This document shows, one piece after another, positions 1 through 64,000 of a stretch of 64,000 nucleotides of DNA. Position 1 is the first letter of the stretch. Each line of letters starts with the position of its first letter. A model generated the notes under the pieces. It had not been told where the DNA came from and made no database searches. It saw only the letters and a program-made list of their open reading frames with translations. The DNA comes from a virus (Duplodnaviria > Caudoviricetes). The translations under genes and the position numbers were made by a program. The stretch lies in IMG/VR virus record IMGVR_UViG_3300020050_009209; one strand, 5' to 3'.

Positions 1-1
1 G

Positions 2-883
2 ACAATCAAGAACTCCTTGGTTGGGTTCGCCACGTTACCTTGGACAGTTCGAGGGTCTAGTGACTCCGTGGCAGCGGGTATGGATGCCGTTGACCGATGG
101 GCTGCGGATGCAAACTTGGTAAATGATACCGCAGGTAACGTACACTCCTGGATTGTACTTCGACAGACTGGAATTGCTACAAATTTCGAGATCTGCCTTG
201 ACCTCAACTCAAATGGTGGATCTGGGAACTTTGACTTCGTAGTGTCCCCTGGATCTGGGTTTACGGGAGGATCTACAACTGCAAGACCTACCGCAACAGA
301 TGAAGTGCTAACCCAAGCAAACTCAGCCTATGCGTGGTCGAACTTGGATGCAAATCATGTTGTCCATGTAATGCAATCTACGGATGGGCAGTGTACCAGA
401 GTTGCAGTTTGGAGAGCCTCAACGAACTTGTGTACCTTCTGGATTCTAGATAAGCCCGCCAACCCAGTGACAGGTTGGACAAAGCCCAGCCTATTTGGAA
501 CGGTAGGAGTTAGCTCAGGGGTTGTGAACACTGCTGGGCTATTCGGAGACTTTGCGAATACGACCCTCAAGGGGTATGGCTCAGCGGCTATGGTGCTGGC
601 AATGACAGGAGAGGGGTCTCAAGCTACGTCTGGACTCCTATCGAATCTTACTGGAATTGGAACCACTGCGAATAGTTTTGATGGTACTTGGCCCCTGTTC
701 CCAATAGGTATTGGGTCGATTACTGTAGCAATGCAGGGTAGGCACGGTACGGTGTTCGACCTGTGGTGGAGACCAACCTCTCTAGGGCAGATTGATACTT
801 TCCCCAATGACACCTCTCGTCAGTTTGTCGTGATGGGGGACTTTGTGCTCCCATGGGATGGGTCTGTACCTGTAATCACTTGA
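2..883 (+). CDS. Virion structural protein, 5' end probably outside window
   Basis: Frame is open from position 2 (ORF track start 17 is an internal TTG). G/S/T-rich, beta-rich composition; lies in the structural block. Confidence 0.55.
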   Translation, partial: TIKNSLVGFATLPWTVRGSSDSVAAGMDAVDRWAADANLVNDTAGNVHSWIVLRQTGIATNFEICLDLNSNGGSGNFDFVVSPGSGFTGGSTTARPTATDEVLTQANSAYAWSNLDANHVVHVMQSTDGQCTRVAVWRASTNLCTFWILDKPANPVTGWTKPSLFGTVGVSSGVVNTAGLFGDFANTTLKGYGSAAMVLAMTGEGSQATSGLLSNLTGIGTTANSFDGTWPLFPIGIGSITVAMQGRHGTVFDLWWRPTSLGQIDTFPNDTSRQFVVMGDFVLPWDGSVPVIT

Positions 884-889
884 GGTCAC

Positions 890-1165
890 ATGGCAACTGT
901 AGACGGAAATAGTATGACAGTGGTGGTGCTAGACGTATTACCTAGTACGAATCAAGCTCACTTCTCTACAAAGTCGGGTAACCTAAGGTCTTTTACGGTT
1001 ACTTACTACAAAATGCGTGCGAGAGACGTAGATTGCGGCTCCCTTACGTATCGTACTTGGGTGGTGTCCGGTTTTCCTGACCCTACGGGAGCATTGTATG
1101 CTGGAGCCCGATGTGGGGCAACAGCCCTAGCCGATGTGATTATCGCAGAAACTTGGCAGGTGTAA
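890..1165 (+). CDS. Small hypothetical protein, probably structural
   Basis: 91-aa ORF tightly packed between structural genes; GAGG upstream. Confidence 0.55.
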   Translation: MATVDGNSMTVVVLDVLPSTNQAHFSTKSGNLRSFTVTYYKMRARDVDCGSLTYRTWVVSGFPDPTGALYAGARCGATALADVIIAETWQV

Positions 1166-3475
1166 GTGTCCTTCGGGGTTAGCCCATACGGTACAACACC
1201 CTTTGGTGGAACTTCCTTGGTCTCAGGGGGGGTTTCCCTTGTTTCGTCCACTCCAGCTTCAGGTGCTACGGGGGTCTCTTCAAGTGCAAACGTAACCTTT
1301 CAGGTTAACGCTCCAGCTGAGTTTGATGAGCTAACGCTATCCGTCAAATTCAACACGGTTGAGGTGATACGTAACGGAGAGTTCTTAGCTGGCTACAGCG
1401 GGACGATAGCGTTTGCAGGCCCAGACTTAGATGTAAGTGTAACCACCCACCCGGCCTTCTCCTTTGGGGCCGTGACCGTGGATATCACGGCTTACGACCT
1501 TGCAGGCACGCTAGGTTCGATTAGCTACAGCTTTACTATAGGACTAGCTCTGGATGCAGCCCTCAGTGGGGATGCCACCCTCGTAGGTAGTGTCGATACC
1601 ATTCAAGCTCTGGATGCGGCTCTCAGTGGTAGCGCCACCCTCGTAGGGAGCGTAGACGGTATCCAACCCCTAGATGCGGCTCTCAGTGGGGATGCTACTC
1701 TTGTTGGGGATGCCTACATTATTCAGCCACTTGCTGCCACCCTCAGTGGCAGTGCTACGCTTACAGGGGAACTAAGTGGCTCACTCTTTCAAGTTGTATC
1801 CGCCCAATCCCTCAATTCCGTTACCCTTGTAGTTATTTTCTCCAACCCACCAGACTTTACAGTAGCAAGCGTAGTCAACCCTGCGAACTACACCTTCAAT
1901 GGTGGTTTGACGGCAGTTCGAGTTTTGCCAGATGCTAACCCTAACGCAGTTAGGTTGCTCACGGTAGAGCAAGACTACAAGTTGTATGTGGTCACTGTTG
2001 GAGGTACCGTTACTGCGGTAGGTGGGGCTACCGTAGACCCGCTAGCTAACTCTGGTACGTTTACAGGGTATCCTCTGACCCCAAAGTTCCTTGCGAGAGT
2101 GCAAGGACCTACAACGGTCAATGTCCTGTTCGCCCAACCTATGTTGGTCGATGCCGCACTAACGAATACCGCTAACTACACAATCCAGTCCTACTCTGGC
2201 GTAGCGATTCCAGTCCTTTCGGCTGTTGCCAATACTGGATCAAACGCGACTAGCGTAAGTCTGCGGGTAGGGGCGTTCCCTGCTGGAGTACCTCAGGTCC
2301 TCACGGTATCCTCGAATGTAAAAGCGGCAGATGGGCGTATTACCCAACCCAACTCTGCGAACCTTACGTGGGGGAAGATTCAGAACAAGACCTCCATCTC
2401 CCTTTCGAGCTTTACTGGGGAGGTAAGGGCGAGGAAGTTCTCCCCACTGGGGCTGAGCGAGACCTTACAACTGGAGAGTTCTCTCTCCGTTGTCCTAGCT
2501 CCTCTAAGGGAGGGTCCGGTAGAGGTAGAGGCTCTTTACGACTTTATTGACCTAGCAGAGGCCGTGACTGTAACCGGGTCTGGAGACCCTACCACAAGTC
2601 ACTCTATCTCAAATACGGACACGCTCCGAACCCATCTCTACGCCTCAGTTGCGGCTCAGCCAGATCTTCGTAACACGAGCGAAGTAAGCCTGGTAGATGA
2701 GTTGTTCTTCCAAGAGGGGTTGACGATTCTTCCGGACCTTGCTCAGGGTTTGGACCCTGCAATCTCGGATCTGTTCGGAAATCCAAATGGTCTTGTGTTC
2801 TTCTCTCCCTCTCTCAAGACCGGGGGGGCTCCTAGTTCCTCGCTAGCGGTAGATGAGGTGAAGGCCTGTACTCAGTCCTTTGATACGTACGAGTTCCCCA
2901 AGATTCTAGACCCCAACCCGTTCTACACGCATGGGGGAGGGATCAAGCCAACTCCAATCGCGACCCTCAACAACTCCGTATTCTATGCGGATTTCTACCG
3001 TCTAAAGGAAGCGAAGTACGGAGTACAGGACAAAAGGCTAGATACCGTACCAACTGTAGTCGACCTTACCGCTAGCTTCACGTTTACGGAAGTCACTTAC
3101 CCTCCAACGCGAGTAGCTCTACTGAACAACCCTGCTTGGGTGGTATTCAATAATGGGGTGGCGCCTCCCTACCCATTCATAACTACGGACAACTTGAGCC
3201 CTATCCCAGTAGGAGCTGTAACTTACCGTAGGCAGTACGCAAATCCGGCAGAGGTTCTATCGCTTGTTGAAGATGGTCTTCAGACCCTAACCGCAACGAG
3301 TGTGGCAGTTAGTGATACGCTCGCACTGTCTGAGGACTTCGACCTCACCCCTGGGGAGACCGTGGTTCAGGTTAACCTCGATGAGTCTCTATTAATAGTG
3401 GAGGACGTTACGACGCAACTTGGGGTGAACTTCTTTGAGGTTCTGGAGCTGGTTGAAGGAGTCACGATCCTTTGA
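1166..3475 (+). CDS. Virion protein with Ig-like domains and internal repeats
   Basis: Big-like segments (SSTPASGATGV..V.F; VVSAQSLNSVTLVVIFS...NPANYT; V.FAQPM...NTANYTI), four 20-aa repeats and C-terminal (D/E)xLxLxE repeats. Confidence 0.6.
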   Translation: MSFGVSPYGTTPFGGTSLVSGGVSLVSSTPASGATGVSSSANVTFQVNAPAEFDELTLSVKFNTVEVIRNGEFLAGYSGTIAFAGPDLDVSVTTHPAFSFGAVTVDITAYDLAGTLGSISYSFTIGLALDAALSGDATLVGSVDTIQALDAALSGSATLVGSVDGIQPLDAALSGDATLVGDAYIIQPLAATLSGSATLTGELSGSLFQVVSAQSLNSVTLVVIFSNPPDFTVASVVNPANYTFNGGLTAVRVLPDANPNAVRLLTVEQDYKLYVVTVGGTVTAVGGATVDPLANSGTFTGYPLTPKFLARVQGPTTVNVLFAQPMLVDAALTNTANYTIQSYSGVAIPVLSAVANTGSNATSVSLRVGAFPAGVPQVLTVSSNVKAADGRITQPNSANLTWGKIQNKTSISLSSFTGEVRARKFSPLGLSETLQLESSLSVVLAPLREGPVEVEALYDFIDLAEAVTVTGSGDPTTSHSISNTDTLRTHLYASVAAQPDLRNTSEVSLVDELFFQEGLTILPDLAQGLDPAISDLFGNPNGLVFFSPSLKTGGAPSSSLAVDEVKACTQSFDTYEFPKILDPNPFYTHGGGIKPTPIATLNNSVFYADFYRLKEAKYGVQDKRLDTVPTVVDLTASFTFTEVTYPPTRVALLNNPAWVVFNNGVAPPYPFITTDNLSPIPVGAVTYRRQYANPAEVLSLVEDGLQTLTATSVAVSDTLALSEDFDLTPGETVVQVNLDESLLIVEDVTTQLGVNFFEVLELVEGVTIL
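1547..1780 (+). repeat. Four degenerate 60-bp (20-aa) in-frame tandem repeats, LDAALSG(D/S)ATLVG
   Basis: Visible in both DNA (ctcagtgg at 60-nt spacing) and protein. Confidence 0.9.
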
Positions 3476-3488
3476 TAACTTCTACCTC
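3469..3488 (+). promoter_or_regulatory. Putative late-promoter motif CCTTTGATAACTTCTACCTC
   Basis: Near-identical to CTTTTGATACTCTACCTC at 54426 and CCTTTGATA at 52793; all three lie just upstream of genes. Confidence 0.4.
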
Positions 3489-3516
3489 CATTGAAGTCCT
3501 AGGCTGAGGAGATGAC

Positions 3517-4158
3517 ATGAAGGTAAATGAAGCTCTTAACCAGTTGGCAAGCCGCTTTTTTGGTGCTCTTCGTCCAAAGTATGAGGAGAATGCCAGATTA
3601 GGTATCCGAGGGGATGTCTTTATCTCCTTGAGAGACGGGGCAAGTGGTGAACTTCAAGACTACCGGGAACGTCGTAATCTTATCGTAAAAGATGCCTCGA
3701 TCCTCGTCGCCCGTCTGATGAAAGACAGTGCCGAGCCGCCAAAGGGTATCTTTACGTTAGCGGTAGGTACTGGAGATACGGGGTGGAACCCTCTGGCTCC
3801 TCCTGCTCCTACGAACACTCAGAGGGCCCTCTACTCAGAGCTGACCCGCAAGACGTTTTCGCAGACCCGCTTCATTGACGCGGCTGGAATCCCGACTGCT
3901 ACCCCAACAAATGTTGTGGACTTCACAGCAATCTTCACGGAGGCTGAAGCTGTAGGTCCCCTTGTTGAGATGGGTTTGATTGGTGGCAATATCTCCACCA
4001 ACCTCTCGGTTCGCAACCCAGTACTTCCTCCGAATGGGCCTTACAACCCAGCCGTGGACTTGACGACCAAAGAGACTTTGGTGAATTTCCTTACTTTTCC
4101 TATAATTTCTAAACCAGCTACCTCAACTCTTGAGATAACGTGGAGATTGAGTTTTTGA
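3517..4158 (+). CDS. Tail/baseplate structural protein (tail-collar/fibre-attachment-like)
   Basis: Motifs NLIV...AVGTG...P..T...L..E..RK...F...EA.G.L.EMGL..G and FP.ISK, typical of phage tail-attachment proteins; GAGGAG SD. Confidence 0.6.
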   Translation: MKVNEALNQLASRFFGALRPKYEENARLGIRGDVFISLRDGASGELQDYRERRNLIVKDASILVARLMKDSAEPPKGIFTLAVGTGDTGWNPLAPPAPTNTQRALYSELTRKTFSQTRFIDAAGIPTATPTNVVDFTAIFTEAEAVGPLVEMGLIGGNISTNLSVRNPVLPPNGPYNPAVDLTTKETLVNFLTFPIISKPATSTLEITWRLSF

Positions 4159-4170
4159 GTGGGTTAAGAT

Positions 4171-5004
4171 ATGAAGACCTGCACTAAATGCAAGACTCTC
4201 AAATCTCTTGATGAGTTTGTCCTGGACAAACGGCGTGCCGATGGGCGTGGCTCATGGTGTTTGGGTTGTTCCAGGACGTACTCCAAGGCCCTATACCAGC
4301 GTTCAGATCAGAAGGCAGCTAAGCAGCAATACTACATCGAAAACAAGACTGAGCTTAACGCCCAGTCACGTCAGCGTTGGGTCAAGAATAAAGTTCGATA
4401 TAAGGTCGCCGCTGACAAGTGGTCTGAGGCAAACCGAGACTCTATGCTTTCTTACTATCGCCTTCGGGGAAGCGAACATAGAGCGGCTTTAGGGGTTTTG
4501 AAGGAAGGCAAGCCGTGTCTTGATTGTGGGGGGCTATTTCCTCCGTTCTGCATGGAGTATGATCATGTTCGAGGAGAGAAACGTTTTGCCCTAGGTAAGA
4601 TGGCAAACCACCGTCTAGAGGCCGTGCTTGACGAGATCGCCAAGTGTGAGTTGGTGTGTTGTGCCTGTCATCGAGTGCGAACTAACATTCGCAAAGGACC
4701 TTCGAGTATCCCTAAAGTCCAAGAGTTCAGAACTTGGCTCAATGAGTTGAAGTCAGCCCCATGTTTGGATTGCGGTAAGACTTTTCATTCTGTAGCGATG
4801 GACTTCGATCATGTGCGGGACGTTAAGGTATTGGAAATATCTCAAATGTGGTCTTGGGGGCGTGATCGTGTACTGGCGGAGATTGACAAGTGTGAGTTGG
4901 TTTGTGCTAACTGCCATCGAGTTCGGACGCAGTCTCGTCGGGTAGGGGGTAAAGTAAACTCTACTGAGCCCGTAAATAATCGTTCAATGGTGGAGACTCA
5001 GTAA
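4171..5004 (+). CDS. Free-standing HNH homing endonuclease with N-terminal Zn finger and two tandem HNH domains
   Basis: CTKC...CLGC, then two copies of PCLDCG...(Y/F)DHVR...KCELVC(C/A)xCHRVRT. Confidence 0.85.
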   Translation: MKTCTKCKTLKSLDEFVLDKRRADGRGSWCLGCSRTYSKALYQRSDQKAAKQQYYIENKTELNAQSRQRWVKNKVRYKVAADKWSEANRDSMLSYYRLRGSEHRAALGVLKEGKPCLDCGGLFPPFCMEYDHVRGEKRFALGKMANHRLEAVLDEIAKCELVCCACHRVRTNIRKGPSSIPKVQEFRTWLNELKSAPCLDCGKTFHSVAMDFDHVRDVKVLEISQMWSWGRDRVLAEIDKCELVCANCHRVRTQSRRVGGKVNSTEPVNNRSMVETQ

Positions 5005-7637
5005 TGGGAACGAAAAACTACGGACCAGCAGTTAGTGGCTTCCTCGACTCTGAGGGTAGGAATTGGGAGAATCCGGTTTTCCAGGCAGGTAAGCCTGTTC
5101 TGGATAAGGAGCTGAATCTCAGTGAGGACATTGCTAACTCGTTTAGCTTGGGCCTCACAAAGCAGCTAGCCACCTCAGGGTGGCTGACCGCAGACCACTT
5201 GAATAAGTCCAACCCAACTGCGGCAATGTTTGTGTCCTCAGCGACAGTAAACACGCTTGTCCTTGCGAACAACCTTAAGGCGCTAGTTAACGGGTGGTTC
5301 TTAGATGTGGCCTCCACTGGCAACTTAACCCTAAATCAGATTAGTCTTGGGGCGGGTCCTGTAGGTAATGGGGCCAAGCGTACGGACCTAGTGATCCTTG
5401 AGGTTTGGCGCAAGCTTGTCTCAGCCTCACCCAGTACCGATGGTAAGAGCCCACTAGGTAGAATCTGGAAGAACGGTAACGTCAAGATTCAAGCTGCGGA
5501 TGACGCAGTACTGAACTTTGCGGATGATATCCTGGATGCAGTAGTAGCCTCTGAGACCGCAAAGAGAGTCCAGATTCAATATAGACTGAGGGTTATCTCT
5601 GGGATCGACCTCTTTGCTTACCCAGCGGGCATTGACGACCCTGCCATTGTTGCAAATTCCACACCTGCTGGTGGAGTTGCTGACGGTGTTGCAACGCTCT
5701 TCACTTACACAAATCAAAGCGCGAATGGAGACCCAGGTCTCTGGAGAGCTGGAGATGGAGTTCCGAGCAACACGATAAGCTCTGTTGACGGGTACATCTA
5801 CGCGATTCCTCTATGTGCTGTTTTTAGGCGCAACACCACTGCTTGGGATCGCAACCTAAACCAAAATGGTGGCGCACCTTCTCCTGGCCCCTCGACTCGA
5901 CCTGATGGGTATCTAACGGATGTCCTAGTCCAGAAGGATGTCGTAGACCTACGACAGGTGACCTCAGTACGAGGTTGGGAAAACTATCAGGAAATCGGGG
6001 AGAAGAACTTCAACTTCCTCCTTGACAACGCTCTGAAAACAGAGTGGGGCACCTCTACTCTAGGTGGAGGTTCGGTAGGGCATACCTTTCTGTGGGCAGA
6101 TGAGATCGGAATCCTACCTGGGGACAGCGTAACGACTGGAGATACTCCAGGAGCCCAACTGCTTGGGCAGTTCGACTGTACTCGCAGGTTCATCTCGGAT
6201 CGTTCCATCTACGAGGTCCTCACCTTCAAGGTGGCTCCAGGCGACCCTCAGGTATCTACTGGCACTTGGCAAGCGGGTACAATCGTAACCGTGAATCCAA
6301 CGATACTTGCGCAGTACCCCTTTTCTGGGGCAGCTGTAGGGTTCATCAATCGAGCCCCAGCTGGGACGAGGATTCTAGACCTACTAGGAGCTAGAATTGG
6401 CGGAGTCCTTGGAGGCGAAAAGTACCTTGACGTTGGGATTATTCAAGCAACGGCCCCTGCAACAACCTCTTCGGTTTACCCGGTAACGAATGTGACAGGA
6501 CTTGGAGCGTACCCTCCTGGTAACGTAGCGATCACTCTAGGTACTCCTCCAATTGGTGGTTTGACTACGGAAGCAATCTACATTGACTTTCTTGTTGCCT
6601 ACCCTTCCGGGGCAGGGTTGTCAAAGACCCCAACCGCAGACTTTGGGGCAGCTAGCTTTGAGGTGAACAACCCTATCGCCCTGACCGCTGGGGTGCCTGT
6701 ATCCTACGCTGCAATGCAAACCAGAGCCTATGACTATGCACATAGAGAGGCTCAGATTCAGTACAAAACTTCGACGATCACTACAACCTTCTCAGCGTAC
6801 TCGACCATAAACCCTGGATCGAAGTACCTGATGCCTGAGCGAGTGCTCAATCTTGTCCAAGTTCGAGTCAATGGCGGAGCCCTTCCTGGTGTTGGTGGGA
6901 CGGTAGACGCTAGTGGTCGATTGCTGACGCTTGTTGGAGGTACTACGGCCCCTGGGGATGTTGTGGCTGTAGACTATGAGGCGATTCGACCTATGCCTCA
7001 GTGTGGCGTACAGATGACCCTGTACTACGAGGCACGAGCAGCTCAGACTGTTCGCTCAAGCCTGTTAGGTACCAGCCAGGTTCTCCAACCACGTTGGGTC
7101 TCTCCCTTCTTGTACGTCTTTACTTCAGCCTCAGGTTCGCAAGGGGAAAGCTATCCCTTCCCTTATGGATATGTCCAGACGGGTGGCCTGAACAAGTCTT
7201 CTGGTTCGTTTACCGGAGAGCATGAGCTAGACGGACCTCCCGAAATTTTCATCTCTGACTTTAACGCAAGTACTGGCTTTTTGAGAGTACCTGTAGTACT
7301 ACCCTATTCGCCAACAGACGAGGTGACTCTAACTCGGGCGCTAATTGATGCAGATATCGAGGATAGGACCTACTTCACTGGCTCTTCGTCCAGTTACAAG
7401 CCCAGTGCATTCGCGCAGAGTCTATCGGACGAACGAGTCCACAAGGTAGTGCTACCTATGGTCATGGAGACGACGGTAGACACGACCTTAGGGCGTAAAG
7501 GGACTTTGGTCCTAGTCCTACTAAGCAGGTGGGCTGAATTTGACTCAGAGAACAGCGTCAAGTTTCTTGCGTCAGGTAACTCCACAACTGCAAGTATCTT
7601 CCGCCTCTCTGGAAATCTTCTCAACAGGAGAATCTGA
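5004..7637 (+). CDS. Large tail/baseplate protein, paralog of 18032..22588
   Basis: N-terminal FQAGKPVLDKELN; shares GDPGLWRAGDG and VDGYxYAIPLCAVFRRN with 18032..22588. Confidence 0.65.
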   Translation: MGTKNYGPAVSGFLDSEGRNWENPVFQAGKPVLDKELNLSEDIANSFSLGLTKQLATSGWLTADHLNKSNPTAAMFVSSATVNTLVLANNLKALVNGWFLDVASTGNLTLNQISLGAGPVGNGAKRTDLVILEVWRKLVSASPSTDGKSPLGRIWKNGNVKIQAADDAVLNFADDILDAVVASETAKRVQIQYRLRVISGIDLFAYPAGIDDPAIVANSTPAGGVADGVATLFTYTNQSANGDPGLWRAGDGVPSNTISSVDGYIYAIPLCAVFRRNTTAWDRNLNQNGGAPSPGPSTRPDGYLTDVLVQKDVVDLRQVTSVRGWENYQEIGEKNFNFLLDNALKTEWGTSTLGGGSVGHTFLWADEIGILPGDSVTTGDTPGAQLLGQFDCTRRFISDRSIYEVLTFKVAPGDPQVSTGTWQAGTIVTVNPTILAQYPFSGAAVGFINRAPAGTRILDLLGARIGGVLGGEKYLDVGIIQATAPATTSSVYPVTNVTGLGAYPPGNVAITLGTPPIGGLTTEAIYIDFLVAYPSGAGLSKTPTADFGAASFEVNNPIALTAGVPVSYAAMQTRAYDYAHREAQIQYKTSTITTTFSAYSTINPGSKYLMPERVLNLVQVRVNGGALPGVGGTVDASGRLLTLVGGTTAPGDVVAVDYEAIRPMPQCGVQMTLYYEARAAQTVRSSLLGTSQVLQPRWVSPFLYVFTSASGSQGESYPFPYGYVQTGGLNKSSGSFTGEHELDGPPEIFISDFNASTGFLRVPVVLPYSPTDEVTLTRALIDADIEDRTYFTGSSSSYKPSAFAQSLSDERVHKVVLPMVMETTVDTTLGRKGTLVLVLLSRWAEFDSENSVKFLASGNSTTASIFRLSGNLLNRRI

Positions 7638-9760
7638 TGCCATCGAATAAAGATCCTTCTGTAGTGCTTCCAGGTGCGGGTAGGCTTGCGGCTGGGCAAG
7701 TCAGCGCAAGCTCAATCTCCTTCCCCTTCGGCGGGGCTGGAGACCTCCTGAACCACCTTGCGGACCCTACAGACGCTCACATGAGTGGGGCCATTGGTAT
7801 CCCTGAGACCAACCCTGTCACGGGGCAGCCTCTGCTATCTAGCGTAAATGGTCCCTATGATGGGGAGTCCGTGATGGATGCCCTCACGGCCATTGCAGAC
7901 CTGTTCCCAACCCGTCCAGATCGAATTGGATTTGATGGGTCAATTGTAAACTCTGGCCTTACGAATTGGTCGAATGCTCTAAGTGCAAATGCGATCAAGG
8001 GTGGATGGACAGACGGAGCAAGTGGTATTGTGACCAAATACCTAACTCCAAACGGAAGTTTGGGGGCCCAGACCATTGGAGGTATGGTATATCCAGCCGA
8101 CCGAGGGGTTCTTGCGCTGTACAAGACGACAGCAGGTGACTTCTTCAATGCTGCTCAGACCACCCTTGAAATGGCTCTGTGGTTGGGGGTCAACCCTCCT
8201 CCTGCTGGCATCCCAGGGGCAGCGTTTGTAGAGGCCACGAGACCAACAGGTCAAACAGCGTATGTAGCTTCCGGGGCGGGTCTAGATAAGATCTCCTTGT
8301 CGGCTAGACTTCCATACTCTGCATCCTACCCAGGACTAGAGTATACGGCTTTTGGTACGAACTTCTCGACCTACCAACTAGGTAAGTACAGCTTCAGTAT
8401 CACTCTGATTGCTGGCGACAATGACAGCTATCTCCTAGTGCATTGGAAGCACACCTATGGGATATCCCTAGCTGCGATCCAACCTGCGAACTTGACCGCA
8501 CTGACCCTAGTCGCCACCAACTGCTTTTCAGCAGTGCCCTCGGATGGGGCTAACTACGACAATGCAAACCGTTCTTTGATTTTCTTGGATACGGCTTCTG
8601 GAAGCGGGCCTACCCCAACGACGATCACCTCAGCACCCGCTGGGACTGTAACGGTCACAAAGTACTCTGGAGTCAACCACTACAACTCCACAGGGCTTCA
8701 GTTCAACATTACAGCGAAGGCTACTGGCGTTTTCACGAACTCCTACTTCACGAATACCGTAGCCAGCGGTAGCGTTCCAGCGGCCTTCACGTCTGCTAGT
8801 ACTCCAGTACAAGTCGACATGTCAGCCTTTGGAGGTACAGTGCAGAACATTGCGCTGTACAACAACACGAAGATCGTGAATGACGCTGGAGGTGCTGTAT
8901 ACACTACGGTAGCTCCTCCTTCAAGCGGACATACGGCTAGATTTGAGGATGCAACTCAGGGGATTGGCGCTCCTGGCAATGGTATTCCATTCCCGTATGC
9001 AAGCCTTTCCATCAACTGGAATGGCACCTTTACAGGGTCCGTCCTCCAGAGTAGTACAGAGGTGTATCTGTACAATACGGTTGGGGGAACTCTAACCACT
9101 CAGACCTTAGAGCCTTTCAACGACGAAGGCTATAGGCACATTTCTACGTTTGCAGCTAACAACCCTGTAACCCCCATTCTCCCAGCGGGTGGAGATGTAT
9201 ACGTATCGGCTACAGCGCTAGCAGCGAATGATGGGAACCTTCAGGTACTCTCAGGTCGAATTGCTTACCCATCGATCGACTTTACTGTAGCTCCTGTAAA
9301 TCCAGTGACTGCTGGGTGTAACTATGCTGCGGTCCTTGCGGGAGATGCTGCAAACCATAAGCGTAGGTATGTCCGAGCGTTCAATACTGGCTTTGCTCGA
9401 AACACGGGTAAGCTGAGAATCACGGGATTGTCCTTCGCTTCTTTTGACACTGGAATTGCAGCTGTAGACCCAGCAGAGTTGACGGATCATCCTGGGGGCG
9501 CCATTGTCCAAATAAAGGTTCCTGGGGCTACCGGATGGCTTGACCTAGGTCGAGCAGACGGTCTACCAGACCTCGCTAAGGTTGCGGACTTCCGTGGTTG
9601 TCGCACAGGAATTGCTGGGGACGTGTACACTTTCGATACAGGTGGGTTCACGTCCGATAACGGCAGTGGTTTGTTTTTGCTCTTTGTTCGGGTGACTCTA
9701 ATCAAGAATGGCACGGGTCAGACTCTTAACGTTCAAGAGATTGAGTGGCTTCCACCGTGA
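7637..9760 (+). CDS. Virion structural protein
   Basis: 707 aa, G/T/A-rich; HLADPTDAH motif typical of fibre trimerisation segments; TGATG coupling to the upstream gene. Confidence 0.6.
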   Translation: MPSNKDPSVVLPGAGRLAAGQVSASSISFPFGGAGDLLNHLADPTDAHMSGAIGIPETNPVTGQPLLSSVNGPYDGESVMDALTAIADLFPTRPDRIGFDGSIVNSGLTNWSNALSANAIKGGWTDGASGIVTKYLTPNGSLGAQTIGGMVYPADRGVLALYKTTAGDFFNAAQTTLEMALWLGVNPPPAGIPGAAFVEATRPTGQTAYVASGAGLDKISLSARLPYSASYPGLEYTAFGTNFSTYQLGKYSFSITLIAGDNDSYLLVHWKHTYGISLAAIQPANLTALTLVATNCFSAVPSDGANYDNANRSLIFLDTASGSGPTPTTITSAPAGTVTVTKYSGVNHYNSTGLQFNITAKATGVFTNSYFTNTVASGSVPAAFTSASTPVQVDMSAFGGTVQNIALYNNTKIVNDAGGAVYTTVAPPSSGHTARFEDATQGIGAPGNGIPFPYASLSINWNGTFTGSVLQSSTEVYLYNTVGGTLTTQTLEPFNDEGYRHISTFAANNPVTPILPAGGDVYVSATALAANDGNLQVLSGRIAYPSIDFTVAPVNPVTAGCNYAAVLAGDAANHKRRYVRAFNTGFARNTGKLRITGLSFASFDTGIAAVDPAELTDHPGGAIVQIKVPGATGWLDLGRADGLPDLAKVADFRGCRTGIAGDVYTFDTGGFTSDNGSGLFLLFVRVTLIKNGTGQTLNVQEIEWLPP

Positions 9761-9830
9761 CGGATAACGGCATGAACCTTTTATCGTCTGAGCTAGAGAG
9801 TTAGCTAGAGAAGCTGAGTAGGAAATTTAC

Positions 9831-12800
9831 ATGGCTGGCACTTTCACTGTCACTGGGAACGTATACTCCAACCTCACCAAACTAGAGCAGGAGCAGCTAC
9901 GCAAGGCTGACTTCACCTCTGGGGGTAAGGCTCTCACCGTTGGAGACGGTGAGGGCACGGTAGGAGTAGGCTCGATCAATGCGGAGCCTTACGGTACAGG
10001 ACCCTCTGTAGCCCTTGACAACACCTACTCCCAAACCCCTCCAGGCTCTCCAGGATTAGGGCTTGAGACGTTAACTCAGGTTGGCCTAACGTCTGAGACT
10101 GTTCGCTGGTATGGACCAACTCGTATTGCAGCAGGAACAACTGGTTTTGGGTTTGGGGTTAGCCAGTGGAGAGATCTCTCTGCTAACTTCGGGGCTCTTG
10201 GAGTCGTAGCTAACGACATCCTTCTAGTGAAGGGTGAGACGGCAGGTGCAGATAACAATCAGTTTGCTGCGGCTACTATTACAGTTGTTGCAGGTAACAC
10301 CCTAACTTGCTCTAACATCTACGCACCAGATGCAGCAGTCATAAGTCAATTCGATATAGCTGGGGACAGCTACTCTTACCTCATTATCCGACCCAATGTG
10401 GTACAGTTGTTCGCTGTACCAGGGTCAGGCCCACTTGGACGCGAGCAGTCGTTCATGATGGTGGTCCCTGGGTCCACGTTACATGTGAATCCAGCTCCCA
10501 CTCTAGGGGGCATCAATGCAGATCGTATTCAGAACATTGTTCCTCCCGCATTCAATGGGAACATTGCGGTTGACCGAGCAGACTCGGTCTATGGTCCTCC
10601 CAACACAGGTGGGCCAAGACTCCCCCTAGATACCCTAGGTTACCGTGTTGTTCTGTACAAGAGCAACAACACAGGTACCGGTCCGGACCTAAATCAGCCT
10701 ATCGCAACACTATCCCCTGTTATTGACAGCACGGTTGCTGCTGCGGATCAAAGGATGACCTTTGACTACCGAGCTGGCATCGTTAGGTTCTCTTGTGCAC
10801 CTAGAGCTGGGGATGCGATTAAGCCTACGGGTGGAAATCAAGGCGTCAACCCTACAACGGGTCGCCTTCAGCTCTATGCCATCTTTTGGGCTGTAGACCA
10901 GACGGCTACGATTGGCGCTTCTAGGTCGGTTTACACGGTCCGTAGTACAGAGGCCCTAGCTAAGGTGCCAGGGAAGGTCTACTACAACAACTCTGCTGAG
11001 GGTTGGATGATGGGGTCCTCCGTAAATGGCGGATTCTATGTTCAGTCCTACTCCCCAGCTGAAGTCCCCGCAGCGGACCCAGGCGAGAAGATTGACTTCG
11101 GTACTTACCTGTCTGCTGGGACCGACAGATTCCGAGGTCTCAGGCTAAGGGCCAGTGACCCTCGTATCAGTATGATCCCTCGACAGAGGGTGAATACCAC
11201 AACTGACCCTCTTAGCTCCACTGAGCTACGGGTTGCAGACAAGACCTCCTTCACCCTGGGTGGTGGAACCGCACCTCCTCAGAATCAAGGAGCCGACTAC
11301 TTCTCTGCGAGTACCACAAAGGGCCTACGTCAGAGCGGATTGGCCATTCGAGATGCTGTTCGTGCAGCGGCTCTTGATGGGTATGGTACGGTCCACCTAC
11401 GTCGTGGCAAGTACGTGGTACTTAACACGATCGTTGTACCACCTGGTGTTATCGTAGAGGGCGAAGGGCAGTCGACTCAAATTGACTCGCAGTACACCTC
11501 TGGGGTTGGCGTATGGCCCTCAGTCTTCAAGTTTGGACCTAACACCTCGTGGGGTGTGTACGACTTTGACTACAACGAGCTAAACTCAACGTACACCCCA
11601 ACGACAGAGTTCAACTACGGGGCCACAACCAAACTTGAGGGTATCGACGTTGTTTGGAACCCTACCCGTCGTGTATGGGGTATGGTTCAAGCCGACCTAC
11701 TCACGAATGAGATTTGGTTCAACGAGGTACTTCCCAATGGTACTAAGGTAGTTGCAGGATCTGGGTTTGCTGTAAAGAACAATGCCAACGTCCTGTTCTC
11801 CAACGCGTCCACAAACTCAGACCAACACACTCCTTCCCACTACCCAAGAATCGCCTACCAACAGTGGTCGGACGAGTACTCGGTCGTTTGGGTAGAGGAG
11901 GGTGGCGGGCCAGTCGGACCTAAGACCAAGCTACAAGTAGTCCAGGCAACCAACACTCAAGGGGTCGTTGCATTTACTCGTAAGTTCGGCCCAGCCTTGG
12001 TACCTCCTGCGGGCACTTACCAGGACCACCCAAGTGTGGCTGTAGACAATAGCATCACGGATCCATCGGTAGCTTACCGCATTGCGCTATCGTATACCGA
12101 ACATGCGGCTCCACACAACAATGCGACCCTATGTACTGCCTTGATGGACTCGATTACTGGAGCCTCCTTAGCGTCCAGTACAAACGCCTTCACCAGTTAC
12201 ATTGTAGTGTCCTCTACCGATGTGTCGTCAGACGACCAAGGTAACTTCCTGTTCGCCTTCAGTGTTCGCAAACACAAGCTCATCTTGGGCACGACAGGGA
12301 ATATTGTTGGTGAGACTTTGGTGGATGCGGGCATCCCGGATTTCACTGCGGTTGGCGTAGAGATAGGATCTAGATTCCTTTACGTGAGCGGTACTTCGGT
12401 AGACTACGGTACCTCTGGGGTTGTTGCTGCTATTGCTCCAGCTTCCACCCTAACGATTCAGAACGACACTCTTGCAGCGTGGACGAACCATACTCCTGTA
12501 ACCTACTACCTAGCCCCAACCTCTACCATCTACACAGTAAAGAGCACTGGGCTTTCTTTTGGGACCGTGAATGTTGTATCTGGCACATCGCCAGCAGCCA
12601 ACTTCTACGTTTTTGATGTGAGGGAGCCTGATTACGTCAGACTTTCACGCGGGGTAGGTAGCTGGGCAGTAATCTACCAGTCGTTTGACACGACAACCAT
12701 CCTAGCTGCAAGCTCGATCAAAAACTGGGATAACAACCTAAACACTGGATTTGTTGACCAGGTTTGGGGTACCTGTCGAGACCTTACTCCACGTCGACTG

Positions 12801-15800
12801 CATCTTGCTACTTGCTACGCCCTAGTGAATGACTTCGGGGTAGACATTAGTCCGCGTAGTCCGTTAACAGCTTCAAGTGACGACTTCTACACAAGAGCCG
12901 GTGCTGACACGACTACTTGCCAAAGGTCTCTTGGGGGTCGAGTAGTCCCTCTTCCAAACCACAACGCGATCCTCAACGTCAACCGTCCAGGTGGCTATTG
13001 GGAGATGGAAGTTGCAGCTCGTAACTACTCTCAGCCGTGGACCGTCACGAAGGCTCCTTCTCTTATTCCAGACGTTACCTGGACGGGGCAGGATTGGGTT
13101 GTCGTCAGTCCATCGGTAAGTCGCATCGAGTCTGCAACCGGGACTTACCTTCAAAGCGGTCCTGATTTCTATCTTGCGGACCCATCCTTCATTTTCGGGT
13201 CTGGTGGGTCGAGCGTAGATGGAAGTTACCTACCGGCTACCGTAGCCGTAGGAGACTGGATTTACTTCCCCTCGGTTACGCAGTACGCACAGATTGCTGC
13301 AATATCCTCTGAGCACGTAGTCAGATTTACCGGACCGGTAGCAGGTCTTGTTCTAACGACTACGTACTCGTGGTACCTAGTTCGTCCAAGTAACCTTGGA
13401 GTCTCTGGTGGGATTAAGAACCCAGGGTTTAGAATCAGCGCAAGAGGCGAAGTTACGGTATCCACCAACTTCTTCACCTTCGCAGATGAGTTGCCAGATG
13501 CTACAACTCACGTCCCAACTCTAAGGCACCAAGAGACGATTTGGCGGCCCAAGCTGTGGGGAGATTACACGGTTAACAATCTGTTTGGGGCAGGGTATCA
13601 GGCTCCAACTTCGGACGTCAGTCTCAACTGGAACGACGTCTGGACAACCTCTAGACTTGAACTCAACCTGTTCTACCGTGGAGTAGCGGTAGGGGCTCCA
13701 AAGGGTTGCAGTGAGCTGATCACCACTGAGTTCCCCATGGTGGCTCTTGCCTGGGGAGAGAACTTCTACGGATTCCTTGATCGGAATGTCTCTGGAAGTA
13801 CTGGAGCCCCAGGCAACTTCAAGAATCAAACTGTGTTCTATCGTCAGAGCTTTGGGCCATGGGAAGGCGGTCTGAAAGACCTAGCTATCCAGGGATCCAA
13901 GTCTAGTGCTTTGAAGCTAGAAAGCTCTCACCATATCTTTACTCGACATGGTTTACTGCCCAACTCGGGTAGCCCATTCTTCGCTACCGATGGGTACCGA
14001 AACTGCTTTGCTCACTTGGCTCCACAGCAGCTTAACTCTAGTTTTGAGCCCCGAGAAGCATCCACGTACCGTTCGGGGATGCAGTCGATTTACACAGACG
14101 TGACAGGTCGAGACCCAGTTCGGATTCGAGAGGGGCTCTACATGGGGCTTACTTCGGCCGAGTTTGACGACACGACCTTCTCTCCTGTCGTAGGGTCGGT
14201 TGTAACGGCAAAACAACTCAACGGCTCTAGTCCTCGTGTACTGTGGGATGGGAAAAACTTCGTATCGTTCGTTGGTACGACGGTACTTCAAGCTGCGACT
14301 ACAATTGTTGGAGTCACTACCGTATTCGCAACTTCAGGGAGTAACCCTAAGTTGAGAGGTTTGATTTCCATGTTCCGGTTCACGGGCGGGGACCACAGCA
14401 ACTCAAACCCAGACAACATTCTTGGGGGTGGAGTTTCTGAGGTAGGGGCTTCTACAGCTCGGTCTGGAAGCTCTACAGTCGTAGCTTCTACTGTCATATC
14501 TACAGGGGCAAGTGCAGATGCTGAGGTAAGAGACGCACTTACGTTCGATGTGGCCTTCTCTGGTAAGGTCTTTTGCGTTGCCTGGTCGATGGGGTACAAC
14601 GCCTCTCCTGGAGATGGGGCAGACGTAACTGGGGGGTGTATTGTCGGTTACAGTCTATTCGAAAATGGGTTGAACACTCCACCTAACTCGATTGGAGGCT
14701 ATGGGTATGGAGTTGAGGCAACCCCATTGGATGTGGCGTTCGTAACGAACTCCTTCAAGGAGAAGATGACCCTAATTCACCCCAAGGTGACTTGGGATGG
14801 AAACAAGTTTGTTATCTGCTTCGTCCACTACGATGACACTACCCACCGTAACATCAAGTATGTTACGATCCCTGAGTATGGGGTAGGTTCGAATGTGACC
14901 TTCAAAGCCTTGGGGGCAGATAATGTAGGTAGGGGGGATTCTGGCATAGAGATGCGGCTAGGGAATATTGCTAACGGCAATATTACTATGACCCAAGACG
15001 GGACTAAGTACGTTGGAATGCGACCCCAACCTGGGGACTTGGTTTGCATTAACAGAAGTGGTGACATTGCAACGACGATAGCAAATGCAGTTGACCTTGC
15101 TGGTTGGTATACGGTTGTAGACTACGACCCAGTCTCAAACGAAATGAACATAGGTCGTGATCTTACTGCTTACAACGGCCTAAACGTGTATGGTGTGTTG
15201 ATGTCTGGTGGGGTTATGGGAGGCAAGAACGCCACCCTCCTTGGCAACCAGTTTACGGCTGGTGTAGACACTGCAACTTTGGGCAGATCTGCCTACGGTA
15301 ACTACCTACAGAAAGCTGGAGATGGGGTTCTTGTCCAAGAGGACCCTAGGAGTGTGCTAAGGATTTGGGGGCTAGAGTTCGACCCCTCTACCAACTCCTT
15401 CTTCATTCTCTATGAAGAGTCTACGAACGACCTGTGGGTGACGTCCTTTAGTCTACAGTCAGGAGTGTCTATCCGTGAGCCAGTGAGGATTGCCTCTACA
15501 GCCACCACAACCTACGCAGCTATAGGTCTGAATGGGGACTCTCTTCTTGTAGTTTACGCCAAGACAGACATTGTGTACTACGCTGAAGTGAGTAAGGGAC
15601 TGATTGCTACGCCAAATGCTTCCCGAGTCAACTTCAGTTACACGGATGTGCTTGGGAACACAGCTGGTAAAATGCCAGGACCTACTTACGGTACGGGAGC
15701 TTATGGGGCTGTCCGAGGTATTCAGGTCAAGTGGAATGATGTACTAGGGCGTTGGCAAGTTGCTGTATCCTTCGGGACAACAGCTTCGACGATTCGACAC

Positions 15801-16682
15801 CCTAACTACAACGACTACACGCCTTTCGATATCCTAAAGGTAGGCACCTCCCTCACAACTTGGGTAGACAGGACCGTAACTTACGGTAGCGCCTTTAATC
15901 CAACTGTAGGTCAAAGGTTGATGGTTATCCGTAACCAATTTGTAATAGGTGGGCCAGTAGGCGTGTTGAACTTTGACACCCCTGATCGATTCACGATGCA
16001 GGATTCTGGTCAAAACTTTACCGCAGCGGGTGTCGTTACTGGGGACTGGTTAAGCGCCGTTTGGTTTGACGTTGTGTTTAAGACTGCCCTTCGTCAGATC
16101 ACCTCAGCCTCACACGCAGGTAACGTTACGCGGTGTAAGTACACCTACCCAATCCTGACCAATCCTCCAAGTAACTACCTACCTAACGTTACACCTACGT
16201 ATGCGGTATACCGTCCGTCGATGTACTTCTACTGGAACTTGAAGAATAACTCCGCTGGTACGACTCACACAATTGACGTAGATACGAGTGAGACAACCCA
16301 AGAGGCGGCATTCCTTGCAGCAAAGTCAGAATGCGAGATCTACGCAATGCCTAGAGAGGATGTGTTCCTATTCACGCTCTCTCCTGGACAGCCTACGGTC
16401 AAGATCAAGGATGCCGATGGAGTGACCTTCTCCAACCTCAAGTTGGCAGGGTCCGTAGATATCTCAGAGGAGTACTTGAACCTAGCTAGAATGGTTCAGA
16501 AGTCTGGCGGTATCGAAGTTGGAGAGGTTACGGGTGGAGTAGCAGCTGCTCTTGTCCGTAGACTCTCCAGGCCTAAGATGCACAACCAGTTGCTCACTCC
16601 AGTGGACAAGGTGAGCACTCTGGTTTGCTCGAATGTCAAGTCTGGGGCCCTAGCTAAGTACACGGCAAAGGGAGGTAAGTGA
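9831..16682 (+). CDS. Giant tail fibre/tailspike-like protein (2283 aa)
   Basis: Pectate-lyase-like beta-helix entry (AIRDAVRAA...GTVHLRRGKY...I.VPPGVIVEGEG) and repeated P-x-V-x-W-D/T-G-x-x-F/W blade-like motifs. Confidence 0.65.
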   Translation: MAGTFTVTGNVYSNLTKLEQEQLRKADFTSGGKALTVGDGEGTVGVGSINAEPYGTGPSVALDNTYSQTPPGSPGLGLETLTQVGLTSETVRWYGPTRIAAGTTGFGFGVSQWRDLSANFGALGVVANDILLVKGETAGADNNQFAAATITVVAGNTLTCSNIYAPDAAVISQFDIAGDSYSYLIIRPNVVQLFAVPGSGPLGREQSFMMVVPGSTLHVNPAPTLGGINADRIQNIVPPAFNGNIAVDRADSVYGPPNTGGPRLPLDTLGYRVVLYKSNNTGTGPDLNQPIATLSPVIDSTVAAADQRMTFDYRAGIVRFSCAPRAGDAIKPTGGNQGVNPTTGRLQLYAIFWAVDQTATIGASRSVYTVRSTEALAKVPGKVYYNNSAEGWMMGSSVNGGFYVQSYSPAEVPAADPGEKIDFGTYLSAGTDRFRGLRLRASDPRISMIPRQRVNTTTDPLSSTELRVADKTSFTLGGGTAPPQNQGADYFSASTTKGLRQSGLAIRDAVRAAALDGYGTVHLRRGKYVVLNTIVVPPGVIVEGEGQSTQIDSQYTSGVGVWPSVFKFGPNTSWGVYDFDYNELNSTYTPTTEFNYGATTKLEGIDVVWNPTRRVWGMVQADLLTNEIWFNEVLPNGTKVVAGSGFAVKNNANVLFSNASTNSDQHTPSHYPRIAYQQWSDEYSVVWVEEGGGPVGPKTKLQVVQATNTQGVVAFTRKFGPALVPPAGTYQDHPSVAVDNSITDPSVAYRIALSYTEHAAPHNNATLCTALMDSITGASLASSTNAFTSYIVVSSTDVSSDDQGNFLFAFSVRKHKLILGTTGNIVGETLVDAGIPDFTAVGVEIGSRFLYVSGTSVDYGTSGVVAAIAPASTLTIQNDTLAAWTNHTPVTYYLAPTSTIYTVKSTGLSFGTVNVVSGTSPAANFYVFDVREPDYVRLSRGVGSWAVIYQSFDTTTILAASSIKNWDNNLNTGFVDQVWGTCRDLTPRRLHLATCYALVNDFGVDISPRSPLTASSDDFYTRAGADTTTCQRSLGGRVVPLPNHNAILNVNRPGGYWEMEVAARNYSQPWTVTKAPSLIPDVTWTGQDWVVVSPSVSRIESATGTYLQSGPDFYLADPSFIFGSGGSSVDGSYLPATVAVGDWIYFPSVTQYAQIAAISSEHVVRFTGPVAGLVLTTTYSWYLVRPSNLGVSGGIKNPGFRISARGEVTVSTNFFTFADELPDATTHVPTLRHQETIWRPKLWGDYTVNNLFGAGYQAPTSDVSLNWNDVWTTSRLELNLFYRGVAVGAPKGCSELITTEFPMVALAWGENFYGFLDRNVSGSTGAPGNFKNQTVFYRQSFGPWEGGLKDLAIQGSKSSALKLESSHHIFTRHGLLPNSGSPFFATDGYRNCFAHLAPQQLNSSFEPREASTYRSGMQSIYTDVTGRDPVRIREGLYMGLTSAEFDDTTFSPVVGSVVTAKQLNGSSPRVLWDGKNFVSFVGTTVLQAATTIVGVTTVFATSGSNPKLRGLISMFRFTGGDHSNSNPDNILGGGVSEVGASTARSGSSTVVASTVISTGASADAEVRDALTFDVAFSGKVFCVAWSMGYNASPGDGADVTGGCIVGYSLFENGLNTPPNSIGGYGYGVEATPLDVAFVTNSFKEKMTLIHPKVTWDGNKFVICFVHYDDTTHRNIKYVTIPEYGVGSNVTFKALGADNVGRGDSGIEMRLGNIANGNITMTQDGTKYVGMRPQPGDLVCINRSGDIATTIANAVDLAGWYTVVDYDPVSNEMNIGRDLTAYNGLNVYGVLMSGGVMGGKNATLLGNQFTAGVDTATLGRSAYGNYLQKAGDGVLVQEDPRSVLRIWGLEFDPSTNSFFILYEESTNDLWVTSFSLQSGVSIREPVRIASTATTTYAAIGLNGDSLLVVYAKTDIVYYAEVSKGLIATPNASRVNFSYTDVLGNTAGKMPGPTYGTGAYGAVRGIQVKWNDVLGRWQVAVSFGTTASTIRHPNYNDYTPFDILKVGTSLTTWVDRTVTYGSAFNPTVGQRLMVIRNQFVIGGPVGVLNFDTPDRFTMQDSGQNFTAAGVVTGDWLSAVWFDVVFKTALRQITSASHAGNVTRCKYTYPILTNPPSNYLPNVTPTYAVYRPSMYFYWNLKNNSAGTTHTIDVDTSETTQEAAFLAAKSECEIYAMPREDVFLFTLSPGQPTVKIKDADGVTFSNLKLAGSVDISEEYLNLARMVQKSGGIEVGEVTGGVAAALVRRLSRPKMHNQLLTPVDKVSTLVCSNVKSGALAKYTAKGGK

Positions 16683-16683
16683 A

Positions 16684-17340
16684 ATGTCCACCCACGTACT
16701 AGTCGGGCTGTTCGACGACCAAATCAACGGAGTTCTCACCACGAGTGGGACTCCTCCCATGTCAACGATTACCGGGAACTACGTAATTCGAGTACCGGAT
16801 GACATCCCAGTGCGAAACCCAACGAGCGTTGCAGACTTAATCACAAAGAAGTATGCAGGCACCCTAGGTATGCATGCCCTATTCACCCAGATCATCTATG
16901 ATGACATGCTGGATGGGTTGGGGATGAATGCAGGGGCTAGTAACGGGATTACGTTGGGGGATAGGGGTACATGCGGCCTCTACCCTGTCAATGGAGCTGT
17001 AATCCCGATTCTCCAGACCGCACCGTACGGTATTGTCTGGGGAGGTACTCCTCCAGGGCCTGCTCAGGCCATCGTGACCTACGAGCTTTTTGAGTACGTG
17101 GATGTAGACGACAAGGGTTTAGTGTACGTACGTAAGTACCGTGAGGTCACCCCAGATACGAATGTGTCTGTTCAGGTTAGCTTCAACGGGGGGACCACTT
17201 TTTTTGCAGCTACCGATAAAGCATTAGTCTCTATCCCCTTGGTGTCACGAGGGACCTCAGTTGTTCTCAAGTTCACTAGGACAACCAATATCGCAACTAA
17301 GGGTCGGGTCTTGATCGGATCTTGGGCGGTTCTATTCTAG
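16684..17340 (+). CDS. Hypothetical structural protein
   Basis: 218-aa ORF in the tail block; GGAGG upstream; VSFNGGTTF motif. Confidence 0.55.
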   Translation: MSTHVLVGLFDDQINGVLTTSGTPPMSTITGNYVIRVPDDIPVRNPTSVADLITKKYAGTLGMHALFTQIIYDDMLDGLGMNAGASNGITLGDRGTCGLYPVNGAVIPILQTAPYGIVWGGTPPGPAQAIVTYELFEYVDVDDKGLVYVRKYREVTPDTNVSVQVSFNGGTTFFAATDKALVSIPLVSRGTSVVLKFTRTTNIATKGRVLIGSWAVLF

Positions 17341-18045
17341 ATGGAATTCATAATTTACACTTGCACAAACGTTGTGAATGGGATGCTGTATGTCGGACAA
17401 ACTCGTCGTACGCTGGCAACTCGATGGTCTCAACACGTTTGCGATGCCAAGCGTCTTGTGAGCACTAGACTTTATCGAGCACTACGCAAGTATGGTCGTG
17501 AGAGTTTCATGCTAGCTGTGCTTGAGAAAGTGGACACGCTTGAAGCTGCTAATGCAGCCGAACAACGATGGATTGCGCATTTCAAGTCGAATGACCCACA
17601 GTTTGGGTACAACTTGGATGGGGGTGGGAATGTCCGTGGGGTGAGCCCAGAAACACGAGCTAAGCAAAGTGAGGCTCAGAAAAAGCGCTTTGCCAAGCCT
17701 GGAGCGAAGGAAAGATTATCCGCTTCAATGCGTGGTAGGTCTTTAACTGCTGAGCACATCAACAAGCTTAAATTAGTTCGAGCAGGGCATGCTTGGAGGT
17801 TAGGGGTAAAGAACAAAACGCCTCACCCTGAAGAGCGTAGGTCTAGAATGGCTGCTGCTCATATGGGCAAGAAGCACTCATCAGAAACTAAAGCTAAGAT
17901 GAGTGCTTCTCAACGAGCAAGAGCCGAACAAAAGCGATGCGGTTCTCCCATGACTGACCTCATAGTTGCCCCAGCCAGTAAGCTGGATATCCTGAAGAAA
18001 TTTCAATTAGATCAAGTAGTGGAGTCGATCAATGTCGTCGGATAA
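17341..18045 (+). CDS. GIY-YIG homing endonuclease with NUMOD3-like repeats
   Basis: IIYTCTNVVNGMLYVGQT, RWSQH, E..WI..F...GYN; C-terminal SPETRAKQSEA and HSSETKAKMSAS repeats. Confidence 0.9.
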   Translation: MEFIIYTCTNVVNGMLYVGQTRRTLATRWSQHVCDAKRLVSTRLYRALRKYGRESFMLAVLEKVDTLEAANAAEQRWIAHFKSNDPQFGYNLDGGGNVRGVSPETRAKQSEAQKKRFAKPGAKERLSASMRGRSLTAEHINKLKLVRAGHAWRLGVKNKTPHPEERRSRMAAAHMGKKHSSETKAKMSASQRARAEQKRCGSPMTDLIVAPASKLDILKKFQLDQVVESINVVG

Positions 18046-21000
18046 CTACGGTACAGGCGTATCTCGTGTTCTCGACCCAAAACAAGCTTCTATCCTAGGG
18101 GTTATCTGGCAGCAAGGTAAGCCCCCACTGGATAGCGAGTTGAACTTGGCTCAGCAGCTTCAAGCTAACTGGAGTCAGCAACTATGTCTGAGGGGCACCC
18201 CCTCTGGATTTTTGGGTAACGATGCGAACACCTCCAAGGACTACCTGACCAATCCAAGCTGGTCTAACTGGTTCCAATTTGGACGCCAACGACCTGGAGA
18301 GAAGCAGGCCATTGCATGGGCAGTGGTTAACGGCTGGCTTATCCCAGTGACGGGGACACGCACGGGTACCCCACCAGGATCTCCGAATAACACGGACACC
18401 TGGAACAAGATTGCACTGGACCCTCCTCCAGCAAACAGTGGAGACTTCCGAGCAGACTTTACGTTCCTGGAGGTGTGGGTTGCGAGAGTTCCTCCAGGGC
18501 CTTCTACACTCAACAAGCCAAGTGCTTCGGCTGTCTACCGTTACGGAAATGTTGAAGGTGGGTACAGCTACCTACCTGACGATATCCAGGACCCTCAAAT
18601 CGGGGTAGAGACAACTCAGAGAGTTCAAGTCCAATACCGAATTCGAGTAGTCAAGGGACTCATTGGGCTAGCTACCTACCCGGATGGGTTTGACCCGACC
18701 CTCGTGAAGGGCCGAGGAGCCGCTGCGGCAGATACCTCCTTCACCTTCACCAACATGCGTCAGGAACTCGGGGACCCAGGTCTCTGGAGGGCTGGGGACG
18801 GCACTGCAAACTCGCTAGGTACCGTGGATGGGTATGTCTATGCCATCCCGCTATGCGCTGTCTTCCGTCGTAACTCTGTCGTGTGGTCAGGGGACCCATC
18901 GCAGAACCTCAATGGAGGGTTCAATCGTAACCCAGTAGCTACAGACCGAACGGGAGTGAAGACCTTCTCTACCGTAGCTACGCTTGCGGCTGGGATAACG
19001 GATGTGGCCACCTCGCTCACGATTGTGTCTGCTGCGAATATTCCGCTACCCACAGCTCCAGCATCTCCTGTTCTAATTCAGATCGGAGACGAGCTACTCA
19101 CCTACACGTCTATCTCAGGGACCACTCTCAGTGGGCTGACCCGAGGTGTGAACGGAACTCAGAAAGAAGCTCACCTGATTGGGCAGACCATCAAGGTTGT
19201 GTCTAGTCGTCCTGACGGACTCTTCTCGGATCAGATTGCAGCTACCGATATTCTGGACCTACGCCATGTGGTTAGCCCCAATGGTTTCGACTACTCCGCG
19301 CTGTTGGCCGGGAGTCTCGACAAGCTCTTGAAGGGGCAGCTGAGGTCCAACTGGAAGCGAACGGGAGGAGGCCCACAAGGCACCTTCATTACGTACCAGG
19401 ATAAGGTGTCCGCTTCGGCTGCGGGCATGGGAATCACTAAGGTCGACTCCCCTGACGGGATCCGTATGATTTTCTCGGATGCAGCTGCCATGCAAAAAGT
19501 GGAGGTTCTCTGCACTCCATTTACAGCAGCTGTAGCCATCCCAGCAACTCAACCCATTGGCACATCTTGGTCTCTTGCGATCAACGCTCTCACGACAAGA
19601 CAACGATCTGGTAACCAGTGGGACACAGAGTTGTCCGCAGGAGATGGGTTGGGGGATCGCATCAAGATCCTTGTCGCCCAATTCAAGAACACTGTACCGG
19701 GAGCAGATGCAGACCAGGTGCGACTCTTGAATGAGTCCCCAGCAGCTAGCTCTGCGGGTCAGAGTGCAGGTGGAGCTACCTTCACGGATGCAACGAGTGA
19801 CCTTTCGAAGGTACAGCCTGGAGACACCTTGGTGATTTACCAAGGTACCAATCGAGGGTCCTTTCCGGTCCTCAGCTCCGTTGCGCAAGTTGTAACTGTC
19901 GATGGAGTCTTGGTGGCAGGATCTGGGATCACCTACGAGATACGTCGTGGTGTGGGGTCAATCCAAGTTCGTATCGATGGCATGGAAGAGCCCCTTCCTC
20001 AGCATCGCTTCAAGGTTACTCCACTCAACCCAACGTCGAGCGATGACCTTACAATCGAGTTCATTGGGGTAGGGGTTCCCTTCCCAATTGCAAAGACTGT
20101 CTACGTCACTTCGCACGTACAGTACGGAGCGGGTAGAGGTCTCTCGCATAGGCCTGACTCGATCCATAATCTTGCAATGTACAACCCAGCGGCGGACATT
20201 CTTGTCCCATCGATTGGTGTACCTTCCACGAACTACACCTTGGGTACAACGTGGGCTCTACTCTGGAGCAAGTATCGATCGGCAGCTTACAAGAACTTGC
20301 TACCTGTCACAGCAGGGTCCTATGCCGACCTTGGAAGTAAGACCGTCATCCTTACTCCGTTCCGTCGTATCGCGTACCCTGCGACACCAACAGGAGTGCG
20401 AACTCAAGATGGTGCAAGTACAAATCGCTACACGGCTACCGTCACAACGGGCACGGCTGGCTCGTCTGTAGGAACGACCACCTTCACAGATGCTGGGGCT
20501 GGATTTGGGGTCAGTGGAGTTGTTGCGAACGACAGCTTCGAAGTGACCAAGGGCCTAGCAGCTGGCAAGTATCGTGTGGTCACCGTCAGTCCAACGACGT
20601 TGGTTCTAGACCGCCCGATCCCAACCGCATCGAACATTGCCTACAGCGTGTATCATACACAAGGCTTGATGCCCTTCAAGAAGCGGGACGGGCTAACAGC
20701 GAAGTGGACCACGACAGACCCACTAGGGCTCTTCTCAGGCTCGTCAGATCCTGATGCAAACCGGAAGAACTTTTTCGTCTCTCTGCCTCGGCACTTGGTG
20801 CCTGGTTGGGGAGAGGTTCATGCTCCAATCCTCTCAACGAACGGAGCCCTGTTTCATCGTGGTGTAAACTACATGCTTCAAGCTCGTGAAGGTTTGAACA
20901 CCAACACGACAGATGCTGACCACTGCAAGCAGTTCATCAACTACACCTCGAACGTTCCGTTGTCCTACGCGTCGATGTCTACGGGTAACTTCTCTGGCCC

Positions 21001-22588
21001 TACGACAGTACCTGCAACCTACAACTCCACCTTCTCGTATGGCGGAGTCACGCAAGCAGGTGCAAGGCTCTTCACGGATCAACGAGGTCTAGGTCGCCAA
21101 GGAATTGAGCTGCCTCCTTTCTATGGCATCGCACGACTGTTTGGAGTCTACGAGTCCAGTGACTACAAGACGAACGGCTCTGCATTCAATCCTTCGACCC
21201 GAGAGCTAACTGGAAGTGGAGCGAAGAACCTGCTTCGTTCCAACTTTAGTGGTCCAACTTTCTGGGTAGAGATCGATGACGATGGCGACTCAACCTTCGT
21301 TGTAAATGCAAACGCTCTGGACCTTGATAAGTCTCCCGTGGCCATCCCAAGTTTTGCTTCGAAACACTACGTGGTGGAGGCCTCTGTGTTTGGTTTCGAT
21401 CGAGACTCGTTTGATCTCACGAAGCCCTTCCGACTTGTCCTATCGAGAGATCGAACCGCCGCAAACACTGGGGTGCGTGCAACGAATACGGATGCCATCG
21501 TAGTGGGTCCAGTCTGCGTGCTACCAGGACCTCTGACAACGTCAGATACGGTGCTTGTAAACTACAGCCGAACTCCTTACCAAGGCGATCCTTGGGGAAG
21601 TCAGTTGAACTACCTCGATGTGGGGTACAGTCCTGGTCCGCTTCAGACATCGACGGCCTACCAACTGGTCTCGTCTCAACTAGACGAGTCTGCCCTTACT
21701 CGACCGAACCAAACCTCGCTTGAGGTCCTGGCCTCGAAGGGGTTCATTACGTCCCTCGGGTCTGGACGCCTTAGTGGAGACGTGGTTGCAGGCAACGCTT
21801 ACGACTTCCGAAATGTCGGATTCGAAGAGCCTACGACTTACCCTCCTGTGAGTGGGGTTACGCCTCGCCCAAGAGTCAACATGGGAGCCATCCATCCCTT
21901 GGTCGCTAGTGATGTGAACCCAGAGTATCTAGGGGCATCCGAGCGTCTACCCATGGGCGCACTATGGCGAGACAAGGACTTCAGAGGGGACTCCTTCACG
22001 AAGACCAACCAAGCACCTCTTGTGTACACCTCATCCACTGGCGTTGGCGTGGGCGGCGCAAGCTTGGCAAGAACCAAGACACTAGACCAGGAGGAGATTG
22101 CGCTCGTGACGGCAACTCAATCCTCAGGTCAAACCGGAGACGTTCTAGTGCACGTTGACGGAGAGGTTGGCAACTACGCTGCGCTCACGAACTTCCGAAC
22201 CTACCGTGGTGGGTCGGCATTCATGGGTAGTGGAGAACGACCAGGAGGTGAGGTCTTCACCTCATTCGATGCCCTCACTGACTTCAGTCAGGTTCTGGTT
22301 GGCCAAGCCTTCCTTGTTCGCAACACGGTCACGACTGTAGGGGCGAACGAGGTCTCAGCTGGAGACGAGTTGCTCATGGCAATCGTCACGACTCGCATCC
22401 GCAACGCACAAGCCGTTGGAGTGTCTACCTCATCTACGTCCGTGGTAGGAACGAACGGTACAGCAGAGGGGTACTCTGCTGTAGCCCTCTACCGTATCGA
22501 CGGTCACCCTCTGCTCTCGGACAACGTGAAGTACGAGGTCGACCCAACTACGGTCCTTCTCCCCAAGAAGTTTAGCTTCGGAGGCTAG
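18032..22588 (+). CDS. Large tail/baseplate protein (1518 aa), paralog of 5004..7637
   Basis: WQQGKPPLDSELN N-terminus; ETTQRVQVQYRIRV, GDPGLWRAGDG and RPDG blocks shared with 5004..7637. Confidence 0.65.
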   Translation: MSSDNYGTGVSRVLDPKQASILGVIWQQGKPPLDSELNLAQQLQANWSQQLCLRGTPSGFLGNDANTSKDYLTNPSWSNWFQFGRQRPGEKQAIAWAVVNGWLIPVTGTRTGTPPGSPNNTDTWNKIALDPPPANSGDFRADFTFLEVWVARVPPGPSTLNKPSASAVYRYGNVEGGYSYLPDDIQDPQIGVETTQRVQVQYRIRVVKGLIGLATYPDGFDPTLVKGRGAAAADTSFTFTNMRQELGDPGLWRAGDGTANSLGTVDGYVYAIPLCAVFRRNSVVWSGDPSQNLNGGFNRNPVATDRTGVKTFSTVATLAAGITDVATSLTIVSAANIPLPTAPASPVLIQIGDELLTYTSISGTTLSGLTRGVNGTQKEAHLIGQTIKVVSSRPDGLFSDQIAATDILDLRHVVSPNGFDYSALLAGSLDKLLKGQLRSNWKRTGGGPQGTFITYQDKVSASAAGMGITKVDSPDGIRMIFSDAAAMQKVEVLCTPFTAAVAIPATQPIGTSWSLAINALTTRQRSGNQWDTELSAGDGLGDRIKILVAQFKNTVPGADADQVRLLNESPAASSAGQSAGGATFTDATSDLSKVQPGDTLVIYQGTNRGSFPVLSSVAQVVTVDGVLVAGSGITYEIRRGVGSIQVRIDGMEEPLPQHRFKVTPLNPTSSDDLTIEFIGVGVPFPIAKTVYVTSHVQYGAGRGLSHRPDSIHNLAMYNPAADILVPSIGVPSTNYTLGTTWALLWSKYRSAAYKNLLPVTAGSYADLGSKTVILTPFRRIAYPATPTGVRTQDGASTNRYTATVTTGTAGSSVGTTTFTDAGAGFGVSGVVANDSFEVTKGLAAGKYRVVTVSPTTLVLDRPIPTASNIAYSVYHTQGLMPFKKRDGLTAKWTTTDPLGLFSGSSDPDANRKNFFVSLPRHLVPGWGEVHAPILSTNGALFHRGVNYMLQAREGLNTNTTDADHCKQFINYTSNVPLSYASMSTGNFSGPTTVPATYNSTFSYGGVTQAGARLFTDQRGLGRQGIELPPFYGIARLFGVYESSDYKTNGSAFNPSTRELTGSGAKNLLRSNFSGPTFWVEIDDDGDSTFVVNANALDLDKSPVAIPSFASKHYVVEASVFGFDRDSFDLTKPFRLVLSRDRTAANTGVRATNTDAIVVGPVCVLPGPLTTSDTVLVNYSRTPYQGDPWGSQLNYLDVGYSPGPLQTSTAYQLVSSQLDESALTRPNQTSLEVLASKGFITSLGSGRLSGDVVAGNAYDFRNVGFEEPTTYPPVSGVTPRPRVNMGAIHPLVASDVNPEYLGASERLPMGALWRDKDFRGDSFTKTNQAPLVYTSSTGVGVGGASLARTKTLDQEEIALVTATQSSGQTGDVLVHVDGEVGNYAALTNFRTYRGGSAFMGSGERPGGEVFTSFDALTDFSQVLVGQAFLVRNTVTTVGANEVSAGDELLMAIVTTRIRNAQAVGVSTSSTSVVGTNGTAEGYSAVALYRIDGHPLLSDNVKYEVDPTTVLLPKKFSFGG

Positions 22589-22590
22589 TC

Positions 22591-22890
22591 ATGGCGCGTG
22601 GAACCATAACGGTATATGACGTCCCCCCCGAGGTTCGAGCCAAGGGGGCGGCACAGTCCCGGCAACAACTACACACCTTGCTCTCTAACCCACACCTTAC
22701 GGCAACTCAACGAGCTGAGTTGCTCGATCGGTTGGCCTGGGTAGCTAAGTGGGAAGAGGCAGATGTTGGTGAGATTCTACCTAGGCCTGTACCAACTGTT
22801 GTAGTGGCAGAGCAAGTTCCGGAGACTCAACGAGCTGCACAACACCATTCAGTTTTCATTGATGAGTCTCTGAGTGTAGAGGAAACCTAA
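22591..22890 (+). CDS. Hypothetical protein
   Basis: 99-aa ORF with GGAGG upstream; ends in IDESLSVEE, like the repeats of 1166..3475. Confidence 0.55.
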   Translation: MARGTITVYDVPPEVRAKGAAQSRQQLHTLLSNPHLTATQRAELLDRLAWVAKWEEADVGEILPRPVPTVVVAEQVPETQRAAQHHSVFIDESLSVEET

Positions 22891-22891
22891 C

Positions 22892-23356
22892 ATGGCCATG
22901 GACCTAGACACTGTGTTTCAAGCTTTCGTGAACGTGCAGACAATCATTATCTGCCTCGCAATATACCTCCTAACTTACGTGATCCGTAAGGTTGTCGAAG
23001 GTGCTTGGAAGGGTGCAAAGGATAATCGAATCTGGCGAGAGGTTTGGCTTCCTATCGGACCTATCGTAAACGGTGGGCTTGTTGGGATCATGGCCAAGAC
23101 TTTCGTTTGGCCTACCGTCATTGGTACCTCCCTCTCGGGTAGGATCATGTACGGCGCGATTTGCGGTGTATTCTCTGCTCTACTCTACAGCAGAATTAGG
23201 TCCTTCATCCAGAGCACCCCAGCTCAATCGAAGGGGCAGGGGGGTCTACTAAAGCCAGTAAACCCATCGGACCCACCCCCAGCGGATGATACCTCGGATC
23301 CCGCAGATGACCTAAGTCCAGAAATTCCTCCCCCACCTCCAGACGAGAATCCCTAA
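22892..23356 (+). CDS. Holin-like membrane protein
   Basis: About three hydrophobic segments, possible dual start (MAM), hydrophilic Pro/Asp-rich tail, located after the tail genes. Confidence 0.5.
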   Translation: MAMDLDTVFQAFVNVQTIIICLAIYLLTYVIRKVVEGAWKGAKDNRIWREVWLPIGPIVNGGLVGIMAKTFVWPTVIGTSLSGRIMYGAICGVFSALLYSRIRSFIQSTPAQSKGQGGLLKPVNPSDPPPADDTSDPADDLSPEIPPPPPDENP

Positions 23357-23744
23357 TGGCCCACAACTACGAACGAACCGCAGCCCCTCATGTTCCCCCC
23401 TCAATGTGGAGCTTACTAGAGCAGTGGGTGTACGCTTTTGTTCTTCAAGTTCCTAACCAAATCCCATCTAACCTAAAGGTAGATGGGGTTAGGGTTAACC
23501 CTGTACAGAGAGGTTACTCTCAGGTTGAGGCCAAGGGGTACAGTAAGGGGGACTTGGAGGCAACAGCTACTGTAGCAGTGTCCTTAGACCCGGCTAAGAC
23601 CCGGCTAAGGTAGAGGCTCTTGTGGTCCTATGGTACAAAGACGTATCGATGTCCCATGAGACCTCTGTAGATCTGAGGGTGTCTGCAAAAGATGACCCTA
23701 GTCAGACCTTAAGTCTAATCAAGAGATTTTTTCAGGATAAGTGA
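23356..23744 (+). pseudogene. Gene frameshifted by an 11-bp tandem duplication (85 aa as read, 125 aa if restored)
   Basis: AGACCCGGCTA x2 at 23586-23607. Removing one copy gives an open frame to TGA 23742-23744, 7 nt before the next ATG. Confidence 0.7.
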
Positions 23745-23751
23745 GTCTCCC

Positions 23752-24291
23752 ATGGCTGACGAAGTCTCGTTTGGTGCCCGTCTTTGGGCCTCAGTAAAGT
23801 CTGGTCTTAGCTGGCTAGGTGTAAAAGTTCTGGGGCCCATTCTGGTTGTACTTCTCGTTATCGTGGCTGTGATTCTCGTGGCCATGGGGTTCAAAGAGCT
23901 TCAAATTGGTGGGCTCATTGGACGACTGTTAGGTAGGAACTCCCCTCAAAAGGGGTCCGTGGATGTGACCAACACTATCGACCCCAATAGGGTTGGTCCT
24001 GATGGTAAGCTGATTCAGCCGAACACTCCTGACACGAAGGGTCAGACACAAGCTATCGTGGTCCCGATAAAGGAACCTGGGTTGCTGTCAGACCCAAACA
24101 AGGTGGTCTTTACTCCTCCTGGAGCTGACAAGCCGATTGAGGTTGTACTTCCGGATGGGGTCACGAACAAAGACGTACACCAGGTAGTTGTTGTCAGTCC
24201 TGAAGTGATTGCTGTAACCGTGAAGGACTCCTCCGGAGTAACAGCTCAGAGTGTAGATGACCTGCTCAAGAAGTATGAGGTAACGAAGTGA
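23752..24291 (+). CDS. Membrane-anchored protein, possibly a lysis/spanin-like component
   Basis: N-terminal TM helix (ILVVLLVIVAVILVAM) followed by a soluble domain; near the holin-like gene. Confidence 0.5.
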   Translation: MADEVSFGARLWASVKSGLSWLGVKVLGPILVVLLVIVAVILVAMGFKELQIGGLIGRLLGRNSPQKGSVDVTNTIDPNRVGPDGKLIQPNTPDTKGQTQAIVVPIKEPGLLSDPNKVVFTPPGADKPIEVVLPDGVTNKDVHQVVVVSPEVIAVTVKDSSGVTAQSVDDLLKKYEVTK

Positions 24292-24497
24292 CTCCCATTC
24301 CCTCAGAGCAAGATAGAGAGTACCTTCGTAGCCTTGCTGCCCTCGCTGCATATGACCAGGGATTAAACCCTGGAGTAGCTTCTGAGCAAGAGCTATGCCT
24401 TGATGCCATGGACCGTGCCCTAGATGACGTAGATGCCGCTATGCGTGCTGCGTTGGAAGATGACGATGACAACTGGCAGTATGGGGACAACGAGTAG
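24288..24497 (+). CDS. Small acidic hypothetical protein
   Basis: 69-aa ORF with GTGA overlap with the upstream gene. Confidence 0.5.
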   Translation: MTPIPSEQDREYLRSLAALAAYDQGLNPGVASEQELCLDAMDRALDDVDAAMRAALEDDDDNWQYGDNE

Positions 24498-24503
24498 GCT
24501 TGC

Positions 24504-24647
24504 ATGTCAAACCCTCTCCTGGTATTTGAGTTGGTCCGTAAGGGGGTCCTAACCTCCGATCAAGCTGCTGCCCTGGTAATGAAGCATAGAAGACAGCGGA
24601 TGATCTGGATCGCTAAGTTGCTAGCTTGGTTGAGGATCTGTTTTTGA
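24504..24647 (+). CDS. Small hypothetical protein (47 aa, not in ORF track)
   Basis: ATG 24504 to TGA 24647, MSNPLLVFELVRKG...AWLRICF; fills the intergenic gap exactly. Confidence 0.45.
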   Translation: MSNPLLVFELVRKGVLTSDQAAALVMKHRRQRMIWIAKLLAWLRICF

Positions 24648-24659
24648 GCTTACTCCGGT

Positions 24660-25742
24660 ATGCGAGTAAAGCTTAGTGTTCTGGACAGATTCATTGCTGC
24701 AAGAGTAGAGAGGCACTGGCGACTATTCCTGGCTATGTCAGTAGCCGATGCAGCTAAAATTCTTGAGGTGTCTGAGGATGCCTCCCCAGAAGACCTCAAG
24801 AAAGCTTACAAGCGTAAGGTAATCGAGAACCACCCTGATCGTGGCGGAAGCAACGAGAAGATGGTTGAAGTCAACGTAGCTATGGAGGTCCTAGAGGGGA
24901 AGCGTAGACCCTCCTCTCAACCTTCCAACACTTCTGAACCTGCTTGGCAGCAACAGTCTGAACGACCTAAACCCAAGCCAGTAAGGACTTCCTTTGCAGA
25001 CGCGAAGAGTGAAGCTGGGATTCCTTCTGGGGTGGAGTGGAAGCTTAGAGCTAATACAGCCTTTGGTGGGTATGGAGATAAGAGCATTGCGGCTGTCGTA
25101 GTTTACGGTCAAACTGCATCCCAGCATATTTTCGTAGGTGTGCATCACTACACCTCGCAGAATGCCTTTACAGGGGAAGACGTTGATGTTTGGACGATGT
25201 TCAGTAGGGAGTACCGGCTAGAGAACACGGTAAGTCTAGATAAGCTAGCACCAAAGGCGTTCAAGGATCTGTACAGCTCTTTTGAGGGCCTAAATAAGGG
25301 CTTCAACGGCAAAGTGTCCTTCCTATCTGATGGCTTCGTTCTCAACGAGGGTGTCATGTTCAAGCATGGCCAAGAGATGGCATTGAAGGATGCTCTCGTA
25401 GAGCTTGGAGTTACTGAGCAGGATGCCGACCGAAAGTTGTCCGTAGTCATGCGTCTTAGCTCCTCTGGAACCTCCTTTCCAAAGAAAGAGGTTATTACGT
25501 TGATCATCAACGGCAGAGAGTACGCCCTAAAGGACGAGTCCATCGAGTTTATCCAGCGGAAAACAAAGGTGGTATCCTCAGTCTTTGGGAACTACTACTA
25601 CTACTCGGATGAGAAGAAGGACCTAACTAGGTCAAAGAATGGTGCTTCTGTCCTCAAGTACCTCTCGGAAAAGCTTGTTTTAGAGCCTCAAGAACTACGT
25701 GATCTACTACTCAAAGCCTCCATTCAAGTGAGTAAGAAGTGA
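24660..25742 (+). CDS. J-domain (DnaJ-like) protein, paralog of 54452..55693
   Basis: AAKILEV...LKKAYKRKVIENHPDRGGSNEKMVEVNVAMEVL with intact HPD motif. Confidence 0.85.
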   Translation: MRVKLSVLDRFIAARVERHWRLFLAMSVADAAKILEVSEDASPEDLKKAYKRKVIENHPDRGGSNEKMVEVNVAMEVLEGKRRPSSQPSNTSEPAWQQQSERPKPKPVRTSFADAKSEAGIPSGVEWKLRANTAFGGYGDKSIAAVVVYGQTASQHIFVGVHHYTSQNAFTGEDVDVWTMFSREYRLENTVSLDKLAPKAFKDLYSSFEGLNKGFNGKVSFLSDGFVLNEGVMFKHGQEMALKDALVELGVTEQDADRKLSVVMRLSSSGTSFPKKEVITLIINGREYALKDESIEFIQRKTKVVSSVFGNYYYYSDEKKDLTRSKNGASVLKYLSEKLVLEPQELRDLLLKASIQVSKK

Positions 25743-26122
25743 GACTAGCCGCTAACTTACTACCACCTCTCAAGGAAATGACCACGGTGCCCTTGTTTAA
25801 GGAGCCCCTTGGTAATCTAGACGCTATGGATATCAGCGTTCGAGCCGTTGCTTGGGCATTGACATGTAGAGCGCGCAAGCTAGATACCTCTACTGTTCAT
25901 GCCCAATACTACGCTAGAAAAACTGAGGTTCGTAGTCTTTTGACGGCGGGTTGGTACCCAGTAGCTATTTTCCAGTCTGATACCTCTGGGTTGATTTGGG
26001 AGGGAGTGATTATGGGGTACGACCTAACGCATTTTGAGTTGGCTATCCAACCTAAGGGTACTTTTATCCAAGTAATGGATTCACTGCCGGAACTCTTAGC
26101 TCTAATCGTCGAGGCGCCATGA
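25739..26122 (+). CDS. Hypothetical protein
   Basis: 127-aa ORF with 4-nt overlaps on both sides. Confidence 0.55.
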   Translation: MRLAANLLPPLKEMTTVPLFKEPLGNLDAMDISVRAVAWALTCRARKLDTSTVHAQYYARKTEVRSLLTAGWYPVAIFQSDTSGLIWEGVIMGYDLTHFELAIQPKGTFIQVMDSLPELLALIVEAP

Positions 26123-26682
26123 CCCTACCAGAATCCCCTCCAGCGATTGTAGAGCCATGTTCAGGGACTTGTGTTCAAGCCGAGGACATGAAGGTGTTAG
26201 TTCAAGTCCTAAAGGACAAGCAGTGCCTTCAGAAGACTCCTCCTACGTTCCAACTAGACCCCATTACAATCGTAACAGACGTAGAGGGGAGGGTCTATTT
26301 TTCTGGGGACCAGCCTAACCCATACACCCTAAAGGTCCAGTGGTGTAATTACACTGTAACTGGAACAGGGAAGTTGTCCGTTGTCGTGGCCAAGAAAGAG
26401 CCTCCTGTTTGGGGGTTTAGGTTTCGACCCAAGTTCGCAGGTAGCTTCCTATTCCTAGATGCCTTTGAGCGACCTACCGCAGCGGATGCCATCGACGTTG
26501 GGTTTCTTTGGGACTTCCTGTACTACAAGCAATTCAACCTCAACGTAGCCACGGGGTTCAGGTCTGTTGGGGCTGGGCTTGGGGTTGACTTGACGCGAAA
26601 TTTTGGGTTGGTTCTTGGTTACGCATTCTCTTGGTGGACCTTACGAAGCAACCCGCAGGCTGGCGTCTTTTTTTCGTTCTAA
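26119..26682 (+). CDS. Protein with C-terminal amphipathic beta-strands (outer-membrane-barrel-like)
   Basis: Alternating aromatic/Gly strands ending in AGVFFSF; no signal peptide visible. Confidence 0.45.
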   Translation: MTLPESPPAIVEPCSGTCVQAEDMKVLVQVLKDKQCLQKTPPTFQLDPITIVTDVEGRVYFSGDQPNPYTLKVQWCNYTVTGTGKLSVVVAKKEPPVWGFRFRPKFAGSFLFLDAFERPTAADAIDVGFLWDFLYYKQFNLNVATGFRSVGAGLGVDLTRNFGLVLGYAFSWWTLRSNPQAGVFFSF

Positions 26683-26689
26683 GGCTATT

Positions 26690-27574
26690 ATGCAAACTAG
26701 AGTTGTAGCTAGGTACCTATGTGCAAAGGCAGTCAGCCTCCTTCCAGAGTTCAAGCTAGCGCTTGTTGCATGGGAACAGGGGGATGAGCAGCCAATAATG
26801 GAGTTCATCCAAAGGGTACTTGACATCATCTTTCCAGAGGGGGGAACGACTCCGCCATCATGGTTCTATGCCCTTGGAACGGCAAAGCGTACGACTATCA
26901 ATTGGATCCAAAAAGAGGGGCAGCGTTGGTTACGATCCCTACCTGGCTACACGGCAGACCTTTGGAACCCAGAGGCTCCTAGTTCAAGGTTCTACAATTT
27001 TCCAGACCCTAAGCTGCAAGCGCAGAGGATGCAGGAACACACGGTCAAGGAACTAGAGGAGTGGGGTAAAAAGCTACGTACGCTGGAGATTGCCAGTCAA
27101 GGGGGTAATGAGGACCTTGAGATTAAACGAGGTGGATTCACTGTCATTCCAATGCCAGGACTGAAGAAGGTTGAAATTGAAGGTGCACTTGAAGCGTTGG
27201 ACGCAGCCGTCGCTAAGATTCGGCTAAAGTTCCCACAGGTTATCTACGGTAAGGTGTACCTATCTACTCACCTCGCAGCCAAAACAGCAGCTCATTACGC
27301 ACATTGGGACGATACAATCTACATAAGTGTGAGAGCCCGCAAGCGGTTTGATGATGTTTACACGCTTACCCACGAGTTTGGGCATAGGCTTGACAGAAAG
27401 TTTGTGTCGAGTGACATCCGCAAGGAGTTTCGTAGGCTGTCTGCACAAAAAGAGCTAGCGGTTACCCCGTATGGAGCCACTGACCCAGCGGAGAACTTTG
27501 CTGAGGCGTTTGCCCACCTTGTTCTTGGGATGCCTCTTGCGCCAGAGCTGCAAGCAGTTCTATCAGCGATTTAG
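26690..27574 (+). CDS. Zincin-like metallopeptidase, paralog 1
   Basis: HEFGH...TPYGATDPAENFAEAF. Start moved to ATG 26690 (MQTRVVARY), downstream of the preceding stop. Confidence 0.75.
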   Translation: MQTRVVARYLCAKAVSLLPEFKLALVAWEQGDEQPIMEFIQRVLDIIFPEGGTTPPSWFYALGTAKRTTINWIQKEGQRWLRSLPGYTADLWNPEAPSSRFYNFPDPKLQAQRMQEHTVKELEEWGKKLRTLEIASQGGNEDLEIKRGGFTVIPMPGLKKVEIEGALEALDAAVAKIRLKFPQVIYGKVYLSTHLAAKTAAHYAHWDDTIYISVRARKRFDDVYTLTHEFGHRLDRKFVSSDIRKEFRRLSAQKELAVTPYGATDPAENFAEAFAHLVLGMPLAPELQAVLSAI

Positions 27575-27632
27575 GTACTTTCCGAGTAAAATCAAGGGGT
27601 GTGAACTTTTTGGAGACCCCCCCTACTCCGTT

Positions 27633-27638
27633 GGTGTA
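27633..27638 (+). promoter_or_regulatory. GGTGTA upstream motif (also at 33301, 43496, 50694, 51427)
   Basis: Same hexamer 9-11 nt before five start codons of non-structural genes. Confidence 0.45.
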
Positions 27639-27649
27639 CCCTTTACCCC

Positions 27650-30600
27650 ATGGCAAAGTTGTCCGACGAAGACCAAACGGCTATTATCTATGACCGAGTG
27701 AAGCAGGTTCGGGCATCAAAAACTCTTGAGCTGAAACCATCCCCTAGGTTACGGCAAGAGATTACAGGGTTGGATGGGCAACCTCAACCCTTCCGAATGA
27801 GATACTACCAATCTCAGGGTATTTTCCACCTCCTGACCGTCAACCGCATGGTTCTTGGTGACGGAACGGGACTAGGTAAGTGTGAACCGGCGGACACACT
27901 GATCATAAGCTCAGAGGGCCAGATACCTATTCGCTCTTTGGCACCCAAAGAATTTGAATCTAACTCAACGGAAGGATTTTACCCCTTGGACCGTCCTTTG
28001 GCAGTTTGGACGGGCCGAAGAATGGCGACCGTTCCTAGGTTCTACTGGGGTGGTAAAAAGCCAACGGTCAAGGTTACAACCAGAAATAACTACAGAATTG
28101 AAGGGACTCTTGTCCACCCACTCTTAGTTCGGAGTGAGAAGGGTCACGTCTGGGAAGAGGCTGGGTCCCTTCAGGTCGGTGATCACTTATGCGTAGAGAG
28201 GAAAGAAGCTCCTTTCCCTGAGGTTGAGCCAGAAGTAAACTTTGTACCCAAGCTCCCACACGGGTGTACCAAAATTTATAGGTACCAGCGTTTTCTATCT
28301 GAAGACCTTGCCAGTCTGATTGGTTACGTAGTGGGTGAAGGTAATAGAGCCCCTTACGGGATTTGCGTAACTCAATGCAGCACCCTAAACCCAGAGACCC
28401 ACCAAGAGATTAGAGACCTTTTTTTCAAGGTATTTGGGTGGTCTGGGAATGAGAATTGTGGTCAACGTGACATCCGAATCCATGTGTCAAGCGTCGGGAT
28501 TAAAGAGTACTTAGCTGCTTGTGGGGTAGGGGAGGAACTTTCACGGACCAAATTCGTTCCAGATCTCATCCTTCGAGGAACACGTTCCTCCGTTCGAGGG
28601 TTCCTTTCGGCTATGTTTGAGGGTGAGGGCTCTGTTGAGGTTGAGGGTGGGGTTGAGTTTTCTTCTTCCTCCGAGCAGCTCATCCGAACCATTCAAGTAT
28701 TGCTGCTACGTTTCGGAGTTGTTTCAACGCTTTCCCCCAAGGTAATCCCAAATAATCCGCACACTTACTGGAGGCTTTGCTTCTTTGGGGACGATGCTCG
28801 CACCTTCCAAGCAAGTATTGGGTTTAGGTCCGCCAGAAAAAAGGACCTTTTGCGGGACGCAATCAAAAAAACATCTAACCCTAACAAGGATGTGGTGCCC
28901 TTCTCCGGCCCTATGGTCCAAAGCCTCAAGACCCTTATTCTTAAGGCAACCTCACAAAACTTGGTAAGTAGGAACCAATATGGCTGGGGTATTAAGCAGT
29001 TTGGGGAGAGTTTTCAAAGCACACTCAAGCATGTCATCAACAAGAAGCGTAACCCAACTTACCAATGGCTTGGTAAGTTACTTGATATCTCTCGTGGTCT
29101 TGGACTCTCGACTACCGAAGAGTACCTTGAAGTCCTTGGGGTTTACGAGCGTCGATTCTTCTATGACCCCATAGTGAAAGTTGAGTACGGCGAAGCAGAT
29201 GTAATGGATATCGAGGTTGAGGATCCTGACCACTGTTATGTTGCCAACGGACTCGTGAGTCACAATACGATTCAGGTTTTAGGCGCATTTTGCTACACTT
29301 GGGACCGAGATCCTCAGATGAAGGTGATTGTAGTCTGCCCTAAGTCAGCCATTCGCCAATGGGGGGCTGAGGTGGAGAAGTTCACCGTGGGAGTCAAGAC
29401 CTTTGTGGCCACTGGGACGGTGGCTCAACGTAAGGCTACCTATGCCGCATGGGAAGCGGAAACCGAGTCTAGGGCCATCCTCGTCATGAACTACCACACG
29501 TTGGTGAGAGACTGGGACCAGGACATTCAGAAGGTGGCTCCTCCTCCTGGGTCGAAGCATGGGACTCAACCTACCCTTGGGTTGGGGTTACTCGATGGTA
29601 TGACCAGCCGAATACCTAAGATTATCGTATGCTTCGACGAGTGCGTAGCCTTCAAGAACCCCTCTACAAAGACCCACAAGGTCTGTAAGGCACTGTCTGT
29701 CAAATCGAGCAAGGTCTGGGGACTGACGGCTACCCTCCTGAAGAACAACTTGATGGAGGGATTTGGCATCTACCAAGTGATTCGACCTGGGACGTTCAAG
29801 TCAAAGACTGCGTTTCTTGAGGCCTACTGCGTCACGGAAATGCAGCGAGTAAAGGGAGGGATCAAGGTCCCTATTGTTGTAGGATATCATAACCTTGTAC
29901 ACTTCCGGGATACCATTGACCCATTCTTCTACGGTCGACCGAAACATGTCGTAAGTGACGAGCTACCTACTCTTACTACACGGGAGATTTTGTGTGAGCT
30001 GTCCCCTCAGGAGGACGCCAAATACCAGGAAGCGCTGGCCGGACTGCTGGAGCTTGGAGATGGGGATCAGAAAGACTATCGGGAGACCAGAGAACTCACA
30101 AGTCTTATCTACACGCAGGAAGTCGTAAACTCTCTTGCCCTTCTCAAGTTTGAGGAGGGGGACACCCAATTCGAGGGTAAAAGTGCCAAGGAGCAAGCGC
30201 TCCTTGACCTACTTACAGAGGAGTTTGATGGGGAGAAGGTCATCGTCTACACTAGGTTTGAAAAGCTCGTTGGAAGGCTCCAGAAGCTGCTAACCGCTGA
30301 GAAGATCAAAAGTGTAAGGATCACCGGTAAGGAAAAGGATACCGACCGTAAGAAGGCCCAAGACAAGTTCCAGGACCTTACGAGTGATGTGTCCGTCGTG
30401 TTCATCACGGATGCAGGGTCTGAGGCCATCAACCTCCAGGCTGCTTGCGGTATGGTGTTTTTCGACTCCCCTTGGTCGTGGGGTCAGTATGTCCAGTTGC
30501 TTGGACGTATGATTCGTATCGGGTCTATTCACCAAAGCGTCCTAGCTATTCATCTAGTCGCTGAGCGACACGGTAAGACGTCCAAAAAAGAGACGATTGA

Positions 30601-30742
30601 CCATCAGGTAATCAAGAAGTTGCGCAAGAAAAAGGGTCTGAGTGACCAAATTCTCGGGGAGGCTGCTGTGGGAGCTTTGAAGTTTGATCGATCCGAGACA
30701 GATCTTCGTGACCTGTACAGTGCAGTGCAGGGGGCGAAATGA
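27650..30742 (+). CDS. SNF2-family (SF2) helicase, intein-containing
   Basis: Walker A GDGTGLGK|T split by an intein; VVCPKS, FDEC, GLTAT, SEAINLQ, DSPWS and QLLGRMIRIG motifs. Confidence 0.9.
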   Translation: MAKLSDEDQTAIIYDRVKQVRASKTLELKPSPRLRQEITGLDGQPQPFRMRYYQSQGIFHLLTVNRMVLGDGTGLGKCEPADTLIISSEGQIPIRSLAPKEFESNSTEGFYPLDRPLAVWTGRRMATVPRFYWGGKKPTVKVTTRNNYRIEGTLVHPLLVRSEKGHVWEEAGSLQVGDHLCVERKEAPFPEVEPEVNFVPKLPHGCTKIYRYQRFLSEDLASLIGYVVGEGNRAPYGICVTQCSTLNPETHQEIRDLFFKVFGWSGNENCGQRDIRIHVSSVGIKEYLAACGVGEELSRTKFVPDLILRGTRSSVRGFLSAMFEGEGSVEVEGGVEFSSSSEQLIRTIQVLLLRFGVVSTLSPKVIPNNPHTYWRLCFFGDDARTFQASIGFRSARKKDLLRDAIKKTSNPNKDVVPFSGPMVQSLKTLILKATSQNLVSRNQYGWGIKQFGESFQSTLKHVINKKRNPTYQWLGKLLDISRGLGLSTTEEYLEVLGVYERRFFYDPIVKVEYGEADVMDIEVEDPDHCYVANGLVSHNTIQVLGAFCYTWDRDPQMKVIVVCPKSAIRQWGAEVEKFTVGVKTFVATGTVAQRKATYAAWEAETESRAILVMNYHTLVRDWDQDIQKVAPPPGSKHGTQPTLGLGLLDGMTSRIPKIIVCFDECVAFKNPSTKTHKVCKALSVKSSKVWGLTATLLKNNLMEGFGIYQVIRPGTFKSKTAFLEAYCVTEMQRVKGGIKVPIVVGYHNLVHFRDTIDPFFYGRPKHVVSDELPTLTTREILCELSPQEDAKYQEALAGLLELGDGDQKDYRETRELTSLIYTQEVVNSLALLKFEEGDTQFEGKSAKEQALLDLLTEEFDGEKVIVYTRFEKLVGRLQKLLTAEKIKSVRITGKEKDTDRKKAQDKFQDLTSDVSVVFITDAGSEAINLQAACGMVFFDSPWSWGQYVQLLGRMIRIGSIHQSVLAIHLVAERHGKTSKKETIDHQVIKKLRKKKGLSDQILGEAAVGALKFDRSETDLRDLYSAVQGAK
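27881..29266 (+). mobile_element. Intein (462 aa) with LAGLIDADG endonuclease in the helicase Walker A
   Basis: Starts CEPADT, block B GTLVHPLL, LIGYVVGEG and FLSAMFEGEG motifs, ends YVANGLVSHN followed by Thr. Confidence 0.92.
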
Positions 30743-30957
30743 GTGGCGGATGTGACACGGAGTGGTCCGACCTCGACCGCGCCCGAGTGACCATTGCTAA
30801 TCTCACCAAAGAGAGAGACACGCTGAAAGAAAAGGTGGAGGCTCTAATGAGGGAGCGCAACACGCTCCGCACGGACGTTGACCGTTACTTCGAGCGGATG
30901 GTGAGGCTGGAGGGCGAGCGTGACCGCGCCGAGAAGGACGATGGAGAAGTGAAGTGA
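30739..30957 (+). CDS. Small coiled-coil protein
   Basis: Heptad pattern LTKERDTLKEKVEALMRERNTL. Confidence 0.55.
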   Translation: MSGGCDTEWSDLDRARVTIANLTKERDTLKEKVEALMRERNTLRTDVDRYFERMVRLEGERDRAEKDDGEVK

Positions 30958-31841
30958 CCCTAGATCCTGAGTTCTTTGCGGTTGACCCATTGGTAGAGTC
31001 CTGCCCTAACTGCGTAAAGTGTGGCGGTAGGGGCTACATCATGAAGGATGGAGATCCTTTCACTCAAGTGGAGTGTAATAACCTGTTCCTGAGAAGGGTG
31101 GGGTTGAAGTTAGGGGTTGAAATCGCGACAGCTGCCACTCTAGCAGATTCCCCACTCTACGTATGGGGAGGGAAGGATAAGACTCAGAGTAACCTCTTCC
31201 TAAAGGGGGACTGGGTAGACCTACTACCTCACCTAAAGTGCGCACTCCTTCGCAAGTTCTACAGCTGTGGAGTAGAGGCCTTTAGTTTCCGGGTGGTCAC
31301 GGATGAGCGACTCAAGAATGTGTACCTATCGAATGAGGCCTACACAGCGAAGCAGCGTAAGAAGCGAGATGAGGGGGAGGTCTACAACTCGCTTTCCGAC
31401 CTCATTGGCAACTCCCACAACCTCATCATCATTAGGCTTGGCTTCCTCGGCTACAAGAACGTGGCTATGCCCGGAATCCTAAAAGAGACCCTGATGATGA
31501 GGCAAGCTCAAGGAGTTCCAACTTGGGTAGTAGAGGACCCAGACTCCCCTTTTGTCCCAGGGCATTTTTCGTGGAGTCTAGATGTTAGCGATTACATAAC
31601 GAGGTACTACGAGACGTTGGACTTTACTTCGGCTGTAAGGACTCCTAGGTCAGGTCTTCCTGAGGAAGAAGACGAAGGTCTTGGTCTGGATACGCCAGAG
31701 ACGGAGGTAGCTCCAGAGCCTAAGCCAAGAGTCAAAGCTCAAGCGCCAGTGGTGGTTGAAGGGGTGGCTGACTTCAGCTCAGACCTTGCGTTGGGTACGG
31801 GGTACGTCAAGAAGAACTACAAGAAGGGAGGTAGAGGTTGA
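30954..31841 (+). CDS. Degenerate DnaC/IstB-like helicase loader with N-terminal Zn finger
   Basis: CPNCVKCGGRG; NLFLKG strand without GKT; LIIIRLG at the Walker B position; R...PTWVV; directly upstream of DnaB. Confidence 0.45.
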   Translation: MTLDPEFFAVDPLVESCPNCVKCGGRGYIMKDGDPFTQVECNNLFLRRVGLKLGVEIATAATLADSPLYVWGGKDKTQSNLFLKGDWVDLLPHLKCALLRKFYSCGVEAFSFRVVTDERLKNVYLSNEAYTAKQRKKRDEGEVYNSLSDLIGNSHNLIIIRLGFLGYKNVAMPGILKETLMMRQAQGVPTWVVEDPDSPFVPGHFSWSLDVSDYITRYYETLDFTSAVRTPRSGLPEEEDEGLGLDTPETEVAPEPKPRVKAQAPVVVEGVADFSSDLALGTGYVKKNYKKGGRG

Positions 31842-33307
31842 AATCCATACTTCGTAGCGTAATTGACATTGCAGGTAATGAAGACCAGGTAAATCTCATC
31901 GCCAACCTCCAAAAGTTGATGGTGTCCAAGGTTGAATGGACTCAACCAGCGGATCAGCGAATTTACGACCAAATTACGCACTACTTCCAGCTAAAGTACG
32001 AAGTCCCATCCGGACAGACGCTCATGGACTTCTTCGAGGTCCAACGAGACCAGGAAGCGATTGAGCGGGTCAAGGACTTTACGAATGTGCAGGCGTACAT
32101 TCGTACGAACTTTGCGCACCTCCTAACTACAACCCTTGAGAAGCAAGGCCAGATTAAGGCGATCACGCTCTTCAAGGAAGCCGGAGAGATTGCAGGTCGA
32201 GGGCTCATCATCGACAAGGAGAAGAAGCAAGGAGTAGCTGAGGCTCTTGCACATGTCTATGAGCATGGGTCTAAGCTAATTGCATCCGAGTTCAACTCTA
32301 GAGCAGAGGGGGATGCTCGGGATGACGGGCAAGAGGTTTGGGATCGTTATCAGCACGCCAAGAACAACCCAAGTGAAGCTTGGGGTAAGCTATGTGGGCT
32401 AAACGAGATAGACAAGGTAATCAAGGGAGGTAAGAAGGGAGAGCTTTGGCTCCATGCTGCATTCACGGGTGAGCTGAAGTCTACCTTTGCTCTGAATTGG
32501 GCCTACAACCTAGTTACCAGGTACAGGACCAACGTATTCTATGCCACCCTAGAGATGCCCTACACCCAGGTTGTAGACAAGCTCTATGTCATGCATAGCT
32601 CGAATCATCGATTCCGAGCTTTGGGCTATGCACCTCTCAGTTACGCAAAGGTGATAGCTGGGGAGTTGACTCCAGAAGAGGAGAAGTTCTGGCAACTGGT
32701 CATCACGGACTTCACTACAAACGAAGAGTACGGGTCTCTCCATTTCTGGTCTCCGATTGAGGATGCAAACACGGATGACATCCGTGTTAAGGCAGAAATT
32801 GTCAACCAGAAGCACAGCCTTGGTCTTGTGATCATCGACCACGGTGGAATCGTACAGGCAAGACGAAAGAAGCAGTCGAAGGACTACGTTATCGAGTTGA
32901 ACTCTGTCATTCGCGACTCAAAGCGGCTGGCACTCCAGTTCAACAATGGTCAGAAGATTCTCGTTATGCTGCTATTCCAGATCAGCCGAGAGGGTAAGGA
33001 GTACGCAGACAAGAATGAGGGTCGCTACAAGCTGAGAGCACTGAGCTACGCAAATGAGGCGGAGCGGTCTGCGGATTACGTAACCACTACGTATCTGAAC
33101 GAAGAGCATCGAACAGCTGGGACCACGATCTTCGACATGTTGAAACGACGGGATGGGGCGTTCTTTAAGCCATTCCTTGCAGGGATCGATTGGAATACTA
33201 GTCGTATCTACAATCGAGACACCTTCAGCAATGTAGGGGATCGGGGGTTGGGAATCGACAACGAGAGAGACATATCTCAAGCTCTAGCGGGCATGTTTTC
33301 GGTGTAA
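31838..33307 (+). CDS. dnaB: DnaB-like replicative helicase
   Basis: GELWLHAAFTGELKST (variant Walker A), TLEM, LVIIDH, FQISREG, ANEAERSAD and KRRDG motifs. Confidence 0.8.
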   Translation: MKSILRSVIDIAGNEDQVNLIANLQKLMVSKVEWTQPADQRIYDQITHYFQLKYEVPSGQTLMDFFEVQRDQEAIERVKDFTNVQAYIRTNFAHLLTTTLEKQGQIKAITLFKEAGEIAGRGLIIDKEKKQGVAEALAHVYEHGSKLIASEFNSRAEGDARDDGQEVWDRYQHAKNNPSEAWGKLCGLNEIDKVIKGGKKGELWLHAAFTGELKSTFALNWAYNLVTRYRTNVFYATLEMPYTQVVDKLYVMHSSNHRFRALGYAPLSYAKVIAGELTPEEEKFWQLVITDFTTNEEYGSLHFWSPIEDANTDDIRVKAEIVNQKHSLGLVIIDHGGIVQARRKKQSKDYVIELNSVIRDSKRLALQFNNGQKILVMLLFQISREGKEYADKNEGRYKLRALSYANEAERSADYVTTTYLNEEHRTAGTTIFDMLKRRDGAFFKPFLAGIDWNTSRIYNRDTFSNVGDRGLGIDNERDISQALAGMFSV

Positions 33308-33317
33308 GGAGGGTCCT

Positions 33318-33533
33318 ATGTCCGGTAACTTTCAACAACAAGCGAGACAGCCTGGAGATGGTCAGGTGGCCGTACAAGCCATGGGTAATGGTCGACTGGC
33401 TCTTTGTGTGGATGATGCGGATGGTAACTTCGCAGTCTTCATGTCAGAGCACAACGCCGCTAGGGTTGTAGCTTTACTAGCTACTTATCTTCGCATCAGA
33501 CTCAATCCAAAAGATGCGAATAACATCAAGTGA
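33318..33533 (+). CDS. Hypothetical protein
   Basis: 71-aa ORF with AAGGAGG SD. Confidence 0.55.
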   Translation: MSGNFQQQARQPGDGQVAVQAMGNGRLALCVDDADGNFAVFMSEHNAARVVALLATYLRIRLNPKDANNIK

Positions 33534-34177
33534 GACAGGTCAACTCTAGTGACAACCTGCGGGAAGCCCTACAAGATAGTGCCCGTAGTGGGTTGTACAA
33601 GGAATGGGTAAGTCAGCGAGCTAACGCCATACGAGATACAGTGACCGCCTATGACGTACTCCGTCATTTTGGGGTTAGTCTCAAGTATGCCGGAGATGAC
33701 AACGAAGAGCAGATATCGTGCCCCTTCCATGGAGAAGACAACTCTCCTTCTGCAAGGGTGTACCCACAGAGCGCTAGGTCGTCTAGCCATGTTTGGTGTT
33801 TCGTTTGCAATGAGCGATGGGATGTCTTTGCTCTATGGAAGAAGTTCCAAGGGGAGGACCAGAAGTTCACTCAGTTACTATTCGGTATCGAGCGTGCTTT
33901 TGGATTGACTACCCCAGAAGCCCCGGAAGTCTCCTCAGGAGCTAGCTCAGTCCGAGGTCCTACAGAGAGGGAGCAGGAAGTTCTCTCTCTGTTAGATACC
34001 TGCGAACGTAGGCTCAAACAAGCTAAGGAGAGCTGCGATATGGTAGGTTTTCTCACCTTAGGTAAGCTACTAGACACTCTGCACTACCAGGTCACTAATC
34101 GGTTAATCGATATCGAAGATGCCTGGAAACATACTCGTGCCATCCTAGATAAGATTGGCAGTAAGATTCGTGCCTAG
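33530..34177 (+). CDS. Stand-alone CHC2 primase-type zinc-binding domain protein
   Basis: ISCPFHGEDNSPS...WCFVC...D; no TOPRIM domain follows. Confidence 0.75.
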   Translation: MRQVNSSDNLREALQDSARSGLYKEWVSQRANAIRDTVTAYDVLRHFGVSLKYAGDDNEEQISCPFHGEDNSPSARVYPQSARSSSHVWCFVCNERWDVFALWKKFQGEDQKFTQLLFGIERAFGLTTPEAPEVSSGASSVRGPTEREQEVLSLLDTCERRLKQAKESCDMVGFLTLGKLLDTLHYQVTNRLIDIEDAWKHTRAILDKIGSKIRA

Positions 34178-34592
34178 GCAGCTCAAGCTGAAGACCGTTG
34201 AGCTTGGGGGTCTGGAACTCTACCTCATCTATCAGTACGGGGAAGTCTGGGAGGATGCTTGGGTTGCAGCTCAAAGTCTCCCGATCGCAGAGTTGTTCAC
34301 GACCATCCACTTCGAGGTCATGAATCACGCTTTACGCGGTTGGACTTCTCCGCTCGTGAAGGCTCTTGGGCTTTCTCCAGCAGGCGCCTTACGTAAGCTC
34401 CCACTAAAGGATAGGACTTGCTACAAAAAGACCGTATGTCCGCTATACACGAAGGACTGCCAACCTCAGTCGCTAAAAATGCCATGGTGTTTCGAGCCGG
34501 GATCCGTCGTAGACCTCACAGCTAGGGGATTAGGTGCAGAAGCCATCCGACTGTGGAAGTTGGGTGTGTACCTAATTGTTGTAACTCACTAA
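34170..34592 (+). CDS. Cys-containing hypothetical protein
   Basis: C...CPLY..C...PWCF cluster; start at GTG 34170 or TTG 34155. Confidence 0.55.
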   Translation: MPRQLKLKTVELGGLELYLIYQYGEVWEDAWVAAQSLPIAELFTTIHFEVMNHALRGWTSPLVKALGLSPAGALRKLPLKDRTCYKKTVCPLYTKDCQPQSLKMPWCFEPGSVVDLTARGLGAEAIRLWKLGVYLIVVTH

Positions 34593-34625
34593 TTTACCAC
34601 GACAACTGCCAACTTTTGGAGATAC

Positions 34626-37600
34626 ATGTCCAACGCAAGCCCCCTAGACTTCATGCAGAATGTAGGTCTCACTCAACAGAGGGAGACGCCGAATATTGTG
34701 AAGCCTTGGATGAAGTACCATCGATTCGAGGTGGTAAGTACGATTGAGAAGCTTGAGTGGGTTATTCAGAAGGCCTTTGAGGCTAAGGAGTGCTCCCTTG
34801 ACCTGGAGACTCAGGGACTGGATACCCGAGTCTACCTCAAGCCTGTCTCAGAGTTGGAATCCCCTCACGAGATTTGGTGGGACCCAGCATCACCTCCTGC
34901 ATTAGTCCCTCAATCTGTTCACAAGATTGTGGGCTACTGTCTGTCCTACGATGGCATAACGGGGTACTACGTTCCTGTTCGTCACACTGCCCCAGGAGCC
35001 GTGAACGTAGACCTTGTGAGAGCTGGGCAGCTTATCTCAAAGCTGTGTCATGCAGCCCAACCTGAGTTGACAACGGAGGGACTAGCTCAGGACCCATTAG
35101 GCAGCTACTTGATCAAAACTCCAGGTAAGATCAAGCTATACTTTTGGCACGCTAAGTTCGATCAGGAGCTACTCTACCCGGTGACAGGGATCGACTTTTG
35201 GCATCCAGAATCCTATGAGGATGGGATGCTACTGTACTTTGTTAAGTACACTAGCGATAAAAACCTAGACCTGAAGCAGAAGTCCTTCAAAGAGCTGTTT
35301 GTACGAGACGCTCAAGGGAAGCTCATAACGGAGAACAACAACGCTATCCCCTACGAGATGATCAAGCTGAAGGAGCTGTTCTTGAAGGGGCGAGAGATTG
35401 ACTTCCCTTCGCTTCACCCAGAAGAGCCAGGTGTAGTTGCCTACGCCTGCTCTGATGCCATTTGCACGTTCCTGCATTGCAAAAAGCCGGAACTCATCAG
35501 TATGACACGGGACCCGAAGTATTTCCCGATGTATCGCCTTGAAAAGCAGTCTGCTCAGGCACTACGGGGTATGGAGCGTAATCGAGTTAAGCTCGACTTG
35601 CCCTACGTGCGATCCTTGTTTGCCGAGGCAAGAATAGAGGCAGATGGCTACCGAAATCAAATCGTTACGCTCGCTAGCGAGTATGGCTTTCCTGACTTCG
35701 ACCCACAGTCTCCAGCTCAGTTGGCGGAGTTTCTATTCAAGTCCCCAAGTGGCTTGAAGATCGAGCCCAAACCAGAGCAAACCCCTAGTGGTCAGTACAA
35801 AACGGACGCTGATACCCTAGAGAAAATCGTACTAGAGAACTCAGGTGTCAATCCAATCCTTCTTGTGGTGGTCAAGTACCGACAAGTGGAAAAGGTTATT
35901 GGTACCTACTTGGAGGCTATGGTCGCTAATTGCGATGCCAACGATGAGGCCAGGGTGCAATTCAAGCAAACAGGAGCTGCAACCGGGCGTATCTCAGCTC
36001 CTGGTGGCGACCCCAAACACGGGTACTGTGGGTTCCCTCCTCACGGTATTCCAAGCACCTATGACGAGAAGAAGCCAAAGGTAGCTACGTGCCTAAGGCA
36101 AGCTTTCATTGCTCGACCTGGTTACACGATGGTGAAGGTCGACTTTGCTGGAGAAGAGCTTAGGATTGTAACCAACCTATCTCAGGAGCCTGTCTGGATC
36201 AAAGAGTTCTTGGAGGGGACCGGGGACCTCCATACGATTACAGCAAAGGCGTTCTTCAACAAGGAAGACATCACAAAACAGGAACGCCAGCAAGGTAAGA
36301 TTGCCAACTTCTCTCTCGTTTACGGAGGTGGAGTGCGGGCGATTATGAACGCAACGGGTTGCAACCAACCTGAGGCAGGTCGTAGGAAGCTAAACTTCGA
36401 CAAGTCCATGCCAAGGTTTGCTGGTTGGGTCACACTCCAGAAGAAGTACATTCACGAACACAAGGGAGTGAAAACTGCTTTTGGTCGATGGATTGCGACA
36501 CCTCAGGTTGACAGCGAGGACAAGGCTCTAGTAGGTGCCGCAGAAAGGTGGTCTATAAATTATCCCATACAAGGCTGTCAAAATTTCAACTCTAGAGTTA
36601 TGACTACTCAGGGGTTCAAACGTATTGGAGACTTGGAGGGTAGTGGAGAGGCATTTACCGCTTGGACCGGGTCTGTATGGGCTACAGCCAAAGCGTTCAA
36701 TATGGGCCAGTGCCAGCTATCCAACATCAGATTGGCAGATGGGGCAACTGTAACGTGTGACACCCGCCACAAACTTCTTGTAGTTACCGAAGAAGGGTAT
36801 AATTGGGTAGATTACCCAGAATTGAAACCAAAGGATAAGGTAGCTACCTCCCTGTGTTTCCCAGTTGAGTTCTCTCCTGAGCCGCTAGCTGGTATAACCC
36901 CTCAGAAGCTATCGAGGTTAGCTGTAACTCCAGACTCGGATCTCCAAGACTTTTGGTATTGGATGGGGCGTTACTATGGGGATGGTAACGTTTACTTGAC
37001 TCACAATCCTGGTATTACTTACTCATTTGGGGACCATGAGGGGGAGGCTATTGCTCGTTGCGTTGCCTTTTGGAAGTTGTGGGGATTGAACCCTAAAGTT
37101 AAGACAGGTACCCACCAACCAGACCAAAAAATATCGACTCGTCATCAAGTTGTCGTGTACAGCAAAGACCTTGCCTTTTGGTTAAAGTCTATAGGAATAG
37201 AGCCTGCTACAGCGCACACCAAAAAGCTTACCCCTCGCATCCTGCAAGAGACCCTAGTCAACCGTAAAGCCTTCATGAGGGGCTTCATGGACTCAGATGG
37301 TTGTCGCCCAACTGTCGAGAAAAATAAGGGTAACCCTTATAGCCTACATCTTTGCCAACGGGAGTTGCTTGCTGACACGAAGTTGCTTCTTCGTACGTTA
37401 GGTGTAGAGTCCTGTGTTCGTGGCCCGTACCAGTATGTCAATAAGAAAACTGGATTGGAGACGACGAGCTACCGACTAGACATCCAGCGAAGGATGTTTG
37501 AGCGTAATGTCATGGACCGTACGGACCTAAGATACGAGAAGTTTCACGACATGGAGGCCCCAAAGTTCCTTGTAGTAAACTTCTTGTCTAAGGGTACTTG

Positions 37601-38654
37601 GAAGCGGTCAGACTTCAAAGGGGACCAATCCTTGTACACTCTGTACAGTCGTATTCGTACTGGAGGCAAGGTAGGGGTGTATACCCTTGACCGACTCTGT
37701 CGAACCTTGGGGGTTCGACTAGACCATCCTATCTACGGCTTCAAACGGCTTGTGTCCAAGACCGAGCTTGACAGAGTAGAGGACACCTACACCCTGTCAG
37801 TCAATGACCCTCTCCATCGATTTGAGGCCGATGGGGTTATCTCAAAGAACAGTGGCGCGGATATCATGAAAATGGCCATGGTTCTCCTACACAAGGAGTT
37901 CTACAGGCTAGGATGGTATGCTCAAGACGCCATTCGAATGTTGTTGACTGTTCATGACGAGATCGTCTTCGAGGTGAAGCACCATCTCGTACCAGAGGCC
38001 ATGCCGATCATTGAGGAGCTAATGACTCGTCCAGGTCGAATGGCTCGATGGCAAGTCCCTCTTGAGGTGGAGCCCCTGATTGACTCTACTTGGGATGCTA
38101 AGTACGACTACCACAAGATTCTCCATGGCTCCTTCAAGCCACCGAAGGAAGGAGAGAAGCTAAAGGGCCTAGACCTTCGAGTGGGTAATTACATCTTCCA
38201 CAAGGTGCCAGCTTGGTTGGAAGGCATTGTTATCCCGGATTGGCAGCGTGAAGGTTGGGACCCTAGTGCAAAGCAGCAGAAGTCGTTAGGGGCTCCAATT
38301 GCTGGAATTGTAACTCCCCCAACCGTACAAGCTCCGTCTCCGGTACAAGCTCAAGCTCAGGTCACGGCCCCTTCAGCTCTCCCCCCAGTAGCCAACCCTA
38401 CAACTGCCGTAGCAGAGCCAGAGACACCTCTTACCGAGGATGACATATTCGTCTACCCTATTTACACCCTTACCGAGTTCACCATGAGGAAGGTGGCGGC
38501 TATCTGCATAGAGCTACTGGACGATGGAGACTGTAAAGTGCTCCACCTAGTCTCTGTAAAGGAGCCTGGTCAGTACGTTCTAATTGACGCGAGTCTTGGC
38601 ATTCGAGTCAACCCAGAAAGTTTTGGTCGTCTAATGCGCGATCGTGGGCTATAG
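34626..38654 (+). CDS. polA: Family A DNA polymerase with 3'-5' exonuclease, intein-containing
   Basis: Exo motifs DLET, HAKFD, YACSD; polymerase motifs TGRIS, DFAGEELR (A), RQQGKIANFSLVYG (B), NYPIQG|SGAD, VHDEI (C). Confidence 0.93.
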   Translation: MSNASPLDFMQNVGLTQQRETPNIVKPWMKYHRFEVVSTIEKLEWVIQKAFEAKECSLDLETQGLDTRVYLKPVSELESPHEIWWDPASPPALVPQSVHKIVGYCLSYDGITGYYVPVRHTAPGAVNVDLVRAGQLISKLCHAAQPELTTEGLAQDPLGSYLIKTPGKIKLYFWHAKFDQELLYPVTGIDFWHPESYEDGMLLYFVKYTSDKNLDLKQKSFKELFVRDAQGKLITENNNAIPYEMIKLKELFLKGREIDFPSLHPEEPGVVAYACSDAICTFLHCKKPELISMTRDPKYFPMYRLEKQSAQALRGMERNRVKLDLPYVRSLFAEARIEADGYRNQIVTLASEYGFPDFDPQSPAQLAEFLFKSPSGLKIEPKPEQTPSGQYKTDADTLEKIVLENSGVNPILLVVVKYRQVEKVIGTYLEAMVANCDANDEARVQFKQTGAATGRISAPGGDPKHGYCGFPPHGIPSTYDEKKPKVATCLRQAFIARPGYTMVKVDFAGEELRIVTNLSQEPVWIKEFLEGTGDLHTITAKAFFNKEDITKQERQQGKIANFSLVYGGGVRAIMNATGCNQPEAGRRKLNFDKSMPRFAGWVTLQKKYIHEHKGVKTAFGRWIATPQVDSEDKALVGAAERWSINYPIQGCQNFNSRVMTTQGFKRIGDLEGSGEAFTAWTGSVWATAKAFNMGQCQLSNIRLADGATVTCDTRHKLLVVTEEGYNWVDYPELKPKDKVATSLCFPVEFSPEPLAGITPQKLSRLAVTPDSDLQDFWYWMGRYYGDGNVYLTHNPGITYSFGDHEGEAIARCVAFWKLWGLNPKVKTGTHQPDQKISTRHQVVVYSKDLAFWLKSIGIEPATAHTKKLTPRILQETLVNRKAFMRGFMDSDGCRPTVEKNKGNPYSLHLCQRELLADTKLLLRTLGVESCVRGPYQYVNKKTGLETTSYRLDIQRRMFERNVMDRTDLRYEKFHDMEAPKFLVVNFLSKGTWKRSDFKGDQSLYTLYSRIRTGGKVGVYTLDRLCRTLGVRLDHPIYGFKRLVSKTELDRVEDTYTLSVNDPLHRFEADGVISKNSGADIMKMAMVLLHKEFYRLGWYAQDAIRMLLTVHDEIVFEVKHHLVPEAMPIIEELMTRPGRMARWQVPLEVEPLIDSTWDAKYDYHKILHGSFKPPKEGEKLKGLDLRVGNYIFHKVPAWLEGIVIPDWQREGWDPSAKQQKSLGAPIAGIVTPPTVQAPSPVQAQAQVTAPSALPPVANPTTAVAEPETPLTEDDIFVYPIYTLTEFTMRKVAAICIELLDDGDCKVLHLVSVKEPGQYVLIDASLGIRVNPESFGRLMRDRGL
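36576..37850 (+). mobile_element. Intein (425 aa) with LAGLIDADG endonuclease in DNA polymerase
   Basis: Starts CQNFNS after NYPIQG; TCDTRHKL; WMGRYYGDG and FMRGFMDSDG; ends ADGVISKN followed by Ser. Confidence 0.92.
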
Positions 38655-38663
38655 TCGAAGAGC

Positions 38664-39248
38664 ATGGACCGTAAAGACTACCTTGGAGAGTGCAACGAAT
38701 TTCGCCTACCTTTGGCCGAATTTCAGGAGACCTTCTGCCAAAGGTGCTCGCAACCCGAATGCACAAGGAGTCTTTACGGCACCTCGCTTTTTGACCGTCG
38801 TGTAAATACCTGGCACGAACGGCTATTCTCTGCGGTACCTAAGATGGATTCTAGTGATCCAAGGTTTGCTGAGATAGCTACCAAGAAATTCATGCTAATC
38901 GACCCTAGCCCTCCTTATGAGGTAGCCTCTTGGGTGGAGCCTTCCCAGGAGGTTGTAAAGGTCGATGGTACGGACCCTGGTACGAGCAAGAAGCCATCGG
39001 AAGAGGTTCAGGAGGTTCAGGTACCTCAAGTCCTCCCAACCCCACCTACCCCAACCCAGGAACCTCCAAGGGTTCTCGGGTTGGGTGGGTTAAATACTCC
39101 TAATCATGGGGGTAAGTTCATAGGAGGGGGGCCTCCAGTGGCTCCTCCGACTCGGGATCCTTGGGCTGCCCCAACGGCACCTAAGGGGGACGTAGTAAAA
39201 AAAGGTGCGATTATTCGGCTCGGGGGCGATCGTGGTGGTGTAAAGTAG
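38664..39248 (+). CDS. Hypothetical protein with Cys-rich N-terminus and Pro-rich C-terminus
   Basis: C...FCQRCSQPEC motif; follows polA. Confidence 0.55.
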   Translation: MDRKDYLGECNEFRLPLAEFQETFCQRCSQPECTRSLYGTSLFDRRVNTWHERLFSAVPKMDSSDPRFAEIATKKFMLIDPSPPYEVASWVEPSQEVVKVDGTDPGTSKKPSEEVQEVQVPQVLPTPPTPTQEPPRVLGLGGLNTPNHGGKFIGGGPPVAPPTRDPWAAPTAPKGDVVKKGAIIRLGGDRGGVK

Positions 39249-39279
39249 AGCAGCAACCTACGGATAGAGGTAAGGGAAG

Positions 39280-39453
39280 ATGGAATTTACGACGTTGATT
39301 AAGCCGGACGGTAAGGTAGTGGTGGAGGTTACAGACCGCCAAGAGCACCTGTGTGCTGAGATCTACAAGGTCACCAATCGAATGGGGACTCAGCTCTCAG
39401 ATGAGGAGCTTCCAGATTGCGCCTCTACTGTCCGTGAAACCACGAGCACCTAA
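39280..39453 (+). CDS. DUF2997-like small protein (57 aa, not in ORF track)
   Basis: MEFTTLIKPDGKVVVEVTDRQEHLCAEI matches the I..DG.V..EV.....C pattern; adjacent to DUF1257-like and Ycf46-like genes. Confidence 0.6.
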   Translation: MEFTTLIKPDGKVVVEVTDRQEHLCAEIYKVTNRMGTQLSDEELPDCASTVRETTST

Positions 39454-39464
39454 AAGGAAACAAC

Positions 39465-39797
39465 ATGTCACATCGAGTAACTGTCCAGACTGCAATCACA
39501 AACAAGGATTTTGCTGTGGCTGCTATGACTCAGCTGAAGATCCAACATCGGGTGGAAGGGTCCACCATCCACCTCACCTCAGGGAACTTTGCGGGTTCTA
39601 GGTTGAACCTGACTACGGGTGAGTTGGTAAGTGGTGACACGGACCACGTCCGAGTGACGACGGAGACCTTTGGGGTACTACGTCAGACCTACGCAGAGGC
39701 TCAATACCGTGCCGAAGCCTTTCAGCAGGGTATTGACATTCTTGGTCGAGAAGTCCTCAAGGACGGCACGATCAAGCTTGTTTGTCGAATGGCCTGA
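39465..39797 (+). CDS. DUF1257/Ycf35-like protein
   Basis: MSHxxTVQTxI start, L.QTYA..., GI.I..RE.L.DGTIKLV. Confidence 0.7.
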   Translation: MSHRVTVQTAITNKDFAVAAMTQLKIQHRVEGSTIHLTSGNFAGSRLNLTTGELVSGDTDHVRVTTETFGVLRQTYAEAQYRAEAFQQGIDILGREVLKDGTIKLVCRMA

Positions 39798-39821
39798 ACC
39801 TTCCTAGGCAGTTGGTGTAGT

Positions 39822-39862
39822 AAGCTCATCTTCCTTTCGAAGAAGGTGAGCTTTCACTTTTT
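39822..39862 (+). terminator. Putative intrinsic terminator
   Basis: Stem AAGCTCATCTTC / GAAGGTGAGCTT (one G:U pair) followed by TCACTTTTT. Confidence 0.65.
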
Positions 39863-39894
39863 ACGGTACACGGTACCTCAAAACGAGACCCAAA

Positions 39895-41457
39895 ATGAAT
39901 CCCGAGCTAATTCAACATCTGAGTGCGTACACTAGGGCTATTTTCTACGTAACAGACGAAGAGGATAGGTTCATCATTGAGTTGCAAGAAGTGCTAAAGC
40001 AGCGTCAGGCCTGGGTGTACAATGGAGCCTTTGGGCTTCAGCCTATCGCAGATATTCAAGCGGATTGGGAAAACTTGACCCACAATGTATCGAATGTCCC
40101 TACAATCCATGATGCTCTAGTCAAGATGTACAAGGACAACCCTAAAGGTAAGGAGCTTTTCTACGTAATCACAGATCCAGACCGTTGGTTCAAGGATGAG
40201 CTTGTACATCGTCGAGTTCTCAACCTCATCCACCAAGGCCATCAAAATAAATTTGTGGTAAAGGTCATGATCTTTGTGGGACCTCGTAGGTCCATCCCAG
40301 AAAAGCTTCAGCGGTACTTTACCGTTATCCAGGATACTGGGCTAGATACGAATCAGACAAAGAGCCTTGTAGCCAAGGTGTCTGGAATGGTCAAAGCAAA
40401 GATCCCACCGAATGAGGCTCAGCTATTCAGGGGTATGACCTCGTACGAGGTTGAAGAGTCTATTACCCTGTCTGCCTACCACACACGTAAGAGTGCGGAA
40501 GGTAGACAGGTTGATCCCACATTCATCCAGGCGTACAAGCGAAATCAACTACGAAAAACTGACCTAGTCCAATATGTCGAGACCACCAAGGACTCCTTTG
40601 ACAAGATCGGAGGGGCTGACCGATTCAAGAGCTGGGCAAGGAAGACGAAAGCTTGTTGGACCGAGAAGGGACAAGCCTTTGGCCTAAAGCCACCCCGAGG
40701 TGTTCTGCTTGTGGGGGTCTATGGGTGCGGAAAGAGTATCAGCGCCAAGGCCATGGCAAATGAATGGGACCTTCCCCTGGTGCAATTCGAGATGGGGAAG
40801 CTTAGGTCTTCAGGTGTTGGAGACTCAGAGGCTAACCTCTATAGGGCCCTACGCGTTGTAGAGAGCGTAGCTCCGTGTGTGTTGTGGATTGACGAAGCGG
40901 AGAAGAGCCTAGCGGGTAGTCAGTCCTCTGCGCAATCTGATGCAGGTACGACATCTAGACTTCTTGGTATCCTGTCTACCTGGACGCAGGAGTCGAAGGC
41001 GCCAATTTGTATCGTCATGACAGCGAATAGCCTCAAGTCTCTTCCAGTAGAGATGGTGAATCGTATGCCACAGCGGTTTTTCTTTGACCTCCCCAACGAG
41101 GAAGACCGAATTGACATTCTGAAGATCCACGGAGCTGCGGCTGGTCAGGATCTAACCACGTTCAATCTCGTGGACCTAGCAGAGAAGGCGAAGAGTCTGG
41201 TAGGTCGTGAGATTGAGCAGGCTATCCAGGAAGCGATGATGGAGTCCTATACGAAGGGGAAGCCAGGGCTAGACGAAGAAATTCTAGCTACAGAGCTTGC
41301 TCATCGGCCTCGTATCATCAAAACGATGACGGATGAAATCAAGGAAGTTCTTGATTGGGTTGGTTACGACCCTGAGGTAGACGATGGAATTCGTGCTAGG
41401 TTGGCGTCGAGTCATCGTAGTGAGCAGTTCAATGTGACTTTGGGTGGTACCCCATAG
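39895..41457 (+). CDS. Ycf46-like AAA+ ATPase
   Basis: Degenerate N-terminal AAA domain; GLKPPRGVLLVGVYGCGKS, VGDSEAN, PCVLWIDEAEK, TAN, FFFDLPN. Confidence 0.85.
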   Translation: MNPELIQHLSAYTRAIFYVTDEEDRFIIELQEVLKQRQAWVYNGAFGLQPIADIQADWENLTHNVSNVPTIHDALVKMYKDNPKGKELFYVITDPDRWFKDELVHRRVLNLIHQGHQNKFVVKVMIFVGPRRSIPEKLQRYFTVIQDTGLDTNQTKSLVAKVSGMVKAKIPPNEAQLFRGMTSYEVEESITLSAYHTRKSAEGRQVDPTFIQAYKRNQLRKTDLVQYVETTKDSFDKIGGADRFKSWARKTKACWTEKGQAFGLKPPRGVLLVGVYGCGKSISAKAMANEWDLPLVQFEMGKLRSSGVGDSEANLYRALRVVESVAPCVLWIDEAEKSLAGSQSSAQSDAGTTSRLLGILSTWTQESKAPICIVMTANSLKSLPVEMVNRMPQRFFFDLPNEEDRIDILKIHGAAAGQDLTTFNLVDLAEKAKSLVGREIEQAIQEAMMESYTKGKPGLDEEILATELAHRPRIIKTMTDEIKEVLDWVGYDPEVDDGIRARLASSHRSEQFNVTLGGTP

Positions 41458-41475
41458 TACAGGAGTCATGAAGAA

Positions 41476-41691
41476 GTGAACGAACACCCATATAGAGTGT
41501 CTGCTGTAAAGGAGCCCCAGAAAATGTCTGACAAAGAATTCTCGTACAGACAGACTCGCGTAGCGTTTATCTGTGCCTGCATCGCGTTCATTGCGCTCGT
41601 GGTCAGTGTTACGACATGTAGTATGCGGTCAGATGTGATGGAGCTGAAGGTACTTAGAGAGCGAAACATGACGTGCCTATGTGGAAAGTGA
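41476..41691 (+). CDS. Small membrane protein
   Basis: Single TM segment VAFICACIAFIALVVSV. Confidence 0.5.
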   Translation: MNEHPYRVSAVKEPQKMSDKEFSYRQTRVAFICACIAFIALVVSVTTCSMRSDVMELKVLRERNMTCLCGK

Positions 41692-41715
41692 TACCCGACA
41701 ATCAGGGAGACTAGA

Positions 41716-43026
41716 ATGGGAAGCTGTAAAGGGGAGTTGTGCTCGGGTTGTGTCGAGTGCGACCTAAACGTAGTACCTGAATCGATCGTTTGGAAAAAGG
41801 CATTAGAGTTCCTTGATCGGCAGGGAATGAACTCTGAAGCTACGTTGCAAGCAGCCGCGAAGACAGCTTCAAGCATGGTCCCTAGGGCCTCTTCATTCGA
41901 AGTCGAGGTTAAGAGTAAAGCAAACCCTGCTGCTGGTATTCTACGTCAGGTACGAGTAGTGATTCAGCAGCCTGAGGTTGCTGAGCTATTCAAGAGTACT
42001 CCTATGGAGGCACTTCCAGGCAAGTTGTTAGCTCACCTCCAGAAGGCTTTTACGGAGTACGGATACCATACAGAGGTACTACAGGACGCCGTAACTTACA
42101 TCCTAGACGAGTTCGTACAGATTGGGGATAGTGTCCTTCTAATCTCTCCTCATACCGGTCGAGCTATCGCCCGACTTACAGAGGAGGATATCTACCAACC
42201 TCAGTCGGTACCCAGAGAGCATGGAGGTATGGCCGTACCTGCAAAGAGGCTACGTCCAGAGCTGGAGGGGTTCCTTGTACACTACTCATTCGAACGAGTA
42301 AGAGAGCAAGATGACCTTGATCGGATTAGCTTACGAGTCCCACACGCTACAGATCTCGTAAGAGAGATGGGCGACCCTCGTCTACTGTTCACTACGTTGA
42401 ACGGTAGACGAGAGATCCGTCACCAGATTGCAGAGATTCTTCCGAACTTACTTGATGCTGCGAAGGTAGCTAGGCTTTCACCGGCCAGTTACCTTCTAAA
42501 TAGGTTTCTCCCACCCTCCGATCAAGAGCTACTCAGAGGTCCCGACCTCACTTTTCAAGTTGGTGGTAGGTACAGAACCCCGTTAGTCGATGCAACTGCG
42601 CGTAACCTGAACTTTGACATAAAGCGTGTTGTTCTGGAGTCCACTGTTACCTCTTGGACGAGAGAGCTTGCGACGAACATTCTTGCTAGGCTAGGCTCAG
42701 AGTTCTCGCATAACATGACAGAGTGGGTGGGTAGCCCAGACCACACAAACATCATGTTCGTTATGTCCCCAAATACGATGAAGTACCTAAGTCCTGACCG
42801 GCCAACTCTTGTCGTCAACCAATTTCGGGACGGAGTTGTTCTTGGGGTCGAGGGGACTGTCCTGGGGGCTCTTCGTATACAAGACACTGGGATAGACACT
42901 AGGGAAGTTCACGATAGGTGGACCGCTACTACGTACGCTAAGGTAGATGTTTGGCTTGACACTTCGAGATTTGCAGTGTTCGAGGTCAAAGATGTTCCGG
43001 TCTCTGGCATAACGGTAGAGGGTTAA
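41716..43026 (+). CDS. Hypothetical protein, possibly with a degenerate capsid-like C-terminal half
   Basis: 436-aa ORF with GGAG SD and N-terminal Cys cluster; capsid resemblance is tentative. Confidence 0.5.
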   Translation: MGSCKGELCSGCVECDLNVVPESIVWKKALEFLDRQGMNSEATLQAAAKTASSMVPRASSFEVEVKSKANPAAGILRQVRVVIQQPEVAELFKSTPMEALPGKLLAHLQKAFTEYGYHTEVLQDAVTYILDEFVQIGDSVLLISPHTGRAIARLTEEDIYQPQSVPREHGGMAVPAKRLRPELEGFLVHYSFERVREQDDLDRISLRVPHATDLVREMGDPRLLFTTLNGRREIRHQIAEILPNLLDAAKVARLSPASYLLNRFLPPSDQELLRGPDLTFQVGGRYRTPLVDATARNLNFDIKRVVLESTVTSWTRELATNILARLGSEFSHNMTEWVGSPDHTNIMFVMSPNTMKYLSPDRPTLVVNQFRDGVVLGVEGTVLGALRIQDTGIDTREVHDRWTATTYAKVDVWLDTSRFAVFEVKDVPVSGITVEG

Positions 43027-43287
43027 GTGCATTACTCTTTTGTTGTTCGGTCCGAATTCGAGGTTGACCTCCCAGAGTATCTTCTGACCATAGGAGAGGG
43101 GGTGGATACTTTCCATGTCGTACTACTCAACGAATCACTTGAGTCCTTCAAGGCGAAGTTGAGTAGCCGTGGAGTCAAGGTGCTCCAGGTCCATCAACTC
43201 GATGGCCTTGCGCCTGTCCCTTCCGTGGAAGTCTTTGAGGCTCAACTAGCAGGAAGCATCACCCCACTACTTGGGGCTAAGAAGTGA
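43027..43287 (+). CDS. Hypothetical protein
   Basis: 86-aa ORF, tightly packed. Confidence 0.5.
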   Translation: MHYSFVVRSEFEVDLPEYLLTIGEGVDTFHVVLLNESLESFKAKLSSRGVKVLQVHQLDGLAPVPSVEVFEAQLAGSITPLLGAKK

Positions 43288-43502
43288 GATCCTTTCAAGC
43301 TGGAGATTACTACCAAGCTCTATCCTTATTCACGGGTGGGCGTCATGTCCTGATTGGACAGGTAGCTCTACTGCTGAGGTGCTCCTTAGCTGAGGCAGAG
43401 AGCCTTCTTGAGACGCTCCGTAGCGAAGGACTAGTTAGACTTTTGACCGTACCTGAGGCCCGCCTACAAGGAATTACGCATGGCTACTGCTTGCTGGTGT
43501 AG
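43284..43502 (+). CDS. Small winged-helix-like protein
   Basis: IGQVALLLRCSLAEAESLLETLRSEGLV HTH-like pattern. Confidence 0.45.
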   Translation: MRSFQAGDYYQALSLFTGGRHVLIGQVALLLRCSLAEAESLLETLRSEGLVRLLTVPEARLQGITHGYCLLV

Positions 43503-43510
43503 TAAGTTGG

Positions 43511-43783
43511 GTGAGCCTTCGTAAACGCAAAGCGAACTTGATTCGAGTGCTACAAGCCCACCAGGTATCGAAGTGCCTCACGGCAGAGCAAGTCGAAGTC
43601 TTCGCTCGGATGTACTCTCACTGTAAGAGTGAGAAAGAGCAAGACGAGGTTACGGCCGTAGTTCGTCAGGTGTTCGATGGTTGGAAAACAGACACGGACA
43701 GGTTCTCAAGGATGTTGCAGAATGAGCAGGTTGAAGACTGCGACCTTGCTGTTACCATTCCCCCTCATGCTCGTTGGAAGTAG
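43511..43783 (+). CDS. Hypothetical protein
   Basis: 90-aa ORF preceded by the GGTGTA motif. Confidence 0.5.
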   Translation: MSLRKRKANLIRVLQAHQVSKCLTAEQVEVFARMYSHCKSEKEQDEVTAVVRQVFDGWKTDTDRFSRMLQNEQVEDCDLAVTIPPHARWK

Positions 43784-43785
43784 AT

Positions 43786-44349
43786 ATGCGTAAGCTAAGA
43801 TTTCTTGTGGATGTTGACGAAGTGCTAGCGGACTTCCGCACTCCAGCGTTAGAGGTAATGTCCTCGGTTATGGGGCAACGTTACTCTATCGAGGACTTTG
43901 AGGTCTGGGATATCTTCTCTACCCTAGAGGGGCCGAAGAAGGACCTGGTCCTAGCTATCATAGACAAGCAGGGGTTCTGCCACGACTTGCAGCCCTTCCC
44001 AGAAGCTCAGAAGGCTATTGCAGAGCTTCAGACGATGTTTGATGTCTACGTGGTCACCAGCCCGTATCACAGTCTGAGTTGGGTCTATGAACGTAACCTA
44101 TGGCTAAAGACCCACTATGGCTTCGAAAAAAGCCAGGTCGTTCATACCTCAGCTAAGTACCTGGTTCGAGGTGACATCTTTCTTGACGATAAGCCAGAGC
44201 ACGTAGAGTCTTGGACGAAGGAAAATCCTCAGGGGCTTGGAATGCTTTGGCATACCCCCAATACTCGTGGGTTGGGTTTGGATCACTTACGAGTACGGTC
44301 TTGGGGGGAGGTCCTAACGAAGGTTAAGACCTTTGCGGGGAGTCAGTGA
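43786..44349 (+). CDS. 5'(3')-deoxyribonucleotidase, HAD superfamily
   Basis: VDVDEVLADF, VVTSP, WL..HY, K....GDIFLDD; ATG 43786 preferred over TTG 43774. Confidence 0.85.
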   Translation: MRKLRFLVDVDEVLADFRTPALEVMSSVMGQRYSIEDFEVWDIFSTLEGPKKDLVLAIIDKQGFCHDLQPFPEAQKAIAELQTMFDVYVVTSPYHSLSWVYERNLWLKTHYGFEKSQVVHTSAKYLVRGDIFLDDKPEHVESWTKENPQGLGMLWHTPNTRGLGLDHLRVRSWGEVLTKVKTFAGSQ

Positions 44350-44352
44350 AAA

Positions 44353-44574
44353 ATGCTGAGGGTTATCTTCAATGTAGTTACTTGGGTAGCAGAGCATGTG
44401 ACGGGTTTATGTTGGCTAGTGGCGGCCCTTCTGGCTATTTGGGTAGCTTTTTTCTACAAGTTTGAACCTACCCAACCACTTCCGTGCGCCTCTTACTCGG
44501 ATACCAATCGTGAGCACGTACCTGCTAGATGCTTCTCTGACTTCCTAGGTAAAGATAGTGGGACTCATGATTGA
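44353..44574 (+). CDS. Small membrane protein
   Basis: TM segment GLCWLVAALLAIWVAFFY. Confidence 0.5.
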   Translation: MLRVIFNVVTWVAEHVTGLCWLVAALLAIWVAFFYKFEPTQPLPCASYSDTNREHVPARCFSDFLGKDSGTHD

Positions 44575-44788
44575 TCTTGAGGTAGATGTTGGGCAGGTGT
44601 GGCTCTACAGGGGCACTGACCCATACCTAGTTGCGAGTGTAAATGATTCAAGGGAGTCTTTGGGGTCGTGGGTAATGACTTCAATCCCAGACGGGCGTAC
44701 CATATACATGCACAAGCAAGCTAGACTGCGGGGTAAATGGGTGAAAGCGCCTGTAAGCCGATTCAAAAGAGAACCGTTAAGTCTATGA
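44558..44788 (+). CDS. Hypothetical protein
   Basis: Short SH3-like beta pattern (VGQVW...YLV). Confidence 0.5.
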   Translation: MGLMIDLEVDVGQVWLYRGTDPYLVASVNDSRESLGSWVMTSIPDGRTIYMHKQARLRGKWVKAPVSRFKREPLSL

Positions 44789-45408
44789 ACTCCTCAGGCA
44801 TTATCAGTCTAGATGACCTACTTGGGGGAGGGTACCCCAAGGGGATTACGTGTATTAGTGGGGTTAGAGGTTCTGGCAAAACTCAATTGCTACTAGCTGC
44901 GGCACAAGCTGCTTTAGTGAATGACGTACCAGTAGCCTTTTTCTCCTTTGACGCGGACCTGAGTTCAGATATACCCAAAGCTTCGGCTTTGGGTAAGGTC
45001 TATTCCAGGATTGTCACCTTAGATGAGGCAGTCAAGAAGCTAAGGGGTTCTGATCCGGAAACCTTGGTCCTTATGGATGGGGTTCACAAGGCTTTTGTGT
45101 ACAAGGGGCCTGATGCTGGTACGGTAGAGGACGGAAGTAGAGTCCTTAAGGCACGATGGTTTAACGACCAAGTGTCTACGTTGAGCAAGTTTTCTAGCGT
45201 CATCTTGACCTCGGAGGAGGTCCTACGCTATAAGGCTCTGACTCACGCTACTCGTACTGCCATTGAGCTAAAGATCAGTGGTAACTCAGATGTTACCGCA
45301 CACATAACCAAAAGTCTAGGGGGCCAGGTAGGAAGCTTACCCTTGGTGTTCAGAGGCCATGGGCAAGTGCTCCCAATGGAGATACGTAGCCGATTTGAAA
45401 GATTTTGA
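44785..45408 (+). CDS. Short RecA/RadB/KaiC-family P-loop ATPase
   Basis: SSGIISLDDLLGGGYPKG.T.ISGVRGSGKT, LVLMDG; ATG 44785 overlaps the upstream stop. Confidence 0.7.
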   Translation: MNSSGIISLDDLLGGGYPKGITCISGVRGSGKTQLLLAAAQAALVNDVPVAFFSFDADLSSDIPKASALGKVYSRIVTLDEAVKKLRGSDPETLVLMDGVHKAFVYKGPDAGTVEDGSRVLKARWFNDQVSTLSKFSSVILTSEEVLRYKALTHATRTAIELKISGNSDVTAHITKSLGGQVGSLPLVFRGHGQVLPMEIRSRFERF

Positions 45409-45418
45409 TGATCAAAGA

Positions 45419-45649
45419 GTGAATGACTTGAGTACAGCTGAGATTCAGGAGCTTGAACGACTGCGCCTACTGGCATTGCAGCATCCCTACGACCCTGAGC
45501 TTGCAAGCATACGATCAGGTAATGGCGGGGAGTACGCACCAGACATGCGAGGCTGGACCCCAGACGAGGATGCAGAGTTCAGGTACCATGCTGCTTTGGT
45601 CAAAGCAGCTCCTAGATTACTCGCTGAAGTGCTACGTAGAAGAAGGTAA
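45419..45649 (+). CDS. Small phage protein (Ead/Ea22-like tail motif)
   Basis: DAEF...AAPRLLAEV motif; start uncertain (GTG 45419). Confidence 0.45.
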   Translation: MNDLSTAEIQELERLRLLALQHPYDPELASIRSGNGGEYAPDMRGWTPDEDAEFRYHAALVKAAPRLLAEVLRRRR

Positions 45650-45653
45650 GCAG

Positions 45654-47363
45654 ATGCGTCAATATCTATCCCTAGTGGAACATGTGTTAGGTAGCGGAAC
45701 CCGCAAGGAAAACCGGACTGGCGTAGACACTCTCAGTACCTTTGGGTACTACTACGAGGTTGATTTAGCTCACGGGTTTCCCCTCCTCACGACCAAGCAG
45801 ATCTCTTGGAAAAACATAGTGGTCGAGTTGTTGTGGTTCCTTTCGGGACAGACTGACATCTCAATCCTCAAGCGTCATGGCTGTAAGTTCTGGGACGCTT
45901 GGGCTGACGAGAACGGTAAAGTTCCAAGTGCCTATGGGGCTTTTTGGGTTAATTTCCCACCAGCTCAGGAGCCCGAAGTTGTTACTCCACGCGAACCTTC
46001 CGGAAATGACTATGTTAAGCCTCATTTTGATGAGTTGACTGCTGAGTCGAACCATGAATGGTGTGGGAAATTCTTCGAGTCGAAAAACCACGGCTCGTTC
46101 AAGATCATTCGTCAGGTAGGTGTAGATACCGAAGGTCGTAGACTGTTCGATATTCAGTTTACAACTACGGGCTATGTTAAGAAGCGGGTGCGCCGTGATG
46201 TAATTCAAAATGGGGAGGTTCGGGATAGATACTTCGCCTCTATCCACGGAGTGGGGTACTATGGAGAGCGGACAACCAAAACTGAGATAGACGCGGATCT
46301 CCTCAAGGTTTGGCAGCACATGATGGACCGTTGCTATAACCCTGACTGTAAAGAGTACCCATGGTATGGCTTGAGAGGCGTTACAGTGTGCAACAGATGG
46401 CACAACTTCGCTAACTTCCACGCAGACTGCTACACGCTACCAAACTGGGTCAACAAGAGGGACAATCCAAAGCAGTACGCCCTAGATAAGGATTTTTTCA
46501 GCGCCCGTTGTTACTCTCCTACTACCTGTGTATGGCTTTCTCACCAGGATAATCGACTTTACGCTCACGCCAAGGCAGTTAAGGTCGAATACCCTGATGG
46601 TGGGGTTCGAGTTGTCTTGTCAGCATCTGAGGCTGCTGCTGCCTCGAAACTCAAGAAGAGTCGTGTACTTACCTGCATCCAAAATGGAGAGGATTACCAC
46701 AAGTATAGGTTCTCATGGGCCTCTGGGGTGTACCGTAGACCACTCCCGAATAACCAGATCCGATGGGTTATCGACGAGCTAAACCGAAACCCCATGTCTC
46801 GACGTATGGTTGTTTCTGCTTGGGCTCCAGGGAACGCTCAGACCAGTAAGCTCCCACCCTGCCACAGCATCTTCATGCTTAATGTGCAGAATGCGAACCA
46901 GATTGAGTTCCACCCGCCAAAAGAGAATGATGATGGTCGAACTCTAGTACCTACCATCATGGGTACTAAACAGAGGGTATGCCTTCACCTCACCCAGAGG
47001 TCCGCTGACGTCCTTTTGGGCGTACCCTATAACATTGCAAGCTACGCACTGCTTCTCAGTTTGTTCTCTCGCTTCTCTGGGATTGAGCCTGGTATCTTTG
47101 GGCACACCTTGGTGGACGCGCATGTTTACACAGCTAAACCAGATGGTTCGATGGCCGAGTACGACCACGTTCCTGTTTTGAAGGAGCAGTTGACTCGGAT
47201 GCCAAAAGCCCTTCCGAGGCTTATCATCTCGAACCAGATCAAGACCCTAGCTGACGTAGAGGCTCTCATGCACCCCTCCGTAACAACAGAGGAGGTCATG
47301 CGTCACTTCGTGCTTGAGGGCTATGATCCTTGGCCAGCCCTATCTGGAAAGGTTGCGGTATGA
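45654..47363 (+). CDS. thyA: Thymidylate synthase carrying an in-frame HNH endonuclease insertion
   Basis: MRQYL...RTGV, FPLLTTK, ELLWFL, SRRMVVSAW, LPPCH, QRSAD..LGVPYN, DAHVY; true start ATG 45654. Confidence 0.92.
   Translation: MRQYLSLVEHVLGSGTRKENRTGVDTLSTFGYYYEVDLAHGFPLLTTKQISWKNIVVELLWFLSGQTDISILKRHGCKFWDAWADENGKVPSAYGAFWVNFPPAQEPEVVTPREPSGNDYVKPHFDELTAESNHEWCGKFFESKNHGSFKIIRQVGVDTEGRRLFDIQFTTTGYVKKRVRRDVIQNGEVRDRYFASIHGVGYYGERTTKTEIDADLLKVWQHMMDRCYNPDCKEYPWYGLRGVTVCNRWHNFANFHADCYTLPNWVNKRDNPKQYALDKDFFSARCYSPTTCVWLSHQDNRLYAHAKAVKVEYPDGGVRVVLSASEAAAASKLKKSRVLTCIQNGEDYHKYRFSWASGVYRRPLPNNQIRWVIDELNRNPMSRRMVVSAWAPGNAQTSKLPPCHSIFMLNVQNANQIEFHPPKENDDGRTLVPTIMGTKQRVCLHLTQRSADVLLGVPYNIASYALLLSLFSRFSGIEPGIFGHTLVDAHVYTAKPDGSMAEYDHVPVLKEQLTRMPKALPRLIISNQIKTLADVEALMHPSVTTEEVMRHFVLEGYDPWPALSGKVAV
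45960..46748 (+). mobile_element. HNH-type homing endonuclease (about 263 aa) inserted in-frame in thyA
   Basis: QFTTTGY...GEVRD...GVGYYG, WQHMMDRCY...YPWYG.RGVTVC.RW.NF..F..D, LDKD...YSP.TC.W; HTH-like tail. Replaces the short loop between YGxxW..P and xQI. Confidence 0.8.
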
Positions 47364-47941
47364 CTCAACTTGAATTTCTTCTATCTGAGGTAGCTTGGCT
47401 TACAAGAGAGCTTGAGTACCTACCAGACTCCGCACCTATTACCAAAGCTTCAACGAGATCACGTCTAGCTGAGGTGGGAAGGCAGTTAGAGTTTGAACGT
47501 TCGCGTAAAGCTACAACAGTGAATGGTAGATTTGTGTCTGGTTCGTGCCTAGGTGAAATTTGCTCTATCTGCATAAAGCACCTTGGCGTTCGCGTTACAG
47601 CCACTTGCAAGGTCGGAGAAGAGATAGCGGTCGATGACCCTAACCTACCTAGGCACAACCTAACTGCGTATCTCTGTTCAAGGCACTTCGATGAGATCTT
47701 TAGTCCTCCAACTGGAGTAGCTAGTGTTGGACAACAGGGTATTGAACGACTTCAGGTGACTCTAGCTCAGACAGAGGGTGAGCTAGAGACGGCACGTCTT
47801 CGTATTCATGAAGCCACTCAAAAGCTTGTTGCTGAGTTTGGAGCAGAAAGCTCAGCCAGTCTAGAAGAAGTGGTCGAAAAGGCTGTTGTCGCAATTCGCA
47901 CCCCCCTGCTGATTGGGGGTGGGTACGGATATGAAACCTAA
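47360..47941 (+). CDS. Hypothetical protein with CxxC and coiled coil
   Basis: ATG 47360 overlaps the thyA stop; CSIC...LCSRH. Confidence 0.5.
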   Translation: MTQLEFLLSEVAWLTRELEYLPDSAPITKASTRSRLAEVGRQLEFERSRKATTVNGRFVSGSCLGEICSICIKHLGVRVTATCKVGEEIAVDDPNLPRHNLTAYLCSRHFDEIFSPPTGVASVGQQGIERLQVTLAQTEGELETARLRIHEATQKLVAEFGAESSASLEEVVEKAVVAIRTPLLIGGGYGYET

Positions 47942-48521
47942 GCTCATTGTAGCTACCAGTGCGAACGGGGTAATTGGGATCGACGGTAAGATCCCATGGC
48001 GCAAACCAGAGGACTTGAAGCGATTCAAGAGAGTCACTCTTGGTGGCGTACTCATCATGGGTAGGCGGACTTGGGACTCGATTGGGAGGGCGCTACCGGG
48101 GCGTAGGACGTTTGTTCTGAGTTCCAACCCCGACCTAAAGCTGGAGGGAGCTGAGGTCTTCTCAAGCCTTCCTGACGCTTTAGCGGCAGCAGGAGAGACC
48201 GACCAGGTCTGGATTGCAGGTGGGTCTTCTGTTTATGCGGAAGGTCTTCAGTACTGCGATGAGCTAGACATCACGGTTGTGAATTCTGAAATTGCCGAGG
48301 GACCAGGCGTAGTAACTATCCCATGGTTTGCAGCCAACCGTAACGAAAAGTTAGGTATCCCAATTTGGATTTCTGCCAATAGCAAGTGTGTGAGTCCAAT
48401 GATAGGGGACCCAATGGTGGGGGACTTCCACCTAACCAATCAAGAAACTAACCCAGAGGACGGCTCTCTTGTCCACTGCGAGTACACTCGAATAACTTTT
48501 ATCCACTACAGCACTAGGTAA
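47931..48521 (+). CDS. folA: Dihydrofolate reductase
   Basis: LIVA...NGVIG..GKIPW..PEDLKRFK..T...IMGRRTWDSIGRALPGR, IAGG..VY; ATG 47931. Confidence 0.92.
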   Translation: MKPKLIVATSANGVIGIDGKIPWRKPEDLKRFKRVTLGGVLIMGRRTWDSIGRALPGRRTFVLSSNPDLKLEGAEVFSSLPDALAAAGETDQVWIAGGSSVYAEGLQYCDELDITVVNSEIAEGPGVVTIPWFAANRNEKLGIPIWISANSKCVSPMIGDPMVGDFHLTNQETNPEDGSLVHCEYTRITFIHYSTR

Positions 48522-48526
48522 TCACC

Positions 48527-48895
48527 ATGTATCGGTTTGCGGTTCAAGCCCTCAACACAGACAACATCACAAAGGTAGCCGAAGTGACAATTCGAGCTGC
48601 TAGTCAACTTGGTCTCAACTTCAAGCACTTGGGAGTTGTAGATTGGATGACCTTAGGTACGTCCAAATTTCTGATACTGCAAGCCAATCTCCCCTTTAGT
48701 AAGCCGCTACTGGACTTGTTGTTCGAGAGTGGTCGAGGGGTGATCGGCATTACTCCATTTGGATTTGAGGTGAGGTTGGGTACAAAGACTGCCAAAGTAG
48801 CGTCCACTCAACTACAAGGTCCAGCGAAAAATCCACTTAGTTACCTAGGCCCTGGGGACCCTCTTTGGGAGAGGCAGTTTACCAAGCCCAACTAG
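48527..48895 (+). CDS. Hypothetical protein
   Basis: 122-aa ORF preceded by the CTTTTATCCA motif. Confidence 0.5.
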   Translation: MYRFAVQALNTDNITKVAEVTIRAASQLGLNFKHLGVVDWMTLGTSKFLILQANLPFSKPLLDLLFESGRGVIGITPFGFEVRLGTKTAKVASTQLQGPAKNPLSYLGPGDPLWERQFTKPN

Positions 48896-48983
48896 CAATA
48901 CAGTTTCTATACTCCATCTAGGGTACTACCTTTAAGGAGAGCCAATTGAAGCTCGATGGTAGCAAGGCTCAGGAGTTGTCTTC

Positions 48984-49739
48984 TTGGTAAAACTAGCTGC
49001 CGTCCAATTCGCCCCATCCTTCCGTAAGAAGCGGGAGAATGTGCAGCGTATGGCTCGACTTGCAATCGAGGCTTCTGCTGAAGGGGCTAAACTTATTGTT
49101 TTTCCTGAGTTGGCTACAACTGGGTACTCCTACATGAGCACCAAGGAAGCCGAGGAAGACGCTGAGATCGTAGGATTTGGTCAGCCCACAATGGACTTCT
49201 TCCTAGGTATAGCTCAGAAGACCAATGCCTGCTTGGTTTGGGGGATGGTCGAAAAGGACTCTGGGTCTGGTAAGCTCTACAATAGCCAAGTCTATCTTGA
49301 GCCAGGAGGCTACTTCGAGAAGTACGCCAAAATCAATCGTTGGGGAAATGACTTTCTTTGGGCTACCCCAGGGAAGTCAAACCCTCCGGTCATACGAGCG
49401 ACCTTTGACCGTAAGGACCTACGCGTAGGTCTTCTCGTATGCCGGGACATACGGGATAAGGTTAACGATGACTGGACGAACCTCTACTCGCCTGGGGATG
49501 CAGACGTGGTAGCCTTCTCTGCGAACTTTGGGGATGGTGGGTTCCCAGCAGTCTCCTGGGTTGACTTTGCCATGGACAACAAGACCACTTTGATCGTATC
49601 GAATCGCTACGGTGAAGAGGGTGGCAAGCCGAATAAGTTTGGTGGGGGTGGGTCCTGTATCATTGAGCCGTCTGGTACGGTGCATTGTGAGGGACTCCAG
49701 TGGAATGCAGACTGCATCATTTACTCTGAGGTGAAGTGA
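48984..49739 (+). CDS. Carbon-nitrogen hydrolase (nitrilase superfamily)
   Basis: Catalytic triad motifs LIVFPEL (E), YAK (K), GLLVCRD (C); AGGAG 8 nt before the TTG start. Confidence 0.88.
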   Translation: MVKLAAVQFAPSFRKKRENVQRMARLAIEASAEGAKLIVFPELATTGYSYMSTKEAEEDAEIVGFGQPTMDFFLGIAQKTNACLVWGMVEKDSGSGKLYNSQVYLEPGGYFEKYAKINRWGNDFLWATPGKSNPPVIRATFDRKDLRVGLLVCRDIRDKVNDDWTNLYSPGDADVVAFSANFGDGGFPAVSWVDFAMDNKTTLIVSNRYGEEGGKPNKFGGGGSCIIEPSGTVHCEGLQWNADCIIYSEVK

Positions 49740-50680
49740 TGCCGTCAACCCTTGATACCAAGATCGCGTTGAAGGTAGCCTACTTCTTTCAAGACCGTAT
49801 GACAAAAAGGGTTGCAGCGAAGTTCTCGTTCACAGCTGGGTTGAATGAGGAGCTACTTGCCAAGTTTGGCAAGCTATTCCAGGACTTCAGTGGGGATGCT
49901 GCTCTTGAGGTTGCCAATTGGTTTAAGGACACCTTCCGATTCGACGTGTCCAAAACTCCACAAGGTCAAAGAGACCTCAAGCTAAAAGCTGAGAAGTTGC
50001 ATTGGTGGCTAACGCAATCCGCAAGCCTTAAGTCCAGGTTCAATGGGCAAGGGGTTCAATTCTCCAACGAGGAGGATACCCCCGACCTAGCTTGGGCCCG
50101 AGGCGGTAAAGAGGCCAAGCGGGTTTGGGAGGAGGAGGTCCAGCCTTTGGCGGGGGATCTCATCCGATACTTCTCCAACGAGGGGAGTAAGATCGTCCCC
50201 AAGGAGGTTCAGGTTGGGGGTAACACTTACCTGAACCTTGTTGGCTTCGACCAGAAGAAAATTGGTCAGTACGTTACGGCTATGGAAGCTGTTTTCGGGG
50301 ACGTCAAGGGTTGGAGACGGAAAGCTTTTGCTGGGGGGCTTACCGTAGCCTTTGCTGGCCCCAAAGACTTTCGAGGTACTGCGGCGGGCAAGTACAAGTC
50401 CGACCAAGACATCCTCTACGTAAGAGCTACCCCGAATGTTCTAAAAAGGGCAGGAGGCAGCTACGGCGCTCTTGACTACATTCTCATTCATGAGCTAGGT
50501 CACAGGTACGAGAGAAAAGTTGGAACAAAGTTTGACTTTGAGCGACAGGAGTGGTGGACCAGCCCCTACAGTAAGAAGGACGGAGAACAGTTCGCAGAGC
50601 TGTTTGCAATCTCTAACTTCGACCTTAAAGGGCCATGGAACCAAGAAGTCGTAGCGAAATTCGACGCTTTGATGGGGTGA
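49739..50680 (+). CDS. Zincin-like metallopeptidase, paralog 2
   Basis: IHELGHR...SPYSKKDGEQFAELF; TGATG coupling to the nitrilase gene. Confidence 0.75.
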   Translation: MPSTLDTKIALKVAYFFQDRMTKRVAAKFSFTAGLNEELLAKFGKLFQDFSGDAALEVANWFKDTFRFDVSKTPQGQRDLKLKAEKLHWWLTQSASLKSRFNGQGVQFSNEEDTPDLAWARGGKEAKRVWEEEVQPLAGDLIRYFSNEGSKIVPKEVQVGGNTYLNLVGFDQKKIGQYVTAMEAVFGDVKGWRRKAFAGGLTVAFAGPKDFRGTAAGKYKSDQDILYVRATPNVLKRAGGSYGALDYILIHELGHRYERKVGTKFDFERQEWWTSPYSKKDGEQFAELFAISNFDLKGPWNQEVVAKFDALMG

Positions 50681-50708
50681 AGTCCCTGGGTTCGGTGTAT
50701 CCCTCTAC

Positions 50709-50975
50709 ATGCGGGAACCTGAATTCATACTGACCAACGGCACAAAAGTAATTACTCACGCGAAGTTGGACCCTACAACTGGGTTTTCAATTACGCCCAA
50801 ACACATTGCTTTACGAAAGCCAGCGACGAGTGGAGAAATCTACGGGGTTGTAGGTGGGCATGGAGGGGATGTGTATTGGGTGCTGCATGAGGGGGATGTG
50901 TACCCAGCAGCTTACTGCTACTCAGAATTTGAGCTAGTAGCTGAAGCTCCTTCCCAGGTGGTAGACCCATGCTGA
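50709..50975 (+). CDS. Hypothetical protein
   Basis: 88-aa ORF, SH3-like beta pattern, preceded by GGTGTA. Confidence 0.55.
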   Translation: MREPEFILTNGTKVITHAKLDPTTGFSITPKHIALRKPATSGEIYGVVGGHGGDVYWVLHEGDVYPAAYCYSEFELVAEAPSQVVDPC

Positions 50976-51433
50976 TCGATGCAACTGGTCTTGTGGTCTT
51001 CGACGCATCGCTGTACTCAGGGCGATTGGTTGTGGTCCTAGAAACGGATGGTCGTCCTGGACTTGGTCTTCTTGAGGGCCCTACCATGGAGCGGGCCCCT
51101 ACAATCGAAGACCCTGAGTTTTCTGCGGATGGGTTCGAGGTATTTGAGGTAATTCTCAAGTCAAACTCAAAATCAAATCAAGAGTTAAGATATCACTTTG
51201 CGGCTACCTCCTTGAAAAGCGGAGCTTACACTACCTACCCAACCGGTCGAGAGCTAATTTTAGTAGACTCTGAAGGTGATTGGAGCGTTGTTTTTGCAGG
51301 GGTTGAGGTTGCGCTACCTGACTACGGTAAGGTTGTTTTGGGTGTGAAAGGAGCACGTCAAGGACAAGAGAAAGCCTTCCGAGTCAAAGAGACGGCACGT
51401 AAGTCGCGTAAGTTGCGTAAGGGATCGGTGTAG
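50969..51433 (+). CDS. Hypothetical protein
   Basis: 154-aa ORF overlapping the upstream gene. Confidence 0.5.
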   Translation: MLIDATGLVVFDASLYSGRLVVVLETDGRPGLGLLEGPTMERAPTIEDPEFSADGFEVFEVILKSNSKSNQELRYHFAATSLKSGAYTTYPTGRELILVDSEGDWSVVFAGVEVALPDYGKVVLGVKGARQGQEKAFRVKETARKSRKLRKGSV

Positions 51434-51441
51434 GCTACCTC

Positions 51442-52788
51442 ATGGTCAAGTGTAGTTTCTGTAAGCGTCCAAGAAACGAAGTTAAGAACCTCATTTCAAG
51501 CTCCGACACGGATGAGACCTCAATCTGTGACCGATGTGTACGGTCAGCAATGAAGGAGCTGGAGGTAGGCTCTCGTAAGGGTGGGTTCGAGAAACCTAAG
51601 GAGGAGCCTCTCAAGCCTCCCATGGAGATCAAAGCACACTTGGACGCCTACGTCATCGGGCAAGACCAAGCAAAGCGCACGATTGCTACGGCTGTCTACA
51701 ACCATTTCAAGCGTCGCCAAGTTGCCAAAGAGGGTAAGCTTGAGATTGAGGTAGCTGGGGGCCTAGAGGCTGTAGAGCTGGACAAGAGCAACATATTGCT
51801 TTTGGGTCCATCGGGCACTGGAAAGACCTATCTCGCTCGCACCATCGCTAAGATGTTGAATGTGCCGTTCTTTGTGGCAGACGCGACACGCTTGACTCAA
51901 GCAGGCTATGTTGGGGATGATGTCGAGACGCTTCTACAAGGGCTACTCCAGGATGCTCAGGGTGATGTGGAGCGGGCCCAGTGGGGGATCATATTCCTGG
52001 ACGAGGTAGACAAGATTGCCAAGTCGGGTGGTCGAGATCGTTCGGGCTATCGAGATGTCACCGGGGAAGGAGTCCAGCAGTCACTTCTAAAGCTCTTGGA
52101 GGGGTCGAAGGTCAACGTGCCTCGCTCTGGACGTTCCGGGACCTCTATGAACGCTACAGACGTACTGGACACCACCAACATCCTCTTCATTTGCGCTGGC
52201 TCTTTCGCGGGAATCGAGCCTATCATCGAAAAGAGACTCAACAAAGGATCCCGTCTTGGGTTTGGGTCAGAGTCACGAGAGAAGTTTGACCAGACAAAGA
52301 CCTACCTAGCCGCTTGCCCCGAAGACCTATTGGAGTTCGGCATTATCCCCGAGATGCTTGGTCGGCTTCAAGTTTTGACGACCACGATTGAGCTGAGTGA
52401 GGAGGATATGATCCGAGTCCTCACTGAGCCAAGAAACTCCATCATCAAGCAATTTAGAGCCTTGTTCAAGTTGGACGGGGTAAGCCTAGAGTTTGACCCC
52501 GAAGCACTTCTCGCGATTGCTAGGAAGGCGAAGAAGATGCCTACAGGAGCAAGGGCTCTTCGTTCGATTGTCGAAGAGGCTCTTGGACAGGTGATGTACT
52601 CCCTCCCAGGGTCTGGTGCTATCCAGGTTCGAGTAACCGAGCAAACGATTGAGACAGGGGTTGCAATGGTTACGAAAGAAACTCAGTGCAAGCACCATTA
52701 TGCGGACAAGAGCGACCCGGAGGAAAACTGTACCCATTGCGGTCAAAACCAGGGGGAACTTGAGGAGAAGAAAAGCAGACGCAAGTGA
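51442..52788 (+). CDS. clpX: ClpX-like AAA+ unfoldase
   Basis: CSFC...CDRC Zn domain, VIGQ..AK, KSNILLLGPSGTGKT, GYVGDDVE, DEVDKI, RDVTGEGVQQ.LLK, LGF loop, GARALR. Confidence 0.93.
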   Translation: MVKCSFCKRPRNEVKNLISSSDTDETSICDRCVRSAMKELEVGSRKGGFEKPKEEPLKPPMEIKAHLDAYVIGQDQAKRTIATAVYNHFKRRQVAKEGKLEIEVAGGLEAVELDKSNILLLGPSGTGKTYLARTIAKMLNVPFFVADATRLTQAGYVGDDVETLLQGLLQDAQGDVERAQWGIIFLDEVDKIAKSGGRDRSGYRDVTGEGVQQSLLKLLEGSKVNVPRSGRSGTSMNATDVLDTTNILFICAGSFAGIEPIIEKRLNKGSRLGFGSESREKFDQTKTYLAACPEDLLEFGIIPEMLGRLQVLTTTIELSEEDMIRVLTEPRNSIIKQFRALFKLDGVSLEFDPEALLAIARKAKKMPTGARALRSIVEEALGQVMYSLPGSGAIQVRVTEQTIETGVAMVTKETQCKHHYADKSDPEENCTHCGQNQGELEEKKSRRK

Positions 52789-52815
52789 TACCCCTTTGAT
52801 AGGACTTCTTAGAAG

Positions 52816-54066
52816 ATGACTCTACCTATCATCCAAAACGTAGTAGCTAGGTTCAAGCTTGCAGATTCCATTGGGGACCCAAGTGCCCTCATTCGAGAGT
52901 TTGAAGTAGTACTCAATACTATGGCTTCGTTCGAGGCCAAGCTTCCTCAGGCAAGGGCAGCAGAGAACATACTCAAAGAGGCCCAAAGGATAGCCATTCT
53001 CCCTATTCAAAGCCGCCCCCCTTCAACGCCTGAAGGAGATAACGCAGTACGAAATGCTGGGCGGGAGTATGCCGTCCACAAGTCCACTTTCGCATCGGCT
53101 GTGAAGTACTCCTACCCTAGATTCCAGAGATCTGGGTACGCTCTGTTCTTCTCTCTCCTCCAGCAGTATGACCTCCCCCCAAAAATCCGTAAAGGGGTTG
53201 AAGCTGCGGCGAAGTACTACGCGAAGAGTAGAATCAATGTGAACCCAAAGCAATGGGAAGTTCTTGACTTGTTCGAGAAGTACATGAGCTTGTACCGAGA
53301 GCAATTTGAGCTAGCGACGATTGCGCTTACTCAGAGTAAGCATCGAGTAGAGGGTGAGGAGGGGTCCTCTGCAAAGCTAATCAAAGCTGGCCCGTTTACC
53401 ATTGTGAACACTGGTGGGTTTGACGAGAAGGTCATACAGACGGTATCGGAGGTAGTAGAGAAAGCAGCTAGCCTGCTTCAGCGTAAGGGGCTAGGTAAGG
53501 TGTGCTACGGGGACATCCTAATCACAAATACCCTACTGAAGTCAAACGTCCTTGCCTTCTACATGTCCGACAAGGACGAGCTATTTGTTCGAGCCAACTT
53601 ACGCAAGGGGCATGATGTTGTCCGTCTCGTGATCCATGAGCTAGGGCATAGGCTCCATTGGAAGTTCCTTAAGTCAAAAGACAAGGACCTCCAGATGCTC
53701 TACTACAACCTAGGTAGGTCGGAGCAGGATCGAGTGCGGGAGCTACTCAACAACCCTGAGTCCCATCCCAAGCCAGGGGAGACGATGCAGTCCAAGGGTA
53801 AGACCTACGAGGTCGTTAGAACGGTCTACGACAAGGTTCACCTAGTAAGGCAAGATGATCCTAAGCACACGGCAACTCTTCCACTTCTGAATTGGATTGA
53901 GATGAAGTCTGGGCTTACGACTGGACTGGACCTTACTCCAGACTCTGCCTTCATCACGGGGTACGCGAAGACGAGTTACAAAGAGAACTTTGCCGAGATG
54001 GTGGCATTCTATTGCTTGGACCAACTACCTGACGCCCAAGTGAAGATGCTAGAAGCCATCCTATGA
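52816..54066 (+). CDS. Zincin-like metallopeptidase, paralog 3
   Basis: IHELGHR...ITGYAKTSYKENFAEM, with an insertion of roughly 80-90 aa between the motifs. Confidence 0.75.
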   Translation: MTLPIIQNVVARFKLADSIGDPSALIREFEVVLNTMASFEAKLPQARAAENILKEAQRIAILPIQSRPPSTPEGDNAVRNAGREYAVHKSTFASAVKYSYPRFQRSGYALFFSLLQQYDLPPKIRKGVEAAAKYYAKSRINVNPKQWEVLDLFEKYMSLYREQFELATIALTQSKHRVEGEEGSSAKLIKAGPFTIVNTGGFDEKVIQTVSEVVEKAASLLQRKGLGKVCYGDILITNTLLKSNVLAFYMSDKDELFVRANLRKGHDVVRLVIHELGHRLHWKFLKSKDKDLQMLYYNLGRSEQDRVRELLNNPESHPKPGETMQSKGKTYEVVRTVYDKVHLVRQDDPKHTATLPLLNWIEMKSGLTTGLDLTPDSAFITGYAKTSYKENFAEMVAFYCLDQLPDAQVKMLEAIL

Positions 54067-54416
54067 AGTTATTTCTTGATGACATGCGTCGGGAACCAGT
54101 TGGTTGGGATCGAGTCCTTACCGCAGATGCGTGCATTGAAGTTCTTAGCGATCAGCGCTACGTACGAGTGGAAGAGCTTTCGTTAGACCACGACTTGCAT
54201 GAGGAGCACTACGATACCTCACGAGACCCGACAACGTACCAACACAAGACGGGTATGGCTGTTGTGGATTGGCTAGCTAATGCGCACATAGACCTGTGGC
54301 CCGCAATCATTTACGTGCATTCCCTGAACGAGCGCGCACGAGGGGAGATGGTCAAAAGATTGAAGGGGTATGCGCCTCCTGAGGTGCAAGTATTCGACAG
54401 GCCTAGACTCTACTAG
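54063..54416 (+). CDS. Cyclic-phosphate-processing receiver-like domain protein
   Basis: KLFLDD.R..P.GW, LSLDHDL, TG..V..WL, I.VHS.N. Confidence 0.75.
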   Translation: MKLFLDDMRREPVGWDRVLTADACIEVLSDQRYVRVEELSLDHDLHEEHYDTSRDPTTYQHKTGMAVVDWLANAHIDLWPAIIYVHSLNERARGEMVKRLKGYAPPEVQVFDRPRLY

Positions 54417-54451
54417 GCCGAACTTCTTTTGATACTCTACCTCAGGGTAGG

Positions 54452-55693
54452 ATGCCAAACTCAATTGACCGAATTGCACATAGGGTACACTCAATTGACC
54501 GAATTGCACATAGGGTACTAACTCGACTTGCTGCCGAGCGAATCGCAAGTCGATACCTCTATGCGAAACTCTTTCTGGCTATGTCCCTTCAAGAGGCAAA
54601 GGTCATTCTAGGGTTTCCTCCTCAAGCCTTCCCAACCGCAGATGAGATTACAAAGGCCTATCGTAGGAAGGCCATTGAGAATCATCCTGACCGTGGGGGC
54701 AGTCACGAGAAGATGGTAGAGGTCAACGTAGCTAAGGACATCTTGGACGGTAAGAGCCGTGCAACCTTCCGACCTGAACCTCCACCCCCTCGCCCAAAGC
54801 CACCACCTCCTAAGGAGCCAGATGAAGTTCTTGAGGGGCAGTCCTTTGAGGACGCTATGGGTAACTCAGGAGTTCCCGCTGGCGTAGAGTGGAAGTTCAT
54901 TTCCATTCCAGAGTGGTATTGGGAAAAGAGCTTCTACCCCAGTCATCGAATCTGGGTACTCTACGGGCAAACCGATGAAAAGCATGTGTTCCTAGCTCTC
55001 AAGCAGAGAGGGGAGAGTTCAGGCACTGTCCCTACAGATAAGGGTCAGACGAAGATCATGAAGGATTGGCAGTCTAGTGAGATTGACGTCCCAATCTCAC
55101 AGAACATTGCCAAAATTGCGGCAAAGTATATCAAACTCCTAGCCGATGGTTGGACAGATGTGCCGAAGATGCCAACCCCAAAGAAGTACATCGCTTGGTC
55201 TGGTGGTAAACCTACTGAAGTCCTAGTTGAGAAGACGCCTCGATCGGGTGGAGCTGCTTTGAAGGATATTCTTGCAGGTACTGGACTACTTAACGATGAT
55301 GACCCAACCATTACCGGACGTAAGAGTGTTGTTGAGGTCTTCACGAAGACCTCAATGGAACGCTACAATCGTTGCAAGAAACTCAAGGCAGAGGGTAAGA
55401 TCCCTTACGTCACCAACGCTCACCAGTACGACTTCTTTGTTCGTGTAAATGGGAAGACAGAGCAGTTGGAGGATGAAACCATCGAGAAGATGATTCGTGT
55501 GTTCATCCCATTCGTCCTAAGCTGGGAGATTAGCGAAGGGGCCCCGAAGAACCTCACGCGTATGCGTGGTGGTCGCCTCAAGATTGGCCCCAAAGAGGCG
55601 ATTGCTGAGCTACTGAAGTGCCTGACGGGAGAGCCCGCCTGGTTGAAAGAAGCGCTCAAGAAAGCGGTAGACGAGTACCCGGAGTCTACCTAA
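54452..55693 (+). CDS. J-domain (DnaJ-like) protein, paralog of 24660..25742
   Basis: ITKAYRRKAIENHPDRGGSHEKMVEVNVAKDIL; shares LFLAMS and GVEWK blocks with the paralog. Confidence 0.85.
   Translation: MPNSIDRIAHRVHSIDRIAHRVLTRLAAERIASRYLYAKLFLAMSLQEAKVILGFPPQAFPTADEITKAYRRKAIENHPDRGGSHEKMVEVNVAKDILDGKSRATFRPEPPPPRPKPPPPKEPDEVLEGQSFEDAMGNSGVPAGVEWKFISIPEWYWEKSFYPSHRIWVLYGQTDEKHVFLALKQRGESSGTVPTDKGQTKIMKDWQSSEIDVPISQNIAKIAAKYIKLLADGWTDVPKMPTPKKYIAWSGGKPTEVLVEKTPRSGGAALKDILAGTGLLNDDDPTITGRKSVVEVFTKTSMERYNRCKKLKAEGKIPYVTNAHQYDFFVRVNGKTEQLEDETIEKMIRVFIPFVLSWEISEGAPKNLTRMRGGRLKIGPKEAIAELLKCLTGEPAWLKEALKKAVDEYPEST
54459..54518 (+). repeat. Perfect 30-bp tandem duplication encoding SIDRIAHRV twice
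   Basis: ACTCAATTGACCGAATTGCACATAGGGTAC x2. Confidence 0.95.
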
Positions 55694-55788
55694 TGAGTGA
55701 CTTAGTTGTCACCAGGAACGTAGTTGCTAGGTTTCAGCGGATCTCTCAGACTTACCTGAGGAGGCGGCTACGTGTGAGGAATGTCTGA
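55693..55788 (+). CDS. 31-aa basic micropeptide carrying the NVVARF tag (not in ORF track)
   Basis: TAATG coupling to the J-domain gene; MSDLVVTRNVVARFQRISQTYLRRRLRVRNV. Confidence 0.4.
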   Translation: MSDLVVTRNVVARFQRISQTYLRRRLRVRNV

Positions 55789-55887
55789 GGAGATTCGCTA
55801 AGTTAGAAGCTAAAGGCGAGGCCATTTTCTCGAACGGGTATTGAAAGTAGACCACGGTGGGGTCGGGGTAAGGTAAGATGTCAACCA

Positions 55888-56853
55888 ATGTCAACTACTG
55901 CCAAACAACGTTTACTGTTAGCTGCAAATCGCATCGCAAGTCGTTATAGGAGTCTAGGAGTAACAGCAACCAAGGAATCGGAAGAGATAGTTGGGGAAAC
56001 CTCCGAGCAGCTTAAAGATTCAGAGGCTATCAGAAGTGTCGTAGCAAGATTTTCCCAGACTCAGAGCGATCGTGGTGGGTCGGAAACCTCAAACCGGATT
56101 GCTTTGAGACAGTACTTAGCGTCTCAAACCGCAAGAGCTGAGGTAAAGGCTGAGGTAAAGGCTGATCTTTACACTCCAACCCACCCTCCTATTGTGGCTC
56201 CGGCTCCTGTTCGGTCATCCTCAGTTGCAGTTCAACCCGAGCTTCCAAAATCCCCCCCACCCAAAGTTGTAGCTGAGCCCTTAGCACCTAGAGTGTTGGG
56301 TTCTTCGGTAGCTTTTGATGAGTTCGAGATTACATTTGAGGAAGAAGAAGAAGAACCTGAAGCTTCTACCCTTGAAGAACCTGAGGCTACCCTCCTTGAG
56401 GCCTCTACCCTTGAAGAAGAACCTGAGGTTCCAAAAGAAGAGGTATCCGTTCCTGTCCTTCTACCTGTAGTGAGTTCCTCCCAAATCGAGGAGGTCCCTG
56501 GTCTTGTTGAGGATCGCGTTGCTGAGGCTAAGTCAATCCTTGATGCTGCAAGTGCTCTTAGCGCACTAAAGTCCCTAGGCGTGCCGGTTGACATAGAAGC
56601 GTACTGTAAAAAGTTCAAGATTCCGTTTGGGCAAGAAGTCCCAAAAGAGACCTCTCCCGTGAAGCCCGCTCCAACTGCCAAGGTGGAGCAACCTAATGCT
56701 GAGTTGGAGCGCTCGTTTGCAGAGAGAAATGCTGCCTTTCTTGCTGATCTAAAAGACTATAGCAAGTTAGGTCTGACTTTTGACTTAGCCCAACTTGCTG
56801 CTTTACATGGCGTACCCGTGCCGACCAAGAAGGATGACTTAGATGATCTATAA
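55888..56853 (+). CDS. Low-complexity acidic/Pro-rich protein with repeated N-terminal tag motifs
   Basis: RIASRY, SVVARF and RIALRQY in the first ~75 aa; Glu-rich EEPEASTL repeats. Confidence 0.6.
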   Translation: MSTTAKQRLLLAANRIASRYRSLGVTATKESEEIVGETSEQLKDSEAIRSVVARFSQTQSDRGGSETSNRIALRQYLASQTARAEVKAEVKADLYTPTHPPIVAPAPVRSSSVAVQPELPKSPPPKVVAEPLAPRVLGSSVAFDEFEITFEEEEEEPEASTLEEPEATLLEASTLEEEPEVPKEEVSVPVLLPVVSSSQIEEVPGLVEDRVAEAKSILDAASALSALKSLGVPVDIEAYCKKFKIPFGQEVPKETSPVKPAPTAKVEQPNAELERSFAERNAAFLADLKDYSKLGLTFDLAQLAALHGVPVPTKKDDLDDL

Positions 56854-57253
56854 CTCCTGTGTGGATGACGCAGCACGAGCGTTAATCGACTTTGACAGCG
56901 ATACCTTCTATGGGATGTTAGTTACGTCCTCTTACACTCCAAACAAGGACACCCATACCAAACGTAGTGACATTACAAATGAAGTTGTGGGTACTGGTTA
57001 TACTGCGGGAGGGGCCGTGAGTGCAACTACTGTTACAAAGGACAATGGGACTGACAAGGTTACCATTACATTCGCTTCGATTGTTTGGCCAGCATCAACC
57101 ATTACGGCTCGCGCATGTGTTTTGTACAAGCGACGTGGTGGTGCTGCTTCAGCTGACGAGTTAGTCGCTCATGTTGACTTTGGCAGTGATGTCACATCAA
57201 CCTCTGGTTCATTTACAGTAACGTTCTCAACTCCAATCACCTACCAAAACTGA
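56843..57253 (+). CDS. Phage virion (minor tail-type) protein
   Basis: IDFDSDTF..ML.TSSYTP..DTH....D.TNEV.GTGYTAGG...W..STITAR..V.Y...DFGSD pattern common in phage structural proteins. Confidence 0.7.
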   Translation: MIYNSCVDDAARALIDFDSDTFYGMLVTSSYTPNKDTHTKRSDITNEVVGTGYTAGGAVSATTVTKDNGTDKVTITFASIVWPASTITARACVLYKRRGGAASADELVAHVDFGSDVTSTSGSFTVTFSTPITYQN

Positions 57254-57288
57254 CTCTAAGGCATTCAGCCAACTAGCTAGGACCCACT

Positions 57289-59484
57289 ATGCCAATCATC
57301 TCAGATCCCGACAACCTTTCTCAGGGCGCCAGTACTGTAGCGGCTGCCGTCGTATGGACTGCTGCTGGCGCAGTGGCCACGATCACGTCTGCTGCCACGC
57401 TTCCAGCCATAGCAGCGGGGCAGTACTTTGTAGTTAGAGGTCGCGCTCTCGCTGTCAACAACGGGCTATACAAGGAGTCTGGCGGGGCACCAACGACGAG
57501 CAGCATTATTGCTACAAAGGTCAGCGGAGCGAGCCCTTCAACTGAGGGCAGTGCATCGACGACCTTTTTAGGTACAACTGGTAATCGTCCGAATATCTTC
57601 TACGATACTGCCGGTCGTCTCGTGTACCTGCTTGAGCAGAATGGGCTTGGGTTCGAAGGGGTGCTCGGGCAAACTGTCTACTCGAAGATGATGATTGACT
57701 GGAAGAACGACGCCTTCCTGATTGCCAACGCCCCGTTTCCAATGTTGTGTATCGACGCTTTCGCAGGCAAGTACCTGATTGGGCAGGATGCCTCAGGTAA
57801 TAACAACGGTTGGAACTGGGCAGATAAGACCAGCCCAGCAACGATCCGAACTCGTAAGCTACTTAGGAATATGGGCTGGTCAGAACTTGACGCAAACGGA
57901 GTAACTCTGGCGACTTACGCTGGTATCAAGACTCTAGGTACGTTTGAGGATTCGACGCCATCAACAGGAGATAGAGCATACTATCAGTTCGGGTCTGACA
58001 CGACGGTTGACGACACTGTGGACTTCGACTTTACGGGCCCAGTCAATGAGGCAATCAAGTGCTTCTCTGAGATCGGGAATCCTGCAACATGTACCTTTGC
58101 TACAACTAGTACTATCACTCGTGCATCTGGCTCTTTTATCACAGATGGGTACAAGGTTGGAGGTAAGGTCAGAGTTCGCGTAGCCACAGTGGGAGGCAAC
58201 AATGGAGCATGGACTCTCACTTCGGTAGCTGCACTGACACTGACAGTGTCTGGTACGCCGTTCACGGTAGGTGCCGACGCTGCGGCGCAACTCGGTCCAG
58301 ACAATACTGGAGCGTTGTCTCTTCGGTTGCGAGTGCGAGACGCGGACGCTAAGGGTAAAACCTACGCCGCTGCCAACCTGGCTTCGGGTGGTTTCAGTGC
58401 CCTTGCCAACGCCCTTTTTGCGTTCCCGCTATCAAATGGTGGTGACCAGAAAATTGACGCGACGGACGTAACGATCGATGGCAGTAGTCCGTACACTGGC
58501 ATGTCTCTCACGATTCACCCTACCCCGCAGTCTCTCGGTGGGGGCGGTGTCCTCGTAGGCGGCCCGTTCAACTTCGGGTTCACTCTGAACGCAAACGGAG
58601 GAACCTCCCAACAGCTTCACGAGTGGGTACAGCGACAACTACGGAAGACAACTGACATCGACGCTGACGCCTCTACGGCGATCGGTCGAGAGATCGACGG
58701 CTTAGGTCGCTTTATCGGAGACTCCTATCAGGGGGGTATTGATCTGGCCGGGAACTTCCCGAGCAATCCACAGGGTGGGGGATCTGGTGTCTACATCACC
58801 GGACTTGCAAGCGGCTCGAAGAACTCTACGAGCATGTATGACAACACTGGTACTTCTCGTGGGTACCCGATCGGAACGCCAGTTACGCTTGACTTCAACC
58901 AGACCTTGATTGACGATTCGGTAGCGGCATATACGTTGTTCTTTGATCGTACGATTCGGAACACCATCACGGACCTTGCGATCAACGCTGTATCTGGTTC
59001 AACTGGAACTTTCACTAGTGCTGGTGCTAACCTTCCAGCGTCGTTGAATAGGGGCGTCGGAGCATACATTCGGGTGTATATCAGTCTAGGCCACGCGATG
59101 AATGGTATCTATCAGGTGACGGCTCTTACGAGCACCTCAAGCTGGAACGTTACTCGGTGGGATGGTGCCACGATCGCGACTGTAGCCTCTGGTTCCAAGC
59201 TGATTGACCAGAACTGCATCGATACCCCAGATGCGATCATTGTGAAGAGTGATTCTGGGGCAGATGTGACTGGACTTACTACTGCCGACTTCTCATTTAC
59301 GTTTGACTACTCGAACAATGTTCAAGGGGGGCGGACTGGAGCCACCGATGCAGACGTGGTTGCGAGAGCGATTGGTCAATCAACTGCGCAGTTTGCACAG
59401 AGCACTGTCCAGACTATACAAAGCGCAATTGCTAAGACTATTCCAGTAACGGCTAACATCGAGCGTAACTTCAGCAATCCATAG
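57289..59484 (+). CDS. Virion/tail-associated protein
   Basis: 731 aa, T/G/A-rich; YS...WK.D...PFPM...NGW domain; ends ERNFSNP. Confidence 0.6.
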   Translation: MPIISDPDNLSQGASTVAAAVVWTAAGAVATITSAATLPAIAAGQYFVVRGRALAVNNGLYKESGGAPTTSSIIATKVSGASPSTEGSASTTFLGTTGNRPNIFYDTAGRLVYLLEQNGLGFEGVLGQTVYSKMMIDWKNDAFLIANAPFPMLCIDAFAGKYLIGQDASGNNNGWNWADKTSPATIRTRKLLRNMGWSELDANGVTLATYAGIKTLGTFEDSTPSTGDRAYYQFGSDTTVDDTVDFDFTGPVNEAIKCFSEIGNPATCTFATTSTITRASGSFITDGYKVGGKVRVRVATVGGNNGAWTLTSVAALTLTVSGTPFTVGADAAAQLGPDNTGALSLRLRVRDADAKGKTYAAANLASGGFSALANALFAFPLSNGGDQKIDATDVTIDGSSPYTGMSLTIHPTPQSLGGGGVLVGGPFNFGFTLNANGGTSQQLHEWVQRQLRKTTDIDADASTAIGREIDGLGRFIGDSYQGGIDLAGNFPSNPQGGGSGVYITGLASGSKNSTSMYDNTGTSRGYPIGTPVTLDFNQTLIDDSVAAYTLFFDRTIRNTITDLAINAVSGSTGTFTSAGANLPASLNRGVGAYIRVYISLGHAMNGIYQVTALTSTSSWNVTRWDGATIATVASGSKLIDQNCIDTPDAIIVKSDSGADVTGLTTADFSFTFDYSNNVQGGRTGATDADVVARAIGQSTAQFAQSTVQTIQSAIAKTIPVTANIERNFSNP

Positions 59485-59499
59485 TAACAAGAGCGTTGA

Positions 59500-62400
59500 A
59501 TGGCGACTTATACAATCACGACGCCTGTCAACATTGATACGCTTGCTACCAAGGTTGGGAGCGATACGTACAACATCAACGGTGGGTACCTCACCGTTGA
59601 TCAGGACACGCGATACGGAAAGAATCAGAACACTAGTGCGGCCATGGGTAACCTAACCCTGTCGGCCACACTAGGGGGTACTGTAGAATTCAACTCGACC
59701 CTTGTACGAATCATCCCATACAACACAGGGACTGGGGTTGTGCCTGCGTATGACACGACCATCACTCGTGGCAGCGCAAGCGGTAAGTTGATCGGGGTGT
59801 ACGCGACTCTTGCGTCTGCTCCGACAGCTGTTGCGGCATCTATGCCAGCCTCTGGATTTATCAAGATTCGCCAGTGGAATAGCGTCGCCTATTCCACTGG
59901 TGCGTTGACAGGTATTAGTGCGACAGCCACAGCAGCGGATCGTGCTGGGTGGCTGGAGATCGTGGGCGTAGATGCGCTTACGATGACCTGTAACCGACTC
60001 GGGACCTTCAAGGTTCGTGGCGATTGGTTCGACCTTGGCACCACAGATGGTACGAGAGCGACGACATACCAGATTCCTAGTAATGGTGCCCTAGTATATC
60101 TGCCTGGGGTATGGGTCGAGACTGCGGTAGCCTCAAACTTATATGAATTTTACCCATGTGCAGGGTCGACAACTGCGCTGCTGGCAAACATCGCGACAGA
60201 TGAGGTGCGAGGGAGGTGGTGCTGGATCTCAACAGCAGGGCTGTTGAGATTTGGGCATGATGGTACAAATAGTACTGGGGGGTTCATTCCTGGAAGCGGG
60301 CGAAAGATCCGAATCCCTAGTATTTTCTTCATGTGCTGTACAGCAGCAGGTCCAACAGTCAACGTACTACCTAACGCGACGCTAGCAACGAGAATGGAGT
60401 TTGCGACAACGGGCGGAGGTGTGCTCGACATCCAGAACGCATGTTTCAATTGGTACTTGAATCTCAATCAACCTTACTCGGTAGCACTTACGAACGTTGC
60501 GACGTTCTCGAACTTAACTCTAACCGAGTGTGCAACAGCTATTGCGTGGTCCCACGTTGGAGTAGGACAGGAGGCTCAGACTACGAACTTCGGATTGCTA
60601 ATGAGCCTAAATTTCGCAGGTGGTACAATGTCTAATTGTACGTTCACTCGCGCACTGATGGCCTCATCTGGAAACTACACTACGTCCCAAACTGATATTT
60701 TTGGGTTTGTATGCACTAACGAGCGCATGCACATGATAGGTGGTGCAAGAGGTAACGCCACTACTGGCTCTAAGAATCTTGTGCGAGGGTCGAGTTGTTC
60801 GTGGACGAACACAACACTCACCGGGGGTGGACGCATCTTCCTCACTACATGTACCGATGTTACATACACAAACACCGTATACGCAGATCATCAGGCAACA
60901 ACGACGAACACCACAATCCCTATGTATATATTCGACATGGGAGTCAACTGTCTGCGTGTGGTGATGGACGGGCTCACATTCGGTGGGCTCACGTTAGTGC
61001 AACCCTACAGCGGCATACTCAATATTGTGGCGGCTGGTTGCACAAAGATTAAGCTTAGGAATATAGGCACCTACGCTAGCCCTCTATCTTTAGGGGCCAC
61101 ACGCCAAGACCTTGTGGCCTGGACACGAACCACCACAACGGCCACGGTCACGAAGGTTGCACATGGGCTCAAAGTTAACGATATTGTGTATGTGCCAGTG
61201 TCAAGCGACATCGCAGCCATCGTTGTTGGCGCAAAGACCGTCGCTACTGTGGTATCTGCCGATGTATTTACGTTCGCATGCCTGAGCGCTGGTGGTGCCT
61301 CTGGTACGATATCGTACTACCCAACCATGAGCGCTAACGTGTTTGTGCTAGCCGCAGGAGCTGCGGCGAATGACGTAGCAATTCAGCGAGTTTATACACC
61401 CCACACTCGAACAAACCTTTACACGGCCGATAATAGTTCAAAGAGTATCCGGCTTGAGTCAGTATTTTCTGAATACGTGAACGCGTTCCTTGCGCCTCAG
61501 TTGAATGGGCGTCATCGTGGTGTAACTGGAACCCCACTCCTTACTGCACAGACCTCGGTGTATGGGACAACGTGGCTTGACGGATATGTAGCTGACGTAT
61601 CGCAGAACACGAATGCACAGTCGTGGACAAGATCGTCTACGACCGTGACGGTTACGGCTAACGATCATCGGCTTCGCACAGGCCTATTCATCGTCGTCAC
61701 AACGTCGAGTTCGACGACCCCACTTCCGTTGGGCCAGTACACAGTGACCGTGCTCACCTCGAACACATTCACGATCGTAGGGGTAAACAGCGGAGCGACA
61801 AGTGGTACATTGTCATTCGATCCACTTGTCGGCCGGGTGGCGATCCAAATGAACGAGGCGAGCCCAGACGTGGTAGCCTACACGATTGATGCGGGGGTTG
61901 CAGCATTCACAAGTACAGGTAGCCTCTTCATGCCAAACGTTGGTGATCAAGTGACATTCAACCCCCCTGTTACGTACTCGACTAGAGAGGCGATTCGCGG
62001 GCATGCTAGGTTTCCGATTGCCGAGGCACTTATGGCTGGCGGCACAATCAATAACTATGACATTACGTACTCGCTAGACAAGAATGACGGATCTGGGTAC
62101 GGCACGTTTCACAACCTGCACTATACGAGAGCAGGTGCTGGAGGTTCGTCCGCCTCAACCACTGTGACGATGACCTCTACCACAGGCGTGGAGCCAGGTG
62201 ATTACGTGCGAGGAACTGGCATAGCTCCGAACGCAAAAGTGGTTACAGTCGACAGCGGGACCAATGTGACGGTGGATATTGCAAATACCGCCACAGTATC
62301 TGGCACGCTGCGATTTTTCCATCTCCCATCCGAGACAGGTATAGACGCTTCGATAGGGTTTTTTATCAAGGTTAGGGTCAAGACAACTACGGCCAACGCA

Positions 62401-62739
62401 GCTGCAATCAAATCTCTACTATTCTACACCTTTGCTGACGCTACGGCTAGGGCAGCGCAGTATCAGATGGACTCCGTTGCCATCACGGTAGCCCCGATCG
62501 CAGCTGGGTCTGAGGTGCGTGCCTACCTTGCTGGAACAAATACCGAGGTGGATGGGACAGAAACCAGCACTGGGTCATCCCACACACTACTAGTTCCACC
62601 TAACACATCCCTGGACATACGGGTACATAACTACTCTCCAGTGGCCTATCAGCCAGCCGACTTCTATGCACAGACCTTCGCAAACGATCAGAACTTCAAC
62701 CCAGTCCAGCGACTGGACCTCAATTTCTATAATCCTTGA
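59500..62739 (+). CDS. Tail fibre/adhesin-like protein (1079 aa)
   Basis: Beta-helix-like central region, two WTR...T.TVT...H.L repeats; ends DLNFYNP. Confidence 0.6.
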   Translation: MATYTITTPVNIDTLATKVGSDTYNINGGYLTVDQDTRYGKNQNTSAAMGNLTLSATLGGTVEFNSTLVRIIPYNTGTGVVPAYDTTITRGSASGKLIGVYATLASAPTAVAASMPASGFIKIRQWNSVAYSTGALTGISATATAADRAGWLEIVGVDALTMTCNRLGTFKVRGDWFDLGTTDGTRATTYQIPSNGALVYLPGVWVETAVASNLYEFYPCAGSTTALLANIATDEVRGRWCWISTAGLLRFGHDGTNSTGGFIPGSGRKIRIPSIFFMCCTAAGPTVNVLPNATLATRMEFATTGGGVLDIQNACFNWYLNLNQPYSVALTNVATFSNLTLTECATAIAWSHVGVGQEAQTTNFGLLMSLNFAGGTMSNCTFTRALMASSGNYTTSQTDIFGFVCTNERMHMIGGARGNATTGSKNLVRGSSCSWTNTTLTGGGRIFLTTCTDVTYTNTVYADHQATTTNTTIPMYIFDMGVNCLRVVMDGLTFGGLTLVQPYSGILNIVAAGCTKIKLRNIGTYASPLSLGATRQDLVAWTRTTTTATVTKVAHGLKVNDIVYVPVSSDIAAIVVGAKTVATVVSADVFTFACLSAGGASGTISYYPTMSANVFVLAAGAAANDVAIQRVYTPHTRTNLYTADNSSKSIRLESVFSEYVNAFLAPQLNGRHRGVTGTPLLTAQTSVYGTTWLDGYVADVSQNTNAQSWTRSSTTVTVTANDHRLRTGLFIVVTTSSSTTPLPLGQYTVTVLTSNTFTIVGVNSGATSGTLSFDPLVGRVAIQMNEASPDVVAYTIDAGVAAFTSTGSLFMPNVGDQVTFNPPVTYSTREAIRGHARFPIAEALMAGGTINNYDITYSLDKNDGSGYGTFHNLHYTRAGAGGSSASTTVTMTSTTGVEPGDYVRGTGIAPNAKVVTVDSGTNVTVDIANTATVSGTLRFFHLPSETGIDASIGFFIKVRVKTTTANAAAIKSLLFYTFADATARAAQYQMDSVAITVAPIAAGSEVRAYLAGTNTEVDGTETSTGSSHTLLVPPNTSLDIRVHNYSPVAYQPADFYAQTFANDQNFNPVQRLDLNFYNP

Positions 62740-62742
62740 CCT

Positions 62743-63294
62743 ATGGCCAACATAGTCACATTCGATCCAATCGCGCTTCTAATCGTTGAGATCAACGTTG
62801 GCAGTCCAGCCCAGAATGTTCTTAGCGTTCTAGAGATCTACAGCGAGTGGAAGGACTGGCTACGTACGAACCCTTCTCGCCTTGGTCACCCACAAGCATT
62901 CTCCGTGGTTGGAGGTGACCCAACGATTGGTACACAGTCCCTCGGATCAACATTCTTCCTTGAAAACGGGTGGAGACTTCGACCTGCTGAGTACAGCCAC
63001 AAACTGGCACTAAGTGGAAACATCTTCCCTCGCGGAGGTGGCTCGATATTCGTGCCGACTGTGGGCGCGTTCAACGTCCACACCGAAACACTCGTGTCTA
63101 ACATCATTGACAAGGTGCAGAGCGGTTCTGGACTCGATATGACTCAAAACGAGATGTTGTTGACCCTATACCGCCTCGCTGGACTTGACCCGACCAAACC
63201 GCTCGTTGTCACCAATAACACACGAAGCGCTGGAGCTGGTATATCTCAAACCATCGTTCAAGCCTTAGGGTCCGTCACGGTCACAAGGACCTAA
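62743..63294 (+). CDS. Virion-associated protein
   Basis: IYSEWKDW...AF..VGGDP...FFLENGWR.RP, related to a domain in 57289..59484. Confidence 0.55.
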   Translation: MANIVTFDPIALLIVEINVGSPAQNVLSVLEIYSEWKDWLRTNPSRLGHPQAFSVVGGDPTIGTQSLGSTFFLENGWRLRPAEYSHKLALSGNIFPRGGGSIFVPTVGAFNVHTETLVSNIIDKVQSGSGLDMTQNEMLLTLYRLAGLDPTKPLVVTNNTRSAGAGISQTIVQALGSVTVTRT

Positions 63295-63298
63295 ATTC

Positions 63299-63811
63299 AT
63301 GGCGGACCCTATAAACATTGCGCTTGATGGGTTAGCTCCCCCGTTCACGCCTATTAATGCAGCATCTGCCGGAATGTCCCCCGCAGTTGGAGATGCAGGT
63401 TCTATTGGGGATGTCACGCTAACCACTTGCGCTGGAAGCGCAGTTGGAGATGCAGTCGGGGTAGGTTCTATTGGGGATGTCACGCTAACCACTTGCGCTG
63501 GAAGCGCAGTTGGAGATGCAGTAGATGCCATAGCAACTGGGTCGATTGGGTCGATTGTTGTAGTTTCGATCACTGGGTCTGCTCAAAGTGCCGGTACCGG
63601 TACCTTGGTACCCTCACCTGTTATCTATAGTGGTGGTGATACGTTTAGAGGGGGAGACGGGATCCCACAAAAGACAAACAGAAAGCAGAACCGAAAGCAG
63701 ATCGAGTTGGAGGAGGAGGAGGAGACCGATCGTACATCTTGGCGCCTCAAGTGGCGGACAACGGCAAGGGATGAGTACGTAAAACTACTGCGACAACGTC
63801 GTGCGGCATGA
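63299..63811 (+). CDS. Hypothetical protein with internal repeat and charged tail
   Basis: GSIGDVTLTTCAGSAVGDAV x2; RKQ/EEEEE tail. Confidence 0.5.
   Translation: MADPINIALDGLAPPFTPINAASAGMSPAVGDAGSIGDVTLTTCAGSAVGDAVGVGSIGDVTLTTCAGSAVGDAVDAIATGSIGSIVVVSITGSAQSAGTGTLVPSPVIYSGGDTFRGGDGIPQKTNRKQNRKQIELEEEEETDRTSWRLKWRTTARDEYVKLLRQRRAA
63397..63522 (+). repeat. Two perfect 60-bp copies at 66-bp period (in-frame)
   Basis: 63397-63456 is identical to 63463-63522. Confidence 0.9.
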
Positions 63812-63863
63812 AAAAACTTCGCGGCTGGGTTAAGGATCTCCCATGGCTTACGTAGGATGAAGC

Positions 63864-64000
63864 ATGAAAAAGAGTCTTGCTCAGCAGAACCTTGACGTGT
63901 ACTTCCGCACCACCAAGGCCCCAGGTCCTCTTGAGGGGGCAGCGGTAGGTGATAAAGTCTCCTACACCCGCTACTTTCTCAAGCAACTCTGTGTTGGAGC
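63864..64000 (+). CDS. Partial ORF running off the window end
   Basis: ATG 63864, MKKSLAQQNLDVYFRTT..., open to 64000. Confidence 0.35.
   Translation, partial: MKKSLAQQNLDVYFRTTKAPGPLEGAAVGDKVSYTRYFLKQLCVG

Follow-up and report, generated by a model that had tools for sequence, protein, structure and literature searches.

Tagged genes in the window

The window analysed here is a stretch of 64,000 nucleotides from IMG/VR virus record IMGVR_UViG_3300020050_009209 (Duplodnaviria; Caudoviricetes). Seven ORFs on its plus strand, encoding three zincins, two J-domain proteins, a micropeptide and an acidic orphan protein, carry a short peptide with arginine and aromatic residues, here termed the tag, close to their N-termini. 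A preliminary description of the window had drawn attention to this peptide, and all seven ORFs and their motifs were found in place.

The first zincin is a lethal-factor/PPEP-like protein of 294 aa (26690..27574) with HEFGH at residue 228 and the tag RVVARY at residues 4–9 (nt 26699–26716), which is kept in 59 orthologs. Its best Foldseek matches were anthrax lethal factor and PPEP, with a probability of ~1.0 but an E value of 0.06, and residues H228, E229, H232 and E268 are invariant in 34 orthologs. The AF2 model has a pLDDT of 91.6 overall and of 54 for residues 1–10, which are modeled as a helix; the tag is thus predicted to be a free, low-confidence helix ahead of a well-folded domain. 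In the second zincin (313 aa, 49739..50680, HELGH at residue 251), the tag RVAAKF at residues 24–29 (nt 49808–49825) is preceded by a degenerate copy, KVAYFF (nt 49772–49789), and both copies are retained in the ortholog of genome G001. The third (416 aa, 52816..54066, HELGH at residue 274, NVVARF at residues 8–13, nt 52837–52854) has a weak Pfam match to Peptidase_Mx1, and a search for related loci with this protein alone returned no matches. The motif HE[LF]GH is common to all three and occurs in five tagged proteins overall; this class of carriers combines HExxH, a downstream Glu and the zincin fold. Directly before the third zincin lies the gene for a phage ClpX of 448 aa (51442..52788, plus strand; Pfam zf-C4_ClpX and AAA_2), a neighbor that was tested as a candidate reader of the tag and is not required for it.

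Both J-domain proteins score above the Pfam gathering cut-off of 27.8 bits for DnaJ (39.5 and 32.6 bits) and they are paralogs of each other. The first (360 aa, 24660..25742; DnaJ E value 6e-10) had been credited with a looser form of the tag, FIAARV, for which we substitute the better match SVLDRF at residues 6–11 (nt 24675–24692); this xVLDR[FY] variant is also found in orthologs of other tagged families. The second (413 aa, 54452..55693; E value 9e-8 over residues 52–100) carries RIASRY at residues 30–35 (nt 54539–54556) just upstream of the J-domain, preceded by two degenerate RIAHRV copies (nt 54470–54487 and 54500–54517). The LFLA|MS sequence of the two proteins, previously taken for a processing site, proved to belong to the J-domain family itself, whose conserved beginning it forms (orthologs have [AS]-M-S ahead of helix I), and is alike in both because the proteins are paralogous.

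The remaining two ORFs are of a different kind. Over 38 nt, the 31-codon ORF (31 aa, 55693..55788, NVVARF at nt 55717–55734) aligns locally at the DNA level with the start of gene 52816; the score is 30, and shuffles reached at most 23. From this match it is probably a duplicate of the 5′ end of some 52816-like gene and no independent tagged gene. The acidic orphan protein (321 aa, 55888..56853) has two copies, RIASRY at residue 15 (nt 55930–55947) and SVVARF at residue 50 (nt 56035–56052); it matched no Pfam family and no homolog was found in five relatives. The carriers of the window had been described as six different ORFs. Since the three zincins are distant paralogs among themselves, as are the two J-domain proteins, about four independent families are represented in the window and at least 11 genome-wide. 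A further candidate, NQLASRF at position 3517 of the window, was rejected as it is not conserved in orthologs, and it served as a negative control.

Frequency, position and conservation of the peptide

Tags were searched for with anchored regular expressions on called genes. Iteration of a PSSM on six-frame ORFs was dropped, as it drifted into Arg/Ser-rich out-of-frame noise. Some 15–20 proteins without other kinship were found in this 380-kb uncultured phage and its relatives to start with one short helix of the form R-V-A-x-R-F/Y. The strict hexamer has 10 matches in the six frames of the whole 379,936-bp genome, where ~0.5 are expected, and all 10 are in-frame within real ORFs at codons 8–80 from the ORF start. 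The called proteome holds nine such matches; 300 shuffles gave 0.52 on average and never more than 3, so that the excess is ~18-fold. Enrichment at N-termini over internal positions, which the preliminary description required, is also evident, with the core [VI][VAL]x[RK][FYW] reaching a density of 1.33 per 1000 aa among residues 1–20 and of 0.13–0.5 elsewhere. Chance is excluded as the source of the motif. The consensus reads [LI]-[A]-x-R-[VI]-[AVL]-x-R-[FYW]-[LA]-x-[AK] over ~10–14 residues, usually starting 3–9 residues past the initiator Met, with tandem copies in some proteins. The spacing and composition of PP1-type RVxF, Tat and signal-peptide motifs differ from those of the tag, and these readings were dropped.

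In 34 zincin orthologs (40–95% identity), the hexamer is occupied by R in 28, V/I in 33, an aliphatic residue in all 34, a variable residue, R in 33 and Y/F in 27, while residues 1–3 of the same proteins are variable. Arg codons differ between tag copies (AGG, AGA, CGC, CGA and CGT), and, the micropeptide excepted, no DNA similarity was detected between copies. Selection acts on the peptide, since orthologs keep the tag despite drifting flanks and since the codons differ; judged from these alignments, the tag is a protein-level, position-specific element under purifying selection.

All-against-all BLAST with the tags removed separated the carriers into at least 11 unrelated families. These comprise lethal-factor-like zincins, J-domain proteins, a type IB topoisomerase, a post-portal protein and orphans, and they recur from genome to genome. 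Pfam searches with ten more tagged orphans gave no families, and a search for related loci with P0184 gave no matches. Polymerase, helicase, primase and nucleotide-metabolism enzymes lack the tag, and the preliminary description had not seen it on replication or metabolism enzymes, but DNA enzymes are not entirely free of it: the type IB topoisomerase of the head module is tagged.

The form R[VI][VAL]xR[FYW] was counted 10 times in G000, 11 in G001, 13 in G009, 13 in G010, 12 in G015 and five in G022, with 0.8–2.3 expected; that is, 10–13 proteins bear this looser core in each of five phages of 360–440 kb and five do so in the sixth. It was not found in the controls Tunturi_5, G038 and G043 or in 120 kb of phage G. 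Phage G, which has a homologous capsid protein, bears an N-terminal motif of its own, of the type M-K-R-L-I-K-K, on gp9, gp10, gp12, gp13, gp17 and gp20. The nearest cultured phages are without the tag, and none was found in a cultured relative with a 47%-identical major capsid protein (MCP). By these comparisons the tag appears to be spread over unrelated proteins within one clade of uncultured phages of 320–620 kb, 2–4% of whose genes bear a label of 6–10 residues that is almost invariant across phages of 44–60% GC. No paper describing an R-V-A-x-R-F/Y N-terminal tag was found in the literature.

Not all tags are strictly terminal. The carriers of G022 are zincins, a topoisomerase and orphans, and in its topoisomerase the tag is internal, following an N-domain of 170 aa. 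In P0007 and P0044 it stands behind a 60-aa domain, and in P0330, which has a precomputed Pfam ATLF match, it lies between two zincin modules. A free N-terminus is therefore unnecessary, unlike in the classic T4 leader.

The head module and the fate of the tag

Three to four tagged genes are located in the head module and about a dozen elsewhere. In G000 the gene order is TerL, a tagged topoisomerase IB, portal, a tagged 1205-aa protein, protease, Q-rich scaffold and MCP, and the gene for a tagged 132-aa protein lies immediately upstream of the terminase genes. The tag of the post-portal protein is kept at residues ~72–80 in five of five relatives; no MuF domain was detected in this protein and the protein atlas gave no usable lead. 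An acidic 442-aa protein of the head module is tagged in three other genomes. The MCP is a compact HK97-type protein of 290 aa without a delta domain, accompanied by the separate Q-rich scaffold, and it surpasses all other proteins in conservation in each comparison made, with identities of 97, 89, 88, 93 and 83% in five comparisons whose proteome medians are 59, 45, 42, 45 and 38%. It is also common, with 2038 relatives in the database. The protease of G009 and that of G015 are free of inteins. A conserved tag leads one to expect a conserved reader, and the MCP, as the most conserved protein, is of interest for that reason. Its hyper-conservation may have other causes, for example the geometry of a very large capsid.

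The timing of expression is a further consideration. The element GGTGTA, typical of non-structural regions, is present at clpX, and tagged genes of the window are found downstream of it, most tagged genes lying outside the structural block. Tagged genes that follow clpX with its GGTGTA may therefore be expressed together with the replication genes instead of late in infection. No late-promoter consensus was found in 30 structural intergenic regions.

It had been proposed that the tag is a portable leader for packaging and maturation, removed after an Ala. Its portability holds, the tag being a protein-level N-terminal element on unrelated proteins, and a role in addressing virion cargo is plausible. 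Maturation cleavage is not borne out: there is little information past the aromatic residue (the best position is +3, with A in 23 of 85), and no shared cleavage motif was found within 16 residues after the tag. A protease is encoded in the head module. As far as the sequences indicate, removal of the tag after loading is not required.

Possible readers of the tag

Given the gene context and by analogy with known systems, loading of tagged proteins into the capsid is the best reading of these data, and we would give it a probability of roughly 0.45. The tag would lie at the center of a portable helix near the N-terminus by which its carriers dock on some conserved part of the procapsid during assembly, and the docked carriers would then be enclosed in the head and delivered along with the DNA. 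Candidate readers are, in order, the HK97-type MCP and then the scaffold or portal. The tagged genes of the head module, the exceptional conservation of the MCP, a cargo of the polyvalent type and independence from ClpX speak for loading, and the location of most tagged genes outside the structural block, the lack of a shared cleavage motif and the occasional internal position of the tag speak against it. A more specific form, in which a near-frozen MCP or scaffold serves as an encapsulin-like receptor for the R-V-A-x-R-F/Y helix and holds the whole clade to one fixed peptide code, is doubtful.

Several other readers can be considered. Docking of the carriers on a conserved host hub (the substrate site of DnaK, host ClpX, the ribosome or RNA polymerase), by which phage effectors would be brought to, or handled by, a host machine, is unlikely. 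Hsp70-binding peptides are generally a short hydrophobic stretch between arginines, and the core of the tag is of this build; in addition, the phage encodes J-domain proteins and no Hsp70 was found in its genome, a near-invariant tag at 44–60% GC would fit a universally conserved host target, and non-structural regions hold most of the tagged genes. However, the fixed register, with its invariant second Arg and adjacent aromatic residue, is more specific than chaperone motifs, and a host hub leaves unexplained both the tags on the post-portal and other head-module proteins and the total lack of the tag in the cultured relative Tunturi_5. Slightly less likely again is a reading in which tagged proteins are sent not directly to the capsid shell but to a different assembly built by the phage or to an adaptor specific to the clade. 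The candidates here are a 669-aa Cys-rich protein and a 306-aa zinc-ribbon protein encoded between the post-portal gene and the protease, both of which belong to the 54 proteins that the six tag-using genomes share; neither has a homolog in Tunturi_5, where the tag is absent. The gene for the former (188532–190541) overlaps that of the tagged 132-aa protein (190538) by 4 nt, which suggests coupled synthesis. Neither candidate has a Pfam or PHROG family, however, and their identities of 35–72% are ordinary, unlike the conservation of the tag; as both are encoded in the head module, this explanation also overlaps with capsid loading.

The proximity of clpX raises the question of whether the tag marks proteins for degradation by, or tethering to, phage or host ClpX and so times the removal of early effectors. 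The gene stands among the tagged genes of the window, with at least three of them downstream, and L-R-V-[VA] resembles the L-R-V-V-K tail with which the SspB adaptor docks on the ClpX zinc domain. In G022 (485 kb, 92% complete, classed as linear), however, no ClpX was found by HMM or tblastn and the N-terminal tag is retained, so that phage ClpX is not required, on the evidence of this single genome; the tag is not confined to genomes that encode a phage ClpX, host ClpX being outside this comparison. The published N-terminal ClpX motif runs polar-T/hydrophobic-hydrophobic-basic-hydrophobic, a register that the tag (R1, V2, aliphatic 3, R5, aromatic 6) does not match. With no ClpP found in the phage genome and the tag present on structural head-module proteins, a ClpX signal is improbable, its partial L-R-V-V likeness to ClpX tethering peptides and degrons and its occurrence as a short linear motif on unrelated proteins notwithstanding. 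A better correlate of ClpX is a C-terminal tag, [ST]R[FY][DE]R[ILF], which in the 380-kb genome and its clade is likewise present on unrelated proteins. Its [ST]R[FY][DE]R form is absent from G022 together with ClpX, so it is the C-terminal and not the N-terminal tag that tracks ClpX. In G009, G010, G015 and G022 this C-terminal tag is variable or missing, and in all four the N-terminal tag is unchanged; the two differ in sequence and in their carriers, which are small orphans for the C-terminal tag and enzymes and head proteins for the N-terminal one. The N-terminal tag is a system separate from the C-terminal tags. It is also very improbable that there is no common reader at all and that the copies arose by chance, descend with a small number of paralogs from common ancestors, or stem from an element at gene starts that acts as DNA or RNA. 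The paralogy of the zincins and of the J-domain proteins, the sequence GCTAGGT common to five tag copies and the origin of the micropeptide as a DNA duplicate would favor this, yet it is largely refuted by the carriers themselves, at least 11 families without detectable similarity beyond the tag, by the variation in codons and absence of DNA similarity among the other copies, by the excess over shuffles with its strict N-terminal placement, and by conservation of the tag in orthologs at 40% identity.

With capsid loading, the tag would correspond in function to the T4 capsid-targeting sequence or to the cargo-loading peptides of encapsulins. The T4 sequence is a short N-terminal leader of unrelated head proteins, including host-modifying enzymes, and is portable to foreign proteins. 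The tag resembles it in being a short N-terminal element on unrelated proteins, as on the T4 internal proteins and Alt. To our knowledge, the T4 leader has no sequence likeness to R-V-A-x-R-[FY]; the two also differ in that no conserved cleavage site follows the tag and internal tags persist, and the shell here is built from the 290-aa HK97-type MCP and a separate Q-rich scaffold, with packaging being a prediction from gene context. Encapsulin cargo-loading peptides are short, occur on diverse cargo and are recognized by the inner surface of a shell protein with the HK97 fold. A conserved terminal peptide on diverse cargo is found here too, and the MCP, which shares the HK97 type with the encapsulin shell protein, is compact, without a delta domain and extremely conserved. 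Encapsulin peptides are mostly C-terminal and Gly/Ser/Leu-rich, in contrast to the N-terminal Arg/aromatic helix of the tag, for which the MCP is only a candidate receptor.

A similar repertoire is known from polyvalent proteins and MuF-linked toxins, whose genes lie next to portal genes and whose packaging and injection are presumed (Iyer et al., 2017, PMC5512222; Jamet et al., 2017, PMC5576092). No domain is commoner in the presumably packaged polyvalent proteins of phages than the lethal-factor-like zincin peptidase, and an enzyme that is packaged is T4 Alt (PMC5512222). As in the carriers described here, lethal-factor-like zincins dominate beside other host-modifying enzymes. The difference is that polyvalent effectors form parts of a single giant polypeptide that includes a head-binding domain, and here they are the products of separate genes that bear the same short tag.

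If the receptor reading is true, any gene gaining the tag would have its product packed into the head and injected, separate effector enzymes could be swapped without fusion into polyvalent proteins, and the multitude of contacts with cargo would account for the inability of the capsid protein to change. Should the tag serve to load heads, the near-invariance of the capsid protein in this clade would be explained and injected proteins could be listed from sequence only for hundreds of uncultured huge phages, which would point to the tools of first-minute takeover (proteases, Hsp70 co-chaperones and a topoisomerase) and would provide a short portable peptide for putting foreign proteins into very large capsids. 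Even with another reader, the tag would be a clean entry point to an interaction hub of these phages.

The N-terminal tag and its distribution

G000, the genome containing the window, is a virus record of 379,936 bp bearing direct terminal repeats. Its closest relative in GenBank is an uncultured phage of 485 kb; the window corresponds to bases 296,615–360,614 and all of its long ORFs lie on the + strand. An ORF and motif scan recovered all of the motifs listed in the preliminary description where they had been placed. In a six-frame scan of the whole of G000, the strict hexamer [RNS][VI][VA][AS][RK][YF] gave 10 matches, all 10 in frame within real ORFs, between codons 8 and 80. The called proteome held nine, whereas 300 residue shuffles averaged 0.52 and never exceeded 3. 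With the fourth position of the hexamer left free, the relaxed core [VI]-[VAL]-x-[RK]-[FYW] had a density in the first 20 residues 3–10 times that found elsewhere. Arginine codons vary between copies (AGG, AGA, CGC, CGA, CGT) and, one pair excepted (55693/52816), tagged gene starts had no DNA similarity above shuffled controls; the constraint therefore acts on the peptide. The excepted pair involves a 31-codon ORF (window 55693–55788) previously described as a micropeptide gene. It has a perfect tag, but approximately 38 nt at its start match the 5' end of zincin gene 52816, and it is therefore probably a duplicated gene start.

In a logo of 85 N-terminal instances from six genomes, R precedes the core in 41, with L/I at −4 and A at −3, while L/A and then A/K/S follow the aromatic residue, a pattern predicted to be that of a short amphipathic helix. 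The logo shows no conserved site after the tag, which argues against the suggested cleavage after alanine, and LFLA|MS, proposed as a processing site, is a conserved feature with which this J-domain family begins. The tag is real, portable and acts at the protein level; no published description of the motif was found in the literature searched.

Five whole IMG/VR relatives (363–485 kb, 44–60% GC) were compared with G000. The form R[VI][VAL]xR[FYW] occurs 10 times in G000, 11 in G001, 13 in G009, 13 in G010, 12 in G015 and 5 in G022 (expected 0.8–2.3), mostly close to N-termini, and was not found in four controls, namely Tunturi_5, a cultured phage of Tunturiibacter, two smaller phages and 120 kb of Bacillus phage G. 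The tagged families recurring across genomes are the zincins, J-proteins, topoisomerase, a 132-aa protein and a 353-aa family. A look-alike at window 3517, in a conserved tail-region protein, is not retained by orthologs and served as a negative control.

Proteins carrying the tag

The tag had been described as lying on unrelated proteins, and this holds in that at least 11 unrelated families bear it; the zincins, however, are related to one another, as are the two J-proteins. With tags removed, all-against-all BLAST linked just the zincins (25–31% identity), both J-proteins and one other pair. Outside the window, the relaxed core was found in a zincin on the − strand beginning MALRVATRF, a 579-aa zincin, a paralog pair (353/364 aa), a truncated gene, two orphans (226 and 203 aa) and three head-module proteins. 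At G000 233346, G015 136272 and G001 220680, the tag or a sequence like it is followed by a recurring module, F-x-[ST]-P-E-A-L-K-x-Y-L-H-D-H-P-x-A-D, which is found also within the product of the gene after the portal (the post-portal protein). A cREC_REC (cyclic-phosphate processing receiver) protein (window 54063–54416, Pfam E 5e-21) is flanked by a tagged zincin and a tagged J-protein.

Zincin 26690 has 59 database relatives of approximately 370 aa, on contigs of up to 620 kb, nearly all of which start M-x(2-8)-R-V-[AVL]-x-R-[FY]-L-x-A-K. In an alignment of 34 orthologs (40–95% identity), the successive tag positions are R in 28, V/I in 33, aliphatic in all 34, R again in 33 and Y/F in 27, while the fourth position and the residues preceding the tag vary freely. 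Some relatives have two tandem tags or an additional 60-aa domain ahead of the tag, and one of 720 aa consists of two consecutive tag-plus-zincin modules, the second tag being internal. In an AF2 model from this alignment, the protease had a pLDDT of 91.6 and residues 1–10 one of 54, forming a helix without confident packing; this looks like what would be expected of a docking peptide awaiting its partner. The best PDB matches of the fold, with weak E-values, were anthrax lethal factor (LF) and Pro-Pro endopeptidases, and one relative has a precomputed assignment to the Pfam ATLF family. Zincin 26690 itself (window 26690–27574) is approximately 85 residues shorter than its 365–390-aa orthologs, lacking an internal stretch located between the HExxH and C-terminal Glu helices.

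The head module and the capsid protein

Family searches placed the head block of G000 at 186–213 kb. It contains a 669-aa protein of the clade-specific core with two Cys-rich repeats and no family match (188532–190541), a tagged 132-aa basic protein directly upstream of the terminase genes (190538–190936), the large terminase (191530–194889), a tagged type IB topoisomerase, the portal (197982–199772), the tagged 1205-aa post-portal protein, a 306-aa protein, the prohead protease (204280–207237), a Q-rich scaffold-like protein, a 215-aa protein and an HK97-type major capsid protein (MCP) of 290 aa (209357–210229, outside the window). Both the large terminase and the protease carry inteins (Hint/LAGLIDADG), and the genes for the 669-aa and 132-aa proteins overlap by 4 nt, at the start of the latter. 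In all five relatives possessing the post-portal protein, its tag lies at approximately residues 72–80, behind a conserved charged leader, and a 442-aa acidic head-module protein is tagged in three other genomes. The portals of all six genomes have an acidic stretch and then G-R-[FY] at the extreme C-terminus, echoing the R-[FY] of the tag, and their prohead proteases share an M-A-F-L-K-Y-A-like start.

Bacillus phage G (NC_023719, about 3.3–124 kb) has an N-terminal motif of its own, M-K-R-L-I-K-K or [ST]-R-L-K-K, in the first 15 residues of 10 of 178 ORFs (3.75 per 1000 aa there, 0.15 in the remainder). The head cluster gp9–gp20, around portal gp14 and protease gp19, holds six of these ten carriers; gp13 reads MKRLISKTAARYAAS. 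This cultured megaphage, whose MCP is 37% identical, may have in this motif an analogue of the tag.

Candidate readers and function of the tag

The most promising lead to the reader of the tag is the head. Since the tag is nearly constant among phages whose proteins are typically 38–59% identical, whatever reads it would be expected to show unusual conservation. In each pairwise comparison conservation is highest for the MCP (97, 89, 88, 93 and 83% identity). It has 2038 relatives in the database, and over 100 clusters are at least 86% identical to it; in Tunturi_5, which has no tag, the MCP is just 47% identical. An MCP held fixed by many cargo contacts would fit these data. A conserved host hub on which the carriers dock is an unlikely reader, and slightly less probable still is another phage-built assembly or clade-specific adaptor to which they are addressed.

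That the tag is a degradation or tethering signal for ClpX, of phage or host, is the least probable of these readings. The gene for ClpX, with an N-terminal zinc finger (window 51442–52788, + strand), sits amid tagged genes, and the tag partly resembles the SspB tail, which had made ClpX a serious candidate. However, genome search and tblastn found no ClpX in G022 (485 kb, 92% complete by CheckV), which nevertheless has tagged zincins, orphans and topoisomerase; phage ClpX is therefore not needed, and host ClpX would be an unlikely reader. A C-terminal tag of G000, [ST]R[FY][DE]R, is by motif counts missing in G022 too. These observations show that the two tags are separate systems, and if either accompanies ClpX it would be the C-terminal one. 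In the G022 topoisomerase the tag is internal, downstream of a 170-aa N-terminal domain read as HAD-like from a DxDGT motif, and the clpX gene of G001 (215750–218068) is split by an insert after approximately residue 125. A search of the G000 genome found neither Hsp70 nor ClpP. The core common to the six genomes includes a GroEL-like protein (G000 155909–157546) and a 338-aa protein with an actin/Hsp70-type phosphate-1 motif (G000 237530–238546), both judged from N-terminal sequence alone.

The structural block (175–320 kb) contains only a minority of the tagged genes. In 48 genes, nearly all of them outside this block, GGTGTA lies approximately 15 nt ahead of the start codon and is probably an early or middle promoter, or a leader element; in the window these genes are 27650, 33318, 39280, 43511, 50709 and 51442 (clpX). 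Since clpX has this element and the tagged genes downstream of it have none of their own, the tagged genes of the window may be expressed along with the replication genes rather than late. No late-promoter consensus was found in 30 structural intergenic regions.

Loading of the carriers into the head is the best-supported candidate function, to which we would give a probability of approximately 0.45. The domain most often seen in phage polyvalent proteins is the LF-like zincin peptidase; these proteins, whose genes lie near portal genes, are thought to be packaged and injected. Alt of T4 is an enzyme that is packaged (PMC5512222). In polyvalent proteins the effectors are fused, whereas the tagged set described here consists of separate effectors and would be their unfused counterpart.

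Follow-up and report, generated by a model that had tools for sequence, protein, structure and literature searches.

A homing-endonuclease-like gene that seems to persist in frame within a phage thymidylate synthase gene by tolerance rather than splicing

The window analysed here is a 64,000-nt stretch, read as one strand from 5' to 3', of a phage record of 379,936 bp (IMG/VR IMGVR_UViG_3300020050_009209). On the plus strand it carries a thymidylate synthase gene, thyA, whose 569-aa reading frame (45654-47363) contains no stop codons and includes a long in-frame segment that close ThyA relatives lack. The features of this locus are listed below with the evidence used for each; residue numbers are those of the ThyA product, P0001.

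45654..47363, plus strand: thyA open reading frame, 569 aa; from the translated ORF and PF00303
45654..45959, plus strand: N-terminal part of ThyA, aa 1-102, ending in YGAFWVNFP; from Pfam and genome matches (profile positions 2-105) and alignment with insert-free ThyAs
45960..46748, plus strand: in-frame insert, aa 103-365, 263 codons; from its absence in close ThyA relatives, phrog_2081, the AlphaFold2 model and dN/dS
45960..46046, plus strand: N-terminal linker, aa 103-131, with a V-x-PR motif; from the motif in ThyA-embedded copies and its absence from free-standing homologues
46047..46217, plus strand: SH3/Tudor-like beta-barrel domain, aa ~132-188; from model strands and VIA-align
46284..46568, plus strand: helical region and beta-beta-alpha-metal (HNH-type) core, aa 211-305; from secondary structure, invariant columns, Foldseek and hhalign
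46485..46553, plus strand: putative active-site stretch D278-K279-D280...N300; from conserved columns, the I-HmuI equivalence being inferred from spacing
46569..46724, plus strand: C-terminal helix-turn-helix DNA-binding module of the I-HmuI/I-TevI type, aa 306-357; from a profile match and VIA-align
46725..46748, plus strand: C-terminal linker, aa 358-365, with a Y-R-x-x-L-P motif common to embedded copies; from fused-protein alignments
46749..47363, plus strand: C-terminal part of ThyA, aa 366-569, with SRR, PCH, QRSxD, N460 and DxHxY; from alignment, Pfam and the model
47913..48521, plus strand: dihydrofolate reductase-like gene, 3' of thyA; from the ORF, a tblastx match and PF00186 in syntenic relatives

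We observed that the phage has one thymidylate synthase only: in a profile search of the 379,936-bp genome PF00303 matched solely at thyA, and ThyX (PF02511), sought across the same genome, was not found. Thymidylat_synt (PF00303) was also the only Pfam domain detected in P0001; it scored 263.8 bits (cut-off 24.3) and matched in two segments, one on each side of the insert. In PHROGs, P0001 matched phrog_160 (E 7.5e-73). The first-pass annotation of this DNA had described the ThyA catalytic motifs as intact, and alignment bore this out. R21, E58, W80, W83, Y94, R383-R384 and C403-H404 are all present, and further catalytic or substrate residues are kept at Q448-R449-S450-D452, N460 and D488-H490-Y492. 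We take the former set to correspond to R21, E58, W80, W83, Y94, R126-R127 and C146-H147 of E. coli ThyA, and the latter to Q165-R166-S167-D169, N177 and D205-H207-Y209. In a model of the full-length protein the ThyA portion superposed on E. coli ThyA with a target-normalised TM of up to 0.88. With a sole ThyA, no ThyX, intact catalytic residues and a predicted ThyA fold that is also intact, the host gene is probably in use; its enzyme activity is inferred.

The functional setting of thyA is a thyA-frd nucleotide-metabolism cluster, and three syntenic relatives (L008, L013 and L014) have a PF00186 dihydrofolate reductase gene at the equivalent position. A megablast search of window positions 44000-49000 against GenBank phages returned no matches.

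The insert is located in the ThyA loop that follows YGxxW. It had been reported at first pass that about 263 codons separate YGAFWVNFP from NNQIRW, in place of a loop of only a few residues, and we could confirm both parts of this description. The first motif ends at residue 102 and the second begins at residue 366, so that residues 103-365 correspond exactly to window positions 45960-46748. In insert-free relatives that are 67-78% identical, the loop is 6-14 residues long. An example is P0164, in which the loop reads FP-TLEG-PNDQI; this protein and P0165, also insert-free, have a ThyA that is 78% identical to that of the window.

In the AlphaFold2 model of the insert (pLDDT 94.9, pTM 0.88), three modules and their linkers cover all 263 residues. 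The SH3-like barrel matched the VapX, CarD, KOW and Tudor folds and the N-terminal domain of Hpy99I, with VIA-align Z scores of 4.3-6.6. The core region, in which W-x2-M-x2-RCYN, YG, W-x2-F-x-NF, LDKD and N300 are conserved, matched PacI with a Z of 4.1 by the same program. The best Foldseek match to the insert model was I-HmuI (1u3e, probability 0.98). The C-terminal module aligned by VIA-align with residues 111-174 of 1u3e (Z 8.2) and with the I-TevI DNA-binding domain (1t2t, Z 5.8), and the family profile matched I-HmuI residues 108-170 (E 4e-6). Pfam gave no AP2 domain in the insert at E<=1, and a phmmer comparison of the insert with PDB sequences produced chance matches only (mS65, E 1.4).

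As for family membership, residues 138-363 matched phrog_2081, 'HNH endonuclease' (E 6e-47), and four more PHROGs families of the 'HNH/restriction endonuclease' type matched the insert. The proposal that the insert resembles an HNH endonuclease over nearly its whole length stands for residues ~135-357 and has to be withdrawn for the first ~35 and last ~8 residues of the insert, which are linkers missing in free-standing homologues; those homologues align only from about insert residue 35-45 onward. The 'HNH' label itself is justified by the nuclease family matches, but it must be read as referring to a variant without the catalytic histidine. ICP1 gp59 aligned with the insert family (query A3) by hhalign (99.5%, E 4.4e-23, 159 columns), and on the strength of this profile comparison we judge that the nuclease part of the insert is homologous to gp59, the founder of the 'IPA-HNH' homing endonucleases. 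Homologues of the insert numbered 31,999 at E<1e-3 (~32,000 clusters at 50% identity).

According to secondary structure and the model, the beta-beta-alpha core consists of strands at 275-278 and 293-296 and a helix at 297-305. D278, D280 and N300 were invariant in an alignment of 11 fused proteins, and D278 and D280 were conserved at a level of at least 90% in an alignment of 141 fused and free-standing sequences. The metal-binding Asp/Asn pair of the core is present, residue equivalence being inferred from spacing. The general-base histidine position, at the end of strand 1, is occupied by Lys279, which is nearly invariant in the 141 proteins, and ICP1 gp59 likewise has L-D-K-D. We presume that D278-K279...N300 is equivalent to D74-H75...N96 of I-HmuI, from equal spacing and without a tool alignment; only residues 108-170 of the I-HmuI sequence were confirmed by a tool. 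Since the lysine stands at a general-base position that was matched by spacing, the chemistry is unproven. The label 'HNH endonuclease' on the free-standing relatives conceals the missing histidine.

The first-pass annotation had found neither intein hallmarks nor stop codons or non-coding room for a ribozyme, and our results agree with it on each of these points. The first residue of the insert is Pro103, and the insert ends with Leu364-Pro365, followed by Asn366-Asn367-Gln368; there is no Cys/Ser/Thr nucleophile at these places, and none is conserved at either junction in alignments of the fused proteins. Pfam at E<=1 gave no Hint, intein or LAGLIDADG domain in the thyA ORF (a missing match being no proof), and there was no Hint fold among the Foldseek and VIA-align matches of the insert. 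The Rfam search that had been suggested as a check (cmscan of 45000-48000, E<=10) detected no group I or group II intron. Its two matches, to RMST_3 and to a 15-nt fragment of ycf3 on the opposite strand, were at chance level and far below gathering scores. All 263 codons are open, and constraint at the codon level was seen in every sub-region. Between the insert and that of the closest relative we counted 42 synonymous and 11 non-synonymous differences, for a dN/dS of 0.061; the ThyA parts gave 0.104. When read in the ThyA frame, all insert sub-regions, linkers too, had values of 0.03-0.11, and protein-level homology reaches both junctions in proteins that are just 30-40% identical. By these comparisons, the ThyA frame across the insert is under strong purifying selection.

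In four sequencing runs compared with 45400-47600, DNA contigs read through both junctions at 100% identity. No insert-less joint was present in these runs, in which cover was patchy and no contig spanned the whole gene, and a spliced form is not thereby ruled out. One 151-nt contig from an RNA library, ~97% identical, crosses the 3' junction unspliced; carry-over of DNA is possible.

We retrieved a set of 160 proteins, made up of the 150 top representative matches and the fused proteins found earlier; 75 of these have the arrangement ThyA-insert-ThyA and 77 are free-standing, with lengths of ~190-720 aa (most ~220-480). Among the 160, the insert occurs in the identical loop in ~75 divergent ThyA clusters, and the flanking YGxxW and xDQ...SRR elements were confirmed in most of the fused proteins. 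Cultured carriers include Bacillus phage 015DV002, Klebsiella phage KP13-7 and also E. coli phages, and in RB49-like phages the identical loop contains a decayed remnant of ~120 aa with LDSD. On a tree built from ThyA alone, the fused state requires at least 9 changes, of which at least 5 are forced by well-supported branches. Free-standing copies are found at several places per genome, and in phages Chotacabras and SPLA3 they lie directly upstream of an uninterrupted thyA. The generalization with which the locus had been introduced, that introns or inteins are the normal vehicles of endonucleases in td/thyA genes, is too restrictive in view of the latter arrangement.

Homologues with and without the insert were compared, as had been recommended at first pass, and a presence/absence polymorphism was evident at this one loop among close relatives. 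The ThyA of 015DV002, which has the insert, is at least 91.6% identical to those of 015DV004, 000TH008 and 000TH009, which do not, and the DNAs of 015DV002 and 015DV004 are mostly 98-100% identical on both sides of the insertion. A tract of ~150 nt just 3' of the insert (L001 2684-2830 compared with L011) is 65% identical, the rest of the 4.6 kb being 93-100% identical. From this DNA alignment we interpret the ~150-nt tract as the co-conversion footprint of homing, in these relatives and not in the lineage of the window.

In the window's own clade, an AU test that placed the six insert-bearing ThyAs in a single clade gave p = 0.124, a value that neither rejects nor establishes a single origin. 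We found no allele of the window's phage that is near-identical but free of the insert. Given a single origin that is not rejected, and neither an insert-free allele nor an insert-less joint, current mobility has not been shown in this lineage. The closest relative, L013, also carries the insert, and in the comparison of the two phages thyA is a local hot-spot of divergence, 80-90% identical and only 63% identical in a second variable loop, with flanking genes at 93-98%. The insert and the first 90 nt 3' of it are more alike (~86-99%). This mosaic identity profile suggests recombination, which is unproven.

Could the insert be removed by a mechanism that we do not recognise, such as a new kind of intein, an unusual intron with an open frame, translational bypass, or specific proteolysis with re-association of the ThyA halves? 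Missing hallmarks do not prove that there is no splicing, and exclusion requires RNA or protein data; in principle, V-x-PR at the start of the insert and Y-R-x-x-L-P at its end could be processing signals. We nevertheless regard removal as very improbable. Neither a Hint domain nor an Rfam intron was found, the junctions offer no nucleophile (Cys, Ser, Thr and Asn are not conserved there in homologues), and because modules and linkers fill the 263 residues there is no space for a splicing domain of ~130 aa. Codon-level constraint in the ThyA frame, present throughout the sub-regions and the linkers, argues the same way, as does, weakly, the RNA-library contig across the 3' junction. Scarcely any credence can be given to the idea that the insertion killed the enzyme and that the phage uses the thymidylate synthase of its host. 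Phage thyA is often dispensable, and there are no activity data; yet the catalytic residues and the predicted fold are all intact, the ThyA parts have a dN/dS of 0.10, the frame has been kept open over ~75 divergent fused clusters, and the gene lies within a conserved thyA-DHFR cluster.

Harder to dismiss, if still unlikely in our judgement, is that a former homing endonuclease has become fixed and immobile as the insert and benefits the phage as a DNA-binding or nuclease module. Such a module might tether ThyA to DNA or to the replication factory, regulate thyA, or attack the thyA of competitors in co-infection; for an intron endonuclease, a role in competition between phages has been described (PMC11620839). 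The tighter constraint on the insert (dN/dS 0.061) than on its ThyA flanks would fit a useful module, as would the near-invariance of D-K-D...N and of DNA-binding residues in 141 proteins; the conservation of the linker motifs suggests adaptation to the ThyA scaffold, and the AU test in the window's clade (p 0.124) does not rule out that its insert-bearing ThyAs are monophyletic. However, the sporadic distribution and the co-conversion seen in 015DV002/015DV004 point to a recent acquisition through gene conversion and not to old vertical inheritance. Close relatives live without the insert, the decayed remnants in RB49-like phages show that it is dispensable once fixed, and multiple free-standing copies per genome are the pattern of a selfish gene.

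The explanation that we consider likely, with real room for doubt, is that the insert is a homing-endonuclease gene which shares the reading frame of thyA, within which it lies, and which no splicing ever removes. The first-pass annotation had inferred a homing element without splicing that a surface loop tolerates as an inserted domain, and that inference gains support from the lack of intron and intein features, the folded module, the selection on the frame, the recurrence and the co-conversion. Because a nuclease-like protein is found in frame with no intron or intein for its removal, it seems that a selfish gene for DNA cutting endures within a key enzyme through tolerance and not through splicing, its nuclease activity being inferred. 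The observations to which this explanation is anchored are the anatomy of the locus, the open frame, purifying selection, the fold, family membership, recurrence at one site, presence/absence polymorphism and the co-conversion tract of relatives. A bifunctional ThyA-nuclease remains an inference, as there are no data for either activity.

If the insert is an unspliced homing gene of this kind, it would be transcribed and translated within ThyA, from the thyA promoter and ribosome-binding site. The predicted product is a ThyA core with a three-module appendage (SH3-like barrel, D-K-D...N core and I-HmuI-type helix-turn-helix), which two short linkers would attach to the variable loop that follows YGxxW, remote from the catalytic residues. 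In a co-infection, the nuclease module may nick or cut an insert-free thyA near the conserved SRR...PCH codons just 3' of the insertion point, and repair off the insert-bearing allele would then copy the insert and a short 3' flank into the empty allele. Nuclease activity and target site are both inferred in this scheme, as are the retention of ThyA activity and the present mobility of this phage's copy.

In textbooks, a homing endonuclease located inside a gene goes with a self-splicing intron or an intein, since without splicing the insertion ought to ruin the gene that receives it. In the present case, the thymidylate synthases of many unrelated phages retain a whole nuclease-type protein in their reading frame, with gene-conversion footprints and no apparent removal system. 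If confirmed, this would mean that tolerance by a surface loop can replace splicing. It would also provide a natural and recurrent domain insertion into a well-studied enzyme, with 015DV002, KP13-7 and, for the relic form, RB49-like coliphages as cultured carriers, and an uncharacterised D-K-D...N catalytic variant, highly abundant among phages, of the beta-beta-alpha-metal nucleases. With regard to annotation, 'thymidylate synthases' of 520-590 aa of the fused type are chimeras. On balance, we lean towards a third general way, next to introns and inteins, for homing endonucleases to reside in important genes, namely as a permanently translated 'parasitic domain' with adapted linkers, a permissive loop and a lysine that replaces the HNH histidine, of which the ThyA lineage (~75 clusters) would be the largest known example.

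A literature search for an in-frame endonuclease within thymidylate synthase yielded nothing specific, and an actinophage intein preprint deals with inteins of ThyX. The insert can be compared with several known systems. I-HmuI, from the DNA polymerase intron of Bacillus phage SPO1 (PDB 1U3E), is likewise an extended multi-module enzyme with a beta-beta-alpha-metal core; it matches the whole insert better than any other structure in the Foldseek search, and the C-terminal DNA-binding modules are homologous by sequence and structure. A self-splicing group I intron encodes I-HmuI, whose catalytic histidine is canonical, whereas the insert has a lysine at the presumed equivalent spacing, and an SH3-like N-terminal barrel. 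For fungal mitochondrial rps3, Sethuraman et al. (2009) reportedly described in-frame insertions of LAGLIDADG genes without intron or intein. There, as in the insert, an endonuclease ORF is fused in frame within a host protein gene, but the nuclease family, the host and the genetic system (an organelle) are different. In Aeromonas phage Aeh1, mobE splits nrdA. Selfish HNH-type genes of T-even-type phages, such as mobE of T4, occupy or adjoin genes of nucleotide metabolism; they have no splicing element, and flanking sequence is co-converted as they spread (PMC2790892). Each such T-even gene is an ORF of its own, from start to stop codon, whereas the insert forms one continuous polypeptide with ThyA.

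The IPA-HNH homing endonuclease genes of ICP1, gp59, gp115-116 and gp209 (Barth, Dunham & Seed 2023, PMC10448857), share with the insert an SH3-like region, the W-x2-M-x2-RCY helix and the L-D-K-D...N motif; they too are so divergent that Pfam HNH models do not reach them, and they lie beside or inside essential phage genes. They differ in being free-standing or intron-associated, with a C-terminal AP2 domain, whereas the insert is in frame in ThyA and has an I-HmuI-type helix-turn-helix and extra linkers. Homing of the ICP1 genes lacks experimental verification according to PMC10448857, a paper in which thymidylate synthase is not mentioned. The ShiLan domain of mycobacteriophage DNA methylase genes (Arsenault, Gosselin & Gogarten 2025, PMC11855218) resembles the insert in being open in the frame of its host gene, with no detectable intein or intron features and a sporadic, homing-like distribution, and it is predicted to stay in the host protein as a loop-out (PMC11855218), as in our reading of the insert. 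In ShiLan, however, the HNH is read in a frame other than that of the host gene, whose own frame yields just a hairpin-like loop, whereas the nuclease homology of the insert is in the ThyA frame itself, which encodes the folded nuclease-type protein; and the host of ShiLan is a dispensable methylase, whereas that of the insert is ThyA.

The virus record that holds the window is 379,936 bp long with direct terminal repeats, and thus belongs to a jumbo phage. Its single ThyA (P0001) is encoded by the following reading frame, and no ThyX was found in the record:

45654-47363, plus strand: thyA open reading frame, 569 residues, stop-free translation

The sole Pfam match in P0001, to thymidylate synthase (PF00303, 263.8 bits), came in two segments: the first ended at YGAFWVNFP (residue 102) and the second started at NNQIRW (residue 366). 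The insert therefore comprises residues 103-365, which is exactly the span (45960-46748) proposed in the first-pass annotation, and every catalytic residue was found, in agreement with its reading of the ThyA motifs as intact. In an AlphaFold2 model of the full-length protein (mean pLDDT 81), the ThyA part matched E. coli ThyA with a target-normalised TM of up to 0.88. Comparison with homologues also upheld the insertion: close metagenomic relatives of 293-311 aa, 67-78% identical, have only 6-14 residues where the window has 263 codons. The 39-kb contig that encodes one of these, P0164, shares synteny with the window (AAA ATPase ... thyA ... DHFR), and its DNA encodes FP-TLEG-PNDQI where the window encodes FP-[263 codons]-NNQI.

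The thyA frame remains open for 67 more codons upstream, to a TTG (45453-45653), and this extension overlaps the end of the preceding ORF (45359-45649). For the closest relative, P0002, the gene call adds 22 residues at the N-terminus; a start at the ATG at 45654 (MRQYL) is consistent with ThyA homologues. A second, shorter ThyA insertion of ~25 residues (NANQIEFHPPKENDDGRTLVPTIMGTKQ; 46890-47010, aa ~413-441) follows the PCH strand and precedes QRSxD; hypervariable among relatives, it has diverged further from P0002 than any other part of the gene (63% nucleotide identity, with indels). A 203-aa ORF with Cys-rich motifs (47330-47941) separates thyA from the DHFR-like gene, and other small genes occupy this position in relatives (a Bac_DNA_binding gene in the syntenic contigs L008 and L014), so that the spacer is variable.

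No Pfam model matched the insert, but residues 138-363 matched PHROGs 'HNH endonuclease' families (best, phrog_2081, E 6e-47), which bears out the HNH resemblance recognized earlier. Modelled alone with a 141-homologue alignment (pLDDT 94.9, pTM 0.88), the insert formed three modules. The first is an SH3/Tudor-like barrel, which VIA-align matched to VapX, CarD, KOW and the N-terminal domain of Hpy99I, a beta-beta-alpha-metal enzyme (Z 4.3-6.6). The second consists of helices and then a strand-strand-helix unit (residues 275-305). The third, at the C-terminus, is a helix-turn-helix that matched residues 111-174 of I-HmuI (Z 8.2) and the DNA-binding domain of I-TevI (Z 5.8). The only significant Foldseek match to the whole insert was I-HmuI, the HNH homing endonuclease of the phage SPO1 intron (prob 0.98), which a family profile search also detected by sequence (E 4e-6). 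ICP1 gp59 is a founder of the 'IPA-HNH' homing endonuclease genes, a group that Barth, Dunham and Seed defined (PMC10448857); its profile matched that of the insert with 99.5% probability (E 4e-23), which places the nuclease part in the IPA-HNH family. The window's own genome also encodes, at ~184,763-185,818 (L006 1177-2232, plus strand), a 351-aa protein with three tandem copies of a motif common in phages (Y-x-x-YGGRGI ... W ... F ... GPRPS ... HSLDR-x-DN ... Y-x-PGNVRWAT ... EQ ... NRR); it is HNH-like in appearance and distantly related to the insert's core (E ~2e-5).

Conservation in the insert was highest for L-D278-K279-D280, which closes strand 1, and for N300 in the helix. The insert's D...W...N has the spacing of D74-H75...W90...N96 in I-HmuI, an equivalence that rests on spacing and not on a tool alignment; read in this way, the insert would retain both metal ligands and have lysine in place of the general-base histidine. 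K279 is nearly invariant in free-standing and embedded members alike, which, on sequence grounds and with no family member assayed, argues for function rather than decay.

Nothing suggests that the insert is spliced out. As the first-pass annotation had noted, intein hallmarks are absent: the insert begins with Pro and ends with Leu-Pro followed by Asn, homologues have no conserved nucleophile at either junction, and a Pfam search at E<=1 detected no Hint/intein domain. An Rfam search at E<=10 likewise returned no intron match, in line with that annotation's reading that a group I ribozyme core has no room. All 263 residues could be assigned to the three folded modules and two short linkers. 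Relative to P0002 (locus L013), whose insert is 96% identical, we counted 42 synonymous and 11 non-synonymous differences in the insert (dN/dS 0.061; ThyA parts, 0.104), and every sub-region, linkers included, was constrained in the ThyA frame. In a wastewater RNA library, a contig of 151 nt crossed the 3' junction unbroken (46701-46851), and no joined form was seen in four sequencing runs; this evidence against splicing is weak, because RNA libraries may contain DNA and cover was patchy.

An exhaustive search with the insert matched 31,999 representative proteins (E<1e-3). We retrieved 160, namely the 150 top representative matches and earlier fused matches, of which 75 had the order ThyA-N, insert, ThyA-C and 77 were free-standing. 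The latter ranged from about 190 to 720 aa, the majority being about 220-480 aa long, and some contained repeated modules. The same loop, between YGxxW and xDQ...SRR, held the insert in most fused proteins. Two linker motifs, V-x-PR close to the beginning and a terminal Y-R-x-x-L-P, were shared by embedded copies and absent from the free-standing proteins. Cultured phages with the chimera (Bacillus 015DV002; Klebsiella KP13-7 and phiKp_21; E. coli UE-S1 and ph0011) have it annotated merely as thymidylate synthase or hypothetical protein. Free-standing relatives occurred in 1,138 phage records, often at multiple sites per genome; in Bacillus phage Chotacabras and Salmonella phage SPLA3 they immediately precede a thyA that is not interrupted. 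In RB49-like coliphages, JSE among them, the Td protein is 407 aa long and this loop holds a remnant of ~120 aa that has lost the barrel and helix-turn-helix and reads LDSD in place of LDKD. Bacillus phage Kioshi gp41 (L015 2381-4027; 548 aa, annotated thymidylate synthase) has the same insert in the same loop of a divergent ThyA-like part, without the DRTG motif and with QECAW for PCH; the element may thus also sit in paralogues of ThyA, for example an enzyme of pyrimidine hydroxymethylase-like type.

The insert is present in Bacillus phage 015DV002 and missing from its sisters 015DV004, 000TH008 and 000TH009, whose ThyA parts are 91.6-92.5% identical to that of 015DV002. Across 4.6 kb of DNA, 015DV002 and 015DV004 were 93-100% identical on both sides, mostly 98-100%, except for ~150 nt directly 3' of the insert (L001 2684-2830), which was only 65% identical and beyond which identity returned to 100%. 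As inferred from these sequences, the pattern is the trace of gene conversion from a divergent donor, comprising the insert and a short co-converted flank. The flank ends just beyond the codons for the active-site Pro-Cys-His, which suggests, but does not show, a cut site within this conserved stretch. In a tree from ThyA columns only, with loop columns left out, the fused state required at least 9 changes, at least 5 of these being forced by well-supported branches, and the window's ThyA clustered with the insert-free P0164 and P0165 (support 98). Within the window's own clade, a single origin of the six fused proteins was not rejected (AU test, p = 0.124). The identity profile between the window and its nearest relative, both with the insert, was mosaic: divergence was higher in thyA than in the neighbouring genes, and lower in the insert and the first 90 nt that follow; as a hint of recombination this is suggestive only.

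Other elements were also observed. A ClpX-like AAA gene (L014 8204-9045; JGI 3300049491), on a related phage's contig that also has a fused thyA, matched Pfam Hom_end_hint and LAGLIDADG, which indicates a canonical intein, so that this phage group also hosts ordinary inteins. In Bacillus phages KKP_4047/4048/4050, vB_BspH_TimeGriffin and vB_BceH_LY2, thyA was matched as 3-4 segments spread across 1.2-3 kb, and its annotation either comprises two thymidylate synthase CDSs or includes an 'intron-associated endonuclease'; introns are the probable cause, which would make Herelleviridae thyA a hot-spot for several kinds of mobile element.

We consider it likely, if not settled, that the insert is a splicing-free homing endonuclease inside ThyA that is copied into insert-free alleles, cutting being inferred. 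The nuclease module would be synthesised within the ThyA polypeptide and, because two adapted linkers hold it in a variable surface loop of the enzyme, would need no splicing. During co-infection it would nick or cut the thyA of phages without the insert, and repair would copy the insert into that allele, both steps being inferred. The main rival, that the module became fixed and domesticated in the window's lineage as a DNA-binding or nuclease domain useful to the phage, draws on the very strong constraint on the insert and on the unresolved AU test for the window's clade, and is possible but doubtful. Hidden splicing would have to operate without a Hint/intein domain, junction nucleophile or Rfam intron and within a constrained frame, and is very unlikely. 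Unlikelier still is a dead thyA gene, given the complete catalytic residues, the dN/dS of the ThyA parts and the modelled ThyA fold.

The proposed arrangement, a homing endonuclease residing unspliced in ThyA, has partial counterparts in known systems, although our literature search found no paper on a ThyA-nuclease chimera. The gene-adjacent or gene-splitting Mob-type endonucleases of T-even-type phages are alike in action at the DNA level, but they are separate ORFs, unlike the chimera. The nearest solved structure is I-HmuI. IPA-HNH genes were described as free-standing or intron-associated, with ThyA nowhere mentioned, and as having AP2 domains (PMC10448857), the C-terminal DNA-binding module in ICP1, where the window insert has a helix-turn-helix. 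Among published cases, the ShiLan domain found in methylases of mycobacteriophages comes closest as an unspliced insertion that is in frame and homing-like; its HNH is concealed in a different frame and only a loop is made in frame (PMC11855218), whereas the in-frame product in the window's ThyA is the nuclease-type protein itself. What would be new here is the way in which a homing endonuclease gene resides in its host gene.
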